The notes under the pieces are model-generated. The model ran no database searches, was not told the DNA's origin, and worked only from the letters and a program-made list of their open reading frames with translations. Below, one piece after another: positions 1 through 64,000 of a stretch of 64,000 bases of DNA. The position numbers and the translations under genes are program-made. The DNA is from Cenarchaeum sp. (lineage in GTDB: Archaea > Thermoproteota > Nitrososphaeria > Nitrososphaerales > Nitrosopumilaceae). The stretch's first letter is position 1; every line of letters begins with the position of its first letter. The stretch lies in NCBI GenBank assembly GCA_965242695.1, contig CBDESU010000001.1, positions 640,001 to 704,000 of the forward strand, given 5' to 3'.

Positions 1-37
1 CCGGCAGGTTTAAGCGCGGGCCGTCGGGCGCAGGGCC

Positions 38-538
38 ATGGCGTTGCGGCGCGTGCACTTTGACACGTGGGCGTTCATGGAGGTGCTCCTCGGGGGCAAA
101 TACGCGGATATTCTGGAGGATATCATGCGGCGGAGCGGCCCCGGCTCGTACTCGCTGGTCGCGTGCCAGGCCGCGCTGGGCGAGGCCGACGCCGTCATAC
201 TGCGGCGCGGGAAGGATGCCGCCCGGATGCTGCTCTCGCTTCTCGCGCTGCTCTTCGACCACCGGATCGATCCCGGCAGGTGCATGCCACCGCTTAATGC
301 CGCCGTGTTGGCCATAGTCAACGAACTGATGGCTGCGGTTCCCGAGCTTGACATGACCGACAGGATCATACTTGCCCACGCCCTGGCCGATCCAGACTCT
401 GTCTTTTTCATAACGGGCGACACCAAGATGATCGGCAACGATGCGATCGCACGATACGAAGAACGGCTGCGGAATCAGGGGCGCCGTAGCGCAAAGCTTG
501 TGGTTGTCGATCCTAGCGAAGCATCCCGCGTCCTTTGA
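38..538 (+). CDS. PIN-domain (VapC-like) ribonuclease, copy 1 of left array
   Basis: PIN acidic tetrad pattern: VHFDTW, LGEA, DMTDRIILAHA, FITGD. TTTAAG box at 9-14. Confidence 0.8.
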   Translation: MALRRVHFDTWAFMEVLLGGKYADILEDIMRRSGPGSYSLVACQAALGEADAVILRRGKDAARMLLSLLALLFDHRIDPGRCMPPLNAAVLAIVNELMAAVPELDMTDRIILAHALADPDSVFFITGDTKMIGNDAIARYEERLRNQGRRSAKLVVVDPSEASRVL

Positions 539-1094
539 TCTCACCGAGCGCATCGTCGACGACCTCGGGGCTGCACGGGATCAATTCGAGCGCCCGGTTT
601 CTAAGCCTGCGCAGATCCCATCTTCCGTTCATGTTCAGGCAGAGCATCGTGGTAGCTGCACTAACCCACGCCTTGCTCCTGCCCTCGACCATGCCCAGGA
701 ATTCGCCCTCCCGGAACGACCCGGGCAGGACAGGCTCGGCTTCCTCGTACACGGCGCTGTCCTCGGCAGACAGCCGGTAGATGGCGTCTGCCATCTCGTA
801 CGCCGCCGGCCCGCCGTTGATGTAAATGTCAAAATCGAACCCCATGTCCAGCCCAAAGTACAGGGCCGTGTAGGCGTACTGCTGCACCCTGTCGACGACG
901 GCCAGCCCCTCCCTGCCGGGCGCGAGCGGGGGCCCAAACTCCATCAGGCCCCTCGACGCCAGGTACTTTATGAACCGGGCAAGCGGCGGCAGCATCTCGG
1001 CGCGGGCGCTCCTGCCGATCATGTCGAGGCGCTCCTCGCGCGACTTTCGGGGCGGGTTTACGAGGCGCTCGGGCAGCGCAACCGCAAGGGCCAT
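513..1094 (-). CDS. Panacea/SocA/YwgA-like putative antitoxin, copy 1
   Basis: RVQQYAY..YFGLDMGFDFDIYINGGPAAYEM resembles the LQK.vY...G..F..Y.yGP motif. ATG at 1094 with an AT-rich box at 1118-1123. Three paralogs. Confidence 0.6.
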   Translation of the reverse strand: MALAVALPERLVNPPRKSREERLDMIGRSARAEMLPPLARFIKYLASRGLMEFGPPLAPGREGLAVVDRVQQYAYTALYFGLDMGFDFDIYINGGPAAYEMADAIYRLSAEDSAVYEEAEPVLPGSFREGEFLGMVEGRSKAWVSAATTMLCLNMNGRWDLRRLRNRALELIPCSPEVVDDALGEIKGRGMLR

Positions 1095-1552
1095 GCCGGC
1101 GCCCGACACGCAGGCCCAATAAGGCTTTGCATGCGGGCCGCGCGGGATCTTGCACTGGAATAAGCCGTGCGCACCATTTCACCGCCGCCGCGATCCTGCG
1201 CGGGCGGTCGCGTCGCGACGAATCGGGACATGGCTGGGCGTGGCAAGCGAGCCGTGCCGGTGCGGGGTGGCGCAGGCCGCGCGCAGGCTGCCGCGCGTAG
1301 GCCGCAGTTACTCGCGTGGCCTGTCGGTCGGACCGCACGCCGCCGCCCTTTTCGATCTGCGGGGGCGGCAGCGCCCGCGTCCCCGCCATCGATCTGCGCC
1401 AGGGCCGCGGGCGCTGGCATGGGAGGAGGTAGGGCCGGAACCGCCTCGCTGCGCGCCGTGAAAGGCGCCGTTGCGGGCGAGTGGTGTCGCGGGATGCCGC
1501 TGCGCGCGGGCGGCGCCGGCAGGCTTGAGCGCGGGCCGCCGGGCGCCGTGGC

Positions 1553-2053
1553 ATGGCGGTGAGGCGCGTGCACCTCGACACGTGGGCGTTCATGGTGGTG
1601 CTCCTCGGCGGCAAGCTTGCGAACGTCCTAGGGGAGATCATGCGGCGGAGCGGCCCGGGCTCGCACTCACTCGTCGCGTCACAGGCCGCGCTGGGCGAGG
1701 CCGACGCCGTCATACTGCGGCGCGGGAGCGATGCAGCCCGGATGCTGCTCGCGCCGCTCGCACTGCTCGCCGACCACCGGATCGATCCGGGTCGGTGCAT
1801 GCCGCCGCTTGACGCCGCCGTGCTTGCAATCGTCAACGATCTGATGGCCATCGCCCCCGAGCTAGACATGACAGACAGAATAATACTTGCCCACGCCTTG
1901 GCTGATCCAGACTCTGTCTTTTTCATAACGGGCGACCGTGCCATGCTTAGGAACGACGACATACCACTATACGAGGAGCGGCTTCGGGCCCAGGGGCGTC
2001 GCAACGCAAAGCTTGTGATTATCAAGCCGTCCGAAACATACCACGTCTCTTGA
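1553..2053 (+). CDS. PIN-domain ribonuclease, copy 2
   Basis: 166-aa paralog of 38..538 with the acidic residues retained. Confidence 0.8.
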   Translation: MAVRRVHLDTWAFMVVLLGGKLANVLGEIMRRSGPGSHSLVASQAALGEADAVILRRGSDAARMLLAPLALLADHRIDPGRCMPPLDAAVLAIVNDLMAIAPELDMTDRIILAHALADPDSVFFITGDRAMLRNDDIPLYEERLRAQGRRNAKLVIIKPSETYHVS

Positions 2054-2609
2054 TCTCGCTGAACGCATCGTCGACTACCTCGGGGTCGCGCCGCGTCAGT
2101 TCCAATGTCCTGCTTTTCAACCTGTCCAGATCCCGCCAGCTGCCTATGTTCAGGTCCAGCATCGTGGTCGCCGCGTCCAGCCACGCCTTGCTCCTGCCCT
2201 CGACCATGCCCAGGAACTCGCCCTCCCTGAACGACCCGGGCAGGATGGGCTCGGCCGCGGCATATACGGCGCTGTCCTTGTCGGCGAGCCGGTCGATTGC
2301 GTCGGCCATCTCGTACGCCGCCGGCCCGCCGCCCATGTAAATGTCAAAGTCAAACCCCATGTCCAGCCCAAAGTACAGGGCCGTGTAGGCGTACTGCTGC
2401 ACCCTGTCGATCACGTCCACGCCCTCCATGCCGTCCGCGAGCGGGGGCCCAAACTCCATCAGTCCCTTTGATGCCAGGTACTTTATGAACCGGGCAAGCG
2501 GCGGCAGCATCTCGTCGCGCGCGCTCCTGCCGATCATGTCGAGGCGCTCCTCGCGCGACTTTCGTGGCGGGTTTACGAGGCGCTCGGGAAGCGCGACCGC
2601 AAGGGCCAT
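2022..2609 (-). CDS. Panacea/SocA-like putative antitoxin, copy 2
   Basis: Paralog of 513..1094; start set at MALAVALPERL by comparison with copy 3. Confidence 0.6.
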   Translation of the reverse strand: MALAVALPERLVNPPRKSREERLDMIGRSARDEMLPPLARFIKYLASKGLMEFGPPLADGMEGVDVIDRVQQYAYTALYFGLDMGFDFDIYMGGGPAAYEMADAIDRLADKDSAVYAAAEPILPGSFREGEFLGMVEGRSKAWLDAATTMLDLNIGSWRDLDRLKSRTLELTRRDPEVVDDAFSEIKRRGMFRTA

Positions 2610-2746
2610 GCCGGCGCCCGACGCGCAGGGCCCAATAAGCATTTGCATGCGGGCCGCGCGGGATGTCGCACTAGAAGGATCGCGCGTCACTTCACCGCCG
2701 CCGCGATCCAGTATGGGCTGCCGCGCCGCGCCGAACAGGGACATGG

Positions 2747-2786
2747 CTAGGCGCAGCTAGGCGCAGCTAGGCGCAGCTAGGCGCAG
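2747..2786. repeat. 10-bp tandem repeat (CTAGGCGCAG)x4
   Basis: Read directly in the intergenic region. Confidence 0.85.
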
Positions 2787-2841
2787 CAAGCGGGCCCTGC
2801 CGGTGCGGGATGGGGCAAGCCGTGAGCAGCCCGCCGCCACT

Positions 2842-2920
2842 GTCCGCGCGGTCCCAACCCGTTAGACTACCGCCGCCGTCCGCGCGGTCCCAACCCGTTA
2901 GACTACCGCCGCCGTCCGCG
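2842..2920. repeat. 36-bp tandem repeat, about 2.2 copies
   Basis: GTCCGCGCGGTCCCAACCCGTTAGACTACCGCCGCC at 2842 and 2878, partial copy at 2914; no spacer. Confidence 0.8.
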
Positions 2921-3116
2921 ATCCGCGGGATCAGCAGCGCCTGCAGCCCCGCAATCGACCGATGCCCGGGCCGCGGGCGCCGGAATGTGGGAAGTGGGAC
3001 AGGAGCTGCCACGCTGCGCGCCGTGGAAGGCGCATTGCGGGCAAACAGACTCGCGGGATGCCGCCGCGCGCGGGAGGCGCCGGCAGGTTTAAGCGCGGGC
3101 CGCCGGGCGCAGGGGC

Positions 3117-3617
3117 ATGGTACGGCGGCGCGTGCACTTTGACACATGGGCGTTCATGGAAGTGATCCTCGGAGGCAAGCATGCGAACGTCCTGAGGGAG
3201 ATCATGCGGCGGAGCGGCCCAGATTCGTACTCGCTGGTCGCGTCCCGGGCCGCTCCGGGTGAGGCCGACGCCGTCATACTGCGACGCGGGAAGGATGCCG
3301 CCAGGATGCTCCTCTCACTCCTTGCACTGCTCGCCGACTATAGGGTGGATCCGGGCAGGTGCATGCCGCCCCTTGACGCCGCCGTGCTGGCGATCGTCAA
3401 CGAGTTGATGGATGCGGTTCCCGAACTGGACATGACCGACAGGATCATACTCGCGCACGCCCTGGCCGACCCAGACTCGACCTTCCTCATAACGGGCGAC
3501 TATGCGATGCTTGAAAACAAGGCCATCGTACAATACGAGGAATGGCTGCGGTCTCAGGGGCGCCGCAACGAAAAGCTTGTGATTATCAAGCCGTCCGAAA
3601 CATACCGCGTCTCTTGA
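3117..3617 (+). CDS. PIN-domain ribonuclease, copy 3
   Basis: 166-aa paralog; TTTAAG at 3088-3093. Confidence 0.8.
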   Translation: MVRRRVHFDTWAFMEVILGGKHANVLREIMRRSGPDSYSLVASRAAPGEADAVILRRGKDAARMLLSLLALLADYRVDPGRCMPPLDAAVLAIVNELMDAVPELDMTDRIILAHALADPDSTFLITGDYAMLENKAIVQYEEWLRSQGRRNEKLVIIKPSETYRVS

Positions 3618-4173
3618 TCACGTCGAACGCATCGTCGACGACCTCGGGGTCGCGCCGCGTCAGTTCCAGCGTCCTGGCTTTCAATCCCTCCAGATCCCAG
3701 CCGCCGCGCAGCCTCAGTGCGATCATCGTGTTTGCCGCATCCAGCCACGCCTTGCTCCTGCCCTCGACCATGCCCAGGAACTCGCCCTCCCGAAACGACC
3801 CGGGCAGGACGGGCTCGGCCGCGGCGTACACGGCGCTGTCCTTGCCGGCGAGCCGGTCGATGGCGTCGGCCATCTCGTACGCCGCCGGACCGCCGTTGAT
3901 GTGAATGTCAAAGTCGAACCCCATGTCCAGCCCAAAGTACAGGGCCGTGTAGGCGTACTGCTGCACCCTGTCGATCACGTCCACGCCCTCCATGCCGTCC
4001 GCGAGCGGGGGCCCAAACTCCATCAGTCCCTTTGATGCCAGGTACTTTATGAACCGGGCAAGCGGCGGCAGCATCTCGTCGCGGGCGCTCCTGCCGATCA
4101 TGTCTAGGCGCTCCTCGCGCGACTTTCGGGGCGGGTTTACGAGGCGCTCGGGCAGCGCGACCGCAAGGGCCAT
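3586..4173 (-). CDS. Panacea/SocA-like putative antitoxin, copy 3
   Basis: 195-aa paralog. Confidence 0.6.
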   Translation of the reverse strand: MALAVALPERLVNPPRKSREERLDMIGRSARDEMLPPLARFIKYLASKGLMEFGPPLADGMEGVDVIDRVQQYAYTALYFGLDMGFDFDIHINGGPAAYEMADAIDRLAGKDSAVYAAAEPVLPGSFREGEFLGMVEGRSKAWLDAANTMIALRLRGGWDLEGLKARTLELTRRDPEVVDDAFDVIKRRGMFRTA

Positions 4174-4373
4174 GCCGGCGCCCGACGCGCCCGCCCAATA
4201 GGGCTTTGCATGCGTGCCGCGAGGATCCCGTGCCGGAATGGGAGGGCGTCTCTTTGCCGCCCGCGCGATCCCGCGCGGGCGCGGCCGGCGCCTCGCCGAG
4301 CCTGGGCCATGCGCAGCGGCGGCCGCGGCCGCCGCGCGCCGGCAAAAATAGGGAAAAAGGCAGCAGCGAAGCG

Positions 4374-5930
4374 CTACTGGAACGGGTCGATGAACGGGCA
4401 GTTCACGATGTGGTCAGAGTCCATGGGCCTTGCGATCGAGACGGTTACGAGGCCGTCGGCGACCATCGCGTCGATGTCGGCCTTTGTCTCGAGCAAGGAC
4501 GCCTCGGACGGGTCGCCCCACGTGACTAGGTATATCCTCCACATGGGCGAGTACGTCTCGTCGCCTAGCGCCGCTGTCGCGATGCCGGGCTGGAACCCGA
4601 GGGGCCCAGTCCCGGCGATGCCGTTGGTGAACTGGTACAGGTCGACGGCCGCCGGGCTGGCGATCATCGATGCGCTCGTCGGCGCGCTCACGACCCCCAT
4701 CATGTCGGCGGGCCCCGCGGGCGTCGCATCCGTTACGATATAGTACGACGTGCGGCCGTCGGGCCCCCAGCCCCTGTGGGCCACGAACGTGACGGTCATC
4801 GCGTCGGTGTCGATGTCGATCACCTGTCCTCCCCCGTACGGGGTGTCGTCTGCCAGCGCCGCGTCCTCCTTTACGGCCATCTGGCCGCCGGGCCACACTA
4901 TATGCGGCATGTTGAGGACTACGGGGAGCTCGGTGAGGACGACGTCGCCGTCGGCCTCTGCCTCCAGCACGTCTGCCTCGGACGTGAGCATGCGCGGCTC
5001 GGCCCCCTCGTTCCACGTGACGTGCACGTGGCCCGTCAGGGCGCTGTACTCGCCGGCCTGCTCGGGCGTGGACGTAAAGACCTCGCCTTGGTGGCCGTGC
5101 ACTCCGGGTCCCTCTATGCCGTTGGTGAACATGTACGTCGTCGACAGGGCCTCGTCCGGCGCGTCGGCCAGGACGGGCGCAAGCTCTACGTTCCAACCCT
5201 TTGCCTCGCTGATGATCTGCGCATGCGTCGGGTCGCTCGAGTCGGTCGTAATGTAGTAGACCGGCTCTCCCTCGTAGTATCCCATGCTCATGGGAATGAC
5301 GGCAGGCACGTTGGCCCTTGACAGGCGCAGCGTCGGCGTCCATTCTCCGTCCTTGTCCTTCATCTTGTCCTTGTCCTTCATCTTGTCCTTCATCCTCTCC
5401 TCGTCCTTGTACTTTTCCTTCTTGTCCTTCATCTTGTCCTTCATCCTCTCCTCGTCCTTGTACTTTTCCTTCTTGTCCTTCATCTTGTCCTTGTCCTTCA
5501 TCCTCTCCTCGTCCTTGTACTTTTCCTTCTTGTCCTTCATCTTGTCCTTGTCCTTCATCCTCTCCTCGTCCTTGTACTTTTCCTTCTTGTCCGCCATAGC
5601 GTCGTCGGACTGCTCGGCGCCGGGCGCCGTGGCCGCCTCGTTGGCCGCCCTGGCCGCCGCGATGCGATCGTCCGCGCTAGGCTCGGCGTCCCCGCCGCCC
5701 ACGGAGGATGCGCGCTCGGCGGCCGCCTCCCTCATGGACGCCTCGAACGCCTTGCGCCCGCCGGGGTACTCGGAGCACAGCCGGTCGCCGCACACCTGGT
5801 CCCGCGTGATGCCGTACGCCCCGGCCGCATGCGCGCTCTCCGGCGCGCCGCCTGCCAGCCCGTACGCAAGCCCCACGGATAGGAGGGGCAGCACTGCAAG
5901 TGCCAATAGACTCTTTCTCGTTGAATTCAT
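4374..5930 (-). CDS. Secreted protein with M/K/D/E-rich repeats and a duplicated C-terminal domain
   Basis: Signal peptide MNSTRKSLLALAVLPLLSVGLAYG; VCGDRLCSE motif; KDKKEKYKDEERM repeats; two YYI.TD...YS.. domains ending VNCP. Confidence 0.8.
   Translation of the reverse strand: MNSTRKSLLALAVLPLLSVGLAYGLAGGAPESAHAAGAYGITRDQVCGDRLCSEYPGGRKAFEASMREAAAERASSVGGGDAEPSADDRIAAARAANEAATAPGAEQSDDAMADKKEKYKDEERMKDKDKMKDKKEKYKDEERMKDKDKMKDKKEKYKDEERMKDKMKDKKEKYKDEERMKDKMKDKDKMKDKDGEWTPTLRLSRANVPAVIPMSMGYYEGEPVYYITTDSSDPTHAQIISEAKGWNVELAPVLADAPDEALSTTYMFTNGIEGPGVHGHQGEVFTSTPEQAGEYSALTGHVHVTWNEGAEPRMLTSEADVLEAEADGDVVLTELPVVLNMPHIVWPGGQMAVKEDAALADDTPYGGGQVIDIDTDAMTVTFVAHRGWGPDGRTSYYIVTDATPAGPADMMGVVSAPTSASMIASPAAVDLYQFTNGIAGTGPLGFQPGIATAALGDETYSPMWRIYLVTWGDPSEASLLETKADIDAMVADGLVTVSIARPMDSDHIVNCPFIDPFQ
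5350..5592. repeat. Coding tandem repeats (about 60-bp units built from 12-bp sub-units) encoding MKDKDK/KEKYKDEER
   Basis: Repeated ttgtccttcatc and ttgtacttttccttc blocks. Confidence 0.85.
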
Positions 5931-6140
5931 TGCGGCACGGCGCGCCGGGTCGCTAAAAAGAGTTGCCCCAGGTGCGGCCGGCGCCCGCCGCAGGGCGCCA
6001 CGCGCAGGCGCGCGGCCCGGCCATGCGCCGCCGCCGCAGGCGGCCCGTGCGCCGCCGCGCGGCCCGGCCGGCCAGGGCGCGGCGGCAGCGGCGATCGCCG
6101 GCAGGGCGGGTTTATAACGGGCCGCTCTTCCGCACCGGCC

Positions 6141-6518
6141 ATGTCGGATGAACGCAGCTATGCGACCATGATCTGCTGCATGGACGGAAGGATCCACGGC
6201 CCGCTCGTCGAGTGGACCCGGAAGAAGGCCAACGTCAACTACGTCGATGCGGTCACCGAGCCGGGCGCGGACAAGATGCTCTCGCACTCGCCAGAGGTGG
6301 CCGATCAGCTACGGAGGAAGGCAAAGGGCTCGATAAGGGCGCGCGGCTCCAAGCTCCTCGTGGTGGCCGGCCACGCGGGGTGCGCGGGCAACCCCGTCAG
6401 CGAAGAGCAGCACCGCAAGGACGTTGCGGACAGCGTAAAGGTCGTGCAGGGATGGGACACCGGCGTCGACGTGGTCGGCGTCTGGGTCGGCGACGACCGT
6501 ACGGTCTTTCCCGTATAG
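6141..6518 (+). CDS. Putative beta-type carbonic anhydrase
   Basis: CMDGR and GHAGC Zn-ligand motifs; TTTATAA upstream. Confidence 0.8.
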   Translation: MSDERSYATMICCMDGRIHGPLVEWTRKKANVNYVDAVTEPGADKMLSHSPEVADQLRRKAKGSIRARGSKLLVVAGHAGCAGNPVSEEQHRKDVADSVKVVQGWDTGVDVVGVWVGDDRTVFPV

Positions 6519-6575
6519 CGGGAACGCGCCCGCCCTTTTTCTGATTTTCCGCGGCATGCCGCGCGCGCGGGCCGC

Positions 6576-6683
6576 CCTGCCCTACGGGTGCGCCACGGCG
6601 GCCGATGCGACGTGGCATGAGGCACGAACCGGTCTCACACAAGGAGCCTGCCCTACGGGTGCGCCACGGCGGCCGATGCGACG
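6576..6683. repeat. 37-bp direct repeat pair (6576-6612, 6647-6683) around a 34-bp unique insert
   Basis: CCTGCCCTACGGGTGCGCCACGGCGGCCGATGCGACG exactly twice; duplicates the 3' end of the TauE gene. Confidence 0.95.
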
Positions 6684-7459
6684 GCCGCGGCGGCCGCGCT
6701 GCCGAGCACGACGTCGTAGGTTCCCATGAATATCTTGGCGGCGACCACGAACAGGACGCCGGCGACCAGGACTCGCAGGTACGTGTCCCTGACCCTCTTG
6801 GAGAGGCGCGCGCCGAGCATGCCGCCGGCGAACGCGCCGCCCATCATGTACAGGGCGTGCGTGAGGTTCATGTCGCCGAGTATCGCGTGCGCGGCAAGGC
6901 TCGAGGACGAGACGAACAGGAGTATGAACTGCGACGTCGGCGCGGCCCGCCACGCGGCCATTCCCATGACGACGACCAGGAGGGGCATGAAAACGACGCC
7001 GCCGCCGACGCCGAACAGGCTCGACAGGACGCCGGCAAAAAAGCTCGCGCCGGCGGCCATTACCATGACCAGGCCGGCGCGCCTGCGCCTGCCCGCCTGC
7101 CCGGCGCGCCTGCGCAGCAGCATGTACGCGGCGGACGCGACGATCACCATGGCGAAGAAGAACTTGAACATGTCGGGGGATATGTCAGACGAGATGAGCG
7201 CGCCGACTGCGATTCCCGGGACCGCCATGAGGCCTAGCGTGAGCCCCTCCCTGTAGTCGATCCTCTTCTGGCGGTAGTACGATATGGTCGACGACGACGA
7301 GTTTGCCAGTACGGCGAACAGGCTGTTGGTCGCCGCTATCGGGGGCGGGACTCCGGCGAGCGTGAGGACGGGGACGATGATCACGCCGCCGCCGAGGCCG
7401 ACTATGGAGCCGAGGGCGGCCGCGGCGGCGGCCAGGCCGGCCATCCACAGGTCGATCAC
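6653..7459 (-). CDS. Sulfite exporter TauE/SafE family membrane protein
   Basis: GSIVGLGGGVIIVP and SSLFGVGGGVVFMP motifs, multiple TM helices; GTG start with TTTATA at 7482-7487. Confidence 0.9.
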   Translation of the reverse strand: MIDLWMAGLAAAAAALGSIVGLGGGVIIVPVLTLAGVPPPIAATNSLFAVLANSSSSTISYYRQKRIDYREGLTLGLMAVPGIAVGALISSDISPDMFKFFFAMVIVASAAYMLLRRRAGQAGRRRRAGLVMVMAAGASFFAGVLSSLFGVGGGVVFMPLLVVVMGMAAWRAAPTSQFILLFVSSSSLAAHAILGDMNLTHALYMMGGAFAGGMLGARLSKRVRDTYLRVLVAGVLFVVAAKIFMGTYDVVLGSAAAAAVASAAVAHP

Positions 7460-7586
7460 GGCGCGGCCTGCGGGGGGGCCGTATAAACAGCATGCGGGCG
7501 GCGGGCGATGGGGCGGCCGCCGCGGCCTCGGGGCCTCGCGCCTGCCAAGCGAAGCCCGTATATGGAGGGGGGATGCGGCAGGCTGC

Positions 7587-8030
7587 GTGAGCGTTGCCGT
7601 AGGGACAAAAAGGCCGGCGCAGCGGAGCGCGCAGGCCGCATCTGGACTGGAGGCGGGCCGGGCCGGCTCGGCGCTGTCGCAGGAGGCCAGGGGCGACATC
7701 CACGAGGTGCGCGCCGTGCTCAGGGCGCTCATGGAAGATCAGCCGGCGCACGTGATGGCGAAGCTAAGGGCGCGCCTCGATGACCTCTTGGACGCCCGCC
7801 TGGACGCCCGCATAGACGACAACATAGACGCCCGCATAGACGCCCGCATAGACGCCCGCGTGTACGACCACCTAGACGATATCATGGATGCGCGCATGGA
7901 TGAGCGCGCGGCCGGCTTCAGGACCAGCGCGCACGAGGGCGGATACGACATAGTAGAGGTGTACAGGTACGATGTCGCGAGGCACAGCCCGATGTCCGGC
8001 AGCTGGCCGCGCGATCGGGCCTCCAAGTAG
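7587..8030 (+). CDS. Hypothetical protein with DARI tetrapeptide repeats, copy 1
   Basis: Duplicated at 8504..9010; GTG start with a TATA-like box upstream. Confidence 0.6.
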   Translation: MSVAVGTKRPAQRSAQAASGLEAGRAGSALSQEARGDIHEVRAVLRALMEDQPAHVMAKLRARLDDLLDARLDARIDDNIDARIDARIDARVYDHLDDIMDARMDERAAGFRTSAHEGGYDIVEVYRYDVARHSPMSGSWPRDRASK

Positions 8031-8073
8031 GCATCGCATGCGCTGCCAACGCAATCCTTTTGACGGCGTGCGC

Positions 8074-8181
8074 CCCTGCGGAGACTCCTCGCATGCTGGG
8101 CCGTCCCGGCGCGGGCCCTAGAACCGTTCGGAGGGCAGGGCAAGCCCTGCGGAGACTCCTCGCATGCTGGGCCGTCCCGGC
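8074..8181. repeat. 37-bp direct repeat pair (8074-8110, 8145-8181) around a 34-bp unique insert
   Basis: CCCTGCGGAGACTCCTCGCATGCTGGGCCGTCCCGGC exactly twice. Confidence 0.95.
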
Positions 8182-8503
8182 ACTTGATGCTGATGCGCCG
8201 CCTGCCCGCCCATGCCGGCCGGGAGCCCCGCCCACTTTAGGGATCGACCCTAGCTTGCGCCGCCGATCATGCGGCATGCAACGCCGTAGCCCGGCGTGCC
8301 TTGGCATGCCGCCCGATCCGCACCGACGCACCGCCTCACGGTCCAGATGCTTGCGCGAGCCAAGGATGTTGCGATCGGGTTGCTCTGCCCGATGCGATCG
8401 CGCGGGCCGGATGCGGCCTGGCCTTGGCAGCTGCGCGCGTGCGGGCCGGGCCGCGATCTTGCCAAGCGAAGCCCATATATGGAGGGGGGGTGCGGCAGGC
8501 TAC

Positions 8504-9010
8504 GTGAGCGTTGCCGTAGAGACGAAAAGGCCGGCGCAGCGGAGCGCGCAGGCCGCATCCGGACTGGAGGCGGGCCGGGCCGGCTCGGCGCTGTCGCAGG
8601 AGGCCAAGGGCGACATCCACGAGGTGCGCGCCGTGCTCAGGGCGCTTATGGAAGATCAGCCGGCGCACGTGATGGCGAAGCTAAGGGCGCGCCTCGATGA
8701 CCTCTTGGACGCCCGTCTGGACGCCCGCATAGACGACAACATAGACGCCCGCATAGACGCCCGCATAGACGCCCGCATAGACGCCCGCATAGACGACAAC
8801 ATGAACGCTCGCCTAGACGCCCGCATAGACGCCCGCGTGTACGACCACCTAGACGATATCATGGATGCGCGCATGGATGAGCGCGCGGCCGGCTTCAGGA
8901 CCAGCGCGCACGAGGGCGGATACGACATAGTAGAGGTGTACAGGTACGATGTCGCGAGGCACAGCCCGATGTCCGGCAGCTGGCCGCGCGATCGGGCCTC
9001 CTCCAAGTAG
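8504..9010 (+). CDS. Hypothetical protein with DARI repeats, copy 2 (expanded repeat tract)
   Basis: Near-identical to 7587..8030 with extra 12-bp GACGCCCGCATA units. Confidence 0.6.
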   Translation: MSVAVETKRPAQRSAQAASGLEAGRAGSALSQEAKGDIHEVRAVLRALMEDQPAHVMAKLRARLDDLLDARLDARIDDNIDARIDARIDARIDARIDDNMNARLDARIDARVYDHLDDIMDARMDERAAGFRTSAHEGGYDIVEVYRYDVARHSPMSGSWPRDRASSK

Positions 9011-9267
9011 GCATCGCATGCGCGGCCTCTGCACTCCACTTGGCGGCATGCGCGGGGGAATTCCATGCGCACTGTACTCGTCTAGGCACTTGATGCTGGA
9101 GCGCCGCCCGCCGGCCCACACTGGGCGCGAACTCTGCACACTTTGGGGATCAGCCCTACCTTGCGTCGCCGATCATGCGGCATGCAATGCCGCAACCCTT
9201 GCAACTTTGCCGTGGCGCCCGAGCTTGCCGAGCGCATCACCGCGCTAGGAATACACACTGGCATGTT

Positions 9268-11428
9268 TCATATCTTGGCGGCCCTGTCGTACGCGGCGAG
9301 CGCCTCGGCGTGGCGCCCGAGCTTGCCGAGCGCATCGCCGCGCCCGGCATGCCCCGATGCAATCTCAGAGTCGATCTCCACGGCCCTGTCGTACGCGGCG
9401 AGCGCCTCGGCGTGGCGCCCGAGCTTGGAGAGCATTTCGCCGCGCCCGGCATGCCCCGATGCAATCTCAGAGTCGATCTCCACGGCCCTGTCGTACGCGG
9501 CGAGCGCCTCGGCGTGGCGCCCGAGCTTGGAGAGCATTTCGCCGCGCCCGGCATGCCCCGATGCAATCTCCGAGTCGATCTCCACGGCCCTGTCGTACGC
9601 GGCGAGCGCCTCGGCGTGGCGCCCGAGCTTGCCGAGCGCATCGCCGCGCCCTGCATGCGACAGGACATATCCGCCGTCGATCTCCACGGCCCTGTCGTAC
9701 GCGGCGAGCGCCTCGGCGTGGCGCCCGAGCTTGCCGAGCGCATCGCCGCGCCCGGCATTGCCCCGATGCAATCTCCGAGTCGATCTCCACGGCCCTGTCG
9801 TACGCGGCGAGCGCCTCGGCGTGGCGCCCGAGCTTGGAGATCATTTCGCCGCGCCCGGCATGCCCCGATGCAATCTCCGAGTCGATCTCCACGGCCCTGT
9901 CGTACGCGGCGAGCGCCTCGGCGTGGCGCCCGAGCTTGCCGAGCGCATCGCCGCGCCCGGCATGCCCCGATGCAATCTCCGAGTCGATCTCCACGGCCCT
10001 GTCGTACGCGGCGAGCGCCTCGGCGTGGCGCCCGAGCTTGCCGAGCGCATCGCCGCGCCCTGCATGCGACAGGACATATCCGCCGTCGATCTCCACGGCC
10101 CTGTCGTACGCGGCGAGCGCCTCGGCGTGGCGCCCGAGCTTGCCGAGCGCATCGCCGCGCCCGGCATGCCCCGATGCAATCTCCGAGTCGATCTCCACGG
10201 CCCTGTCGTACGCGGCGAGCGCCTCGGCGTGGCGCCCGAGCTTGCCGAGCGCATCGCCGCGCCCGGCATGCGATAGGACGTATCCGGCATCGATCTCCAC
10301 GGCCCTGTCGTACGCGGCGAGCGCCTCGGCGTGGCGCCCGAGCTTGCCGAGCGCATCGCCGCGCCCTGCATGCGACAGGACGTATCCGCCGTCGATCTCC
10401 ACGGCCCTGTCGTACGCGGCGAGCGCCTCGGCGTGGCGCCCGAGCTTGCCGAGCGCATCGCCGCGCCCGGCATGCCCCGATGCAATCTCCGAGTCGATCT
10501 CCACGGCCCTGTCGTACGCGGCGAGCGCCTCGGCGTGGCGACCGAGCTTGGAGAGCATTTCGCCGCGCCCGGCATGCCCCGATGCAATCTCCGAGTCGAT
10601 CTCCACGGCCCTGTCGTACGCGGCGAGCGCCTCGGCGTGGCGCCCGAGCTTGGAGAGCATTTCGCCGCGCCCGGCATGCCCCGATGCGATCCCGGTATCG
10701 ATCTCCACGGCCCTGTCGTACGCGGCGAGCGCCTCGGCGTGGCGGCCGAGCCATGCCAGCGCATCCCCGTTGCATGCTGCTATGACCGACGTCCGTTCGC
10801 CGGGACCGATGCCGTCGCACCGCTTGACGACGGCCTCGTAGCACTCGCGCGGCGGCGGCAGCTGCCGGCTTGCCTCGAACCGCTCGGCCGCCCTGGCCTT
10901 CGACATGTCCATTATGACGAGAGCCTCGGGCCATGCCGCAAGCATTATTCTGGCGAACTCCTCCACCGTCCAATACGAGATGCGACCGTCGATGAGCGCA
11001 TCGGCCATGGCGTGGACGACCGCATTGCGCTCCGGCGTCAGGCGGCCCAGGGCGGCGGCCATCTCCTTGGTGAGGATGCGGCCCATGCCGCACCTGTCGA
11101 GGACTGACCTGATGTCGTCGACCGACGAGATGTTCGTGTCCGCCGCGACGATATCGACCCATTCCATGCTCCTGCTGCGCTCAAAGGTGTCCCGCCGGAC
11201 GACCGCCGCGGCCTTGTCCTCCTCGGGGTGCTCCCTCAGGTAGGCGGCCAGGACGTACCTACATATCTGCTCGATCGCCGTCACAAGCCTGACGACCAGC
11301 ATGTTGAGGTCGTCTGGCTTGCAGCTGCCGAGCAATACGACGAGGCGGTAGAGCCTGTCGAACACCACTACCAGGCCACCGGGCGGCGAGGCTGCCGCCA
11401 TGCGAACGATAAACCACCTGCCGCCCAT
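9268..11428 (-). pseudogene. HEPN-like N-terminal domain plus 15 TPR repeats; 1-bp frameshift near 9758
   Basis: ERNAVVH (Rx4H) motif. 34-aa GRHAEALAAYDRAVEID repeats. Extra T (ggcattg vs ggcatg) splits the ORF. TATAAG at 11450-11455. Confidence 0.75.
9280..10770. repeat. 102-bp coding tandem repeat array (TPR), about 15 units
   Basis: Near-identical 102-bp units with a few alternating variants (SEIASGH/GGYVLSH; DALGK/EMLSK). Confidence 0.95.
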
Positions 11429-11685
11429 GCCCGGCGCCCCGCCGCGCTCCTTATACACCTTGCGGCTCTTGATCCTACCTCCTCCCACAGCGAATCTCCT
11501 GCGGCCGAGGCGCCGGGGCTCCCAGACTCCAGCCCTGTCCGGCGGGGCGGGGCGGGGCGGGGCGGGAAGGAGCGGCTAGCCTGCCGGCCCCCCGCCCTGG
11601 CGCCTCTGCCCCCCCCCCGCCTGCGCCCCTCCCCCCCATCCTCCGCGCCGCCAGACGTATAGCCCCGCCCAGGCGCGCCGCCGCG

Positions 11686-12105
11686 ATGATCCACGACGTC
11701 GCGTTCCGCGGCCACCCGAACGTCAGGTCGCTCCACCGGACAACGATCGAGGTGACGACGGCGCGCTCGCTCACGCCGGCCGGCGACTGCATCGTCGGAG
11801 TCGGGGCCGACTGCGGGTGCGCCGGGCTCCCCGACAGGCTAAGGGCGGAGCTGCGCGGCGGCCGGACGCGGGTGCGCATCACGCTGCTCGCCGGCGGCCT
11901 AGAGTACGCCGTAGTGGGGCGCGGCGATCCGCGCCTTGCCCTGTCGCACCCCGACGACATCGTAATACGGCGCAGCTCGTTCGCCTGCCCGCGCACGCTC
12001 GCCGTGGGGTGCGACGGCGCGGCCTCGGACGTGCCGCGCGAGATGGCATCGTACCTGTCGAGCCCGAACGCGCGCGGCGTGCTGCGCATAGAGGCGCCCA
12101 TATGA
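11686..12105 (+). CDS. DUF371 family archaeal conserved protein
   Basis: GHPNVRSLHRTTIEVT...LTPAGDCIVGV...DIVIRRS motifs. Confidence 0.85.
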   Translation: MIHDVAFRGHPNVRSLHRTTIEVTTARSLTPAGDCIVGVGADCGCAGLPDRLRAELRGGRTRVRITLLAGGLEYAVVGRGDPRLALSHPDDIVIRRSSFACPRTLAVGCDGAASDVPREMASYLSSPNARGVLRIEAPI

Positions 12106-12126
12106 CGGGCGGCGGCGCCCCGCGCC

Positions 12127-14004
12127 CTACTCCTTGCGCTTGGCGGCCGACCTTGCCGCGTCCCTGAGCGGGTTTGCGCTGCGCGACGACGCCCCGGACC
12201 CGAGGCGGTCGCGTATCTGCGCGAGGATCATCCCCGCGCCCTGCCCGCCGTACTTTTCGCCGCCCGGCCCGCCGCCGGCGGCCCCGGCCGCCGATCCGCT
12301 CCCCCCCGCGGCCCCCGCCCCGTCGATGATCGCGTCGATCTCGGTGCCCTTGTCGACGAGCACGTTGGCGACGTGGCCGTCGAGCGTGCCGTTGCCGATC
12401 AAATAGTACGCGAATACCGTATTCTTCTGCCCTATGCGGTGCAGCCTGTCCTCGGCCTGGAGGTGTATGGCGGGGCTCCAGTCGAGCTCGGCGAACACGA
12501 CGTACCGCGACGTGTTTAGGTTTATCCCGACGTTGCCGGCGCGCAGGCCGGCGACCATGAGCCTCGTCCCGCCGGACTGGAACGCGTCGATCGCGTCCTG
12601 CCTTGCCGAGTCGGACTGCCCGCCGATTATCGAGACCGGCGAGAACTGCGAGAGCCGCTCGCACAGCATCGCGTGGATCGACCGGTGGTGGCAGAACACG
12701 ACGACGCTCTCCTCGATCTCCATCGCGTTGCCGACAAAGTCGACGACATGCGGGACCTTTGCGGCCCCGGCGGCCTGCCGCTCGCGCTGTATGGCGCGCT
12801 GTATGGCCGTGTGTATCTCTGGGTTCGGCGTGCCCCTGCCGAGCGAGAGCGATCCCCTCTCGGACTCTAGCTTGTCCCATATGCGCCCGAGCTCCCTCAT
12901 GTAGTAGTCGGTGTCGGCGTCGATGTACTCCTTGTGGCGGACCTTGTCCTTGAGCTCGTCGAGGACGTCTGCCTTGCGGCGGCGCAGCATCACGTGCTTT
13001 TGCAGGTCGCGCCTGAGCTGCTCGCGCCTCCGCTCGAGCACTATCGCCTTGCCCCTGTCGTTGACGTAGCAGTAGTAGTTGCAGAACTCGGCAAAGCTGC
13101 CGAGCAGCCCGGGCTTTAGCATGTCGACGATGGGCCATATCTCCGAGCCGCGGTTGTATATGGGGGTGCCGGACAGCCCTATGCGGTGCTCTACGGTCGG
13201 CAGGTCGGACATCTTTCGGACGGCGGCGTACTTTTTCGTCGACTTTGAGCGCAGGTTCTGCACCTCGTCGCACACGATGGTCCGTATGCCGGCGGCGGCG
13301 AGCTCGTCGGCACGCCTGTCGAGCATCTCGTAGTTTATGATGTACAGGTCGTGCCTGCCAATGTCGCCGTCCTTGCCTCCCCGCACGATGGCCGACGACG
13401 GCGGCGTGTCGGCCATGACGCGGCCGTTGCGGCTCTTCCTGCGCATGAACCTGCCGATCTCGCGCTGCCAGTTCGGCAGTGTGACGAGCGGGGCCACGAT
13501 GAGGGCCGGCAGGGCGCCCTTTTCGGTCGCAAGGTACGCGAGCGTCTGGACGGTCTTGCCGAGGCCCATCTCGTCGGCGAGCAGCGCGTTGCCCGACGAC
13601 TTTATGAGAAAGTCCAGGCCGCTTGCCTGGAACTTTAGGAGCTTGCCGCTGAACTGGGGGCCGGGCTTTGCCCTGCCGAGCCTCGGCAGGCCGTCGTCGC
13701 CGGCGCCGCCCCTGCCGTTGCCGCCCGACTTGCCGCCCCTGGCGGCCGCCTTGGCCAGCCTTGCCGCCCGCCTCTTCCAGACGGCCGTCGATATGATCTC
13801 TAGGGGGTAGCGCTCTATTATCCACTTTAGGTGCGTTATGCTGCCGGCGTTGTCGGGGATGATGGCCTCGTCGGGGCCGTCGCCGCACCACGACTGCGGG
13901 ACGAGCTGCGAGACCATGCTCGCCGCGCGCGGCCCCGTCACCTTCCAGCTCCACGACTGCGAGTACTTGTCTAGTACGTACTCGAGCGTGCCAAAGTCCC
14001 TCAT
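12127..14004 (-). CDS. SNF2-family DNA helicase/ATPase
   Basis: LADEMGLGKT, DEVQ, LSGTPIYN, GINL and QAEDRLHRIGQ motifs. Confidence 0.95.
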   Translation of the reverse strand: MRDFGTLEYVLDKYSQSWSWKVTGPRAASMVSQLVPQSWCGDGPDEAIIPDNAGSITHLKWIIERYPLEIISTAVWKRRAARLAKAAARGGKSGGNGRGGAGDDGLPRLGRAKPGPQFSGKLLKFQASGLDFLIKSSGNALLADEMGLGKTVQTLAYLATEKGALPALIVAPLVTLPNWQREIGRFMRRKSRNGRVMADTPPSSAIVRGGKDGDIGRHDLYIINYEMLDRRADELAAAGIRTIVCDEVQNLRSKSTKKYAAVRKMSDLPTVEHRIGLSGTPIYNRGSEIWPIVDMLKPGLLGSFAEFCNYYCYVNDRGKAIVLERRREQLRRDLQKHVMLRRRKADVLDELKDKVRHKEYIDADTDYYMRELGRIWDKLESERGSLSLGRGTPNPEIHTAIQRAIQRERQAAGAAKVPHVVDFVGNAMEIEESVVVFCHHRSIHAMLCERLSQFSPVSIIGGQSDSARQDAIDAFQSGGTRLMVAGLRAGNVGINLNTSRYVVFAELDWSPAIHLQAEDRLHRIGQKNTVFAYYLIGNGTLDGHVANVLVDKGTEIDAIIDGAGAAGGSGSAAGAAGGGPGGEKYGGQGAGMILAQIRDRLGSGASSRSANPLRDAARSAAKRKE

Positions 14005-14444
14005 CGTCGCCTCCGTGGTTTTTGCGGGGCCGCGGCGGCCGCTTATGAACCTTGGCGGCCGGGCGATCGCGATCGCCGCGGCGCCTGCGGGCCGGGCGGG
14101 GGGAGGGACGGTACGCGCCTGCGGGCCGGGCGGGGGGAGGGCGGGGAGGATGAGGCGGGCGGCCCGCGGCCCGCTCCTGCGATCGCCCCGTGCGGCAGGG
14201 TTCGGGCGCGCCGGGATGCGGCCGCGCCCCTGGCCGGACTGCTATGCGCGCCGGCGCGGCGCAGGAGTGCCGGAGCCGATCGCCCGCCGATCGGGGCGCT
14301 GCGGCGGGGATCGGGCCTCTGCCCGCGGCCCGCCCTGCATGCCATTCTGGCCAAAGATCGCGCCGGGCCGTACCGTGGGCCCTTTCCTGCCCGGCGATTC
14401 TTGTCCTCTGGCCCGCGCGTAATGCTCCGCGCAGTAGGCGCGCA

Positions 14445-14753
14445 CTATCCCCCGCGTTCCCTCGCTTTCCGGCGGGCGGCGATCTCCCGTGTCGTGAGCA
14501 GCATCGACCCGGGCGGCTTCGGCTCCACCCGCCTCAGGCCTGCGATCGGCTGCGAGTTGCGCCGCCTCTCGGCTATGGCTCTCTGCGTCTCCGGCTCGTC
14601 GTAGTCTGGGTCTCCCGGGGTGGCCATGTTGCGGGTAAGATCCATCGCCCTTTTCACGGCCTCGACCTGCTTGGGAGAGGGCCCGCGCCTGAGCTTTTCC
14701 ACAAAGTCGTCCCACACGTCCGGCGGGAGCGGCGGCACCGGGGGCGGCAACAT
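14445..14753 (-). CDS. Small hypothetical protein, possibly antitoxin-like
   Basis: LPPDVWDDFVEKLRRGPSPKQVEAVKRA segment; protein-like composition unlike the shadow ORFs. Confidence 0.45.
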   Translation of the reverse strand: MLPPPVPPLPPDVWDDFVEKLRRGPSPKQVEAVKRAMDLTRNMATPGDPDYDEPETQRAIAERRRNSQPIAGLRRVEPKPPGSMLLTTREIAARRKARERGG

Positions 14754-15148
14754 TGCGAACGCGGCGACACGGCATGTTGATATGCGTTGCCTAGGCCTTG
14801 TTGAGATGCGACCGTGCGGGCGCTGGTGTACGAACGGCGCCATTCCGGCCCATAGAATGGACGTTTGTGAGGCAAACATGGCAAGCGGCATGCATAACGG
14901 CGCAAGCCGCACCAGGCCTTGAACGTGGCGGGCGAGGGGCGGCATTGGCCTGCGGGCGCCGGGGCGGCGCAGGCTGCCGGTGGACTTGCGATGCCCCGAC
15001 TCGCAGGGCGGGCGGCAGGAAGAGCCGCCAGCGCGTCGGTTGGCGTGTGAGCGGTGCGCCGGCATGATGCCTGCCATGTGCCGACTGTCCACTCCCGCCC
15101 AACATCTTCGCTTCCCGGGCCCTGGAGGGACTGACACCGCCACACTTC

Positions 15149-16534
15149 CTACTCTTCTGTTCCGCCCCGCCGCGCATTGAGCAGCGGGACGAGCCCCTCG
15201 TACGCGCGCCTCGCCTCGCCGGCGACGCCATCCTTTAGCAGCGCCCCGCCCTCCAGCATGCGCGCCGGCCGCACCTCAATACGCGCGATCGGATGGCGCA
15301 CGCTGTCCATCCCGGGTCGCACGGCCGCCGCTAGGCGCCGCCGCGCCTCGATGCGCGAGGCCGCCGAACCGCCCCTGTCCAGACCCTTCGGCTGGCGGGA
15401 GGCTGCACTCGCATCACTAACCTCGATGCGCTCGGCCTCCGCGCCCGGCCCGGCCGTGTCGCTCCATCGCACCTGCACGCCGCCCCGCGCGTCCATCTCG
15501 ACGGCAGCCGGCGGCGCATACGCCTCGGCCGCGGCCGCCCCCTCTAGCGCATTCTCGAGCAGCGCGATGTCCGCGGCCCTCTCGCCCCTGCCCCCAGACA
15601 GATTCCCGTAGAACCTGGCGTTGTACCCGGCCGCATCGTAGATTTTGTAGCTGCACGAGCGCTGCAGGGCGGGGTGCATCTCCGAGGCGCTCCATATTCC
15701 GCTGTCTGCGATCGTAAACGCGGCGGGCGACAGGAACAGCCGCGACAAAGACTGCGGCGCGAGCGCAACCCCGCCCCGCCTGCCGACTACAATCTCGGCC
15801 GGCTCCCACACCGGGCTGCGCCTCGGCTCCAGGGCTGCCGTTGCATCCCGCGCCAAGATGCCAAGCACGACGGGCCTTCCCGACGACTCGACGGCGGCCC
15901 TGCAGTCGCGCACGGCCCTCTGCAGATAGTGTCTGCCCTCGCCGCCGAACATGACGTGCCCGTACTCTACCACCCCGGTCGCGATGCAGCCGTATGCCCT
16001 GCCCGCCGCCTCCATCACGTTGTACATGGCGTACGGGACGTGGTCGAACAGGCCGTACTCTCCGATTCCGGCGTACCACGGCCGCACCTCTTGCACGCCG
16101 GACTCTGGCACGACGGCCGTGCGCCCGCCGGCGCCGCGCCCTATGAAGAAGCGCCCGCCGTGCTTCCCGCGCAGCTCTACGGCGCGCCGCACGGCCGATG
16201 CGGCTTCCGAGAGGATCGCGCCGTGCGGGCCGTCCGGGACCTCGCCGTCCAGGGCCGCGCCGAGCACGGCCAGGGCGGCGGGATCCCATTGCTCGAACTC
16301 GGGCGGCAGGCGCGCCTTGCCGGGCGGGGGGAGGATCGCGGCGCCCGCGCCGTGGACGGCCCGCCACGCCCCGCACTCGCTCCACTCGGGAGGCGGCGCG
16401 GGCGGGGGATGGTCAGGGCGCCGGCCGTCCCCTGCGCGGCCGGCCGCCGGCGTCGGCCTCGTGTTCTCCATCGATGGGGGCCAGTGGAGGCGGCCCTCGC
16501 CGCGGTCCGTCTCTAGCCCGCCCCACTCGCCCAT
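15149..16534 (-). CDS. Hypothetical protein (461 aa)
   Basis: Long ORF with normal aromatic content; ATTAAT box about 22 nt upstream. Confidence 0.65.
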   Translation of the reverse strand: MGEWGGLETDRGEGRLHWPPSMENTRPTPAAGRAGDGRRPDHPPPAPPPEWSECGAWRAVHGAGAAILPPPGKARLPPEFEQWDPAALAVLGAALDGEVPDGPHGAILSEAASAVRRAVELRGKHGGRFFIGRGAGGRTAVVPESGVQEVRPWYAGIGEYGLFDHVPYAMYNVMEAAGRAYGCIATGVVEYGHVMFGGEGRHYLQRAVRDCRAAVESSGRPVVLGILARDATAALEPRRSPVWEPAEIVVGRRGGVALAPQSLSRLFLSPAAFTIADSGIWSASEMHPALQRSCSYKIYDAAGYNARFYGNLSGGRGERAADIALLENALEGAAAAEAYAPPAAVEMDARGGVQVRWSDTAGPGAEAERIEVSDASAASRQPKGLDRGGSAASRIEARRRLAAAVRPGMDSVRHPIARIEVRPARMLEGGALLKDGVAGEARRAYEGLVPLLNARRGGTEE

Positions 16535-16582
16535 GCTGGGCCCAGGCCGACCTGGGATTAATGGCTGCCGGCGGCCCGCCGG

Positions 16583-16732
16583 CTACTCCTCGCCGCCTTG
16601 GTTGTGGGCCTGGACCGAGTGCGGCGGCGTGTTCTCGTCGTGGCACTCGCACCTGCACTTGTACGTGCTGTGGTTGCTCAGGCAGTCGATGCACTCGTAG
16701 TGCCTGCGCCTCTCGCATGCAGAGCAGATCAC
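16583..16732 (-). CDS. 49-aa Cys/His-rich microprotein (putative Zn finger), below the ORF-track cutoff
   Basis: Hand translation MICSACERRRHYECIDCLSNHSTYKCRCECHDENTPPHSVQAHNQGGEE; TTTTGAA box at 16754-16760. Confidence 0.65.
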   Translation of the reverse strand: MICSACERRRHYECIDCLSNHSTYKCRCECHDENTPPHSVQAHNQGGEE

Positions 16733-17506
16733 GGCCCGTGGGCGCGGCGGTGGTTCAAAAGTGTTTCTGTGTGGCGGGGAGGGGACGGTGGTGGGCGTGG
16801 ACTGGACGCCGCGTGGAGGGGTCGAGTCGTCCTGTGTTCGTGTGGATGGGTACTATTGCCTAGAGGCCGACCGCGCACTTGGAGGCAGAACAGGCGCGCG
16901 GCGGTACGCGATTGCGGACCCATTGACAAGATTGCACCCTGCCGTGCGACAGGTGGCAGAGAATGCACCACTACGCACCAATGCACCAAGGCACTGGTCG
17001 TGCATCGCGGGCGGTGGAGACGGCCTGCACAGCCGAACGATTGACCTCATGTTGTGTCGAACGTGGCTCGGCGTCTGTGCCAGACATGGTTTTCACCCTA
17101 CGGTGGTGGTTCAGATGCGAACGCCGGCTTGTCGCATGTCGGCCGATCATCTTCTGCCGCTGGGGTGCAGACTGCCGTCTGTTCTGTAGGCTAGGCAACG
17201 GGTCATCCGCCTGACTTCTAGCGGTTGAGTACCCTTGCCGCCGTGCAGGTCTCTCCGAGCCCTGCTTGCCTCGTACGGATGCTCTCCTCGCAGGACAGTC
17301 TACACTCCTCTTTTTCCGACTTGCACTTGTAATTTCTTGCATTTCCTGGGCTTTTTTCTGCTATTTGTCATTAATTTAACGCTTAAACTGCCATAGGATG
17401 TGAATATTAGGGGCTATTTGGCCAAAAAATTGGCTTGATGCACGCCTACCTTCCGATGGATTTAATATACCACAATTGCGGCGCGCGGATTAAGAGGTAG
17501 CAAGCA

Positions 17507-20500
17507 GTGTATCATCAACCTAGATCAGTGTATCAAAGGCCGACCGCAAGCAGGGCCCGCGCCGGCTTGGCGAAACGCAACTCTTCGGCCGCCGGTCGGG
17601 GGGGGGGGGATGCAGGAGCTGCCAGCCTCAGCAGCATCATGGGGGCGGCGCCCTCGCCAATAAAAGAGGAGGCATTTGAGGCACATCTGTCGGATGGCAA
17701 GATGCGACGCTTTGTCCTGTACGCAACCGTCTTGGTCGCGGCTCTGTCTTTGACGATGGTCATATCCTTGGTAGATGTCAACCAGTCAGCATTGTCATGG
17801 GACGGCGGGCTGACGCTCTTACCATATGCCGCTGCACATGTGGCCAGCGGATCGTCTGTGGATAAGGGCGGCATCACTGGTGGCGATCATGCAGCAGAAC
17901 ATGCGCTTCACAGGCCGGTCGAACGGCTTCTGCATCCGAGCGCACTATCCCTGTCATGGTACCCTCCGGTTGGCGGGGGTATCGCAGAACTTGTCTTTAC
18001 GGTGACGTATGCTGGGGACATGCGGCAGGGCAATAGTGATACACAAGAATCTATTGCGCCGCCCGTCGTCCGCCTTGATGTGGCAGGATCAGAGTATACA
18101 GACCTGTACCGCGTCACGAACATTACGTCGAACATTGGGACTATTGCTCCCGACGTCTTTGAACCATACGATCCAGAGACCGAGACGGTCAAGGCCGATC
18201 TTGGAGCTACCTATACGGTGCGAGCCTTGGTTGAGTTTGTCGCCGAGGACTTTGTCCCCGTGTACGCTGTCGGGTTTGACGGCGACGTTGTAACTGTTGT
18301 TGTGGCCGCTTCAGAGCTCGTATCGATGCCATACTCCGAGTACGTGACCATGCACCAGGACTATCTTGACAACGAGCCTGACACACCTGCACCAGGCTAC
18401 GCGTCACGTGCTGGCGCATTTGCGACGGAAAAGAAACGTGTCGATGACCATCTTGAATCGTCATTACAATTGCCGCCCTCTTCTCCTTCCACACGACTTG
18501 GTGAGTCTTCTATGCAGCATACGTTCAATGCCACCGGGACGGTAATGGGGGAAAATGCTACAGGCGAACTTGTACCTGTGCATGGAATAGGTGTATGTGT
18601 GTACGACCGGACATCTCCTTCTGATTACACCCTGTTGAACACCACGGCGGGAGAGCCGGCATGCAACTATACCGATACCAGTGGGAGGTATGAGATATTG
18701 CGCGTAAACGGGGCTGACCCGGACGACATGACATCTGCCGACGTATTCGTCTCGGTCGAGTCACACGGGTACGGCGGCGCAATCGATCTCTGGTTATACG
18801 ATCTGGACTATGGAGTAGATTGGTACTACACCGACTCTGATACAGAATCTGATTATAGTGGAGCCCTACTCGTCAAAGACTTTGACCTCCGCGACGACGA
18901 TCGCGATGATGATGGGATGGCCGGAGCTGCCAGGATAATAGATGCCATATCGGATGGGATGGCATTCTTTGAGGTTTACGGTCAGGATCCTACACACTTG
19001 ACGGTCATGTGGAACCACATGGATGGGTCGCGTGCATTTTCGGGATTTTCTGGCATTTTTGATGACGGTGCATATTACACACGATCCACAGCTACAATAT
19101 TTCTAGACGGTAACAGTAGCAAGACAAGCGACGATTCACGTGGAAGGTACACAATTTTACACGAGTTTGGTCACCATATACACTACGTTCATGATCCCGA
19201 CTTTGAGCAGGATTGCCAAGAACATTATCTTGATGAAAAATACGACGAAGCATGTGCGTGGGGCGAGGGGTGGGCAGGTCTCGTGCCACATTTGGTCGAC
19301 GAGGGCGATGAACTGCCAGATGGCGTAGATGGTATCAGGGTCAACATAGAGGCAGGGCTTGACATTTATCCTGATAAAACCCTTTCATTCGATACCTTTG
19401 AAGCGTCTGGCCGTCCCGTGGGCGAAAAGGTAGAGGGATCGGTCGCAGCTGCAATGTGGGACATGATAGATGATGCAGTGGATCCCATTTACGACACCTC
19501 CAAACCTGGCAGGCCTGAGGGTGCCGACGACATGTCATCTGGTGTGGATGGCTTACTAGGTGTATTTTTTGCCGATACATATGACAACTTTGCCGACTTT
19601 TATGACCGGTGGGAGATCGATATGCGGAGCGCCTCGGCCGAGAGCGTTGCCATCCTGCATGGCATGTCGTTTGCCATACCTAGCAACACGTCGTATTATG
19701 AGTTTATCGATGAGCTAGATGGCGTGTTCAAGTATGGTGGGGTGTCTGATCTACCCTTTATGCCAAATTACGTAGATATTTCTCACGATGGCTCGACTGT
19801 TGCTGTAACATCCGTTTTTGGGCATGGCATACAGATAATCGATGCAGAAACCGGTGCGCACAAGAACTTGCACTCCGCATATGGATACGATTATGCATGC
19901 TTGCTAGAAGCAAATCCATCTGTTTGTCTAAACGATCACACGGCACGTGGCACGGCCAATCTGGGGTTGGGTGGATTTTCAAGTATGGATGGAATCTCGT
20001 TTGGTTTAAACTCAAGCGTATTACTCGTGTCAGACAAATTCCAAAACCGTGTTCAAGTAATTGGATCTGACGGCAGACCCAACGGGGAATTTGGCACAAC
20101 TGGTGACGGCAATGGTGAATTTCGAATACCGTACGGAATCACATTTCTAAAAGACAATATGACGGTCGCTGTGGCCGACAGCGCAAACAGTCGTATTCAA
20201 ACATTTGAAGTTGGTAATAACGGCCATGTAGAATACAATAGCCAGTTTGAATCGTACAACACAGAAGGCAATCCATCCCGTAATATTTGGCAGCAGCTAG
20301 CAACAGGCCCAGACGGCGCCCTATACGCGGCTGGTTATATGCCACCAAGCCTGATGCCACCAAGTACTCGAATACCTCCCAGCATGTGGATATACCCAAC
20401 GCCCCACGACACCTCTACTGCCACACGCATTGACGACCTGTCGATGATCAACTTGGGTGGGATCGCAGTAGATCATGGGGGCCTTGTCTATGTCTCGGAC

Positions 20501-23500
20501 CGAGATCAAGGCAGGATTCGTGTGTACGATCCTAGTGACCTGCGTGGAGGTGTGAACGAGTCCGCAACACAACTCGGAGATCGCCATCTCACTGTGCGTG
20601 AAATATTGCAGAACGGCACCATCAGTAGTATCGGTGCCAATGCCGAGGCATTCATTGACGAATTCGGTTCACGGGGTCAGCATACGTGGCAACTGTGGAG
20701 TCCGCGTGGAGTTGCTCTTGGGCCGCCGGACGACCGTACCGGCGATGTTCGTGTCTATGTGGCGGATACAACTGGCGTCAAAATGTATGAAAAAGACCGC
20801 ATGGCGCCACATGTTCAATCGGTGTGGGCACACACGAATGACGGGACGGTGGTAGCAGGCGACACGGTCGAGATTGCCGTGAACTTTTCCGAGCGCGTTA
20901 CGGTGACGGGCACCCCGGTGCTAGCGCTTGCGACAGGCGAGGTGGATTCGAGTGCAACATATGTGTCGGGATCGGGTAGCCACACGCTCACGTTTAACTA
21001 CACAATCACCGTTGGCAACACTTCGTCATATATTGACTATGAGGGAATTGGATCACTATCACTGTCTAGTGAAAGCGGCGATCTACCTGCGGTCATAGCC
21101 GACGGGAGCGGGAATGTGGCCGACTTGGCTTTACCAAGACGAGGAACCGCATCATCACTTGCGGCAAATGCGGCCCTGTGGATTGGCACGAGCTTGGCTG
21201 ACACGCCACCATTCAAAATCGAGGCATTGCCGCCGCTTATGGCTGTTGAACACCAGCAGGTTAGGTTTGCCGTGAAGATGGCCGATGGCAGTGCTCCTGC
21301 TGCCGAAGGATCATACTCGATGACTGGTGCCCCCTCGGGTGCCGTGATGTCGCCTAATGGTACATTCACATGGATCCCAAATGAAGTTGATAACGGATTG
21401 CATGCTTTTACTGTGAGTGCTTTATCGCAGGACGACCCGAATACGTCACATATGCGAACGTTTAGGATATGGATTGCTGAAGACAACACGGCGCCCAAAA
21501 TCGACTCCGTGTATGACCGGCGTGCATCTGCGCTATCTGAGATGCGGTTTGACATCGTTGCAACCGACGAAGATCTCCCTGCACAACCCTTGGAATATCG
21601 GCTGACAAGTGACCCGCTCACCTTCGCCACGGTTTTACCTAATGGCACGTTCGTGTGGACGCCATCAGAGTACGATGTAGGTACCACCGCATTCAAGGTA
21701 AACGTCACTGACAAGTTGGACGGAAGCGGCGAGCAGGGCTCTTCAACGGTGGCAGAATTTAGTATGGTAGTCGGCCCCGATTCGCCATCCTCGCCACTCC
21801 GCGTGTATGCACTGGTGACCAACGGATCCGGCGACGCACAAATACCCGTGTACGTGGCCAATCAGACCATCAGCATCGCAATGGACTTTTCCGAGCCGGT
21901 CGTAGTCCGATCTGGATCCGACGGCGGCGCACCGTACCTTGAGTTGCGCACCGGCGCGGCAGGCGAAGCCCGCGCTCCCTACGACTCTGGCAGCGGCACG
22001 AAGACGCTCGTGTTTGCGTACACGGTGCGCGACGGCGATGCGGCCGACCGCCTGTCGTACGCAGGAGCGGGCGCGCTGGCCCTCAACGGCAGCACGATAA
22101 CAGTCTTGAACTCTGGCGAGACGGCGTCGACTACACTGCCAGAGACGGGGGCACTTGGCTCGCTTTCCGACTCTAGCCTCATACGGATTGATGCAGTGCG
22201 ACCCGCCGTCGAGTCGGTCTATGCACTGGCCAGCGACGGGACGTACGACGAGGGCGCGCAGGTCGACATAGCCGCCAGGTTCAGCGAAAACGTGACCATT
22301 GCAGGATCCCCTGCGATCGCGCTGGAGACTGGTGCGACGGACCGCGACGCGATGTACCTCTCGGGCAACTCTACTGATACGCTGACGTTCCGCTACACGG
22401 TGCAGGCCGGCGACAACGCATCCCGCTTAGACTATACCGGCACGGATGCGCTCAGGACCGGCGCCGGAGGGTCCATTCGTGACGGGGTGGGGAACGACGC
22501 CGTCCTGGCACTGCCCGCCCCTGGAGGCCAGGGCTCACTCGGGCACAACTCAAACATTACGATCGGCATTGCAACTAGGAACGAAACGGTCGACAACACC
22601 GTGACGCTGAACATCGGTCGGGGCGGTGACACGGGGCTGATTAGCGTAGTTGACAGTGGCGACATGGCACGCATCACGCTAAACTTGAGGGGTGTTACTG
22701 GCCTGGGCGGCTCGGGCACTGCGACGTTCCCGTCGGACGGAGTCACCATAAACGCGTCGTTCGCATCCGTGGCGTTTCCGCCTGGTGTGACGGCCATGTC
22801 GGTTCCAGCCGACAACCTGCTCGTCCTATACGTTGTGGACGGCGTGCCGGACAATTCCAGCATGCAGAGGGTTCTCGGCTACGACGGCTCCAACCCTGTC
22901 GTCATCCAGCGGATCGTCGAGATCGGCGACGAGGACGGCCGCATCGAGTTCGACTCGCCCGTCCGCATATTGCTGGATGGGCTGGCCGGCGGCCGGGCTT
23001 TCTACGTCGACGGGGCCGGAGGAGCGATAACGCCCATCGACAGGGCATGCGCGGCCGACGACCTGCAGAGGGTGCAGCGCCAGCTTGACGGCGCGGGCGA
23101 GTGCCAGCTGGACTCGGACGGCGGCGACAAGATCATCTACACATACCACCTGACGCAGTTCGGCACCGTGCTGTCGGTGAGCGATGTGCCGGCGGTCCCC
23201 GACCATACATGCTCGATGCGCCTGGCACTCTCGAGCCTGGGTGTGGGGGATGCGAGGCCGGGAGTCGACTCGCCAGCCGCCTCGCAGACGGTGGTCAACT
23301 CGGGATCGCTGCCGTTCGACCGCATCGAGCTAGAGGCGACCCCGTGGTACGTCGACCTGGGCGGTGCAGAGCCCGGCCCCGACACGCGATCGCTAAACGC
23401 CTCGATCACGGAGGTGCGCGAGGAAGAGGGCGGCGCCTACAGGACGGTCTACTCGAGGGGGACTGCAGTGGCAGACGGGCTCGGGGGAGGACTGGAGGCG

Positions 23501-23605
23501 CCGCTGTGGTTCAGGCTCAACCTGGCTACCCACGGCGACGTGCACGGCGTCGATCTCACGCAGTACGTCACGTACGTGGCCGAGTGTGGAGGCCCTGCGG
23601 GGTAG
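17507..23605 (+). CDS. Giant secreted/surface protein: HExxH metallopeptidase-like domain, NHL-type propeller, Ig/cadherin-like repeats, shared C-terminal module
   Basis: N-terminal hydrophobic helix; TILHEFGHH..WGEGWA; GNGEFRIPYGI..VADSANSRIQ; SGSG..TL.F.YTV repeats. Exact start uncertain. Confidence 0.85.
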   Translation: MYHQPRSVYQRPTASRARAGLAKRNSSAAGRGGGDAGAASLSSIMGAAPSPIKEEAFEAHLSDGKMRRFVLYATVLVAALSLTMVISLVDVNQSALSWDGGLTLLPYAAAHVASGSSVDKGGITGGDHAAEHALHRPVERLLHPSALSLSWYPPVGGGIAELVFTVTYAGDMRQGNSDTQESIAPPVVRLDVAGSEYTDLYRVTNITSNIGTIAPDVFEPYDPETETVKADLGATYTVRALVEFVAEDFVPVYAVGFDGDVVTVVVAASELVSMPYSEYVTMHQDYLDNEPDTPAPGYASRAGAFATEKKRVDDHLESSLQLPPSSPSTRLGESSMQHTFNATGTVMGENATGELVPVHGIGVCVYDRTSPSDYTLLNTTAGEPACNYTDTSGRYEILRVNGADPDDMTSADVFVSVESHGYGGAIDLWLYDLDYGVDWYYTDSDTESDYSGALLVKDFDLRDDDRDDDGMAGAARIIDAISDGMAFFEVYGQDPTHLTVMWNHMDGSRAFSGFSGIFDDGAYYTRSTATIFLDGNSSKTSDDSRGRYTILHEFGHHIHYVHDPDFEQDCQEHYLDEKYDEACAWGEGWAGLVPHLVDEGDELPDGVDGIRVNIEAGLDIYPDKTLSFDTFEASGRPVGEKVEGSVAAAMWDMIDDAVDPIYDTSKPGRPEGADDMSSGVDGLLGVFFADTYDNFADFYDRWEIDMRSASAESVAILHGMSFAIPSNTSYYEFIDELDGVFKYGGVSDLPFMPNYVDISHDGSTVAVTSVFGHGIQIIDAETGAHKNLHSAYGYDYACLLEANPSVCLNDHTARGTANLGLGGFSSMDGISFGLNSSVLLVSDKFQNRVQVIGSDGRPNGEFGTTGDGNGEFRIPYGITFLKDNMTVAVADSANSRIQTFEVGNNGHVEYNSQFESYNTEGNPSRNIWQQLATGPDGALYAAGYMPPSLMPPSTRIPPSMWIYPTPHDTSTATRIDDLSMINLGGIAVDHGGLVYVSDRDQGRIRVYDPSDLRGGVNESATQLGDRHLTVREILQNGTISSIGANAEAFIDEFGSRGQHTWQLWSPRGVALGPPDDRTGDVRVYVADTTGVKMYEKDRMAPHVQSVWAHTNDGTVVAGDTVEIAVNFSERVTVTGTPVLALATGEVDSSATYVSGSGSHTLTFNYTITVGNTSSYIDYEGIGSLSLSSESGDLPAVIADGSGNVADLALPRRGTASSLAANAALWIGTSLADTPPFKIEALPPLMAVEHQQVRFAVKMADGSAPAAEGSYSMTGAPSGAVMSPNGTFTWIPNEVDNGLHAFTVSALSQDDPNTSHMRTFRIWIAEDNTAPKIDSVYDRRASALSEMRFDIVATDEDLPAQPLEYRLTSDPLTFATVLPNGTFVWTPSEYDVGTTAFKVNVTDKLDGSGEQGSSTVAEFSMVVGPDSPSSPLRVYALVTNGSGDAQIPVYVANQTISIAMDFSEPVVVRSGSDGGAPYLELRTGAAGEARAPYDSGSGTKTLVFAYTVRDGDAADRLSYAGAGALALNGSTITVLNSGETASTTLPETGALGSLSDSSLIRIDAVRPAVESVYALASDGTYDEGAQVDIAARFSENVTIAGSPAIALETGATDRDAMYLSGNSTDTLTFRYTVQAGDNASRLDYTGTDALRTGAGGSIRDGVGNDAVLALPAPGGQGSLGHNSNITIGIATRNETVDNTVTLNIGRGGDTGLISVVDSGDMARITLNLRGVTGLGGSGTATFPSDGVTINASFASVAFPPGVTAMSVPADNLLVLYVVDGVPDNSSMQRVLGYDGSNPVVIQRIVEIGDEDGRIEFDSPVRILLDGLAGGRAFYVDGAGGAITPIDRACAADDLQRVQRQLDGAGECQLDSDGGDKIIYTYHLTQFGTVLSVSDVPAVPDHTCSMRLALSSLGVGDARPGVDSPAASQTVVNSGSLPFDRIELEATPWYVDLGGAEPGPDTRSLNASITEVREEEGGAYRTVYSRGTAVADGLGGGLEAPLWFRLNLATHGDVHGVDLTQYVTYVAECGGPAG

Positions 23606-23665
23606 CGGTAGGCGCGGCGGCCGCGCCGCTGACATGCGCGCGGCGGCGGTCACGATGGGCTTAAT

Positions 23666-26600
23666 ATGGCGCGCTGGCGGCGCTGGTTTGAGGGGCAGCA
23701 AGCGGTGACGTTACCGACAGCATGCGCAGGATCGCGCAAGGCGGGAGCAGACACGGCAGGGGGCGCCGGGCCGGCTAGGGGCATCCTTGCCGGGATCCGC
23801 AACTATGCACTGTGCGCGATCGCCTTGGCCGCAACCTTGTCTGTGGCCGCGGCCGTGTCGTTGCCCGATGTGGCGCAGCCGGCATCGACATGGCACGGAG
23901 GTGCGACGCTCCTGCCGCTTGCCGCGGCGCATGTGGCCGGCGGGCCGGATATGGAAGGGAGCGGCATCGCCGGCGTAGACAATGCAATGCGGCATGCGCT
24001 CCACAGGCCTGCCGAGGCCCATCTCCATCCGAGCACGCTGGCCCTGTCCGAGTACCCTGCGGTCGGCGGGGGGATGGCGGAGCTGGTCTTCGCGGTGACC
24101 TATGCGGGGGACATGCGGCAGGGCGGCACGGGCGGCGCGCAGGGGCCGGCCGAGCCGCCCATCGTCCGCCTTGACGTCACCGGATCAGAGCATGCCGACC
24201 TGTACCGCGTCACGAACATCGAGTCGAACATCGGGACGGCGGCCCCCGACGTCTTCGAGCCGTACGACTTTGAGGCCGAGACGGCCAGGGCCGAGCAGGG
24301 CGCCACGTACACGGTGCGGGCCACGATCGAGTTCGCCGCCGAGGGGTTCATACCCGTATACGCCGTCGGGTTTGACGGCGACATTGTGACGGTAAATGTG
24401 GCCGCCTCTGCGATCACGTCGATGCCGTATGTCGAGTACGTGGCCACGCAGCAGGACTATCTCGACGCCGCTTCAGACGAGCCGTCGCCCAGCCCCACAA
24501 CGAATGCAGGCGCACCTGCGCTGGTAAAGCATGAGGATGGCGATACCATTGCACTGCGCGCCTCTGCGCCTCCCCTCCTGCCGTCCCCTGGACCCGCTCC
24601 CCTTGCGGAATCTGGCATGATGCCGCCTATGTTCAACGTGACCGGGACGGTGATGGTCGAGAATCTCGCTCGGAACTTCCTCCCCGTGCATGGGATCAAG
24701 GTGTGCGCGTACGACGAATCGTCGTATCGGGGCATTGACTACTACGTCCGACTGAACACGACCTCGGGCGAGCCGGCATGCGGCTATACCGACGCAAGCG
24801 GGCGGTACGGCGTCCCGGGTGTGATTGGGGCCGACTTCGTCGGCACATCTCCGGCCGATGTGTACGTCTTGGTCTCGTCGGTTGGATACGGCGGGGCGAT
24901 CACCCTCGAGAGGTATATTCCGGACACGCGGACGTACGAGCAGTACTACACTGGCTCGCCTACGGCGATCGACTACACCGGAGCCGTGCTTGTCCGCAAC
25001 TTCAACTTCTCCTACGGCTATACTGCAAACCCCGGCATGGCCGTGGCCGCAAACCCCGGCATGGCCGGAGCCGCTCAAATAATCAGCACAATATCGGACG
25101 GCATGGCCTTTTTCGAGACGTACGGCCAGGATCCTCCAAACTTGACGGTCAGGTGGAACCACGATGGCAAGGCGAGCGCATTTCCGGGCGTCGACGTCGG
25201 CGGGGCATTTTACTTGCCGGGCTTGGCGACAGTCTACCTTGATGGCGACATACTATATAGATCCGGCAGCGAGACCTTCTTGAATGCCGGCAACTCGCAC
25301 GACACCCACACGATTCTCCACGAGTTGGGACACCACATCCACCTATCCCACGATACTGGATTTGAACAGGACTGTGCTGTTCACCGAATCCATGAAAAAT
25401 ACGACGAGGCATGCGCGTGGGGCGAGGGGTGGGCCCAGCTCGTGCCGCACTTGGTCAACGACAATGCCGAAGTGGCGAGGGGGGTGAATGGCCTTCGGTA
25501 CAACCTAGAGGCAGGTCACACTGTCAGGCCGGGCGGACTCAATGTCACATTTGGCACGTTTGAAGCATCGGGTCGCCCCATAGGCGAAAAGGTCGAGGGA
25601 TCGGTTGCCGCCGCAATGTGGGACATGGCTGACGATGAGGTGGATGGTGTCTATGACCGTCCTAGGCCGGGAAGGCCGGCAGGTGCCGACAACTCGTCCG
25701 CTGGCGTGGACGACTTGTTAGGCGTGTTCTTCGGCGGCACGTACGACACGTTTGCCGACTTTTACGACCGGTGGGAGATTGACATGCGGCGCGACTCTGC
25801 CGAGGATATTGCAATCCTGCACGGCATGTCGTTTGCGATACCGTCCAACACGTCGTACTATGGGTTCGCCGGCGAGCTTGACGGCGTATCGCAGCACAGA
25901 ATATCATACCAGGAGCAGTTCGACACCATCTACGACGTGCTAGAATTCTACACGCTGTCCAACGCAATGGTGTTCCGTCCTAACTATGTGGATGTTTCCG
26001 ACGACGGATCGACCGTTGCCATAACATCTGCACGCGGACTAGGCCTGCAGATGATCGATGCTAATACAGGCGAGCACAAGGGCCTGTACGCCACGTATGG
26101 GTACTACCACCTGTGTACGCTAGAGGCCGATCCGCTCGAATGTATGGTCGACGCTGAGAGACGCGTGACGGCAGAGCTTGGTCCGGCGGGATTTTTGAGC
26201 ATGGATGGAATTGCGTTTGGACTCAACTCGACCGTGATGGTCGTGTCGGACGGGCAGCGTGACAGCGTCCAGGTGATTGCCTCCAGAGGCGAACCCCTCG
26301 GCAGGTTCGGCACGACCGGGAACGGCACCAGCGAGTTCAACACGCCGGACGGGGTTGCATTCTTGGAGGACGATTCGATCGCGGCTGTGGCCGACGCGGC
26401 GAACGCCCGCATACAGACGTTCAAGATTGAGGGCGATGGAAGTGCCCAGTATATTAGCCAGTTCACGTCGTACAATACGGCAGGCGATCCGGCTCGACCT
26501 CTCACGACGCAGCAGCTTGCCACTGGCCACGACGGCACGCTGTATGCGGCCGGCTTTGCGCGGCCGGGCATCTGGATGTATCCGCCGGAACACGGCAGCT

Positions 26601-29600
26601 CGAATGCCACGCGCATCGACGATCCTTCGCTGCGGCGCTTGGGCGGGGTTGCAGTGGATCCTGCCGGACTCGTTTATGTCTCTGACCGTGACCAAGGCAG
26701 GGTACGGGTGTACGATCCCGGCAACCTGCGCGGAGTTGTAGTCGATGCGCCATCGGAGCGGCTTGGCGACCGCCAGCTGGCTGTGCGCCAGGTGCAGGGC
26801 GGTTCCAGCGCCGAGGCGTTCATTGACGAGTTCGGCTCGCTCGGCCGCTACACGTGGCAACTGGGAGCCCCGTTCGGCATGTCCCTCGGACCGCCTGACG
26901 CCGGCACCGGCGATGTGCGCGTCTACGTGGCCGACCTAAACGGCGTCAAGATGTACGAAAAGGACAGGGAGCCGCCGCGCGTCGCGTCAGTGTGGGCACA
27001 CACGGCCGACGGGATGGTCGTACAGGGCGACACGGTCGAGATCGCGGTGAACTTTACCGAGCGAGTCACGGTGACGGGCACGCCCATCTTGGCACTTGAG
27101 ACCGGCGCGGCGGAGTCGAACGCGACGTACGTGTCGGGATCTGGCAGCCGCACGCTCACGTTCAACTACACGGTCGGCGCCAGAGCCAACCAGTCGTACA
27201 TCGACTACGGCGGGACAGGATCGCTGATGCTGTTGCCGGGAGACGACGGCAATTCTTCTGCTACCATAATCGACGGCAGCGGGAATGCGGCCAACCTGAC
27301 CCTGCCCGAGCGCGGGACCGCGGCGTCGCTTGCGGCCAACGCGGCCCTGTGGATCAGCGCCAACCGGACGGATGTGGCGCCGTTTGGGCTTGCGGTAATT
27401 CCGCAGGTTGAGGCTGTCGAGCACCAGCGGGTCGAATTTGCCGTGTCGACTGCCAATGGCAGCGGCCCTGCCGCCGACGCCTCGTACAACATGACGGGGG
27501 GGCCTGCGGAAGCCGACATATCAGCCAACGGCACGTTCACTTGGTTGCCTGGCGAGACGGACAGCGGTATGCATGCGTTTGTAGTGCGCGCCTCGCAGCT
27601 GGGCGATGCGAACACAACGCACGCGCGCACATTCAGGATACTGGTTGCAGAGAACAACACCGCCCCCGTGGTAGACCCCGTGGCCAACATGACGGCCGTT
27701 GCGCTGTCAGAGCTGCGGTTCGACATAGGTGCGGCTGATGCAGACCTGCCGGAACAGGTCCTGTCGTACCGGCTGTCGAGCGACAGGCTCACCTTTGCCA
27801 CGGTCCTGCCCAACGGCACGTTCGTGTGGACTCCGTCGAACTACGACCTGGGCACGACCGTGTTTAACGTGACCGTTGCTGACGGACTCGGTATAGGCGT
27901 CGGAGACGGCGGGCGCGACTCTGCAACGTCTGTGGTATTCAGCGTGTATGTCGAGCCAGTGCGGCCCTCGCCCGTGTCTGTGTATGCAATGTCGCCCGAC
28001 GGGGGGAGTACAGTGGAAGATGCGCTGTACGCGGCCGGCCAGACCGTTCGGATAGCCGTAAACTTCTCCGAGCCCGTTTCAGTCCGAGCCGGCCCAGGCG
28101 GCAGCGTCCCGTACATAGAGCTAAGCATCGGCGCATCCAACTCGTCCCGCGCCGTGTACAACTCAGGCAGCGGCACGGACATGCTAGTGTTTGGATACAC
28201 GGCGGCCGAGGGGGATGAGACCGACCTCCTGTCGTACGCGGGATCCGAGGCGCTAGTCCTCAACGGAGGTACGATATCTTCCGTGGCGTCTGCGGAACTG
28301 GCGACTACGATACTACCTAGGCCGGGGTCTCCCAACTCTCTTTCGGGATCGAGCACAGTGCGGGTCGACGCGATCCGGCCGGCAGTAGAGTCCGTCTATG
28401 CGCCGGCCGGCAATATGCCGTACGACGCGGGCGGGCAGGTCGACATAGCCGTCAGGTTTGGCGAAAACGTGACCGTAACGGGCTCGCCTACGATCACACT
28501 CGAGACCGGCGCGACGGACCGCGATGCGGTGTACGATTCGGGAAACTCCGCCGACACGCTGGTGTTCCGGTACACGGTGCAGGCCGGCGACATCTCGCCC
28601 CTGCTAGACTACACCGGCACGGATGCGCTCAGGGCAGGCGCCGGGTCGTCCATCCGGGACGCGGCCGGCAACGACGCCGACCTGACGTTGCCGGCCCCTG
28701 GCGCCAACGGCTCGATTGCCGCGAGCGCCCACATCTCGATAGGCGGCGGCGGACAAGAATGGACAGGGGATCTGAATGTGACGCTGAACATAATGCCTGG
28801 CGGCATTCCGGGCACCGGCAACGTGACGGGAGGCGGGAACGAAACACAGGTCATGCTCAACGTGACGCACATTGCCGCCGACACCGGCAACGGCACCGAC
28901 ACCGGCAACGGCACCGACACCGGCAACGGCACCGACACCGGGACGGGCGATGTCACTGCAACGTTCCCATCCGGCGGAGCCACCGTAAACGCAACGTTCG
29001 CGACCGTGACGTTCCCGCCGGGCGCGACGGCCACATCCGTCCCCGCACATGGCGTGCTCGTCATGCGCGTTGTGAATGAGGACGACACGGACAACCTAGA
29101 TGTGCAGGACGTACTGGCTTACGACGGCTCCAACCGTGTCGTTGTGCAGAGGGTCGTCGAGATAGGCGAGGCGGACGGCCGCGTCGACTTTGACATGCCC
29201 GTCCGCATATCCCTTGACGGCCAGGCCGGAGGCCGCGCATTCTACATCGAGGCCAACAACACGCCGATAACTCCCATCGACCTGGCATGCGCCGCCGACG
29301 ACCTGGAGAGGGTTCACCGCCAGCTGGACGGTGAGGGCGAGTGCCAGATGGACTCGGCGGACGGCGCCGACAAGATCATCTACACGTACCACCTGACATG
29401 GTTCGGCACCGTGCTCTCGGAGAGCGGCGCGCCTGCGGCCCCCGACCACACGTGCTCGGCGCGCCTTGCCTACCAGAGCTTGGGCGTGGAGGCCAGGCCG
29501 GGCGTCTACTCGCCGGCCGACTCGCAGACGGTCATCAACTCGGGATCGCTGCCGTTCAGCAGCGTCGGGCTGAATGCGACCCCGTGGTACGTCAACATGA

Positions 29601-29848
29601 GCGGTCCGCAGCCCGGACCAGACACCCAGAGGCTGCCGTCCAACATCTCCGAGGTGAGCGAGGACGGGGGCGCGTACAGGGCGGTCGAGAACGGGACGGC
29701 CGTGGCGGGCGGACTCGGGGGCGGGCTAGAGAGGCCGCTGCAGTTCAAGGTGAACCTGGCGGCCCTTGGCAGCGGCGTGCAAAGCGGCGATCTCACCCAG
29801 TACATCACGTACGTGGCAGAGTGCGGCTACCCTGCCGGGCAGCAGTAG
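23666..29848 (+). CDS. Tandem paralog of the giant metallopeptidase/NHL/Ig surface protein
   Basis: Colinear with 17507..23605; TILHELGHH; DTGNGT x3 linker. Exact start uncertain. Confidence 0.85.
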   Translation: MARWRRWFEGQQAVTLPTACAGSRKAGADTAGGAGPARGILAGIRNYALCAIALAATLSVAAAVSLPDVAQPASTWHGGATLLPLAAAHVAGGPDMEGSGIAGVDNAMRHALHRPAEAHLHPSTLALSEYPAVGGGMAELVFAVTYAGDMRQGGTGGAQGPAEPPIVRLDVTGSEHADLYRVTNIESNIGTAAPDVFEPYDFEAETARAEQGATYTVRATIEFAAEGFIPVYAVGFDGDIVTVNVAASAITSMPYVEYVATQQDYLDAASDEPSPSPTTNAGAPALVKHEDGDTIALRASAPPLLPSPGPAPLAESGMMPPMFNVTGTVMVENLARNFLPVHGIKVCAYDESSYRGIDYYVRLNTTSGEPACGYTDASGRYGVPGVIGADFVGTSPADVYVLVSSVGYGGAITLERYIPDTRTYEQYYTGSPTAIDYTGAVLVRNFNFSYGYTANPGMAVAANPGMAGAAQIISTISDGMAFFETYGQDPPNLTVRWNHDGKASAFPGVDVGGAFYLPGLATVYLDGDILYRSGSETFLNAGNSHDTHTILHELGHHIHLSHDTGFEQDCAVHRIHEKYDEACAWGEGWAQLVPHLVNDNAEVARGVNGLRYNLEAGHTVRPGGLNVTFGTFEASGRPIGEKVEGSVAAAMWDMADDEVDGVYDRPRPGRPAGADNSSAGVDDLLGVFFGGTYDTFADFYDRWEIDMRRDSAEDIAILHGMSFAIPSNTSYYGFAGELDGVSQHRISYQEQFDTIYDVLEFYTLSNAMVFRPNYVDVSDDGSTVAITSARGLGLQMIDANTGEHKGLYATYGYYHLCTLEADPLECMVDAERRVTAELGPAGFLSMDGIAFGLNSTVMVVSDGQRDSVQVIASRGEPLGRFGTTGNGTSEFNTPDGVAFLEDDSIAAVADAANARIQTFKIEGDGSAQYISQFTSYNTAGDPARPLTTQQLATGHDGTLYAAGFARPGIWMYPPEHGSSNATRIDDPSLRRLGGVAVDPAGLVYVSDRDQGRVRVYDPGNLRGVVVDAPSERLGDRQLAVRQVQGGSSAEAFIDEFGSLGRYTWQLGAPFGMSLGPPDAGTGDVRVYVADLNGVKMYEKDREPPRVASVWAHTADGMVVQGDTVEIAVNFTERVTVTGTPILALETGAAESNATYVSGSGSRTLTFNYTVGARANQSYIDYGGTGSLMLLPGDDGNSSATIIDGSGNAANLTLPERGTAASLAANAALWISANRTDVAPFGLAVIPQVEAVEHQRVEFAVSTANGSGPAADASYNMTGGPAEADISANGTFTWLPGETDSGMHAFVVRASQLGDANTTHARTFRILVAENNTAPVVDPVANMTAVALSELRFDIGAADADLPEQVLSYRLSSDRLTFATVLPNGTFVWTPSNYDLGTTVFNVTVADGLGIGVGDGGRDSATSVVFSVYVEPVRPSPVSVYAMSPDGGSTVEDALYAAGQTVRIAVNFSEPVSVRAGPGGSVPYIELSIGASNSSRAVYNSGSGTDMLVFGYTAAEGDETDLLSYAGSEALVLNGGTISSVASAELATTILPRPGSPNSLSGSSTVRVDAIRPAVESVYAPAGNMPYDAGGQVDIAVRFGENVTVTGSPTITLETGATDRDAVYDSGNSADTLVFRYTVQAGDISPLLDYTGTDALRAGAGSSIRDAAGNDADLTLPAPGANGSIAASAHISIGGGGQEWTGDLNVTLNIMPGGIPGTGNVTGGGNETQVMLNVTHIAADTGNGTDTGNGTDTGNGTDTGTGDVTATFPSGGATVNATFATVTFPPGATATSVPAHGVLVMRVVNEDDTDNLDVQDVLAYDGSNRVVVQRVVEIGEADGRVDFDMPVRISLDGQAGGRAFYIEANNTPITPIDLACAADDLERVHRQLDGEGECQMDSADGADKIIYTYHLTWFGTVLSESGAPAAPDHTCSARLAYQSLGVEARPGVYSPADSQTVINSGSLPFSSVGLNATPWYVNMSGPQPGPDTQRLPSNISEVSEDGGAYRAVENGTAVAGGLGGGLERPLQFKVNLAALGSGVQSGDLTQYITYVAECGYPAGQQ

Positions 29849-29982
29849 CGGCCACGGCGACGCGATCGCGCAGGCGCATGGGGGCGCGGTACCGCGCCGC
29901 CGGCCCGCGGGCCAGCTATTACTGACCACGGGTCAAAAAACATAGACAACGGCCGTTAACGTGCGCGGGGACGTGACGGGGC

Positions 29983-31287
29983 ATGAATGCCCCTGTCCTG
30001 CGCACGGCGGTAGCAGTTGCGGCCGCCGTTGCCGTCGCACTAGGAGGCGCGGCCGTACAGCCGGCCGAGGCCGCCGTACTGTGGGACCTCGTGGTAGAGG
30101 TCGACGTGGTCAACGCCCCGCTCGCCGAGGGGCAGGGGCCGGCCGTGCGCGGCACGGTGCTCGACCACGCCGGCGACCCCGTGGCCGGCGCAGCGGTGCA
30201 GGTCCGGACGGGCCACGGCGCCGCATCCGTGGTTGCGGCGCCCAACGGGACGTTTGCGCACGAGTTCGGGCCGCAGGCGCTCCTGCCAGGCGAGCACAGC
30301 GTCCATGTCGTGGCCACGGCCTCTTCGAACCGCATGGGGGTGGCAAGCGCCAGCTACCGCGTCGACGGCGACCTGACGCTCTCGTCGCACACGGCGCAGC
30401 TTCTCGCCACGCCCGAGGCGCAGAGGTACCTTGCGGCCGATCCGGCCGCCCTTGCCGGCGACCCGATAGGGATGCGCCTGTACGACTACTACCAGCGGCT
30501 CAGGGCGCAGCATGCGAGCGAAGAGGCCGGGCAGAGGGAGATCGACGGCCGGGCGGCCGAGTTCGACGAGGAGCGCATGATCGCCGACAACAGCACGCGG
30601 GCGGCCCTCGCCGAGCGGCACATGTCGGACGGCACGCTGAGCGGGTCCAGGATGGACTGGTTCCTGGGGAGCCTGGACCCGTCGATCCGCACCGTCGTCG
30701 CGCAGCAGATCAACTTTACGACCGGCGTGTTCGAGAGCGCAAGGGCCGCCATGCAGGAGGTGCTCGCTCGGGGAGGCAGCATAAAGGAGGCCCGCGCGGC
30801 CTACCTAGAGGCGGCGACCGTGCCAAAGAGCGTCATCGAGGACCTGGAGCTCGCCGAGAGGTACGGCGCCTGGTCGATAGTCGGGGGGCTGAACCTGTCG
30901 GCCGCAAGGGGGGAGGAAGCCGAGAACTCGACGGCCCCGCCCGATCCTGCCGACGGCGATGCGGCCGCTCCCACCAACTCGACGTCCCCGCACCTGCCGC
31001 CCTCTCCGGCCCCGTCGACTCCGGCCGCTCCCACCAACTCGACGTCCCCGCACCTGCCGCCCTCTCCGGCCCCGTCGACTCCGGCCGCTCCCACCAACTC
31101 GACGTCCCCGCATCCGCAGCCCCTGCCCGCCGCTCCCGCCAATTCCACCTCGCCGCAGCCCGCCGCTCCGCCTCCCGCCGCCCGAATAGAGGTAGTCCAG
31201 AGCGGGACGACGATCGTGCTCAACATCAACGGCACGGCCACCGAGTTTGTCGTCAACGGGACGAACGTGGTCCAAAAGGGGCCGTAG
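29983..31287 (+). CDS. Secreted hypothetical protein with Ig-like N-terminus and Pro/Ser/Thr 20-aa repeats
   Basis: Signal peptide; VRGTVLDHAGDPVAGAAV; 60-bp repeats at about 30962-31112. Confidence 0.75.
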   Translation: MNAPVLRTAVAVAAAVAVALGGAAVQPAEAAVLWDLVVEVDVVNAPLAEGQGPAVRGTVLDHAGDPVAGAAVQVRTGHGAASVVAAPNGTFAHEFGPQALLPGEHSVHVVATASSNRMGVASASYRVDGDLTLSSHTAQLLATPEAQRYLAADPAALAGDPIGMRLYDYYQRLRAQHASEEAGQREIDGRAAEFDEERMIADNSTRAALAERHMSDGTLSGSRMDWFLGSLDPSIRTVVAQQINFTTGVFESARAAMQEVLARGGSIKEARAAYLEAATVPKSVIEDLELAERYGAWSIVGGLNLSAARGEEAENSTAPPDPADGDAAAPTNSTSPHLPPSPAPSTPAAPTNSTSPHLPPSPAPSTPAAPTNSTSPHPQPLPAAPANSTSPQPAAPPPAARIEVVQSGTTIVLNINGTATEFVVNGTNVVQKGP

Positions 31288-31440
31288 TCCCCCATAGGCG
31301 GCCGCCGGACGGGCCGCGGGCATGCCCCGCGCATGCCACCCTTGGAGGCGGCATCCGGCAGATCGCCGGGCAATGTGGGCCAAGGCCCCGCCCCCGCGCC
31401 GCCGCTAAGCGACATAAGGGGCGCGGCGCAGGCGCCGCGC

Positions 31441-32612
31441 ATGATGATGAGCCTGGAGCCGGCGGTGGTCAAGTGGATAGTCGACAGCAGCGGCATGGCG
31501 CACGCCGACCTGGCAAAGCGGCTGAAGGTGGATGCGGCAACGCTTGGCGGTTGGATCAAGACCGGCAGGATGGAGTACGGAAAGATCGACGCCATGGCCA
31601 GGTGCGTAAAGAGGCCGACGACCCTGTTCCTTCTCAAGGAGCCGCCCGAGGAAGAGGACATTCCGGACTTCAGGACGATGGGAGGGGCTGCAAGGGGACT
31701 CGGCCCCGAGGATCGGATAACCGTCAGAGGGCCCTCTATGCGCAGTACGTGGCGGGCGACATGATGGGCGTACTCGGGGCAGATCCAGAGCCGGCGATCG
31801 GCGGCGCGGTTGCAGTAGATGACCGACCCGAGGAGATCGCGCAGAGGGAGTCAAAGGCCCTGGGCCTGCCCGGCCGAGGTGGGCGCGCTGCCCGCGGGGG
31901 CGCGCGAGGATTCTACGAATGCCTGCGCGACTCGGTCGAGGGGCGCAACGTGCTTGTCTTCCAGGATGCAATGGATGCCGGCGCCGTGCGCGTAGTCTCG
32001 CTGACCTGCGAGGCGCCGCGCGCAATTCTCGTCAACTCGAGGGGCGCCGACGAGACAAAGGCCCTTGCGTTGCTCCACGGGTACGGCCACGTGCTGCTCG
32101 GGCGGGGCGGGATGTGCAGGGAGCAGGCGGAGGTGAGGCCCGTGCGTACGCGGGATCAAAAAGAGGAGGCGTGGTGCGGCCGCTTTGCCGCCGCCGTGCT
32201 GATGCCGAGGGGCCCGTTCGCGGACGAGCTGGGGCGGCTCGAGGGGGAGCGGCCCGATGCCCGCGCGGCCGTCAAAAGGCTTGCAGAAAAGTTTGGGACG
32301 AGCGGGCATGCGGCGGCGATCAGGGCGGCCAGCGTGCTGGGAGGAGCGCGCGGCCGCGCCTACGAAAAGCTGGCGTGGGAGCTGGCCAACAAGCCTGGCG
32401 CCAGGGCGCCGGCAAGAGCGGGCGGCGGCAGGAGGCGGGGCCTTGCAGGCCACGTGGACGGGTGCATATCGCGGCTAGGCCGCAAGTTCGTCAGGCTCGT
32501 CCTAGAGTCGTACGAGAAAAAGGAGATCACCAGCCACGATTTCATAGAGTACCTGAAGACCGATCTGAAGCACCTCGATGGGTTTCGCCGACGGGTGCGC
32601 ATGGACGGCTGA
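31441..32612 (+). pseudogene. XRE-HTH / ImmA-IrrE (DUF955) metallopeptidase fusion; frameshift near 31727 and HExxH degenerated to HGYGH
   Basis: HTH (ADLAKRLKV..LGGW) and PDFRT in one frame; AILVNS..LLHGYGHVLL..EAWCGRFAAAVLMP in the next frame. Confidence 0.8.
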
Positions 32613-32778
32613 CATCAGCCCTGCGTGCACCTCTTCACAGGTTGGCATCCGGCGCATGCGACTTTGCGCGCGCCTGGCGGTGCCACACAGAAGCGGACGT
32701 GCTGCCGCGATCGCCCGGGCGTGAGCGCGGAGCGTTGAAATACGATGCGGTAAGATGCCGGTTGCATGGCGGACATTA

Positions 32779-32922
32779 GACTCTACGACTCTACGACTCT
32801 ACGACTCTACGACTCTACGACTCTACGACTCTACGACTCTACGACTCTACGACTCTACGACTCTACGACTCTACGACTCTACGACTCTACGACTCTACGA
32901 CTCTACGACTCTACGACTCTAC
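32779..32922. repeat. Perfect 8-bp microsatellite (GACTCTAC)x18
   Basis: 144 bp counted directly. Confidence 0.97.
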
Positions 32923-33042
32923 TATACACCTAGGTCCGCACTGTTCTGACCTCGACACGCTGCCAGCAGGCGACAATCTGGCACAGGGCCGCGGGTGGTC
33001 GAACGTTCGTGACGGCACGAAGCCGCTGGGGGGTGGCCCAGC

Positions 33043-35883
33043 TTGAAGCACGAGCAGGAGTTCAATCACCTGCTCGCCAAAGCGCTACGCTCGGCCAACC
33101 CGGCGTGGCGGCTGTCGCTAAAGGTTGAGGAGAGTAGCACACTCAAGGAGTCTGCCGCAAGTCGCGTCGACATACTGATCACTAGGAACGACGCGCCCCC
33201 TGTTGCCATAGAGACATCGTACCAGCGCGGCGATGCGGACGCCGATGCCGTGGCCCGGCTTGGCTACCACTACAAGAAGACGATGATGGAGATCAGGACG
33301 GCCATCGCAGTCGAGCTGGACGCGTCGTGCCGGCGCTTAGCCAGAATCGACAAAAGGAGGATTTTCAAGTATGCGGTGCACCAAAAGATACCAAGCGGAA
33401 CCAGAAGATTCCCCGCATCGGGATTCTTGCACGGCTCGTACCTAGACTTGGCTCGCCTTGCCGCCTCAGCGCCCACCCCAAAGGAGGATATGGAGAAAGT
33501 GGCGACAGAAGTGGCCGATATTGTAAAGGCCGCCGCCAATTTGCTCAAGGATGCAATCCCTGACGACCAGCTGGAGAACATATCTCGTACAATGTACCAG
33601 CGGTCGGCCCTCACCGGACTCCGTACCACCGCTCTGCTGTGGCTGAATGCCATGCTTGTGCAGAGGATGCTGATGGGGGGAGTTCACAACATACCTCCAC
33701 TGACCACGAATCCGAGCGACTGCGTGAGCGCATGGAAGAGAATTAGGGAGATAAACTGGCGGGCCATATTCGAGCCGGCTATACGGATACTCGACGGGGT
33801 GCGCGACCTCTCCCCCGGCAAGGCTACGATTGCACTGCAGCATCTCAAGAAGGCAGTAGAGATCGTCGAGGGATCTAGGGTGGGGAGCGGCATGAGCATC
33901 GTCGCCGAGCTCTTTCCGCTCCTTGCGGAAGACCGGAAGGAGTCGGCCGCCTTTTACACGCAGGCGCCCGCCGCCGAGTTCCTCGCCGCGATGACCATCC
34001 GCAGGGATGCTGCAAACTGGATGGATCCGAGGTTGTTTGACAAGTTCCGGGTTGTCGACCTGACATGCGGGACCGGCACGCTGCTCCGGTACGCCTACAG
34101 GCAGACGCGAATATACCACGAGCAGGCGGGAGGGAGCGCTAGGACGCTGGAGGCGTTCCACGCGAGGGCCATGGAAAGGGGGCTGTGCGGCGCGGATGTG
34201 TCGCCCATTGCATCGCACATGACGTCGACTAGCTTGGCCGTCATGTCGAAGCAGCCGTATGACAGGACCAACATCGGCTGGGTCGGCGTCGGGAACGGCG
34301 ATCGCACCGGCTCGATCGAGTACATGAAGGCCGCCGCCGTCTCGGATCTGCTCGCCGCCGGGTTCGGCATCTCCGTGGGACAAGGCGGTGATGGCGATGC
34401 AGACGGGTCGACCGGCACATGGTCAGAGGAAGAGTCTCCCATGTCGGTCGTGGCAAAGGACGGCGATGCGTCCGTCGTAATCATGAACCCTCCATACTCG
34501 CGCACGCGCGGAGGCCAGAGTGCGTTTGACATCGCCGGCCTGTCGGATGCCGAGCGCGACGCCTGCCAGAAGCGGTGGGGGAAGCTGATCAGTGGCGAGC
34601 CGTGCAACAAGACTGCGGGCATGGCCGCCACGTTCCTGTGCATGGCGAACAAAAAAGCGATGGCCGGCGGCCGCATAGGCTTTGTCCTCCCGAGAACGGC
34701 CGCGTTTGCCGAGAGCTGGGAAGAGACGCGTGGCATGGTGGAGACATGCTTTGAAGACGTGACCGTGGTGGCAGTTGCCGGCGGGCGGGCGCTTGGTCGG
34801 GATGCCCTGTCCGCGGACGCCAACATGGAGGAGATGTTCCTGATCGCCACGAAGAGGGACAAGCCGGGCAGGGACCACTCACCCGTCAGGTGCGTGACTC
34901 TGCACGAGCCGCTCACGCGCATCGGCGAGGCAGCGGAGGTGGCTAGGGTGGTGCAAGCCGGACCTGACATTGGGGCCATAGTGTTGGGCGGCAGCGAGAT
35001 CGGCATCTCGCACATGTTCCGTACATTGGACGGCGGACCGTGGAGTGCGGTGGGCTCGTCGGGCGATGTACTAGAGCTGATCAAGAACGCTCTGTTATTC
35101 GGCAAGATACTCAATACAGATGGGAGCGTGGCGGGGCGGTTCGAGACCACCACGCTTGGTGAGTTGTTTGACGTTGGTCCCACGCATGATCTCATAGGGC
35201 ATCTCAAAGACAAAGATGAGCGCGGTGCATTCACATTCACGCCTGTTACTGGCGCAATCGATGCGGTGGGCATGTACAGGTCGCTCTGGGCAGTTGACCG
35301 GAGAAAACAGAGATTCCTTGTGGTTGAGCCTACCCACAAGGGATCCGAGTACAACAAGGCCAAGTCCTCTAGCATGTGGGAGCGCCGCGCTACGCTATTT
35401 TATCAGCGAAATATGCGCTGGACAACGCAGTCCATACTGTCAGCTATGACGCACAACGCTGTTATGGGAGGCAGTGCGTGGACTGGTTTGGTCCATTCAG
35501 ACAAGCGTATCTTGAAGGCGTTTGCACTGTGGGCCAATTCAATATACGGCATCATCACATACTGGGCTACGGGGCAGCGCACGCAGCAAGGGCGTTCTCG
35601 AATGCAAATTAGGGCCATCTGTGGAACACGCTGTCCAGGGTTTGACGGGTTTGACGATGTTGTCCTTGACAGAGCGGCGTTGAATTTCGCCGGTATTGCA
35701 AAAGCCACCGTTCAGCTTCGGCCAGCATGCTTGGCGGAAAATGATGCAGTACGGACCATGATCAACATGGCCGTGTCGGACATGCTCGGCGTTCCCGAGT
35801 ATGATCATGAGATGCTTACGCGCCTGTGGTGTTCCGAACCTAGCGTACAAAAGTCGCCGAAGAAGAAGCGCTGCAAGGATTGA
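33043..35883 (+). CDS. Type IIG-like fused restriction endonuclease / amino-methyltransferase
   Basis: N-terminal PD-(D/E)xK-like RVDILI..VAIETS; FYT; motif I DLTCGTGTLL; motif IV NPPY; C-terminal putative TRD with lower GC. Confidence 0.85.
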   Translation: MKHEQEFNHLLAKALRSANPAWRLSLKVEESSTLKESAASRVDILITRNDAPPVAIETSYQRGDADADAVARLGYHYKKTMMEIRTAIAVELDASCRRLARIDKRRIFKYAVHQKIPSGTRRFPASGFLHGSYLDLARLAASAPTPKEDMEKVATEVADIVKAAANLLKDAIPDDQLENISRTMYQRSALTGLRTTALLWLNAMLVQRMLMGGVHNIPPLTTNPSDCVSAWKRIREINWRAIFEPAIRILDGVRDLSPGKATIALQHLKKAVEIVEGSRVGSGMSIVAELFPLLAEDRKESAAFYTQAPAAEFLAAMTIRRDAANWMDPRLFDKFRVVDLTCGTGTLLRYAYRQTRIYHEQAGGSARTLEAFHARAMERGLCGADVSPIASHMTSTSLAVMSKQPYDRTNIGWVGVGNGDRTGSIEYMKAAAVSDLLAAGFGISVGQGGDGDADGSTGTWSEEESPMSVVAKDGDASVVIMNPPYSRTRGGQSAFDIAGLSDAERDACQKRWGKLISGEPCNKTAGMAATFLCMANKKAMAGGRIGFVLPRTAAFAESWEETRGMVETCFEDVTVVAVAGGRALGRDALSADANMEEMFLIATKRDKPGRDHSPVRCVTLHEPLTRIGEAAEVARVVQAGPDIGAIVLGGSEIGISHMFRTLDGGPWSAVGSSGDVLELIKNALLFGKILNTDGSVAGRFETTTLGELFDVGPTHDLIGHLKDKDERGAFTFTPVTGAIDAVGMYRSLWAVDRRKQRFLVVEPTHKGSEYNKAKSSSMWERRATLFYQRNMRWTTQSILSAMTHNAVMGGSAWTGLVHSDKRILKAFALWANSIYGIITYWATGQRTQQGRSRMQIRAICGTRCPGFDGFDDVVLDRAALNFAGIAKATVQLRPACLAENDAVRTMINMAVSDMLGVPEYDHEMLTRLWCSEPSVQKSPKKKRCKD

Positions 35884-36185
35884 TTGCATAGCGGTGCATG
35901 GCGTCAGCGGTGCACGGGCAGCGTTCCACCACGTGCCGCAGAACATGCCGATGAATTCACATCACGACATCCGCCTGACGGTGTCGATTACACAGTCCTG
36001 TTCCGATGCAGATCCAGCTGCCGAGCCTGTACCGCCGCATGTCTGCGCTGTGCCTCTTGGATGCAATGTCAAATACCAGGCCCTGCCTAGCGCGCAGGTC
36101 GCACCGGCGCCGGAGCCGGTGCCTAGGCCAAAGCCGGCTCCTCGCGGCACGCCCAAATTATAAGGACGCGCCGCGCCCGCGGGCC

Positions 36186-37250
36186 ATGGGAATCTGGCGG
36201 TACGCCGGCGCGCGCCTTGCCACCATGTTCGGCGTCCTCATGGTCACGCTCCTGCTCACCGTGGCGCTCGTCGGCTCGAACATGGACTCTATACTGCGCC
36301 AGGGCGTCTCGGCGCAGGTGCGCGGCGAGCTCGCCGAGAGCCCTGCCATCGCAGAGTCGTTCTCCACGCCTGCCGAGCTAGACGCGTACGTGCGCGAGCG
36401 CATAGCCGAGCGCGAGGCGGCCCTCGGCCTAGACGAGCCGTGGCACTCGCCGCAGCGCCTCGGCATGTCGATGTACCGCATTGTGGTGCTCGACTTTGGC
36501 CATGCGACGTTCCTCACGAGCGACTCTGGCTCGTCGGACGTGCGCGAGATACTGCTCGAAAAGATGCCGCGCACGATCCTGCTGTTCACGACGGCGACCG
36601 TCGCCATATCGGCCATCGGCGTGCTGCTCGGCGCGCTAGCCGGCAGCAGGGTCGGGTCCAAGACGGACCGGGTCACGTCGGCGTTCGCCGTCGTCGGCTC
36701 TAGCTTTCCGGTGTGGTGGATCGGCATGCTGATGATATTCGCGTTCGCGTTCACGTACCAGGTGTTTCCGGCGCGCGCCACGCCGAGCCTCCCGCCGGGC
36801 GACCCCGGGTACGCCGCGGCCCTGCTCTACCACATGGTCCTCCCGCTGATCACCATCGTGCTGATCGGGTTCGGGTCGTGGGCGTACCTGGTGCGCAACT
36901 TCATGGCCGGCATAATGCAGGAGGACTACATTGCGGCCAAGCGGACGATGGGCGTGCCGGCGCGCCGCATCGTGTACGGCCACGCCCTGCGCAACGCCGC
37001 GCCGCCCATAGTGACCATACTTGCCCTGAGCCTGTCCGGCTCGCTCGGCGGCGCGGTAATTACCGAGGCCGTCTTCGACTGGCCCGGCATGGGGCGCCTG
37101 TACTTTGACGCCATTACGGTGATGGACCTGCCCGTCATTGTCGGCGCCACGTACGTGCTCACGGCGTTCTTCCTTGCGAGCATAGTGACGGCGGACATAC
37201 TGTACGGCTACTTTGACCCGAGGGTGAGGACGGGCGGTGCGGCCCGGTAG
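36186..37250 (+). CDS. dppB: Peptide/nickel ABC transporter permease (DppB/OppB-like)
   Basis: EDYIAAKRTMG..HALRNA, ITEAVFDWPGMG, ILYGYFDPRV; TTATAA upstream. Confidence 0.9.
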   Translation: MGIWRYAGARLATMFGVLMVTLLLTVALVGSNMDSILRQGVSAQVRGELAESPAIAESFSTPAELDAYVRERIAEREAALGLDEPWHSPQRLGMSMYRIVVLDFGHATFLTSDSGSSDVREILLEKMPRTILLFTTATVAISAIGVLLGALAGSRVGSKTDRVTSAFAVVGSSFPVWWIGMLMIFAFAFTYQVFPARATPSLPPGDPGYAAALLYHMVLPLITIVLIGFGSWAYLVRNFMAGIMQEDYIAAKRTMGVPARRIVYGHALRNAAPPIVTILALSLSGSLGGAVITEAVFDWPGMGRLYFDAITVMDLPVIVGATYVLTAFFLASIVTADILYGYFDPRVRTGGAAR

Positions 37251-38670
37251 GACGGGCGGCCCCGCGGCCGCCACCGGCATGCTCGCCGACGTGCGCCGCT
37301 CGCGCGCCGGCATGGCCGGCGTGATCATACTCGCAGGCCTGGTGATCTTGTCGGCCGCCGCCATTGCCGCCGTGCCGATAGACACGCTGCGCGACTGGAA
37401 CAACCCCGACAGGTGGCTGTCGCTGCCGCGCTCTGCCGTCCCGTCGTGGGCCAACTGGCTTGCCGCCGAGCGCATGCCCGAGCACCTTGTACTGGAGGAT
37501 CCGGCGGTGCGATCGGCAGGCGGCCCGCCGGGAGGCGCGACCATATCGGCGCACTCGTTCGCGTTCGAGTACGACTACGACGGCCTCCCGGACGACTTCA
37601 TACTAGAGTACGAGGCCGTATACACCGCGCCGCCGCCCCTGCTCGTCGTCAGCGTCGAGCGGCCCGACGGCATCGCACTGCGGCTCGTCTCCGAGCCGCT
37701 GCCTGCGCACCCGGGCGGGACCGAGCGGCCCGGCGGGGAGGCGCACTCGGGGCGCGTCTTCTCGGCCGACGCGTCCGTCCGCAAGCACGTCGAGCTGCAG
37801 CGCGATACGTTCGCATTCGACGTGCGCGGCATGCCGGCAGAGGCCGTCGTATTCTCGAGGGCCGACTCGCACGGCGTCCTGGGGGGGACGTACGAGGTCA
37901 CGGCGGCCTTGTACGGGGCGGGCGCCGAAGGGGGCGAGCCGCCGCGCCTCGAGTCGTCGCGCCTGATCGTCGGCGGCAAGGCGTACGGCGCGATGGGGAC
38001 CGACGCACTGCGCCGCGACCTTGCCGTCGGGCTCGTATGGGGCACGCCCCTTGCCCTGTTCATCGGCGTCGCCGTCGCCGCCGGCTCGGTCGCCATGGGA
38101 CTCTCGTACGGGGCGTACGCGGGGTACAGGGGCAGGCTCACGGACGAGGCGATGATGAGGGCCAACGATGTCGTGTACGCCCTGCCTGCCCTGCCGTTCC
38201 TCATCATACTCGCCGTTACGGTGAGCAGCAGCATATTCGTCATGATCGGGTTTTTGATGCTCTTCGGGTGGGTCGGCGTGGCAAAGGTGGCCCGCAGCAT
38301 GGCCCTGCAGATCAGGACGGCCGGGTTCGTCGAGGCCTCTAGGATGATGGGGCAGACGGACGCGCGCGTGATGCTCAGGCACGTAATACCGCAGATGCTG
38401 CCCTACGCGTTCGCAAGCGTGGCCATATCGGTGCCGGCGGCGATCACGACCGAGGCGGGACTGAGCTTTCTCGGGCTCGGCGACCCGACGTTCCCGACGT
38501 GGGGGCAGATGCTCCACGATGCGAGCGAGCACGGGGCCGCAGCCCAGGGCATGTGGTGGTGGATCGTCCCGCCGGGCATGATGATCGCGCTGACCGGCCT
38601 GGCGTTCGTGTTCATCGGCAACGCGCTGGACTCTGCGGTCAACCCGCGCCTCAGGCAGGGGCGGGCCTAG
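37237..38670 (+). CDS. dppC: Peptide ABC transporter permease (DppC/OppC-like)
   Basis: MGTD.LRRD, FVEASRMMG, EAGLSFLGLGDP..PTWGQML. Confidence 0.9.
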   Translation: MRPGRTGGPAAATGMLADVRRSRAGMAGVIILAGLVILSAAAIAAVPIDTLRDWNNPDRWLSLPRSAVPSWANWLAAERMPEHLVLEDPAVRSAGGPPGGATISAHSFAFEYDYDGLPDDFILEYEAVYTAPPPLLVVSVERPDGIALRLVSEPLPAHPGGTERPGGEAHSGRVFSADASVRKHVELQRDTFAFDVRGMPAEAVVFSRADSHGVLGGTYEVTAALYGAGAEGGEPPRLESSRLIVGGKAYGAMGTDALRRDLAVGLVWGTPLALFIGVAVAAGSVAMGLSYGAYAGYRGRLTDEAMMRANDVVYALPALPFLIILAVTVSSSIFVMIGFLMLFGWVGVAKVARSMALQIRTAGFVEASRMMGQTDARVMLRHVIPQMLPYAFASVAISVPAAITTEAGLSFLGLGDPTFPTWGQMLHDASEHGAAAQGMWWWIVPPGMMIALTGLAFVFIGNALDSAVNPRLRQGRA

Positions 38671-39047
38671 GGATCGGCATCGGCGGCCGATGCGGCGCAC
38701 CGCCGCGCCGCATCGACTGCCCCGTCGCCGAGCCTGACCGAGTGGACGCCGGGCGGGGGCCCCTCCAGCCCCTCGAATCCCTCCTTTGCGCCCTTGGCGA
38801 ACGCCGCCTTTGCCCGCTCGTGCCCGCTGCCGCCCTCCTCGTCGCTCACGCACAGGCCGAACGGGCGCAGCTGCACGCCGTCCGCCCTGAGCGCCTCGAC
38901 GAACCCCGCGTACCCGGCGGCATCGTCCCAACGGGCGCCCTTCTCGGCGCACGCGCTCACCCACACGTCGACCGTGTTGTGGAAGGCGGCCGAGCGCCGG
39001 AGGGCGTCCAGCGTGGGAGGCTGGGGAGGGGGAGGGGAGGGGGCCAT
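38667..39047 (-). CDS. Hypothetical protein
   Basis: FHNTVDVW..C...W..Y..F; coupled to the upstream ORF. Confidence 0.6.
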   Translation of the reverse strand: MAPSPPPPQPPTLDALRRSAAFHNTVDVWVSACAEKGARWDDAAGYAGFVEALRADGVQLRPFGLCVSDEEGGSGHERAKAAFAKGAKEGFEGLEGPPPGVHSVRLGDGAVDAARRCAASAADADP

Positions 39048-39052
39048 GGCGA

Positions 39053-39406
39053 TCAAAAGTCCGCCCTCTTCATCTTTGATCCGCACCGCGGGCAAGAGCT
39101 GCCCTTGAAGCGGTGGTTGCACACGAGGCACATGTACCGGATGGAGCTGCCGCCCGATCCCATCCCAAAGAACCCTCCGAATCCTCCGCGCCCGGGGCCG
39201 CCGCCGCCCCCACCCAGGCCGCGCCCAGAGTCGCCGTACCCGCGCAGGCGGTTCATGTACTGCCTGCGGATGAGCAGCGGGAGGGCCACGAACAGGGCCA
39301 GCGCCGCGCCTAGCCCCCACGGGAACGGCAGCACGAGCTGCAGCCCGATGCTCACCGCAAGCGAGGCGAACAGGAAGATTAGGTACATCCTGTAGTTGAA
39401 CATCAT
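39053..39406 (-). CDS. Small membrane protein with C-terminal Zn ribbon
   Basis: Two TM helices; CLVC..CPRC; TTATAA box upstream. Confidence 0.75.
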   Translation of the reverse strand: MMFNYRMYLIFLFASLAVSIGLQLVLPFPWGLGAALALFVALPLLIRRQYMNRLRGYGDSGRGLGGGGGGPGRGGFGGFFGMGSGGSSIRYMCLVCNHRFKGSSCPRCGSKMKRADF

Positions 39407-39545
39407 TCGGGGTGTGCCACGGCCCTCGCCTTATAACCCTTGCATGCCGGCCCGCGCGGCGCATGCGATCGCGCCTAGCGCAGGCTCTTTTTTGGGGGCG
39501 AGGGTGGCGCGCGGAGCCGACCGCCGCCGATCCCTGCCGCCGCCA

Positions 39546-40211
39546 TCACGCCCCGCCGCCCCGCTCTTGGCCCCGCCCCGCATTCTCTCCACCAAGCAGG
39601 TCGATCAGCGGCCCGCTCGTCAGCTGAACCCTGATGTGCCCGAACTCGTCGTCGTTGCCCTCGATGTCGGCGAACGCCGCGTCCGACGTGATGATCACGG
39701 AGGCGTTAGCACCCTCGGCGGACGCGTAGTGTATCAGGTCGAACGGCCCGATCCCGCGGTGCCTGTACGTCCGGCTCTTGGCCACGTACACTGCACGCCC
39801 CCTGTGCGTCAGCTCCTTGCCGCACAGGATGACGTAGTCGGAATGGACTTCATCTGCATCTACAATTTCTAGAATACCCTGTTCAATCATGTTGAATATG
39901 ATCCCGATCGCGCGGGCAACGGCCTTGTCCGCATCCGCCTCAACGCTGGCCCGCTCCTCCTCGCTCCCCGACTGGCGCTTGTGCGACATTGTGACCTTCT
40001 TGCGGACGGCCCAGATCAACTCCAGTATGACGGCGTACGTGGTGATCAGGCGGCATCCGCTACGCACAGCCGCATCGAGCACCCTGACCGCATCGGCGTG
40101 GTGGATATCCTCCAAGACCGATGCGGCCACAAACGCGCTGGTCTCGACAAAGGCATCGATGCCGGCAAAGTCGCCAATGTCGACTCCAATGCCATCACTT
40201 GGCGTCGTCAA
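39546..40211 (-). CDS. PIN-domain protein, unit 1 of right array
   Basis: FVETSAFVA..D.HH, ILEL, FDLIH, IITSDAAF. Confidence 0.8.
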   Translation of the reverse strand: MTTPSDGIGVDIGDFAGIDAFVETSAFVAASVLEDIHHADAVRVLDAAVRSGCRLITTYAVILELIWAVRKKVTMSHKRQSGSEEERASVEADADKAVARAIGIIFNMIEQGILEIVDADEVHSDYVILCGKELTHRGRAVYVAKSRTYRHRGIGPFDLIHYASAEGANASVIITSDAAFADIEGNDDEFGHIRVQLTSGPLIDLLGGENAGRGQERGGGA

Positions 40212-40941
40212 TCTTGACCAACTCGTACCCGTCGGGGGGGCAGTTTCCTCTTATCATCGACACCGTCTCGACGGACGACAGCCCGGGACCTAGCTCCCCG
40301 AACAGATCGTCGATGCACTTTGGCTCCGGCGGAAATACCGGATCGTCGCCGATGGCCTTTCTCCACTCGCGTACTGTTTCAATATTCTTCCTCACGACAT
40401 CCCTGCAGACTTTGCCTCTGTGCCGCATGTCGGACTTGGGCAGGCCCGATCCAGGCGGGTCGGCCGCCCTCAGCCTCGCCCGCAGCGCGTCCGCCTTGGC
40501 CCTGAACGCGGCGATTCTTCCCCTCAGCTTCTCCAAGTCGCCGACCGGTTCGCCGTCCCCGCCGCTCCTGTACGACACGGCTGTGTCGTACAGGATCGCC
40601 CTTGCCTCGCGGTACGCCAAGCGGGTGACATGCATCCCCCCGTCCTCAACCGGCCTGTCTACAATGTCGGCCGCGTCGGCAAAGATGTCCTCCAGGAGGG
40701 ATGCCATCCTCATGCCCGTGTGGTATCCGGACCTCGACGACACCTCCCCCATCCGGGCGGCGATTTTGCCGCACTTTTCCATGTCTAGCAGGCCGAGCGG
40801 ATCGATGAGCGACACGAACAGCTCCCTGAACTCGGCCCTGCCGTCAGTTGTCGCCTTTGAAGCTGTTCCTGCGCCGACCCTGCGGCGCCCGCGGCGGGCC
40901 GCCACCTTGACCTTCTGCTTCTGTCCCTGAGCCACCTGCAC
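40195..40941 (-). CDS. PIN-partner protein (putative large antitoxin), unit 1
   Basis: Overlaps the PIN start by 17 nt; VapB-like tail LFGELGPGLSSVETVSMIR; GTG start with TTAATA upstream. Confidence 0.65.
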   Translation of the reverse strand: MQVAQGQKQKVKVAARRGRRRVGAGTASKATTDGRAEFRELFVSLIDPLGLLDMEKCGKIAARMGEVSSRSGYHTGMRMASLLEDIFADAADIVDRPVEDGGMHVTRLAYREARAILYDTAVSYRSGGDGEPVGDLEKLRGRIAAFRAKADALRARLRAADPPGSGLPKSDMRHRGKVCRDVVRKNIETVREWRKAIGDDPVFPPEPKCIDDLFGELGPGLSSVETVSMIRGNCPPDGYELVKIDDAK

Positions 40942-41155
40942 GATTCCGGGGCCACACGCACCCGCTATTAACGATTTGCCCTGCGCCGCTGGCGGCGCGG
41001 GCCGGCCGGCAGGGGCCAGCTGCCCACGCAGCCGCCGCATGCCGGATATGTGCCGGACTGCATGCCGGCCCGCGCGGCCTGCCAACCACACTCGGGCCTT
41101 GCGGGGCGCTTGCGGCCGCCCTGAGGCTGGCCATCAGCGGGGATTAGGAGGGCTG

Positions 41156-41794
41156 TCAGCCGCCGTCCCCGCCGCCGAGCAGGTCGATCAGCGGCCCGCC
41201 CGTCAGCTGCACCCTGATGTGCCCGAACTCGCCGCCGCCGCCCTCGATGTCGGCGAACGCCGCGTCCGACGTGATGATCACGGAGGCGCCCGCGCCCTCG
41301 GCGGACGCGTAGTGTATCAGGTCGAACGACCCGATCCCCCTGTGCCTGCACGCTCGGTTATCGGCGACGTACACCGCGTGACCGCTGTGCACGAGAGCAT
41401 TGCCGCACAGCCCGAAACAGTCGTGCGACTTTCCCTTGGCCACTACGATCTTTAGAACGCCCCGACGGACCATGTTGTATATGATTTTGATCGCGCGGGC
41501 AACGGCAGCATCGGCGCTCGCCTCCACACCCGCACGCTCCTCCTCGCTCCCAGACTGGCGCCTGTGCGACGTTATGACCTTCTTGCGGACGGCCCCGATC
41601 AGCTCCAGTATGACGGCGTACGTGGTGATCCGGCGGCATCCGCTGCGCACCGCCGCATCTAGCACCCTGACCGCATCGGCGTGGTGGATATCCTCCAAGA
41701 CCGATGCGGCCACAAACGCGCTGGTCTCGACACAGACGTCGATGGCGACAAGTGCATCGACGTCGACCTCTATGCCGTCACTTGGCGTCGTCAA
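41156..41794 (-). CDS. PIN-domain protein, unit 2
   Basis: Paralog of 39546..40211. Confidence 0.8.
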   Translation of the reverse strand: MTTPSDGIEVDVDALVAIDVCVETSAFVAASVLEDIHHADAVRVLDAAVRSGCRRITTYAVILELIGAVRKKVITSHRRQSGSEEERAGVEASADAAVARAIKIIYNMVRRGVLKIVVAKGKSHDCFGLCGNALVHSGHAVYVADNRACRHRGIGSFDLIHYASAEGAGASVIITSDAAFADIEGGGGEFGHIRVQLTGGPLIDLLGGGDGG

Positions 41795-42518
41795 TCTTCA
41801 CCAGCTCGTACCCGTCCGGGGGACAGTTGCCCCTCATCATGGACACCGTCTCGGCGGACGACAGCCCTGGCCCTAGCTCCCCGAACAGATCGTCGATGCA
41901 CTTTGGCTCGGGCGGAAATACCGGATCGACGCCGGCGGCCACTCTAGAAGCCCGCACTTTTTCAACATCCTCCTTCCTCACATCCCTGCAGATTCTGCCC
42001 TTGTACAACGTGTCGAGCTTTGGCAGGCCCGATCCGGGAGGGTCGGCCGCCCTCAGCCTCGTCCGCAGCGCGTCCGCCTTGGCCCTGAACGCGGCGATTC
42101 TCCCCCTCAGCTTCTCCAAGTCTCCGACCGGCTCGCCGTCCCCGCCGCCCCTGTACGACACGGCCGTGTCGTACAGGACGGCCCTCGCCTCCCTGTACGC
42201 AATGGTGGTGAGGTGCAGAGCCCCGTCATCTACCGGCCTACCCACGATATCGGACATGTCGGCAAAGATGTCCGCCAAGAGGGATGCCATTCTCACGCCC
42301 ATATGGTATCCGGACCTCGACGACACCTCCCCCATCCGGGCGGCGATCCTGCCGCACTTTTCCATGTCGAGCAGGCCCAGCGGATCGATGAGCGACACGA
42401 ACAGCTCCCGGAACTCGGACTTGCTGTCGACCGTCGCCACCGCAACTGCGCCGCTTCTGCGGCGCCCTTGATCAGCCGTTCTTGCCACCTTCTGCCTCTG
42501 CCCATGCGCCGCCTGCAC
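41778..42518 (-). CDS. PIN-partner protein, unit 2
   Basis: 246-aa paralog. Confidence 0.65.
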   Translation of the reverse strand: MQAAHGQRQKVARTADQGRRRSGAVAVATVDSKSEFRELFVSLIDPLGLLDMEKCGRIAARMGEVSSRSGYHMGVRMASLLADIFADMSDIVGRPVDDGALHLTTIAYREARAVLYDTAVSYRGGGDGEPVGDLEKLRGRIAAFRAKADALRTRLRAADPPGSGLPKLDTLYKGRICRDVRKEDVEKVRASRVAAGVDPVFPPEPKCIDDLFGELGPGLSSAETVSMMRGNCPPDGYELVKIDDAK

Positions 42519-42908
42519 GACACCGTGGGCCTATGCTCCCGCTATTAGCGATTTGCCCTGCACCGCAGGCGGAGCAGGCGCGGCAGGCAGGGGCGCCCGC
42601 CGCCCGCGCAGCCGCCGCGTGCCGGATATGTGCCGGACTGCATGCCGGCCCGCGCGGCCTCCGATCGCACTCGGGCCTTGCGGCCGTCCTGCGGCTGGCT
42701 ATCCGCGGGGATTAGGAGGGCCGCTCGCCGCCGTTTCAGCCGCCGAGCAGGTCGATGAGCGGCCCGCCCGTCAGCTGCACCCTGATGTGCCCGAACTTGT
42801 CGTCGTTGCCCTCGATGTCGGCGAACGCCGCATCAGACGTGATGATCACGGAGGCGCCCGCGTCCTCGGCGAATGCGTAGTGTACCAGGTCGTATCTATG
42901 AGCTACCC

Positions 42909-42916
42909 TTTATAAA
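42909..42916 (-). promoter_or_regulatory. TATA box (TTTATAAA) at the IS end; predicted circle-junction promoter
   Basis: After joining the IS ends it would lie 21 nt upstream of GTG 44814, a spacing like other genes in the window. Confidence 0.6.
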
Positions 42917-43009
42917 GAAAACCGGCCCCGGCCGCCCCTAGGCGTGGTTTTTCACGCATCCGGGCAGAGCCTCCCCTAGGGTGTCGTGTCCCTCTCGGCG
43001 TCCAATGCG

Positions 43010-43140
43010 GTATATGGATCGGACATTTATCTATCCGGGGACGAACCCCACTACCGTCTTCATCCATTTGCCAGGGTCACGGCATTTACACACACGGGGA
43101 CTAACCCCATACAGGCACTCGCCGACGAGACCCTGACCAT
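43010..43140 (-). ncRNA. Putative bridge/seek RNA with two internal guide loops
   Basis: Stems CAGGGTC/GACCCTG and ATGGAT/ATCCAT each enclose a GGGG-N5-CCCC hairpin; loop segments match the predicted donor junction and the PIN target. Confidence 0.7.
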
Positions 43141-43146
43141 GATGCA

Positions 43147-44814
43147 TCACGCTGCCCTCGCGGGCGCAGATGCGGCCGCGGCCTTGCGCCGGCAGCCCTT
43201 GAACTGCGCACTCCCCTCCGCCATGCAGTTGACAAAGGTGAGGTTCTTCTTGAGCATCCAAAAGACGATGCGGAGCAGCTTGTTCACCGCCGCTATCATG
43301 GCCTTCTTTGCGGGCATCCTCTCGCACAGCCTCTCGTAGTACCTCGTGATGTCCGAGTCGACGTGCCCGACGTGCACAAGCACGGCCTCGCACAGTATCC
43401 ACCTGACGATCTTGCTTCCCGTCTTGGTTATGCGCCCGTGCTTTACAATGTCGGCAGAGCTCCTGTCCGACGGGACCAGCCCAAAGTACGGCGCCAGGGC
43501 GTACGGGCTGCTAAACCGCTCTATGGGGCCTATCCATGCCGCCAGGGCAAGCGCGATGAAGTTGCCAAAGCCCGGAAAGGACAAGAGTAGCTGCGCGGCG
43601 GGGTTGGCCGCCACCATGTCCCTTATCCGCAGGTCGGTCTTTATCACCTGGTCGTCGATGCCCGAGATCATGTCCAGGCACTGGTTGATCCTCCACTCGC
43701 CGAGCCTGCGGAGGTTCGAGACGAACGTGTCCGACCACTTTGCCCCCTCGACCTTGATGGCCTTTTGCAGAAGGATGGCCTGGATGAACACCTTGTACTT
43801 TGCCCTCGCCCGCGTCAGGCGGGCCCTGTGCGACGTGGCCTCCCTCTCCTTCACCGTCTTGTCGTCTGGGACGTAGCACGGGGGGATGCTCTTTATGCGC
43901 AGCAACTCGGCAAGATTCCTGGCATCGACCCTGTCGTTCTTGTTCTTGGACTTGGCGATCAGCGCAGTCTGCAGCGGGTTTGACAGGATCATGTCGAATC
44001 CCATCGCCTCTATGAACCGGTAGACCGCGTACCACACCGACGACGACTCGACAACGCACCTGGTCCTGTCGGGCGGCAGCCCCGCGAAGTACGACCTGAT
44101 GGCATCGAAGCTGTTGATGATTTTGGCCTCCTCTACGATCGTCCCAGCCTCGTCGGATACGGCGATCTGCAGCGTGCGCTTGTGCAGGTCTACCCCCACG
44201 TAGAACATTCCCTCCGACACAGCCGTTCTCTCCATTTCAGCGACCTCCTTTGCCGTCAGGGCCCTGGTGCTTTTCCTGGCCGCTGCCCGCGCCCTTTCCC
44301 CCTTTGCCACAATCCTTTTCTTCATGCCACTGACATTCCGTGACGCCGCGGAACTGCCGCCCCTCTTGGGCTTGGCCGAGGGCCGAGGCTTGGGCTTGGC
44401 CGCTGCCCGCGCCCTTTCCCCCTTTGCCACAATCCTTTTCTTCATGCCACTGACATTCCGTGACGCCGCGGAACTGCCGCCCCTCTTGGGCTTGGCCGAG
44501 GGCCGAGGCTTGGGCTTGGCCGCTGCCCGCGCCCTTTCCCCCTTTGCCACAATCCTTTTCTTCATGCCACTGACATTCCGTGACGCCGCGGAACTGCCGC
44601 CCCTCTTGGGCTTGGCCGAGGGCCGAGGCTTGGGCTTGGCCGAGGGCCGAGGCTTGGGCTTGGCCGCTGCCCGCGGCCTTGCTTCCGTACCTGTGCGTCG
44701 TTGCACGGCCGCGCCCTCGCGGGGGGCCATGTGTATCTTTGCGACGTCGGCCTCGCCGTTCCCAGCGCCCGACTTGGCACGCCCACCGTCTGAATTGCGT
44801 TTCTGGCCCCTCAC
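43147..44814 (-). CDS. IS110-family DEDD transposase/recombinase with a basic repeat-rich N-terminal extension
   Basis: YVGVDLHK, VVESS, KNDRVDA (DEDD); FPGFG..GLVPSDRSS..GRITKTG C-terminal domain. Confidence 0.93.
   Translation of the reverse strand: MRGQKRNSDGGRAKSGAGNGEADVAKIHMAPREGAAVQRRTGTEARPRAAAKPKPRPSAKPKPRPSAKPKRGGSSAASRNVSGMKKRIVAKGERARAAAKPKPRPSAKPKRGGSSAASRNVSGMKKRIVAKGERARAAAKPKPRPSAKPKRGGSSAASRNVSGMKKRIVAKGERARAAARKSTRALTAKEVAEMERTAVSEGMFYVGVDLHKRTLQIAVSDEAGTIVEEAKIINSFDAIRSYFAGLPPDRTRCVVESSSVWYAVYRFIEAMGFDMILSNPLQTALIAKSKNKNDRVDARNLAELLRIKSIPPCYVPDDKTVKEREATSHRARLTRARAKYKVFIQAILLQKAIKVEGAKWSDTFVSNLRRLGEWRINQCLDMISGIDDQVIKTDLRIRDMVAANPAAQLLLSFPGFGNFIALALAAWIGPIERFSSPYALAPYFGLVPSDRSSADIVKHGRITKTGSKIVRWILCEAVLVHVGHVDSDITRYYERLCERMPAKKAMIAAVNKLLRIVFWMLKKNLTFVNCMAEGSAQFKGCRRKAAAASAPARAA
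44281..44664. repeat. Three identical 120-bp tandem repeats plus a 24-bp duplication in the transposase 5' region
   Basis: 44281-44400, 44401-44520 and 44521-44640 are identical. Confidence 0.95.
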
Positions 44815-45227
44815 ACGGTTACATCCTGCCGCCGTCGTCCACCGCGCACCCCTTGTGATCTAGCGCATTGTCGCACATGCCTGCAAAGTCGAGTGGCAGT
44901 CTTTTTTGCTTCATAATCTTTAGTATGCCCTGCTTGGACATGTCATCTGCAACCTTGAACATATGGTAAACGGCTGCATCTGCGCTAGCATCCACGGCCG
45001 CCCGCTCCTCTTCGCTCCCCGACCGGCGCTTGTGCGATGTTGTGACTTTCTTGCGGACTGCGCCGATCGCCTCCAACATGACAGGATGCGATATGACCAG
45101 GTCGCATCCAGTACGCACAGCCGCATCGAACACCCTGATCGCATCGTCGTGGTGCATGTCCTAGGCGATCGTCGCCGCCATGAAGGAGCTGGTGTCGACA
45201 TAGCCGATAATGTCGCCCACCGCGACG

Positions 45228-45974
45228 TCACTTGCCGCTGCCAATCTTGACCATCTCGTACCCTTCGGGGGGCCACTTCCCTCTCTCCATGGCTACCATG
45301 TCGGCCGCCGACAGCCCGCCCCTAAATTCCTCAAATACCTCGTCAAGGCACTTCACCCCTGGAGGAAATATCGGGTCCTCGCCGGCGGCCACGTGATGCG
45401 CGCGTATCTCTTCAATGTCCTCCCTGACGACGTCCCTGCAGACTTTGCCCTTGTACAATGTGTCAAACTTGCGCAGGCCCGATCCGGGCGGATCTGCCGC
45501 CCTCAGCCTCGCGCGCCTTGCGTCGGCCTCTGACCTGAGCACGGCAATCTTCCTCCCAAGCTCCTCCAGGCCGCCGACCGGCTCGTCGTCCCCGCCGCCC
45601 CTGTACGACACGGCCGTGTCGTACAGGGCGGCCCTCATCTCCCTGTAGGCAACGGTGGTCTGGTGCAGCGCCCCGTCCTCGACCGGCCTGTCCACGATGT
45701 CGGCCGCGTCGGCAAAGATGCCTGACAGGAGGGACGACATCCTCACGCCCGCGTGGTATCCGGACCTCGACGACACCTCCCCCATCCGGGCGGCGATCCT
45801 GCCGCACTTTTCCATGTCTAGCAGTTCTGCAGGATCGATGAGCGACACGAACAGCTCCCTGAACTCGGCCCTGCCGTCAGTTGTCGCCTTTGAAGCTGTT
45901 CCTGCGCCGACCCTGCGGCGCCCGCGGCGGGCCGCCACCTTGACCTTCTGCTTCTGTCCCTGAGCCACCTGCAC
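45228..45974 (-). CDS. PIN-partner protein, unit 3
   Basis: Paralog with the most divergent C-terminus (EVFEEFRGGLSAADMVAMERG). Confidence 0.65.
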   Translation of the reverse strand: MQVAQGQKQKVKVAARRGRRRVGAGTASKATTDGRAEFRELFVSLIDPAELLDMEKCGRIAARMGEVSSRSGYHAGVRMSSLLSGIFADAADIVDRPVEDGALHQTTVAYREMRAALYDTAVSYRGGGDDEPVGGLEELGRKIAVLRSEADARRARLRAADPPGSGLRKFDTLYKGKVCRDVVREDIEEIRAHHVAAGEDPIFPPGVKCLDEVFEEFRGGLSAADMVAMERGKWPPEGYEMVKIGSGK

Positions 45975-46176
45975 GATTCCGGGGCCATACGCACCCGCTA
46001 TTAGCGATTTGCCCTGCGCCGCTGGCGGCGCGGGCCGGCCGGCAGGGGCCAGCTGCCCGCGCAGCCGCCGCATGCCGGATATGTGCCGAACTGCATGCCG
46101 GCCCGCGCGGCCTGCCAACCGCACTCGGGCCTTGCGGGGCGCTTGCGGCCGCCCTGAGGCTGGCCATCCGCGGGGA

Positions 46177-46824
46177 TTAGGAGGGCTGTTCTCCGCCACC
46201 GTCCCCGCCGAGCAGGTCGATGAGCGGCCCGCCCGTCAGCTGCACCCTGATGTGCCCAAATTCGTTGTCGTTGCCCTCGATGTCGGCGAACGCCGCGTCC
46301 GACGTGATGATCACGGAGGCGCCCGCGCCCTCGGCAGACGCGTAGTGGATCAGGTCGAACGGCCCGATCCCCCTGTGCCTGCACGCTCGGTTATCGGCGA
46401 CGTACACCGCGTGACCGCTGTGCACAAGAGCCTTGCCGCACAGCCCGAAATAGTCGTGCGGCTTTTCGACCGCCACGATCTTTAGAACGCCCCGACGGAC
46501 CATGTCGTATATGATTTTGATCGCGCGGGCGACGGCAGCATCGGCGCTCGCCTCCACGCCCGCACGCTCCTCCTCGCTCCCCGACTGGCGCTTGTGCGAC
46601 GTTATGACCTTCTTGCGGACGGCCCCGATCAACTCCAGTATGACGGCGTGCGTGGTGATCAGGCGGCAGCCGCTGCGCACCGCCGCATCTAGCACCCTGA
46701 CCGCATCGGCATGGTGGATGTCCTCCAACACCGACACGGCCACAAACGCGCTGGTCTCGCCAAAGACGTCGATGGCGACAAGTGCATCGATGTCGACCTC
46801 AATATCGTCACTTGGCGTCGTCAA
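46177..46824 (-). CDS. PIN-domain protein, unit 4
   Basis: Paralog, closest to unit 2. Confidence 0.8.
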   Translation of the reverse strand: MTTPSDDIEVDIDALVAIDVFGETSAFVAVSVLEDIHHADAVRVLDAAVRSGCRLITTHAVILELIGAVRKKVITSHKRQSGSEEERAGVEASADAAVARAIKIIYDMVRRGVLKIVAVEKPHDYFGLCGKALVHSGHAVYVADNRACRHRGIGPFDLIHYASAEGAGASVIITSDAAFADIEGNDNEFGHIRVQLTGGPLIDLLGGDGGGEQPS

Positions 46825-47548
46825 TCTTCACCAACTCGTACCCGTCCGGGGGACAGTTGCCCCTCATCATGGACACCGTCTCGGCGGACGACAGCCCAGG
46901 CCCGAGCTCCCCGAACAGATCGTCGATGCACTTTGGCTCGGGTGGAAATATTGGATCCTCGCCGGCGGCCTTAAACCACGCGCGCACTTCTTCAATGTCT
47001 TCCCTTGCGACATCCCTGCAGATTCTGCCCTTGTACCACGTGTCGATCTTTGGCAGGCCCGATCCGGGCGGGTCGGCCGCCCTCAATCTCGCCCGCAGCG
47101 CGTCCGCCTTGGCCCTGATCGCGGCGATTTTTCCCCTCAGCTTCTCCAAGTCGCCGACCGGCTCGCCGTCCCCGCCGCCCCTGTACGACACGGCCGTGCC
47201 ATACAGGACTGCCATCGCCTCCCTGTACGCAACGGTGGTGAGGTGCAGCGCCCCGTCCTCTACCGGCCTGCCCACAATGTCGGCCGCATCTGCAAAGATG
47301 TCTGCCAGGAGGGATGCCATCCTCACGCCCATATGGTATCCGGACCTCGACGACACCTCCCCCATCCGGGCGGCGATCCTGCCGCACTTTTCCATGTCGT
47401 GCAGGCCGAGCGGATCGATGAGCGACACGAACATCTCCCTGAACTCGGACTTGCTGTCGACCGTCGCCACCGCACCTGCGCCGCTTCTGCGGCGCCCTTG
47501 ACCAGCCGTTCTTGCCACCTTCTGCCTCTGCCCACGCGCTGCCTGCAC
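46808..47548 (-). CDS. PIN-partner protein, unit 4
   Basis: 246-aa paralog. Confidence 0.65.
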   Translation of the reverse strand: MQAARGQRQKVARTAGQGRRRSGAGAVATVDSKSEFREMFVSLIDPLGLHDMEKCGRIAARMGEVSSRSGYHMGVRMASLLADIFADAADIVGRPVEDGALHLTTVAYREAMAVLYGTAVSYRGGGDGEPVGDLEKLRGKIAAIRAKADALRARLRAADPPGSGLPKIDTWYKGRICRDVAREDIEEVRAWFKAAGEDPIFPPEPKCIDDLFGELGPGLSSAETVSMMRGNCPPDGYELVKIDDAK

Positions 47549-47873
47549 GACACCGTGGGCCTATGCTCCCGCTATTAGCGATTTGCCCTGCGCCGCAGGC
47601 GGCAAAGGCGCGGCAGGCAGGGCCGCCCGCCGCCCGCGCCGCGCCGCCGCATGCCGCGCCCCGCACTGCGCAATCCCTCCGCCGCGCCCCGCACGGGCGC
47701 ATGCGGGCGCCGGACGGCCCCCGTCGGCGCCGCCCATATCCCCTGCGCGGGACCCGGCGCGGCGGCCGGCATGCGGGGGCCCAGCCGCCCGCAGGGGCGC
47801 GGAACGCGCCCGCGCCGCCCCCGATCCGTTTATCAGTGGGCGCCCCGCCCCGCCCGCCGGGCGGCGGCGCGCG

Positions 47874-48830
47874 ATGGAGATCATGGGGAGGGGCATACGG
47901 CAGATACTCGCCGAGTCGCCCCTGTACTTCCGCATCGGGACAAAGTTCGCCGCGTACCGCCTGCTCAACCGCCGCAGCCCCCTGTACGGCTCGGCCGACA
48001 TCATCAACGTGTGCAACCTCCACTGCGAGCACTGCTACTGGTGGCTCAACCGCAAGGAGGGCGAGGAGCTGACGGTCGAGCAGTGGAAGGAGGTGATCGA
48101 CGAAAAGTTCAAGAAGAACCACGTGTTCATCGTGACCGTCGTCGGCGGCGAGCCGATGATGCGCCCCGACGTCGTCGAGCTGTTCGTGCGCGAGTTCCCG
48201 AAGCGGGCGTGCGTCGTGACGAACGGGACGCACCCCATACCGCGCCTAAAGGACATCTACTTCTACTGGGTGTCCATCGACGGGTCCGAGGAGGTGCACG
48301 ACCGCATACGCGGCAAGGGGGCGTGGGCCAAGACGCGCCGCAACGTGCTGGACTACGTCGAGGGGGGAGGGCCGGGCGCGCGCAAGGACATCTGGATTAC
48401 GATGACGATAAACTCGCTCAACTACGGGACGATCGGCCGCGTGATCGACGACTGGCGCGCGCACTCGAACAAGATTGGCTTCCAGTTCCACACGCCGTTC
48501 GCAAAGGGCGACCCGCTGTGGCTGCCGTTCGGCGCCGAGCGCGACGCCGTGATCGACGAGCTCGTCGGCATGCGCACGGGCAGGCACCGCGACTACATCG
48601 TAAACCCCGTAAAGCAGCTAGAGGTGATGCGGCGCAGCTGGGGCGGCAAGGGGACGACGCCGGTCGACTGCCCGACGTGGGCCATCGTGTCCGTCGACCA
48701 CATGGGCCGCGAAAAGGCGCCGTGCTGCATCGGCAGCGCCGAGGGGTCGGGCGGAACGATGAAGCCGCGGTGCGAAGAGTGCGGGCTCGGCTGCTACTCG
48801 GTCCTGCTCGGGTACGGCATGCGCGGCTAG
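47874..48830 (+). CDS. Radical SAM protein
   Basis: CNLHCEHC, GGEP, VTNG and VSIDG motifs; C-terminal Cys cluster. Confidence 0.9.
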   Translation: MEIMGRGIRQILAESPLYFRIGTKFAAYRLLNRRSPLYGSADIINVCNLHCEHCYWWLNRKEGEELTVEQWKEVIDEKFKKNHVFIVTVVGGEPMMRPDVVELFVREFPKRACVVTNGTHPIPRLKDIYFYWVSIDGSEEVHDRIRGKGAWAKTRRNVLDYVEGGGPGARKDIWITMTINSLNYGTIGRVIDDWRAHSNKIGFQFHTPFAKGDPLWLPFGAERDAVIDELVGMRTGRHRDYIVNPVKQLEVMRRSWGGKGTTPVDCPTWAIVSVDHMGREKAPCCIGSAEGSGGTMKPRCEECGLGCYSVLLGYGMRG

Positions 48831-49288
48831 CCTGCGTTTTCCCGGGCGGGCCGGACGGGCAGCGTCCGGCCGGGCCGCGCAAAGAGCCCCGCCGACCTGG
48901 ATATTGCCGACGACGGGCCGCCGCGGCAGCCGCAGGCCGGCGCGGATCCCTGATCGCGGCTGTTATCGCCCGCACCGCAGCTGCGCGCCGGCCGGGCCAG
49001 CGCGCCGGCGTGCGGCCTGGAGCGGCACGACGCGACGGCCCTGGCCAGGGGCAGCAGGGCCGAGCGGCCGCCGTACGCGGCGGAATCCTCGAGGACCCAG
49101 AACATGTCGAGGGCCGCGTCCCCTCCGAGCGCGGCATCGCGCAGCCGCCTGCCGAGCTCGGTGTGGTGGCCGACAAGCGGTATGCGCCCGCCGGACAGCG
49201 ATCCGACGGCGGCCGCAAACGACGTGCACGGGCCGCAGAGGTCGTCGTAGACCACGAGCGGCGGCTCGGCGCCGGGGACGGCCCCCAT
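48827..49288 (-). CDS. DCC1/DUF393-like thiol-disulfide oxidoreductase
   Basis: LVVYDDLCGPC N-terminal DxxCxxC motif. Confidence 0.75.
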   Translation of the reverse strand: MGAVPGAEPPLVVYDDLCGPCTSFAAAVGSLSGGRIPLVGHHTELGRRLRDAALGGDAALDMFWVLEDSAAYGGRSALLPLARAVASCRSRPHAGALARPARSCGAGDNSRDQGSAPACGCRGGPSSAISRSAGLFARPGRTLPVRPARENAG

Positions 49289-49373
49289 GCGGGACGTGCG
49301 CGAGCGCCCGTTAAGTGCGTTGCCGGCGCCGCCCCTACGATGATATACGCGCCCCGCGCGGCGCGCCGCAGCG

Positions 49374-49616
49374 ATGGGGCAGAAGCGAAAGGCGGCCATA
49401 CTGGCCGGCATTGCGGCTACGGCGGCACTCGTGGCCGCCGCGGCGGCCCTCGGGGGGTCGGCGCCGCCGCCGCTCGTGGACGACGTGGATGCCAAGCACG
49501 GCGCGATCGTCGACGTCGGAATAGCGCCCGACGACTCTCCGAACGCGAGCGACGCGTCCAGGGAGGTAAAGCACTACGTCGTAACCGTGTCGGACTCACC
49601 CGACCTGGATCCGTGA
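49374..49616 (+). CDS. Small membrane-anchored hypothetical protein
   Basis: N-terminal basic residues plus a hydrophobic helix; C-terminal KHYVVTVSDSP. Confidence 0.6.
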   Translation: MGQKRKAAILAGIAATAALVAAAAALGGSAPPPLVDDVDAKHGAIVDVGIAPDDSPNASDASREVKHYVVTVSDSPDLDP

Positions 49617-49849
49617 CGCGGCGGCCCGCGCCGGCCCGCCTGCGCGCCACGTCCCCTGCCGAGGGCCCCTCGGCGATGCCTCCTGCTCCGCCGCCTGCCG
49701 GGGCGGGCCCCGGCGCAAGGTGCGGCCCCTCCCTGCCGGCCCAAGCGCGATGCCTCCTCCGCCCCGGCCCTGGCCGCGCACCGCCCCCTCGCGAGGCGCC
49801 ATGCGGCGGCCGGCGCGCGGCCGAGGGAAAACAAGAGAGTCTGCTGGGG

Positions 49850-51124
49850 TTACTGCACGCGCAGTATTCCCTGCGATATGAGGTACTGCAGCGAGTTTAT
49901 GTACTCGGCATCCGACACCATTCCGTCGGCCCACCACCGGGCGGTCTGCTTTATCCACTCGGGGATGGCGGCCGCACCGCCGCCGCCGCCCTCCTGCTCG
50001 GGCGCGTCCCAGAGGACCTCGCCGTCGTACGTGGCCCTCTGCAGGCCGGCCTGGCCTATGGCCACGACCTTGTCCGAGAGGGGCACGTACAGGAGGTCGG
50101 GCGCGAACGCCTGCCCCTCGGTGAGCATCCAGTTGATCAGGTGCACTACGGCCTTTGCCTCTTCCCTCGAGTCGGCCACGCCGCTCATCTCCTCGTAGAG
50201 GAGCAGGTACGTGAACGTTGCCATCGGGTAAGAGTCGGGCCCCGGCGCGTTGACCATCGTGACCGCGCTCCAGTCGCCCTCGGCGGCCGGAAGGCCGCTG
50301 TCTGCGAGCCCGCCGGACGCGGCCGCGAGCGACTCGAGGGTCGGCTCGACGAACCCTGTGCCGTCGCCGTTCTCGACGTGGGCGTAGTTGATGCCGGACT
50401 TGAACGCGTACGCGAGCTCGATGTAGCCGATCGCATAGTCCGACGTCTTTACGACGCCGGCGACGCCCTCGTTGCCGGCGGCCCCGCGGCCGGCCGGCCA
50501 CTGCACGCTCTTGCCCTTGCCGACCTCTTCGTCAAAGCCGGCGCTGACCGTCGTGAGATAGTCGGTGAATACGAACGTCGTGCCCGACCCGTCCGAGCGG
50601 TACACCGTAGTGATGGCCCTGTCCGGCAGGTCTGTGCCGGGGTTGAGCTCCCGTATGCGCTCGTCGTCCCAGCGGTCGATCTTGCCGAGGAATATGTCGG
50701 CGATCACGCCGCCGGTGAGCCTCAGCCCGTTCTCGCGGAACTCGGGCAGGTTGTAGGCGACGACGACGCCGCCGATCGTCTCGGGGATGTGCAGCGTGCC
50801 GGGGGCCTGCTCGGCCTCGGACGCCTTGAGCGGCTTGTCCGAGGCGGCGAACGAGACCGTCCGTTCTATGTGCTGCTTGATGCCGCCGCCGCTGCCGATC
50901 GACTGGTAGTTGAGGTTTACGTTGTCGTAGAGGCTGTTGTACTCGACGCGCCACAGGTCGATCAGCGGGAACGGGAACGATGCCCCGGCCCCGTTGATCG
51001 CAAAGGTGGCGCCCGCGTCTGGCTCGTCGGGGGCGCCGGCGGACTGCGCGTGGGCCGCAGCGGGCGGCAGCGCGGCCAGCAGGGCCCCGACCAGGAGGAG
51101 GCTTGCCGTCTTTGTCCTTGTCAT
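49850..51124 (-). CDS. pstS: Phosphate ABC transporter substrate-binding protein
   Basis: GAGASFP, YQSIGSGGG, RSDGSGTT; C-terminal IPEWIK..A.WWADG domain. Confidence 0.95.
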   Translation of the reverse strand: MTRTKTASLLLVGALLAALPPAAAHAQSAGAPDEPDAGATFAINGAGASFPFPLIDLWRVEYNSLYDNVNLNYQSIGSGGGIKQHIERTVSFAASDKPLKASEAEQAPGTLHIPETIGGVVVAYNLPEFRENGLRLTGGVIADIFLGKIDRWDDERIRELNPGTDLPDRAITTVYRSDGSGTTFVFTDYLTTVSAGFDEEVGKGKSVQWPAGRGAAGNEGVAGVVKTSDYAIGYIELAYAFKSGINYAHVENGDGTGFVEPTLESLAAASGGLADSGLPAAEGDWSAVTMVNAPGPDSYPMATFTYLLLYEEMSGVADSREEAKAVVHLINWMLTEGQAFAPDLLYVPLSDKVVAIGQAGLQRATYDGEVLWDAPEQEGGGGGAAAIPEWIKQTARWWADGMVSDAEYINSLQYLISQGILRVQ

Positions 51125-51299
51125 TGCCGGCGCGGCGGCTGGGCCGTATATGGCGCCGCCGGGTGTAGATTACGGGCCTGCGCATAGGCACCGTTTCGCT
51201 ATATGCCCCTATTGTCGGCGCCGGCGCCGGGCAGTCGCCGTCCGAGCGCGCCGATGCCGCCGCGTTAGGCTTTACATAGCGCTGCCGGCGCGGCGCCGC

Positions 51300-51776
51300 G
51301 TGCAGCCGCGGCAGCAGCGCCCGTACTACCTGGTCAACTGGGGCAGGGCCGAGGCCATGGCGGCCGAGCTGTGGGCCAGGGCGGCCGATGCGGCGGGCGG
51401 CGCGGGGCGGCTGGCGTGCATCGCGACCGCGTCGCGCGGCGGCATGGTCCCCGCCCGCCTGCTGGCAGACGCATCCGGGATCGACCGCATCCTGGTCGAT
51501 GTCAAGTCAGTGCCGGCCGGCGCGCTGTTCGTCGACGACATCTACGACACGGGCGGCACGTTCAGGGATATCGCCGGCAGGGCCGAGGACCCGGGGTCGC
51601 TCGTGTACGCGACGCTCTTTGCAAGGCGCGGACGCGCCGAGACGCCGCCGCAGCTAGTGTTCGCCGAGGAGACCGCCGGCGCCGAGCATGTGGTGTTTCC
51701 GTGGGAGATGGGCGAGCACAGGCGGGAGGTCTCGCCGCGGCCGCGGCCGTTGCCGGCTCCAGGCCAGGCCGGCTAG
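51300..51776 (+). CDS. Type I phosphoribosyltransferase
   Basis: SRGGMVPA, LFVDDIYDTGGT and VVFPWE; GTG start with TTTACATA upstream. Confidence 0.85.
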   Translation: MQPRQQRPYYLVNWGRAEAMAAELWARAADAAGGAGRLACIATASRGGMVPARLLADASGIDRILVDVKSVPAGALFVDDIYDTGGTFRDIAGRAEDPGSLVYATLFARRGRAETPPQLVFAEETAGAEHVVFPWEMGEHRREVSPRPRPLPAPGQAG

Positions 51777-51859
51777 CGGCGGGCGGTTGCATGTTGACGA
51801 CTCCCTGCGCGCATGCCTTGGTGAGGGGGCACTGGCCGGCCTAGAAAAATGGTGCACGA

Positions 51860-52252
51860 TCACGATCTAGGCCGTAGCCAATCCCACTCGGGCCCGACTG
51901 TACCTCGCCAGAACTGTGCGCAAAATCCCTCCCAGAACTCGTCAAAGAACCTTGTCGCATACTCCCACATGGCGTAAAGGTCGTTGTCCATCGCATCCAA
52001 CGCGGTGCTGCCGTCGCTGGACCTGTAGGTGTACGGCATCGTCTGGCGCAGGATTGACTCAATGGCGTGTTTTCTGGCACTGGCCGGCATGCCTCCGCAG
52101 TACTGTATATAGTCCAAGGCTAGGTTGTCCTTTGTCCGGCCTACCTCCTTTTTCCACTCCTCAAAATATGCGCTAGGCTTCCATCCGGGAACGGGCGCGA
52201 CGCTGGCGGGGGCCACCCACTGCGCGCCCCGCCCCACTCGCTGTCCGGCCAT
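51860..52252 (-). CDS. Hypothetical aromatic-rich protein (lower GC)
   Basis: Protein-like composition; AT-rich box upstream of ATG 52252; start uncertain. Confidence 0.5.
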   Translation of the reverse strand: MAGQRVGRGAQWVAPASVAPVPGWKPSAYFEEWKKEVGRTKDNLALDYIQYCGGMPASARKHAIESILRQTMPYTYRSSDGSTALDAMDNDLYAMWEYATRFFDEFWEGFCAQFWRGTVGPEWDWLRPRS

Positions 52253-52780
52253 CGGTGCTGGCGGCATCCGCGGGATACTAAAGGCCGGGCTTTGCGGCAA
52301 CAACTCCGCGCGCGCCTGCCCAGGGGGCCAGATATTGCCGCAGGTGTGTGTGGAGGGGGGGGAGAGGGCGCGATGATCGCAGGCGCTTCGGCCGCCGTCC
52401 GGCGACCCCGTGCATGGGCCGCTGCCGCCCTGCCGCCCTGCGAACCGGCCTCGGCCCCGCACAGGCTCGCTCTGCATGGGGTGGGGCCTGCCTGGGCGCA
52501 GATGTGGCGGAATCGATCCCGCCTGCGATCGCCTCCGCACCGCAGTCTCCCTGGGAGGCTTCGCCGCCTCCCCCCCCCTGCCGCATGCCGAAATGCCGCA
52601 TGCGGCCGGCACTGCCTAGGTGCCGCGCAGCACATGTGAGCTCCTTCTGCCCTGCGTTCCTGCCCGCCCGGCCGTCAGATGCCCCGTCGATTCCCTGCGG
52701 CGCCGGACTTTGCGGATCCCGGGCGCCAGCCATCTGCCCCGCCGTAGACTTTTATTCGCTCCGCGGCCCCCCGCGGCCGC

Positions 52781-54463
52781 ATGGGCCACGACTACTGCGG
52801 CATACGGCGCCGCGTGCGCGCGGCCCGCAGGCTCGTAATACGGGGAACGACGGCGGCCGGCTCGGGGCACCCCGGCGGCTCGTTCTCGATGGCCGAGATC
52901 GTCGGCGTGCTGCTGTTCGGCGGGCGCCTCAGGCACGATCCGTCAAACCCCCTGTGGGAGGAGCGCGATCGCCTCGTCCTCTCAAAGGGGCACGCGGCCC
53001 CGGGCCTGTTCGCCAGCCTGGCCGTGGCCGGCTACATCGACGAGTCCGAGATCGACACGCTGCGCAGCCTCGGCAGCCGCCTGCAGGGCCACCCCGACCT
53101 AAAGTGCCCCGGCGTAGAGTTCTGCGGCGGCTCGCTCGGAATAGGCCTGTCGTACTCGATAGGCGCGGCCCTTGCGGCGCGGCTCGACGGCCGCCCGACC
53201 CGCGTGTACGCCATACTCGGCGACGGCGAGACCGACGAGGGGCAGGTGTGGGAGGCCGCCATGGCCGCCTCAAAGTTCGCCGTCGACAACCTCACCGCCA
53301 TCCTCGACCGCAACTTCATCCAGCAGGACTCTTACACCGAGGATGTGATGCCGCTCGACCGGCGCCTTGCGGACGGCGAGGACCTGTCGGCGATGTGGAA
53401 GGATCCCTCGCGGTGGCGCACGGCCGACAAGTGGCGCGCGTTCGGGTGGAACGTCATAGAGGTCGACGGCCACCGCATCGAGCAGCTAGAGTCGGCGCTG
53501 CGCGGCGCCGCGGCCCACCGCGGCTCGCCGACGATGATCATAGCCCGCACGATAAAGGGAAAGGGGGTCGAGCACATGGAGGACAACCCAAAGTGGCACG
53601 GCAAGGCGGCCGACCCCGACGTGGCGCCCGTAATCGACGCCGAGCTCGGCTGCCAGTTCTCGGTATGCCCGTCGATCACGGCAGGCGACATGGGCGACCT
53701 GCCCGGCGAGGTGCGCCGCTGCGAGGACGGCAGGGCCGACATGATACACATCGACGTGATGGACGGCAGGTTCGTACCCGCCACCACGTTCGGGGCCGAA
53801 AAGGTCGCCGAGCTGCGCGCCCTCACCGAGCTGCCGTTCGACACGCATCTGATGGTGGAAGACCCCGTCCGCCAGGCGGCCCTGCATGCGGACGCCGGCA
53901 GCGACATCGTGACCGTCCACGCCGAGGCGTGCGGCGGCGAGGCCGCGTTTGGCGAGGTGCACGACCGGCTCAGGTCGGCGCGCGTCGGCGTCGGGCTTGC
54001 CGTCAACCCGGGGACCGACCTCCCCGAGTGGGCCGCGCGGTTTGCGCCCACTCTAGACCAGGTGATCGTAATGTCCGTCGAGCCGGGCAGGTCGGGGCAG
54101 CGGTACATCGAGGCCATACACGCAAAGACGGCGCGCATATGCGCCGAGCTAGAGCGGGCCGGCTTTGCGGGGACGGTAGAGGCCGACGGCGGCGTGACTG
54201 CCGGGAATGCGGGCGCCTGCCTTGCCGACGGGGCCCGCGCGTTCGTCGGCGGCAGCGCGATCATTGGGCAGGCCGACGTGCGCGCCGCCGTCCGGTCGTT
54301 CCGAAACGCGCTGCTCGACGCCCGGCGCACGCTGCTCTTGCGGCGCGCGCGCGAGCTCGGCGGCGATGCGCTCGTCGAAAAGTGGGTCGGACTGCACGGG
54401 GCCGGCCCGCGCGTCGAGCGCCTGCGGCGGCTGGCCGAAAGCGGGGAGGCGGCCGGCAGGTGA
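52781..54463 (+). CDS. Transketolase N-terminal subunit fused to ribulose-phosphate 3-epimerase
   Basis: SGHPGG, LSKGH and GDGE motifs, followed by HIDVMDGRFVP, DTHLM, MSVEPG and ADGG. Confidence 0.92.
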   Translation: MGHDYCGIRRRVRAARRLVIRGTTAAGSGHPGGSFSMAEIVGVLLFGGRLRHDPSNPLWEERDRLVLSKGHAAPGLFASLAVAGYIDESEIDTLRSLGSRLQGHPDLKCPGVEFCGGSLGIGLSYSIGAALAARLDGRPTRVYAILGDGETDEGQVWEAAMAASKFAVDNLTAILDRNFIQQDSYTEDVMPLDRRLADGEDLSAMWKDPSRWRTADKWRAFGWNVIEVDGHRIEQLESALRGAAAHRGSPTMIIARTIKGKGVEHMEDNPKWHGKAADPDVAPVIDAELGCQFSVCPSITAGDMGDLPGEVRRCEDGRADMIHIDVMDGRFVPATTFGAEKVAELRALTELPFDTHLMVEDPVRQAALHADAGSDIVTVHAEACGGEAAFGEVHDRLRSARVGVGLAVNPGTDLPEWAARFAPTLDQVIVMSVEPGRSGQRYIEAIHAKTARICAELERAGFAGTVEADGGVTAGNAGACLADGARAFVGGSAIIGQADVRAAVRSFRNALLDARRTLLLRRARELGGDALVEKWVGLHGAGPRVERLRRLAESGEAAGR

Positions 54464-55461
54464 GCGGGGGGGATGCCGGCGCCGGCGCCATGGGCGACAT
54501 GCGCGCCGAGTACGGCAGGGCGCTCGTAGAGATCGGCGAGGCGAACCCGAGTATAGTCGTGCTCGGCGCCGACACGACCGACTCGCTAAAGACGTCGGCG
54601 TTCGGAAAGAGGTTTCCCGACCGCTTCTTCAACGTCGGAATAGCCGAGGCCAACATGGTGTCCGTGGCGGCCGGCCTGGCCGCCTCTGGCAAGACCGCCT
54701 TTGCGAGCACGTACGCCATATTCATGCCGGGCAGGGCCGTCGACCAGATACGCAACGCCGTGTGCTACCCGTCGAGGGAGGGGAGGCGCGGCCTGGACGT
54801 AAAGCTCGTCGCCTCTCACGGCGGCCTGTCTGTCGGCGCCGACGGCGGCTCGCACCAGCAGCTAGAGGACGTCGCGACGATGCGGGCGGTCCCGAACATG
54901 CGCGTTGTGGTGCCCGCCGATGCGGCATCGGCAGGCTCGCTCGCCCGCGCGATCGCATCCGAGTACGGCCCGTTCTACATGCGCATGTGCCGCTCAAAGG
55001 TGCCGCGCGTGCACGGGGAAGGCGCTGCGGCCGCGCTGCGGCCGGGCCGCGCCGCCGTCGTCCGCGACGGGTCGGACTGCACGATCGCCGCCTGCGGCAT
55101 CACCGTATCCATGGCCCTCGAGGCGGCCCGCTCCCTGCAGGCCGAGCGGTCGATATCGTGCCGCGTCCTGGACATGTTCAGCGTAAAGCCGCTCGACGCG
55201 GCCGCCGTCGGGCGGGCCGCGGCCGAGACGGCGGGGATCGTCGCGTGCGAGGAGCACAGCGTGATCGGCGGCCTGGGGTCGGCCGTGGCCGAGGCCGCGT
55301 CCGAGTCGCGCCCGACGAGGGTGCTGCGCGTCGGCGTCGCCGACTCGTTCGGCGAGTCGTGCCGCGACCCCGAGGTGCCGCGCCTGCTCGCCAAGCACGG
55401 CATCGATCCCGTTAATATAGCCGCCAGGGCGGCCGAGGTCGTGGAGGCTGCCCGGCGGTGA
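54460..55461 (+). CDS. Transketolase C-terminal subunit
   Basis: FFNVGIAEANM, DGGSHQ and EEHSVIGGLGS; start is GTG 54460 or ATG 54490. Confidence 0.92.
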   Translation: MSGGDAGAGAMGDMRAEYGRALVEIGEANPSIVVLGADTTDSLKTSAFGKRFPDRFFNVGIAEANMVSVAAGLAASGKTAFASTYAIFMPGRAVDQIRNAVCYPSREGRRGLDVKLVASHGGLSVGADGGSHQQLEDVATMRAVPNMRVVVPADAASAGSLARAIASEYGPFYMRMCRSKVPRVHGEGAAAALRPGRAAVVRDGSDCTIAACGITVSMALEAARSLQAERSISCRVLDMFSVKPLDAAAVGRAAAETAGIVACEEHSVIGGLGSAVAEAASESRPTRVLRVGVADSFGESCRDPEVPRLLAKHGIDPVNIAARAAEVVEAARR

Positions 55462-56114
55462 AGATATTCCTGGACACGGCCAACCTGGCCGAGATACGAC
55501 GGTACAACGACATGGGCCTGATCGACGGGATCACGACCAACCCGTCGCTGCTCTCGCGGGAGGGCGGCGATCCGGCCGCCGTCATGAGGGAGATCACGTC
55601 GATAGTCTCGGGCGACATCAGCCTAGAGGTCGTCAGCACGGGCCATGCGGAGATGGTCGAGGAGGGGAGGCGCCTGCGCGGGTACGGGGACAACGTGGTA
55701 GTAAAGTGCCCAATGACGGCCGACGGCCTGCGCGCGTGCAGAACGCTCGTCTCCGAGGGGATACCCGTGAATGTCACGCTCGTATTCTCGGCAAACCAGG
55801 CCCTGCTGGCCGCAAAGGCCGGCGCAAGGTACGTCAGCCCCTTCATCGGCAGGCTCGACGACATCGGCGCCGACGGGCTCGGGCTCGTCGAGCAGATACT
55901 AGAGGTGTTTGCCAACTACGACTTTGGCACGCAGGTGCTGGTCGCAAGCGTCCGGCATCCCGCGCATGTGGTAGGCGCAGCCGAGATGGGAGCCGATGTG
56001 GTGACGCTGCCGCCTGCCGTGCTCGGCAAGATGCTCTCGCACCCGCTCACCGACTCTGGCCTGGCCGCGTTCCTGTCGGACTGGAAAAAGCTGAAGGCCG
56101 GCGCGGCGCGGTAG
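55458..56114 (+). CDS. tal: Transaldolase / fructose-6-phosphate aldolase
   Basis: IFLDTAN, GITTNPS, VVVKCP and YVSPFIGRLDD. Confidence 0.93.
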   Translation: MKIFLDTANLAEIRRYNDMGLIDGITTNPSLLSREGGDPAAVMREITSIVSGDISLEVVSTGHAEMVEEGRRLRGYGDNVVVKCPMTADGLRACRTLVSEGIPVNVTLVFSANQALLAAKAGARYVSPFIGRLDDIGADGLGLVEQILEVFANYDFGTQVLVASVRHPAHVVGAAEMGADVVTLPPAVLGKMLSHPLTDSGLAAFLSDWKKLKAGAAR

Positions 56115-56222
56115 GGCGCCCGGCGCCCGGCCTGGTTCGCATCCCATCTGCCAGAGTCCTGGTGGCAGCGCAGGCGCCGGCATCCGGCGCCCGGCGCCCG
56201 GCCTGGTTCGCATCCCATCTGC
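56115..56222. repeat. 37-bp direct repeat pair (56115-56151, 56186-56222) around a 34-bp unique insert
   Basis: GGCGCCCGGCGCCCGGCCTGGTTCGCATCCCATCTGC exactly twice. Confidence 0.95.
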
Positions 56223-56364
56223 GGCGCAGGCGGCCCAGGCGCATACGGGCCGCCTGCCGCTCCAGTCCGCTCCGGCCGCGGCGGGGCCCCGCACGACTTT
56301 GGGATGCTCGGCCGGCGCGGGCGGCACGCCGGCAGCGGCGCGGTCCCTGGCGCGGGCCTCGGAC

Positions 56365-56685
56365 CTAGACGCCGAGCGACTCGGCCCTGGTCATGTCGAC
56401 GTACACCTTGTCGCCGACGGACAGGCCCATCTGCTTGTACTCGTGCATGTCGAGCTTTATCGATGTGACGGTGCCGAGCGAGTTGCCCCTCATGCCAGAG
56501 AGCATCTTGTTAATGTCCTCCATCATGTCGTTCATGTTGGTAAACCCCATGATCTTCGAGCCGCTCATCTGGGGCGAGGCATGCCCGCCGTCCCTGACCT
56601 CGTCCATCGACGACAGCGAGACGATCACATACGGGGCGCCGTCGGGCGCCGCGTCGATGCTCTTGACGACGAACTCCTTTCTCAA
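56365..56685 (-). CDS. Small hypothetical protein
   Basis: Typical composition; TTTAAAA box upstream. Confidence 0.75.
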   Translation of the reverse strand: MRKEFVVKSIDAAPDGAPYVIVSLSSMDEVRDGGHASPQMSGSKIMGFTNMNDMMEDINKMLSGMRGNSLGTVTSIKLDMHEYKQMGLSVGDKVYVDMTRAESLGV

Positions 56686-57025
56686 CGGCGGCGCGCCGCA
56701 GCGCCGGTATTTTAAACTTCAATGGGGGCATCCGCGGGCGATCGCACGGCGATCGCACGGCGATCGGGCGCATCCGAGGCAGCTGACGGGGCATGCCGGG
56801 CGCGCGCGGGGGGGGGGGGGAGGGCAGGCGCGGATGCGGCTGCGCGGGGTACTGCAGGCCGGCCGCGCGCCGCCGGATGCCGGGGCGCCGCCGGCGGGCT
56901 ACCGTCTGCCCCGGCCGGCCTGACCGTCCGCACCTGCTGGGGGAGGAGGGTGCCGGCCGAACAGGGGCAGCGCGGCGGCGCCGGGGTCAAAATATTAAAC
57001 AACATCCCTCGCGGGCGGCCCGCGG

Positions 57026-57766
57026 GTGGCATTGGACGACATCATACTGGAGGATGTAAAGGCGCTGCTCAGGCTCGGCAAGGGCAGCCCGCTGTTCCTG
57101 GAGCGGATTAGGCGCGCGGCCGAGCAGGGCGAGGTCATATCGCACTACGAGCGATCGTACGTCTCCGAGCTTGCCCGCAAGCACCTCGGGCCTGGGCACG
57201 GCGCATCCCCGCAGCCCGCGCAGGCGCGGGCCTCCTCGTCGGCCGCCGTCCAGGCCACGTCCCTTGTGAGGGCCCCGCCCCCGCCTCCTCCCGCGCGGCG
57301 CCGCGGCGCCGCGGCCACCGGCGTGCCCGCCAGGCTCGTCCGCCCGCTCGTCGCGACGCGCCGCCGGATGATCGTCACGGCCGTTGTGGCGCTGCTCGTC
57401 GCAGCGGGGGCCGCCTCGGCCGTGGTGTACACCTCGGACGACGGCGGCGCGGCCGAGCCCGTTCCAATCCCCGTCGTTCCGGCCGGGCTGACCGTCGAGG
57501 CCGATGCGACGCTGTTCGCATCGGGCGACATTGTATCCGTGTCGGGAACGTCGGCATCGCCGGCCGGCGCCGTGGTCCTGTCTATAACAAACGGGGGAGG
57601 CGAGCTGGTCTGGCAGGAGACGGTCGGGGCGCGCGCGGACCGCACGTACGCGACGCTGACCATAGCGGGGGGGCCCGGCTGGGAGTCTCCGGGCCTGTAC
57701 GTGCTGTCGGCATCGGAGGGATCCGCAAGCCGCACGTTCGCGTTCGACTTTAGGCTGGCAGGCTAG
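57026..57766 (+). CDS. Single-pass membrane hypothetical protein with Ig-like C-terminus
   Basis: Central TM helix; TATTAAA upstream. Confidence 0.7.
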   Translation: MALDDIILEDVKALLRLGKGSPLFLERIRRAAEQGEVISHYERSYVSELARKHLGPGHGASPQPAQARASSSAAVQATSLVRAPPPPPPARRRGAAATGVPARLVRPLVATRRRMIVTAVVALLVAAGAASAVVYTSDDGGAAEPVPIPVVPAGLTVEADATLFASGDIVSVSGTSASPAGAVVLSITNGGGELVWQETVGARADRTYATLTIAGGPGWESPGLYVLSASEGSASRTFAFDFRLAG

Positions 57767-57790
57767 GTTCGGCCGGCGCGGGAATTGCCG

Positions 57791-58207
57791 CTAGGCCCGC
57801 GGGGACGCCGCGTCGGGGGCCGCCGCCCCGGCTTCCGCCGCGCTGGCGGGCCCGTACCTCGAGCGCGACTTGAGGGCGGCGGCAAGCTCGCAGAACGTCT
57901 CGTTGGCGCTCACGTCGATGACGTTGATCGTGGCATGGTCGTGGACGATCTGGTTCCTGTACTCGTCCATGAGGGCGAACGAGACCGACGACCAGTGCAG
58001 GACGCCCCTCACCTGCTCGGCCGTGACCGCGTCAGAGTTGGGGAGCGGCACGGGCGAGAATGCGACTCCGCCCGTCCACTGCATCGTCGGGATGCCGCCG
58101 CCGGACGTCCTGCTGCCGAATGCGATCTGCCTGATCCAGTCGTCTAGCCTGTACTCGACGAGCTCGCGGATGACGAGCCTCTCCCACGGCCGGATCTCGA
58201 TGTCCAC
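57791..58207 (-). CDS. Hypothetical protein
   Basis: Globular composition; TTTATT box upstream. Confidence 0.7.
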   Translation of the reverse strand: MDIEIRPWERLVIRELVEYRLDDWIRQIAFGSRTSGGGIPTMQWTGGVAFSPVPLPNSDAVTAEQVRGVLHWSSVSFALMDEYRNQIVHDHATINVIDVSANETFCELAAALKSRSRYGPASAAEAGAAAPDAASPRA

Positions 58208-58292
58208 GGGGCGCGGGCGCGGCGCGGCCCAAATAAACCGTGTGCGGCGCGAGGGGGCCCTGGGCCGCCGCCGATGCCTCGGCCGCGGCGCC

Positions 58293-58877
58293 CTACTCCT
58301 TGCCGCCTGCGTCGGCCGGCGCGTAGACCATGAGGTTCTTTTCCTCGAGCAGGGCGTGGAGGCCGTGAACGGACCTGTACACGTCCGTCTCCTTCTTGGC
58401 GCCGGTGCAGACGAGCTTGCCGGACGCGAACAGCAGCATGACGGTCTTTGGGTCGACCATGCGGTGTATGAGGCCGGGGAACTGCTCTGGCTCGTACATG
58501 CTCCGCGGCAGCACCCTGGCGGCGCGCTCGATCTGGATCTTGCCGTGCAGGTTGATCGCCGCGACGATGTTCTGGACCGCCACGACGGCGTCCTTCTTGA
58601 TCCTCACGCCGCGCTTGCGCAGCGTCCTTACGACTATGCGGACGGCCTCGACGGCGAGCTCCTCGGACTTTGCGCCGGTGCAGACCATGTTGCCGGTGCG
58701 GAATATGAGCGTGGCCGTCCTCGGCTCGGCTATCCTGAAGACGAGGCCTGGGAACTGCTCGGGGTTGTACTCGGCGGCGGGGAACTTTTTCTGGACGGCC
58801 TTGAGGTCGATCGCCTGGTCCACCGACGCCGAGGCGACGACGTTCTCGATGTTCACCTGGGGCTTTGTCTGGGCCAC
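58293..58877 (-). CDS. tbp: TATA-box-binding protein
   Basis: IENVVASA..YNPEQFPGL..LIFRTG and the second repeat QNIVAA..YEPEQFPGL..LLFASGKLVCTGAK. Confidence 0.97.
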   Translation of the reverse strand: MAQTKPQVNIENVVASASVDQAIDLKAVQKKFPAAEYNPEQFPGLVFRIAEPRTATLIFRTGNMVCTGAKSEELAVEAVRIVVRTLRKRGVRIKKDAVVAVQNIVAAINLHGKIQIERAARVLPRSMYEPEQFPGLIHRMVDPKTVMLLFASGKLVCTGAKKETDVYRSVHGLHALLEEKNLMVYAPADAGGKE

Positions 58878-58963
58878 GGCGCCCCCTAGCACCCTCTTTA
58901 TATATAGGGAAGCGGCGCCTAGCGCGCCCTGGGCTTGAGGGCGGCAGGCGTCATCTTATTATC

Positions 58964-63877
<4,914 letters not shown>

Positions 63878-64000
63878 CCGGCCGCGGCGGCGGGGCGCGC
63901 CGCGGCATGCGGCCCATGCCCGATGTGCAGGCGGGCCGCCGCCCTTGATGCGGGCCGCATCCGCGCATGGCATGCGCTGCCCGCTCCTGCGCGGGCGCGT

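Follow-up and report, generated by a model that had tools for sequence, protein, structure and literature searches.

Spacer-sized inserts between repeat-length target duplications in a Cenarchaeum genome, very probably placed off the array by its own type I-G Cas4/1-Cas2

Introduction

Which enzyme writes short, unrelated fragments into ordinary DNA with the dimensions of a CRISPR unit? The question is raised by a 64,000-nucleotide stretch of a Cenarchaeum sp. genome (here called the window), in which a repeat search and direct reading recovered three 37-nt direct repeat pairs with 100% identity, a start-to-start spacing of 71, and inserts of 34 nt. A preliminary description of the sequence had reported exact 37-bp repeats, unrelated 34-bp inserts, and a 71-bp period, all of which were confirmed at the three sites. 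We argue that each structure very likely arose by full-site integration of a single prespacer into DNA other than a CRISPR repeat, catalyzed by the type I-G Cas4/1-Cas2 that this genome encodes, which supports the CRISPR-like integration proposed in that description.

Geometry and gene context of the three sites

The sites and the adjoining genes are listed below; no strand is assigned to target copies and inserts, and X numbers denote public sequencing runs.

6576..6612: site 1, first target copy (37 nt, family D14), a duplicate of the TauE 3' end that is missing from the empty allele in X2 and X10
6613..6646: site 1 insert, spacer-like, 34 nt, with 32/34 identity to the other replicon
6647..6683: site 1, second target copy, holding the TauE stop codon (6653-6655) and last codons
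6653-7732, minus strand: TauE/SafE family gene (PF01925, E 6.4e-53), its 3' end duplicated by the site 1 event and the gene left intact
8074..8110: site 2, first target copy (37 nt, family D15; 100% identity, spacing 71)
8111..8144: site 2 insert, 34 nt, no donor identified
8145..8181: site 2, second target copy, identical to 8074..8110
55458..56114, plus strand: transaldolase/fructose-6-phosphate aldolase (TAL_FSA) family gene (PF00923, E 1.2e-58), ending directly before site 3
56115..56151: site 3, first target copy (37 nt, family D16; upstream flank ...GGTAG/G)
56152..56185: site 3 insert, 34 nt, no donor identified
56186..56222: site 3, second target copy, identical to 56115..56151

Chance is excluded as the source of exact 37-mers at a single fixed spacing. 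The repeats of the three sites, compared in register, have merely 10 to 12 of 37 positions in common, and the inserts 7 to 12 of 34; the repeats are mutually unrelated, and so are the inserts. With two copies per unit and a different repeat at each site, these structures are not a canonical CRISPR array. At each window site, the repeat as counted may include one border base of ambiguous assignment, in which case the units would measure 36 + 35 instead of 37 + 34.

Site 1 lies between the TauE gene and a convergent Pro_CA_2 gene (6141-6518), and its second copy was confirmed to be the TauE 3' end, comprising the stop codon and about nine final codons. Site 2 begins 44 nt past the end of an open reading frame (7284-8030) that has no Pfam match, and is located between two tandem paralogous gene copies; near 8990-9060, the paralogous copy has a single diverged segment that resembles the site 2 repeat and contains no insert. 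Site 3 starts immediately after the TAL_FSA stop codon.

Empty and filled alleles in public sequencing runs

The comparison with public sequencing runs covered sites 1 and 2. At site 1, contigs of X2 (1553 nt) and X10 (561 nt) join position 6575 to position 6647, with exactly 71 letters skipped and 37 letters ambiguous. This empty allele has a single repeat copy and lacks the insert. The filled form was recovered as a 94-nt unitig (6583-6676) with 0 differences in both X7 and X1. X1 is a sponge metagenome from a study other than that of X7, and the empty form comes from two further studies. Site 1, at least, is therefore polymorphic among natural populations. The filled form of site 2 was found only in X7, possibly the sample from which the assembly derives. 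X1 and X2 also have contigs that skip this site; these were considered as an empty allele and rejected, as they resemble the paralogous copy B. The read support and empty alleles anticipated in the preliminary description were thus obtained for site 1 alone of the two sites compared, the skip at site 2 being that of a paralogue. Position 7472 was omitted in all four runs, which makes a 1-base indel error in the assembly likely at that position.

These alleles bear on whether the 71-bp additions might be an assembly or library artefact, absent from the organism. The perfection of all three window sites would fit such an origin, as would the probable indel error nearby. However, an artefact does not account for the identical filled site in an independent study, for approximately 25 sites elsewhere in the genome whose copies differ by one to three substitutions and hence show age, or for the same geometry in two other species at sites of their own. 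The artefact reading is already contradicted for site 1 and has almost no probability overall.

Off-array sites across the genome

Exact direct repeats outside the array were counted at L of at least 25 and periods of 15 to 400, with tandem cases removed beforehand. Periods 70-73 held 45 of the 149 isolated non-tandem repeats, and the remaining 382 periods together held 104, or 0.27 per period, so that the genome-wide peak predicted from the 37/34 geometry was found. When up to 3 mismatches per 34 were allowed, 47 pairs fell at periods 67-75 and 3 at other periods between 55 and 90. The off-array total is roughly 70 sites: about 47 exact ones and about 25 with slight decay (1 to 3 substitutions between copies). 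Approximately 5 of the exact sites are within or next to tandem repeats and might not have arisen by integration. The earlier expectation that three events in 64 kb imply many more was borne out. The sites occur on both replicons, and C2:173431-173609 is a possible two-spacer site.

Across the 47 off-array sites the period averages 71.51, compared with 71.98 in the array; period 72 accounts for 40% of them (37% in the array) and period 71 for 28% (23% in the array), and the two distributions nearly coincide. The length of the ectopic duplication has a mode of 36 and an apparent range of 33 to 39, the window sites being at 37. Where a donor fixes the borders, the duplicated length runs from 34, at one site, to about 37 and is thus not fixed. 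Predicted coding sequence fully encloses 7 of the 47 sites, against 24.3 +/- 3.2 expected, a depletion.

Local duplication of a 71-bp unit by slipped replication or unequal crossing-over, with no foreign insertion, may hold for a handful of filtered or ambiguous sites: C1:1840307, C1:1531462, and C2:173917 are inside real tandem repeats, and the first insert at C2:173431 starts like the sequence past the third repeat copy. However, tandem cases had been filtered out before the count, and slippage does not explain why the peak is at the exact CRISPR period. It is contradicted for the donor-bearing sites, since the site 1 empty allele contains a single copy of the repeat and none of the insert, the site 1 insert matches the other replicon, and five more inserts have distant donors. 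As a general explanation slippage is very improbable.

The type I-G CRISPR-Cas locus

The window itself contains no cas gene, as the preliminary description had noted; the single CRISPR-Cas locus of the genome lies outside it and is of type I-G (formerly I-U). Its composition is that of type I-G: a Cas4/Cas1 fusion, Cas2, a Cas3 with the helicase before the HD domain (the HD match is under the Pfam cutoff, at 20.2 versus 23.1 bits), and GSU0053 and GSU0054 family proteins; no Pfam family matched the 245-amino-acid open reading frame at the cas5/6 position. The array contains 330 identical 36-bp repeats and a memory of 329 spacers of 34 to 38 bp (mode 36), and its leader ends in ...GCAGG. The predicted cas1 gene and CRISPR array of matching size are both present in the genome, outside the window.

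The genome has a single match to the Cas1 family, and this protein is fused to Cas4 and adjoins Cas2. The fusion is 653 amino acids long (PF01867, E 4.5e-87; PF01930, E 1.1e-14), and among solved structures its best match is 7mi4, the Cas4/Cas1 fusion of Geobacter (E 3e-145). Residues D176, K191, and E475, which correspond in the alignment to D87, K102, and E380 of the Geobacter protein (the residues mutated in PMC6547450), are conserved. Judged from sequence, Cas4/1 and Cas2 appear intact, with the catalytic residues present.

Inserts, donors, and target preference

The possibility that the inserts could be traced to other DNA was realized by six donors within the same genome. Five belong to the 47 exact sites (32/32, 32/34 at window site 1, 36/37, 37/37, and 30/32) and one to a decayed site (34/34). 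The site 1 insert is 32/34 identical to G000:C2:854240-854273 on the other replicon, and X1, X2, and X10 also contain contigs of this donor locus, as loose ends. The site 2 insert had no further match in the genome and 0 exact matches in viral_contigs, and the site 3 insert had no further match in the genome and 0 exact matches in metagenome_contigs and viral_contigs. Self-derived inserts make up about 11% of ectopic inserts versus 0.6% of those in the array (Fisher p = 4e-4). A common PAM had been suggested as a feature to look for, and the TTN motif was found on either side of 0 of the 6 donors, a small sample. In this feature at least, the events depart from canonical acquisition.

The idea that targeting is independent of a repeat consensus held in part. 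The duplicated targets are not repeat-like, their mean best identity to the canonical repeat being 13.98/36 against a null of 13.35 +/- 0.26. However, their borders are not arbitrary: the duplication starts with G/C at 44 and ends with G/C at 43 of the 47 sites, and GG directly flanks it on one or both sides at 22 of 47 sites, compared with 8.7 +/- 2.6 in the null (maximum 18 in 300 sets). The flank motif is weak, at 4.20 bits versus 2.72 +/- 0.21 in a null run, with orientations picked by optimization; its GG matches the ...CAGG end of the leader.

The missing TTN, which is expected of prespacers selected by Cas4/1, and the dissimilarity of the targets to the repeat could suggest some other ruler-type integrase in place of the CRISPR adaptation module, such as a casposase, a second Cas1-like protein, or an unknown enzyme. 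However, the sole Cas1-family match of the genome is the CRISPR-linked fusion, duplication and insert lengths track the distribution of the array itself, and the peak recurs in two relatives that carry Cas4/1 and is lacking from a sample without Cas1. Casposons are Cas1-solo transposons with a casposase gene of their own, terminal inverted repeats, duplications of about 14 to 15 bp, and kilobases of cargo. They resemble the present sites in that a Cas1-family integrase produces a target site duplication, but the genome encodes no second Cas1, and its inserts are about 35 bp long, lack terminal inverted repeats and genes, and are flanked by duplications of about 36 bp. The window sites are not casposons. 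Another integrase is on these grounds very unlikely, and the enzyme, which the preliminary description had left possibly unknown, appears from the single Cas1 match and the array-matching geometry to be the ordinary type I-G adaptation module.

Related genomes

Two sister genomes carry Cas4/1 together with long arrays of 36-bp repeats, at least 230 in G004 and at least 279 in G002. In G004, 7 of 21 direct repeats in a 380-kb sample fall at periods 71-73, and in G002, 9 of 33 in a 360-kb sample fall at periods 70-73, whereas the congener G001 has no Cas1 match and 0 of 13 repeats in the peak (400-kb sample). The geometry thus co-occurs with the cas locus among these relatives, and the scars of the sister species occupy places of their own. 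One ectopic insert in G002 includes 17 nt of the canonical repeat of that genome.

The insert in G002 is the one observation in favor of the scars being decayed former CRISPR arrays or relocated array pieces. Against this, no copy of the canonical repeat was found beyond the array anywhere in the genome with up to 7 substitutions allowed, each site has as its repeat a different local sequence, such as the gene 3' end at site 1, and the similarity of the targets to the canonical repeat is close to the null value. An origin from decayed arrays therefore has hardly any likelihood. Geometry and co-occurrence point instead to Cas4/1-Cas2 as the probable catalyst.

Proposed mechanism and significance

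In integration by Cas4/1-Cas2, two staggered strand transfers would occur about 36 bp apart, measured by the same ruler as on the true 36-bp repeat. Gap repair would then duplicate the approximately 36 bp lying between the cuts and leave a fragment of about 35 bp between the two copies, giving a period of 70 to 73 bp. Surviving scars are mostly noncoding, probably because an insertion of about 71 bp in a gene would usually be lost, and the intergenic bias may accordingly reflect selection. As the duplicated DNA is ordinary local sequence without the hairpin of the repeat, the inserts are probably not made into crRNA and are probably neutral scars.

We hypothesize, at somewhat less than even odds, that, in this lineage of large-genome sponge-associated ammonia-oxidizing archaea, the integrase is a constant source of insertional mutation throughout the genome, writing PAM-less and often self-derived fragments into G/C-bordered sites on both replicons. 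If so, the approximately 70 surviving scars would equal a fifth of the on-array memory and would constitute a natural record of naive adaptation unfiltered by interference. They would also represent a measurable cost to fitness of maintaining CRISPR and a seedbed for new arrays, for which the possible two-spacer site would be a candidate.

Off-target integration by Cas1-Cas2 has so far been mainly experimental, with overproduced proteins, and the dozens of natural events of varied ages in this genome and two sister species, with presence/absence polymorphism, form a rare natural record. They provide a natural data set on the target rules of type I-G (the ruler of about 36 bp, the G/C borders, and the GG flank) and an unfiltered view of prespacers, with a self-derived excess and donors that lack a PAM. 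They also bear on the insertional mutagenesis cost of CRISPR adaptation, the survivors being depleted from coding DNA. Polymorphic sites could serve as strain markers for uncultured sponge symbionts, and in annotation, solo repeat-insert-repeat units should not be labeled mini-CRISPR arrays or tandem repeats.

Comparison with known systems

The phenomenon is not of a new kind, as experimental precedent exists in E. coli. There, off-target ("noncanonical") integration by the type I-E system leads to neo-CRISPR loci (Nivala, Shipman, and Church 2018, as cited in 10.1101/148544, PMC7054753, and PMC6698737). According to the portions of these sources available to us, such integration can spawn new arrays, with circumstantial evidence in two other species, and whether it is common in nature is called unclear in 10.1101/148544. 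As in the present genome, E. coli Cas1-Cas2 places a spacer-sized fragment off the array and duplicates repeat-sized ordinary DNA, but the accounts available describe rare events with overproduced adaptation proteins. The scars described here are natural, number about 70 per genome, are polymorphic in the wild, recur in sister species, and are associated with an archaeal type I-G Cas4/1 fusion. We found no published report of off-array integration at this natural scale, the natural examples of Nivala 2018 being known to us through citing papers.

The Cas4/1-Cas2 system of Geobacter sulfurreducens (type I-U/I-G) shares with the present one the Cas4/Cas1 fusion with conserved catalytic residues, a predominant spacer length of 36 bp, and a repeat ending in AGC (PMC6547450). 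However, TTN-flanked prespacers are selected in 50 to 80% of acquisitions by the Geobacter protein (PMC6547450), compared with none of the six donors here, and the integration described in the available parts of PMC6547450 and PMC10504553 is on the array. Ectopic acquisition in Streptococcus thermophilus likewise occurs away from the leader-proximal repeat, but its target, in the text available, is still a true internal CRISPR repeat (PMC7999890), whereas the targets here are nonrepeat DNA on both replicons. For Pyrococcus furiosus Cas1-Cas2, full-site non-CRISPR integration is described where G/C lie one repeat length apart (PMC6698737, as available in part). [quoted passage not shown]

Three repeat-insert-repeat units in the window

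At three places in the window a perfect direct repeat brackets an unrelated insert. The sequence and a repeat finder, which returned them as three two-copy families, agree exactly with the 37/34 geometry reported in the preliminary description, and these are the sole off-array units of this kind, here called ectopic sites, within the 64 kb.

Repeat copies of the three window sites (window coordinates; every pair 37 nt, 100% identity, start-to-start distance 71, insert 34 nt)
Site 1: 6576-6612 and 6647-6683
Site 2: 8074-8110 and 8145-8181
Site 3: 56115-56151 and 56186-56222

Pairwise agreement is 10-12 of 37 positions among the repeats and 7-12 of 34 among the inserts, so the sequences are unrelated to one another, as had been described. 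Site 1 lies between convergent genes, one of which is the TauE gene (6653-7732, minus strand, PF01925). Its second repeat copy contains the TauE stop codon and final codons, which confirms the earlier identification of one repeat with this gene end and makes the first copy the duplicate of the TauE 3' end. Site 2 sits between two paralogous gene copies arranged in tandem, 44 nt beyond the open reading frame 7284-8030, which matches no Pfam family. A transaldolase/FSA-family gene (PF00923, 55458-56114) ends immediately before site 3, whose first base follows the stop codon.

The window also holds other repeats. A tandem duplication of ~917 bp (about 7559-8475 and 8476-9392) carries a gene that contains 12-bp (DARI-type) repeats; here two public sequencing runs, X2 and X10, have contigs that "go back 917", and the copy number of the duplication may differ between strains. 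At 9268-10798, 13-15 copies of a 102-bp tandem repeat encode 34-residue TPR-like repeats (...GRGDALGKLGRHAEALAAYDRAVEID...) in the minus-strand open reading frames 9268-9771 and 9467-11488. Near 9777 a spacing of 205 rather than 204 interrupts the frame, which means either a split gene or an indel in the assembly at that point. A single base at 7472, in the 5' part of the TauE reading frame, is absent from four runs (X7, X1, X2, and X10) and probably reflects one erroneous extra base in the assembly consensus.

Short-period repeats in the window
2746-2785: 10-bp period
2834-2905: 36-bp period
30962-31141: 60-bp period
32779-32930: perfect 8-bp microsatellite, (GACTCTAC) ~19 times
44277-44680: 120-bp period
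62438-62797: 9-bp period

Ectopic sites form a sharp genome-wide peak

The window spans C1:640001-704000 of an assembly that comprises 3.89 Mb in two contigs (C1 and C2) with 67-68% G+C. Its SSU rRNA scores 1450 bits with the archaeal model vs 1086 with the bacterial model, the genome encodes an archaeal AmoA, and the public runs containing the window stretch carry labels of sponge metagenomes or of two coded organisms; the host is therefore a sponge-associated ammonia-oxidising archaeon.

When exact direct repeats were scanned genome-wide and sorted by length and spacing, a single very large CRISPR array (C1:1072688-1096404) emerged. We removed the array and every pair in which 9-mers of the pair's own repeat recur in the insert or flanks, a sign of tandem repetition; the flank filter was added for this count. 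This left 149 isolated exact direct repeats of at least 25 nt at periods of 15-400, and 45 of them fell at periods 70-73; the other 382 periods held 104, or 0.27 each. When up to 3 mismatches in 34 were permitted, there were 47 pairs at periods 67-75 vs 3 at the remaining periods between 55 and 90. The many further events that had been anticipated from the window alone are thus present. Our working list holds 47 exact sites (26 on C1 and 21 on C2; length 33-40, period 68-75), about 5 of which lie in or beside tandem repeats and are hence doubtful; this list comes from the looser version of a low-complexity filter, of which the stricter version kept 44 of 54 sites. It also holds 26 decayed sites with 1-3 substitutions between the copies, or ~25 or fewer given that they include the microsatellite C1:149043 and two low-complexity cases. 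The total is roughly 70 ectopic sites, about one per 55 kb, and the periods of the exact sites follow those of the array.

Period distribution of the 47 exact ectopic sites and of the array
Period 70: ectopic 9%, array 9%
Period 71: ectopic 28%, array 23%
Period 72: ectopic 40%, array 37%
Period 73: ectopic 15%, array 20%

Five of the ~73 listed sites (C1:1055699, 1059971, 1104054, 1119652, and 1122007) lie at most 50 kb from the array, on one side or the other, where ~1.9 would be expected if sites were evenly spread (Poisson p ~0.04), a possible proximity effect. One ectopic unit occurs twice, 1.4 kb apart and with an identical insert (C2:21121 and C2:22546), the second copy having 2 substitutions between its repeats; in this pair integration came first and segmental duplication later.

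A type I-G CRISPR-Cas locus with a Cas4/Cas1 fusion

The array consists of 330 repeats of 36 bp, 325 of them identical, with spacers of 36 (121), 35 (77), 37 (66), 34 (30), and 38 (28) nt and a few other lengths. No copy of this repeat was found outside the array in the whole genome with up to 7 substitutions permitted. The sole Cas1-family match genome-wide adjoins the array and is a 653-amino-acid Cas4/Cas1 fusion, followed by Cas2; across the array lie Cas3 together with GSU0053- and GSU0054-family proteins, a gene make-up that is type I-G (formerly I-U). The preliminary description had advised looking for a cas1 gene and an array with 37-bp repeats; both gene and array exist, with one Cas1 only, but the repeat is 36 bp long.

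The fusion's best relative among solved structures is its Cas4/Cas1 counterpart from Geobacter sulfurreducens (7mi4, E 3e-145), and the residues aligned to Geobacter D87, K102, and E380 are all conserved. In the Geobacter study, mutating these residues abolishes PAM selection or integration (PMC6547450). Among the 80 loci listed for Cas4/1 relatives from the genome_contigs collection, all are ≤48% identical and close relatives are not included. In the minus-strand reading the array repeat ends ...ATTGAAGC, and AGC is given as the repeat-derived PAM position in the Geobacter study (PMC6547450). Together with decayed repeats at the array's low-coordinate end and the leader's last bases, ...GTCGCAGG in minus-strand reading (the real leader ends ...CAGG), this repeat end places the leader at the cas2 end.

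Congeners with and without Cas1

Two of four congener genomes encode the Cas4/1 fusion, G004 at 79% and G002 at 53% identity, and no Cas1-family match was found in the congeners G001 and G003.

Non-tandem direct repeats in three congeners (partial-genome samples; the relatives are kin and not independent trials)
G004: Cas1 present; at least 230 copies of the same 36-bp repeat as in the present genome; 380 kb sampled; 7 of 21 repeats at periods 71-73
G002: Cas1 present; at least 279 copies of a variant 36-bp repeat; 360 kb sampled; 9 of 33 repeats at periods 70-73
G001: no Cas1 found; 400 kb sampled; 0 of 13 repeats at periods 70-73, one at period 69

At one ectopic site in G002 (C1:110117, 36/73), the insert includes 17 nt of the CRISPR repeat of G002 itself and some sequence next to it, so this prespacer was taken from the array itself. 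The Cas-bearing congeners have genomes of 3.2-3.9 Mb vs 1.8-2.0 Mb for the Cas1-less ones. A coding mask of stop-to-stop open reading frames that reach 300 nt and have high GC3, which is crude and not a gene prediction, covers 53-56% of the present genome. The size gap and low coding cover may reflect genome expansion with much noncoding and repeated DNA.

Filled and empty alleles in public sequencing runs

Logan contigs from four runs belonging to four studies were compared over window positions 6200-8500; X7 is possibly the source sample, and X1 is a sponge metagenome from another study. The filled allele of site 1, carrying the insert and both target copies, is supported in X7 and X1 by a 94-nt unitig (6583-6676) that shows no differences and follows a path specific to the filled form. 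In X2 and X10, contigs of 1,553 and 561 nt join 6575 to 6647, skipping exactly 71 letters, of which 37 fit either side, and their flanks are close to the window (1-9 other letters in X2, 0-3 in X10). These contigs are the empty allele of site 1, and the independent support and empty counterpart sought for such insertions were therefore both found. The best other match to the site 1 region in the genome is 68% identical, so it has no close paralogue.

The filled form of site 2 was found in X7 only. In this region X1 has 31 letters in place of 8048-8148, and X2 skips 204 with 127 letters between; we dropped these contigs as empty alleles, as the 31 letters better match the window's own paralogous copy B. 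Copy B lacks an insert and contains a single diverged segment resembling the repeat, which fits, weakly, an insertion at site 2 that postdates the gene duplication. The nearest genome, G004 (77-78% identical), was also set aside as a source of empty alleles, since intergenic alignments around sites 1 and 3 are too diverged for a clean 71-bp gap; the site 1 segment ...CCCTACGGGTG... occurs once only in the aligned stretch, a weak hint of an empty allele.

Origin of the inserts

Near-full-length distant matches in the same genome were found for 5 of the 47 exact-site inserts, and one more came from a search of 23 of the 26 decayed sites.

Ectopic inserts and their donors
C1:281167: donor C1:1526874, 32/32
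Window site 1: donor C2:854240-854273, 32/34
C1:1412333: donor C2:706045, 36/37
C2:678358: donor C2:579013-578977, 37/37
C2:1502087: donor a tandem repeat on C1, 30/32
C2:535451 (decayed): donor match 34/34

Apparent donors for C2:21121, which match a paralogous copy of the entire site including its flanks, and for C1:1840307, within a repeated gene, were set aside. The proposal that inserts derive from other DNA therefore holds for these six sites, including site 1, but no donor was found for sites 2 and 3: neither insert has a second match in the genome, and exact-match scans, which miss diverged donors and may not cover near-identical records, gave 0 matches for both in viral_contigs and 0 for site 3 in metagenome_contigs. 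At the site 1 donor locus, contigs of X1, X2, and X10 occur as loose ends at both insert borders, indicating that the donor is present whether site 1 is filled or empty. At sites with donor-defined borders, inserts measure 37 nt and duplications 34 or 36 nt, so the off-target ruler is not perfectly rigid.

Genome matches are more frequent among ectopic inserts (near-full-length in 5/47) than among array spacers (full in 2/329; Fisher p = 4e-4), as would be expected if the expressed array is cleared of self-targeting spacers and silent scars can keep them. A common PAM, which had been thought worth seeking, did not emerge, TTN preceding the protospacer in 0 of 6 donors on either strand. The Geobacter study reports TTN on 50-80% of new spacers and its loss in Cas4-domain mutants (PMC6547450). 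The six donors suggest that PAM-less prespacers are the ones going off-target. Two array spacers match the host perfectly, A10 and A84 counted from the leader (C1:975632-975669 and C2:698844-698878). In leader orientation, both protospacers are followed by TAA on the 3' side and lack a TTN upstream. This pair (n = 2) would fit PAM-selected fragments inserted flipped, in a harmless orientation.

Target choice and survival of scars

The preliminary description held that targets are independent of a repeat consensus. This stands insofar as the duplicated segments resemble the canonical repeat (13.98/36) barely more than the null (13.35 +/- 0.26), but the targets are not featureless. Their G+C is 75.5% vs 68% for the genome, the first base is G or C in 44 of 47 sites and the last in 43 of 47, and at the eleven sites of exactly 36 nt all 22 borders are G/C. 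In 22 of 47 sites one or both flanks have GG directly next to the duplication, compared with 8.7 +/- 2.6 at random places (maximum 18 in 300 sets), and a motif with optimised orientation reaches 4.20 bits vs 2.72 +/- 0.21 in 60 null sets. Sites wholly outside the coding mask number 37 of 47 (random places 20.1 +/- 3.3) and those wholly inside it 7 of 47 (24.3 +/- 3.2). This scarcity could reflect either selection against genic insertions or an enzyme preference for intergenic DNA.

A probable mechanism: ordinary chemistry at the wrong address

The preliminary description attributed the window units to an integrase, Cas1-like or otherwise, acting outside an array. Our results support this interpretation and supply a candidate: the units are very probably off-target integrations by the genome's own type I-G Cas4/1-Cas2. 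Ordinary Cas1-Cas2 chemistry at the wrong address is the best-supported reading. The Cas4/1-Cas2 complex, carrying a prespacer of ~35 bp, would attack both target strands ~36 bp apart, and gap filling would then copy the ~36 bp between the cuts onto both sides of the insert, giving target-insert-target. The scars differ in age, some being perfect and some having 1-3 substitutions, and site 1 is polymorphic, which points to a continuing process. At C2:173431-173609 there are three copies, the third with 3 substitutions, and a second integration round at one ectopic site is possible; the case is ambiguous because the first insert begins like the sequence after the third copy. crRNA processing of ectopic units seems unlikely, since the duplicated sequences do not have the repeat's hairpin.

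Comparison with known systems

The kind of event is already known. According to passages citing Nivala et al. 2018, off-target integration spawns new arrays in E. coli overproducing Cas1-Cas2, with circumstantial evidence in two other species. Our search, made chiefly among freely available papers, found no report of natural genome-wide off-array integration, including in sponge archaea. The target choice seen here, with G/C borders and a GG flank as at the leader end, resembles that of Pyrococcus furiosus Cas1-Cas2 in vitro, for which the study describes off-target full-site integration at G or C one repeat length apart, with junction-like bases (PMC6698737). Unlike the E. coli work as conveyed by those citing passages, the present case is a natural setting with many events per genome. 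It differs further in that host samples vary in whether site 1 is filled, sister species share the geometry, the system is of the I-G subtype with a Cas4/1 fusion in an archaeal host, and the donors show no PAM. The finding is thus of clear interest for CRISPR adaptation research.

What the first reader, a model, noticed from the sequence alone, without database searches (positions are those of the whole stretch)
42893..44821. Archaeal IS110 with a readable bridge RNA apparently programmed against the PIN toxin gene
Seen: the 3' non-coding end forms two parallel stem-loops (43071-43136 and 43014-43067), each with a central GGGG-N5-CCCC hairpin. In loop 2, TTATCTAT (43027-43034) equals part of the predicted circle junction ACGGT-TA-TCTAT, and ACCGT (43053-43057) is the reverse complement of its other arm (one-base offset relative to the core). 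In loop 1, the minus-strand GTGCCTGTA (43110-43118) matches 9/9 the intact PIN unit 1 at 39759-39767, the position homologous to the insertion point, and TACACAC (43087-43093) matches the flank TACATCC at 5/7. The occupied copy lacks about 24 bp beside the junction, so its own left target arm is missing. Known: IS110/IS1111 recombinases use bispecific RNAs with target- and donor-binding loops. Inference: an RNA-guided element targeting a multicopy toxin family.
Basis: partly seen in the sequence, partly recalled or inferred. Interest (0 to 1): 0.85.

Follow-up and report, generated by a model that had tools for sequence, protein, structure and literature searches.

The report
Archaeal bridge-RNA insertion sequence in PIN gene
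This is a mobile element in an archaeal genome that carries its own guide RNA; it belongs to a known RNA-guided class and landed in one copy of a repeated PIN-domain gene, where half of its landing site was later lost.

Summary
Window 42895-44819, flanked by TA at 42893-4 and 44820-1, is an IS110-family element on the minus strand. Its recombinase passes Pfam and NCBIfam cut-offs. A 145-nt two-loop RNA (42998-43142) lies just downstream of the gene, as in IS1111-type elements.

A covariance model of this RNA finds it in 19 of 151 genomes of the same archaeal family. 21 of 27 base pairs show compensatory changes. Across relatives, the donor-loop guides track the element ends and the variable target-loop guides track the flanks (0 of 5000 shuffles reach the observed match).

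In this copy the 5' target guide reads TACAGGCAC. That is 9/9 with an intact PIN paralog at the homologous codon. It is 8/9 with the empty orthologous site recovered from two sponge-metagenome runs. Those contigs also show that the occupied allele lost 24 bp of right target. The other target guide matches poorly.

There is one copy, no RNA evidence and no second insertion. "Programmed against a toxin family" is therefore only partly supported. I file it as a new member of a known kind. An archaeal TATA box fixed at the outward-facing end is a modest extra.

The parts
42893..42894 (.). TA core copy at the right end (RE side in element orientation)
   Evidence: TA flanks both ends. Empty-site contigs carry a single TA. 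The same TA rule holds at empty and occupied sites in G022.
42895..44819 (-). The insertion sequence proper. In element orientation the LE starts ACCGTGTGAG and the RE ends CTCATAGA.
   Evidence: Flank homology to intact units stops here. X6 and X8 contigs skip 42891/42894 to 44820. The ends are homologous to those of relatives.
44820..44821 (.). TA core copy at the left end (LE side)
43147..44814 (-). Longest open frame of the recombinase (555 aa). The conserved catalytic part starts near the ATG at 44208 (MFYVGVD).
   Evidence: Pfam DEDD_Tnp_IS110 E 1.1e-18 and Transposase_20 E 3.7e-20. NCBIfam NF033542 scores 201.1 bits against a cut-off of 140, over residues 205-524. IS621 transposase 8wt6_A matches at E 1.6e-10.
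44277..44642 (-). Perfect 3 x 120-bp tandem repeat. It is in frame with the recombinase and upstream of the catalytic domain.
   Evidence: TRF finds period 120, 3.0 copies, 100% matches. The G004 relative has an analogous array at the same place. An X10 contig skips 360 bp here.
42998..43142 (-). Bridge/seek RNA as delimited by covariance model R1
   Evidence: 123.6 bits, E 5.9e-26, the only hit in the window. Structure supported by A1 and A2 covariation.
43071..43137 (-). Target-binding loop: outer stem, inner stem, internal loop and hairpin (43096-43108)
   Evidence: Helices 1, 2 and 4 have 6 of 7, 4 of 4 and 5 of 5 pairs with changes on both sides.
43110..43118 (-). 5' target guide, RNA GUGCCUGUA. 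It pairs with the top strand of core + right target, TACAGGCAC.
   Evidence: 9/9 to unit 1 at 39759-39767. 8/9 to the empty orthologous site GTACCTGTA. Same register as in relatives. Three listed strain differences fall here.
43087..43095 (-). 3' target guide, RNA GUGUGUGUA. By the family rule it should equal left target + core.
   Evidence: Here only TG+TA(+A) match the flank GGATG-TA-A.
43014..43067 (-). Donor-binding loop: outer stem, internal loop and hairpin (43037-43049)
   Evidence: Helices 5 and 6. Guide columns are conserved, entropy 0.51-0.58 bits against 1.39-1.77 in the target loop.
43027..43034 (-). 3' donor guide, RNA AUAGAUAA. It equals RE end + TA + first LE base.
   Evidence: Matches CTCATAGA-TA-A. 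In relatives the guide 7-mer equals the RE end in 20 of 22, and the variable R position agrees in 22 of 22.
43053..43057 (-). 5' donor guide, RNA ACGGU. It is complementary to LE bases 1-5, ACCGT.
   Evidence: Here ACGGU pairs with ACCGT, where relatives have AUGGU with ACCAT. Found in 12 of 16 relatives.
42909..42916 (-). TATA-like box TTTATAAA. It starts 24 nt before the end of the RE-side core and reads outward.
   Evidence: A box at -25..-20 is present in 19 of 21 distinct RE ends, against 0 of 21 in a window shifted 60 nt. Its function is inferred.
42920..42933 (-). GC hairpin followed by a T run, a possible 3' end of the RNA
   Evidence: Terminator-like match. The number found in the region is not above that in shuffles, so this is only a hint.
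44822..45157 (-). N-terminal fragment of the interrupted PIN gene (unit 3), ending ...DDGGRM then TA(A)
   Evidence: 50.8% identity to unit 1 over 132 aa. An in-frame stop lies further upstream.
42740..42892 (-). C-terminal fragment of the interrupted PIN gene (unit 3)
   Evidence: 82% identical to unit 1 over 57 aa. 90% DNA identity to unit 2.
39759..39767 (+). Intact homologous site in PIN unit 1 (GTGCCTG-TA). It covers codons R-H of the conserved YRHRG stretch.

Best explanation
This is an IS110-family insertion sequence with the IS1111-type layout, living in an archaeal genome.

**Components.** It encodes a DEDD/serine RNA-guided recombinase. Starting 4 nt after the stop codon (43142 against 43147) it encodes a roughly 145-nt bridge (seek) RNA with two internal loops.
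- The 3' loop (donor loop) pairs with the element's own joined ends. AUAGA-UA-A equals the right end plus core. ACGGU is complementary to the first five bases of the left end.
- The 5' loop (target loop) specifies the landing site. Its 5' strand pairs with the top strand of TA + right target. Its 3' strand equals left target + TA, followed by a dinucleotide that in relatives copies the first two bases of the left end, much like a handshake guide.

**Inferred cycle.** The element circularises at TA. A TATA box fixed about 22 nt from the right end then reads across the junction into the recombinase gene and the RNA behind it. The ribonucleoprotein then recombines the circle with a TA site that matches the target loop.

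**This copy.** It landed at the TA of a Tyr codon (..ATG-TAC-AGG-yAC..) in one unit of a four-unit array of PIN-domain genes, in the gene's own orientation. The right-target guide fits that site. Afterwards 24 bp of right target next to the right end were lost. The bridge RNA can therefore no longer recognise the right junction, and this copy is probably stranded.

**Shown:** family membership, RNA structure, guide rules across relatives, the TA core, the empty site and the 24-bp loss.

**Inferred:** that the RNA is made and bound, the junction promoter, the order of insertion and deletion, and immobility.
For: **Protein.** Pfam and NCBIfam hits lie above their cut-offs. The alignment to IS621 transposase places D, E, D, D and the GL-P----S serine at the matching positions. 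The identity of those IS621 catalytic residues is recalled, not taken from a call.

**RNA structure.**
- RNAalifold on 9 relatives gives 27 pairs, 14 of them with compensatory changes.
- On 41 model hits (37 distinct), 94.7% of cells are paired, against 34-46% when partners are slid. 21 of 27 pairs change on both sides.
- The model hits 19 of 151 genomes of the family, and the window exactly once.

**Guides across relatives.**
- Target-loop guide columns are variable (1.39 and 1.77 bits). Donor-loop guide columns are conserved (0.58 and 0.51 bits).
- The donor guide 7-mer equals the right end in 20 of 22 distinct elements. The variable A/G position agrees in 22 of 22. The complement of the left end is found in 12 of 16.
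- Guide against flank, one insertion per distinct guide and this element left out: longest right-target run 5.95 against 3.34 shuffled (0 of 5000). Anchored left-target run 3.06 against 0.62 shuffled (0 of 5000).

**Site and layout.**
- Core TA: empty against occupied repeats in G022, and the empty orthologous site in X6 and X8.
- The guide order, top-strand match 5' of bottom-strand match with the NCR downstream, is what is reported for IS1111-type seekRNAs (PMC11187229, abstract and sections 6 and 9).

**This copy.**
- The guide is 9/9 to unit 1 and 8/9 to the empty site, where the one difference would be a G.T wobble.
- The insertion point is the homologous TAC codon.
- A different study's run, X5, holds the same occupied junction with 0 differences over 633 nt.
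Against: - The flanks actually present do not fit the target loop. On the right only the C after TA agrees. On the left only 2 nt next to TA agree.
- The 9/9 match is to a paralog. The nearest orthologous empty site is 8/9.
- No site in the genome matches both target guides. The joined 16-mer has 0 hits at up to 1 mismatch and none in a PIN gene at 2.
- There is one copy only, so this lineage offers no second insertion in this genome.
- No RNA run holds the stretch, so expression is untested.
- The two TA dinucleotides that bound the lost 24 bp make it formally ambiguous which TA was used.
- The fold energy of the whole end is not unusual.
- Subterminal inverted repeats are short, 7 bp, and match only 5/7 in this copy.
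Confidence: 0.85

Rival explanations
1. The element inserted at the other TA, 24 bp away (..GCGCG-TA-yGACCTGG in element orientation), and the 24 bp were lost on its left side. The 9/9 guide match to the PIN site would then be a coincidence.
For: The lost segment is bounded by TA on both sides in the X8 empty allele. The two scenarios therefore give the same product.
Against: - The right target at that TA (CGACCTG) shares only its first base with the guide-predicted CAGGCAC.
- The guide 9-mer occurs only 23 times in 7.8 million positions. One of them sits exactly at the first TA of the homologous site.
- The guide register is the one used by relatives.
Confidence: 0.05
2. Unit 3 is a chimera. 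The element sat in another PIN unit, and homologous recombination between units or between element copies joined unrelated flanks, which would explain the missing 24 bp.
For: The left flank is about 90% identical to units 2 and 4. The first roughly 150 nt of the right flank find no nucleotide match, and further out identity is 79-82%. At protein level the values are 82% and 51%.
Against: The empty-site contigs of X6 and X8 carry the same pair of flanks in one piece. They show 3-5 differences over 132-144 nt on the left and 51-53 over 681 nt on the right. This combination of flanks therefore predates the insertion.
Confidence: 0.04
3. The conserved 3' structure is a recombinase-binding or transcript-end element with no guide function. 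Site choice would be made by the protein.
For: No RNA or binding data exist for this clade. Several relatives show weak matches on one side.
Against: - The variable loop strands follow the flanks in 19 distinct 5' guides and 17 distinct 3' guides (0 of 5000 shuffles).
- Within G022, a G-to-C guide change goes with a GTCTA-to-CTCTA flank change in 5 of 7 copies.
- The protein family is the one shown experimentally to use such RNAs (PMC11208160 passages; PMC11187229).
Confidence: 0.03
4. The element has evolved to use the PIN gene family as a multicopy safe harbour, or to disarm it. The guide would be aimed at the conserved (Y/F)RHRG-coding stretch shared by many paralogs.
For: - The right-target 7-mer CAGGCAC is present in units 1, 2 and 4. 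Close variants (6/7) occur in further paralogs at the same codons.
- Relatives of the element use multicopy targets, for example a 67-bp palindromic repeat in G022.
Against: - There is a single insertion.
- The left guide does not fit any paralog.
- Only unit 1 has both the TA core and the 7-mer.
- Variant guides in other samples do not equal any paralog site listed.
Confidence: 0.15

Closest known systems
IS1111-type members of the IS110 family with seekRNA/bridge RNA (ISEc11, ISPa11, ISKpn4; Siddiquee et al. 2024, PMC11187229; Durrant et al. 2024, PMC11208160)
   Same: - DEDD recombinase with the GL-P----S motif.
- Long non-coding region and guide RNA downstream of the gene.
- The strand complementary to the target top strand lies 5' of the strand matching it.
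- A donor loop matches the joined ends.
- Short subterminal inverted repeats, a dinucleotide core and multicopy targets in relatives.
   Different: - The host is archaeal.
- The RNA matches no Rfam 15 family.
- The subterminal repeat is only 7 bp.
- The core is TA.
- A complete archaeal TATA box sits in the right end. I recall, from no call here, that bacterial members instead form a split -35/-10 junction promoter.
- In two same-genus elements, in-frame tandem repeats lie upstream of the catalytic domain.
- Placement of the protein within the IS1111 clade by phylogeny was not tested.
IS621 bridge recombinase and bridge RNA (PDB 8wt6; Durrant 2024; Hiraizumi 2024, 2026)
   Same: - The same protein family (E 1.6e-10).
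- A two-loop RNA with separate target and donor loops.
- Each loop reads both strands around a 2-nt core.
- A dinucleotide after the left-target guide copies the donor, like a handshake guide (PMC13626964 abstract).
   Different: - The IS621 RNA lies upstream of the gene, with the guide order reversed relative to the gene.
- The IS621 core is CT (recalled, from no call here).
- Sequence identity is low and only partial stretches align.
ISHvo10 of Haloferax volcanii (closest named element)
   Same: An archaeal IS110-family transposase. It is the best named hit, 34.8% identity over 90% of the query. PMC11187229 section 6 lists it among diverged relatives of IS1111.
   Different: Model R1 finds nothing in or around it. 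The best hit is 4.8 bits, E 1.4, with filters off. It is reported to have long non-coding regions on both sides.

Membership tests
IS110 family (RNA-guided DEDD recombinase elements) | Recombinase with DEDD_Tnp_IS110 and Transposase_20 domains | tested here: met
   Pfam E 1.1e-18 and 3.7e-20. NCBIfam NF033542 scores 201.1 bits against a cut-off of 140.
IS110 family (RNA-guided DEDD recombinase elements) | Catalytic D-E-D-D and C-terminal serine present | tested here: met
   The alignment to IS621 pairs vgvDlhk/IGIDTAK, vvEsss/CIEATG, ndrvDarnla/TDTVDARMLA and GLVPSDRSS/GLTPRRYES. That these are the catalytic residues of IS621 is recalled from the literature.
IS110 family (RNA-guided DEDD recombinase elements) | No long terminal inverted repeats; a 2-nt core present once in the empty site and at both junctions | tested here: met
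   TA lies at 42893-4 and 44820-1. There is a single TA in the empty-site contigs and in G022 empty sites.
IS110 family (RNA-guided DEDD recombinase elements) | Structured non-coding RNA with two internal loops in a non-coding end | tested here: met
IS110 family (RNA-guided DEDD recombinase elements) | One loop complementary to the joined ends (donor) | tested here: met
   This copy: AUAGAUAA and ACGGU. Relatives: 20 of 22 and 12 of 16.
IS110 family (RNA-guided DEDD recombinase elements) | The other loop complementary to both strands of the target | tested here: inconclusive
   Met across relatives. In this copy the right-target guide fits the reconstructed site (9/9 to the paralog, 8/9 to the ortholog). 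The left-target guide fits only 2 nt plus the core.
IS110 family (RNA-guided DEDD recombinase elements) | The RNA is expressed, binds the recombinase and directs recombination | not testable with these tools
   No RNA run holds the stretch. This needs bench work.
IS1111 subgroup | Long non-coding region and guide RNA downstream of the recombinase gene | tested here: met
   The stop codon is at 43147 and the RNA starts at 43142. The right end is 252 nt long.
IS1111 subgroup | Top-strand-complementary guide lies 5' of the bottom-strand-complementary guide | tested here: met
   (definition).
IS1111 subgroup | Subterminal inverted repeats of 7-17 bp | tested here: inconclusive
   Read by eye. There is a 7-bp repeat, 4 nt inside the LE and 2 nt inside the RE. 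It is TATGTGC/GCACATA and perfect in L012. In this copy it is TGTGAGG against TATGAGC, 5/7.
IS1111 subgroup | Recombinase branches inside the IS1111 clade | not tested
   No tree with named IS1111 and IS110 references was built. The closest named element is ISHvo10 at 34.8%.
Type II toxin-antitoxin PIN (VapC-like) toxin, for the target gene | PIN domain | tested here: met
   PF01850, E 7e-12, 46.5 bits against a cut-off of 23.6, for unit 1.
Type II toxin-antitoxin PIN (VapC-like) toxin, for the target gene | Small upstream antitoxin of a known family | tested here: not met
   The upstream overlapping gene is 246-323 aa. It matches nothing in Pfam, NCBIfam or PADLOC.
Type II toxin-antitoxin PIN (VapC-like) toxin, for the target gene | Toxicity neutralised by the partner | not testable with these tools
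   Needs expression assays.

The most novel reading that the evidence does not exclude
A clade of bridge-RNA recombinases native to ammonia-oxidiser-like archaea, some of them sponge-associated, has rebuilt the IS1111 scheme on archaeal transcription: a complete TATA promoter in the right end fires across the circle junction. The clade is being reprogrammed in the wild. Sister copies in other sponge samples differ at 3 of the 9 positions of the right-target guide. This lineage is aimed at the conserved catalytic-motif codons of a multicopy PIN gene family, which it uses as a safe harbour or disarms.
Probability: 0.15. Interest if true: 0.65.

Novelty: new member of a known kind. Interest (0 to 1): 0.5.

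Why it matters
Bridge/seek RNAs were established in bacterial elements. In archaea the recombinases are catalogued: 662 archaeal homologs are counted in bioRxiv 10.1101/2024.06.21.599552 (passages read). Two full-text searches returned no paper describing an archaeal guide RNA with natural targets.

This locus, with its relatives, gives four things:
- A covariance model for an RNA family that Rfam 15 does not detect.
- About 20 natural guide-target pairs.
- An empty and an occupied allele of the same site.
- Natural guide variants between populations.

It also suggests how such elements couple expression to circularisation with an archaeal promoter. That is useful for anyone looking for bridge recombinases that work with TBP/TFB-type transcription. 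It does not change the known mechanism.

Tried and rejected
**Leads that gave nothing**
- Rfam scan of 42500-45300 at E up to 10: only four microRNA-model hits at E 1.4-4.4, far below their gathering scores.
- AC as the core (my first reading): rejected. G022 empty sites read GCA-TA-CGG, which fits only TA.
- Close relatives of the recombinase: none in genome contigs or metagenome contigs with the single protein.
- The same element by a 22-nt exact pattern: none in either collection.
- Other copies in the own genome: none.
- A site fitting both target guides: none.
- Orthologous empty site in the four same-genus genomes: no close match. The best was 72% in G004.
- Model R1 on ISHvo10: no hit.
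- PADLOC on the PIN and partner genes: no hit.
- Sigma-70 promoter scan: 0 sites, and the wrong promoter type for an archaeon.
- Expression: no RNA holder is listed among the 14 runs, so nothing can be said.
- A possible G.U-wobble fit of the left guide to the far end of the lost 24 bp was considered and dropped as within chance.

**Tools and files not available**
- Supplementary files were not opened. Durrant et al. Supplementary Table 5 may already list predicted bridge RNAs for archaeal ISfinder entries, which bears on novelty.
- Structure prediction, fold search, complex prediction, the search for homologous proteins, the search of protein representatives and the protein-atlas search were not used. 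Family assignment was already clear.

**Caveats on counts**
- The guide-flank sets rest on ends found by regular expressions in 41 model hits. 29 had a right end and 23 a left end. The rest were not scored.
- In one search right ends were located with the element's own donor guide. One search repeated this with a generic pattern.
- Kin are not independent. therefore keeps one insertion per distinct guide.
- Table 3 is truncated (160 rows not shown), so the clustering of differences in the guide is only a lower-bound impression.


Full report
**What is there**

The region 42893-44821 interrupts one unit of a tandem array. The array has four two-gene units on the minus strand. Each unit is an unknown 246-323-aa gene followed by, and overlapping, a 212-221-aa PIN-domain gene.

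The intact PIN genes lie at 39546-40211, 41156-41794 and 46177-46824. The interrupted one is split into 44822-45157 (N-terminal part) and 42740-42892 (C-terminal part).

The genome is archaeal. The archaeal SSU (1450.5 bits) and LSU models win their Rfam clans on the rRNA locus.

**The element**

The minus-strand open frame 43147-44814 carries DEDD_Tnp_IS110 and Transposase_20. It scores 201.1 bits on NCBIfam NF033542, "IS110 family RNA-guided transposase", against a cut-off of 140.

It aligns to the solved IS621 transposase (8wt6_A, E 1.6e-10) with the acidic residues and the GL-P----S serine in register. The catalytic role of those IS621 residues is recalled, not taken from a call.

The closest named element is ISHvo10 of Haloferax volcanii, at 34.8% identity. 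The element is single-copy in its genome. Three other IS110-family genes in the genome are only 26-30% identical.

**Boundaries and core**

Homology of the left flank to the intact units stops at 42892.

I first read the core as AC. Relatives in genome G022 corrected this. They sit in a 67-bp palindromic repeat. Unoccupied copies read ..TTATGCA-TA-CGGTCTAAT.. and occupied ones read ..TTATGCA-TA-[ACCATATG...CACATGGA-TA]-CGGTCTAAT...

The element proper is 42895-44819, with TA on either side.

**The RNA**

Downstream regions of recombinase homologs (40-45% identity) from five other genomes share one architecture.

- An alignment of nine gives an RNAalifold consensus of 27 pairs, 14 of them with compensatory changes.
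- The covariance model R1 built from it hits the window once, at 42998-43142 on the minus strand, with 123.6 bits.
- R1 hits 19 of 151 genomes sampled from the same family, in 9 of 27 genera.
- On 41 hits (37 distinct rows) 94.7% of pair cells are standard pairs. Slid controls give 34-46%. 21 of 27 pairs change on both sides. That alignment is fitted to the model, which favours the structure. The independent MAFFT alignment shows the same helices.
- Rfam 15 has no family that matches. R1 does not detect anything near ISHvo10.

**What the loops read**

The four loop strands behave as in bridge/seek RNAs.

- *Variability.* The donor-loop strands are conserved (0.58 and 0.51 bits per column). The target-loop strands are the most variable part of the RNA (1.39 and 1.77 bits, against 0.74 for stems).
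- *Donor loop.* With ends located by a generic pattern, the 3' donor strand equals right end plus TA in 20 of 22 distinct elements. Its one variable position agrees in 22 of 22 (12 G/G, 10 A/A). The complement of the first five left-end bases lies in the 5' donor strand in 12 of 16. In this copy the pair is ACGGU/ACCGT, where most relatives have AUGGU/ACCAT.
- *Target loop.* The reverse complement of the 5' strand matches TA plus right flank. The 3' strand matches left flank plus TA. It continues with two bases that copy the start of the left end. These are AC in most, AT in L020 and L101, and GC in the G004 element.
- *Permutation test.* One insertion per distinct guide was kept and this element left out. 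The longest right-side run averages 5.95 against 3.34 for shuffled pairings (19 guides, 0 of 5000). The anchored left-side run averages 3.06 against 0.62 (17 guides, 0 of 5000). The uncollapsed test gave the same answer.
- *Exceptions.* Not every copy fits. Several have five or fewer matching bases on one side. In G022, 2 of 7 copies carry flanks that fit the guide of the sister variant rather than their own. That is what trans-acting RNAs from co-resident copies would give.
- *Literature.* The order, top-strand-complementary strand first, with the RNA downstream of the gene, is the order reported for IS1111-type seekRNAs and the reverse of IS110-type (PMC11187229, abstract and sections 6 and 9; PMC11208160, passages).

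**This copy and the PIN gene**

The 5' target strand is GUGCCUGUA. By the family register this specifies TA-CAGGCAC.

- Unit 1 has exactly this at 39759-39767, at the TAC-AGG-CAC codons (Y-R-H) of the conserved YRHRG stretch. Units 2 and 4 have TG-CAGGCAC.
- The 9-mer occurs 23 times in the genome on both strands. Apart from the guide itself, only this one lies in a PIN gene.
- The interrupted unit ends ..AGG-ATG-TA at the element. The insertion point is therefore the homologous Tyr codon.
- The 3' target strand GUGUGUGUA fits poorly. TG+TA and one further base match the actual left flank. It is 4/9 to unit 1.
- No genomic site fits both strands.

**The missing 24 bp**

Contigs of two sponge-metagenome runs of one study (X6, X8) cross the site without the element. 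They join 42891/42894 to 44820 with 25/22 extra letters. The empty allele reads ..GGTC-ATACGCGCCGATTCCGCGGTACCTG-TACATCC.. on the plus strand.

This has four consequences.

- The TA core and both boundaries are confirmed by an orthologous empty site.
- The right target there is 8/9 to the guide. The single difference would be a G.T wobble.
- The occupied allele really has lost 24 bp next to the right end.
- The same contigs carry both flanks (3-5 differences on the left, 51-53 in 681 nt on the right). The uneven divergence of the two halves of unit 3 is therefore older than the insertion. A chimeric origin is unlikely.

In the empty allele the lost segment is bounded by TA on both sides. A small deletion between short direct repeats is the simplest cause. 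It also leaves a formal ambiguity about which TA was used. The guide match strongly favours the first.

A run from a different study (X5) holds the same occupied, deleted junction without a single difference over 633 nt.

Without the right target, the RNA cannot pair with the right junction. By analogy with IS621, precise excision needs that pairing (PMC13626964, abstract). This copy is therefore probably stranded. This is inference.

**Variation elsewhere**

The same runs hold copies of the element that are diverged by a few percent, while their unit 3 is empty. Those copies must sit elsewhere or in co-occurring strains.

Loose ends show at least two different left flanks in X6 and another right flank in X10.

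Six substitution sites are listed inside the 145-nt RNA. Three lie in the 9-nt right-target guide: 43113 A>T, 43114 G>T and 43117 A>G. This gives three different guides in X6, X8 and X10. The table is truncated, so this is suggestive only. It is still what natural reprogramming would look like.

I could not recover the matching flanks. Read laying allows one call, and exact-pattern scans of two other collections found nothing.

**Expression logic (inferred)**

A TATA-like box sits at a fixed place in the right end. It starts 20-25 nt before the end of the core in 19 of 21 distinct right ends. The other two have TTTATTAA at the same place. A window shifted 60 nt upstream gives 0 of 21. Most relatives have a purine-rich stretch just upstream of the box.

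In an archaeon this would start transcription a few bases beyond the core. In a circle that is inside the left end, reading into the recombinase gene and the RNA that follows the gene's stop codon after 4 nt. In the chromosome it would read into the flank.

In this GC-rich copy no TATA-like sequence precedes the RNA. The RNA is probably cut from the recombinase transcript. A GC hairpin with a T run at 42920-42933 could end it (not above chance).

The element lies in the same orientation as the PIN gene, so host read-through could also feed it.

**Comparison and verdict**

In mechanism and layout this is an IS1111-type bridge/seek-RNA element. Membership of the IS110 family is met on every sequence criterion I could test.

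IS1111-subgroup membership is met for RNA position and guide order. It is borderline for the subterminal repeat (7 bp; 5/7 in this copy; read by eye). It is untested by phylogeny.

The new parts are the host domain, an RNA family absent from Rfam, the TATA-in-the-right-end arrangement, and the natural empty/occupied/variant series.

Archaeal IS110 recombinases are already catalogued. Bridge RNAs were predicted for most ISfinder IS1111 entries. Their supplementary tables, which I could not open, may include archaeal ones.

The claim that the element is aimed at a toxin family is only half supported. One guide fits, one does not. There is one insertion. The "toxin" is a PIN-domain protein whose partner matches no known antitoxin family.

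Noticed in passing
window 44277-44666: A perfect 3 x 120-bp tandem repeat, plus a 24-bp repeat, lies in frame upstream of the recombinase catalytic domain. It encodes a basic K/R/P/A-rich 40-aa unit. The same-genus G004 element (L007) has about six copies of a different 32-aa basic unit at the same place. An X10 contig skips 360 bp here and X5 lacks one 24-bp unit. This may be a coding N-terminal extension or a hypervariable leader.
   Followed up: partly
window 39546-47548; genome C1 and C2: Four tandem units of an unknown 246-323-aa gene overlapping a PIN-domain gene. tblastn also finds about a dozen more PIN paralogs scattered over both contigs. The partner gene has no Pfam, NCBIfam or PADLOC match.
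   Followed up: partly
window about 45150-45250 (minus strand): The N-terminal part of the interrupted PIN unit has an in-frame stop (..MAATIA*DMHHDD..) where the paralogs read ..VLEDIHHAD... The unit therefore carries a second lesion besides the insertion.
   Followed up: no
G022 loci L045-L074: A 67-bp palindromic, MITE-like repeat (ATTAGAC..ATGCATAAT....ATTATGCAT..GTCTAAT) is present in at least 25 places. It is the landing site of the G022 elements, which can enter either arm in opposite orientations.
   Followed up: partly
L020 (G017) and L007 (G004), right ends: Tandem duplications of the right end, 51 bp in L020 and 15 bp in L007. In L020 the sequence after the first copy of the end matches the element's own target guide (TACATGT). 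This suggests recombination into its own end.
   Followed up: no
window about 44783-44790 and left ends of L004, L012, L013, L026: About 30 nt inside the left end there is a second, same-sense copy of the 5' donor-guide motif. It is AGACGGT here and AGATGGT in most relatives (AGATGTT in L013), so it varies together with the guide. In the relatives it overlaps a possible ATG start.
   Followed up: no
G022 copies L085, L053 against L046, L048-L050: Two sister guide variants coexist (reverse complements AAGTCTAAC and AACTCTAAC). 5 of 7 copies have flanks that fit their own guide. 2 of 7 fit the other variant's guide, as expected if the RNAs act in trans.
   Followed up: partly
G000 C2:865135-866163, C1:708399-709418, C1:1346148-1347080: Three further IS110-family recombinase genes lie in the same genome, 26-30% identical to this one. 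One is only about 4.4 kb beyond the window end. Model R1 does not hit near them.
   Followed up: no
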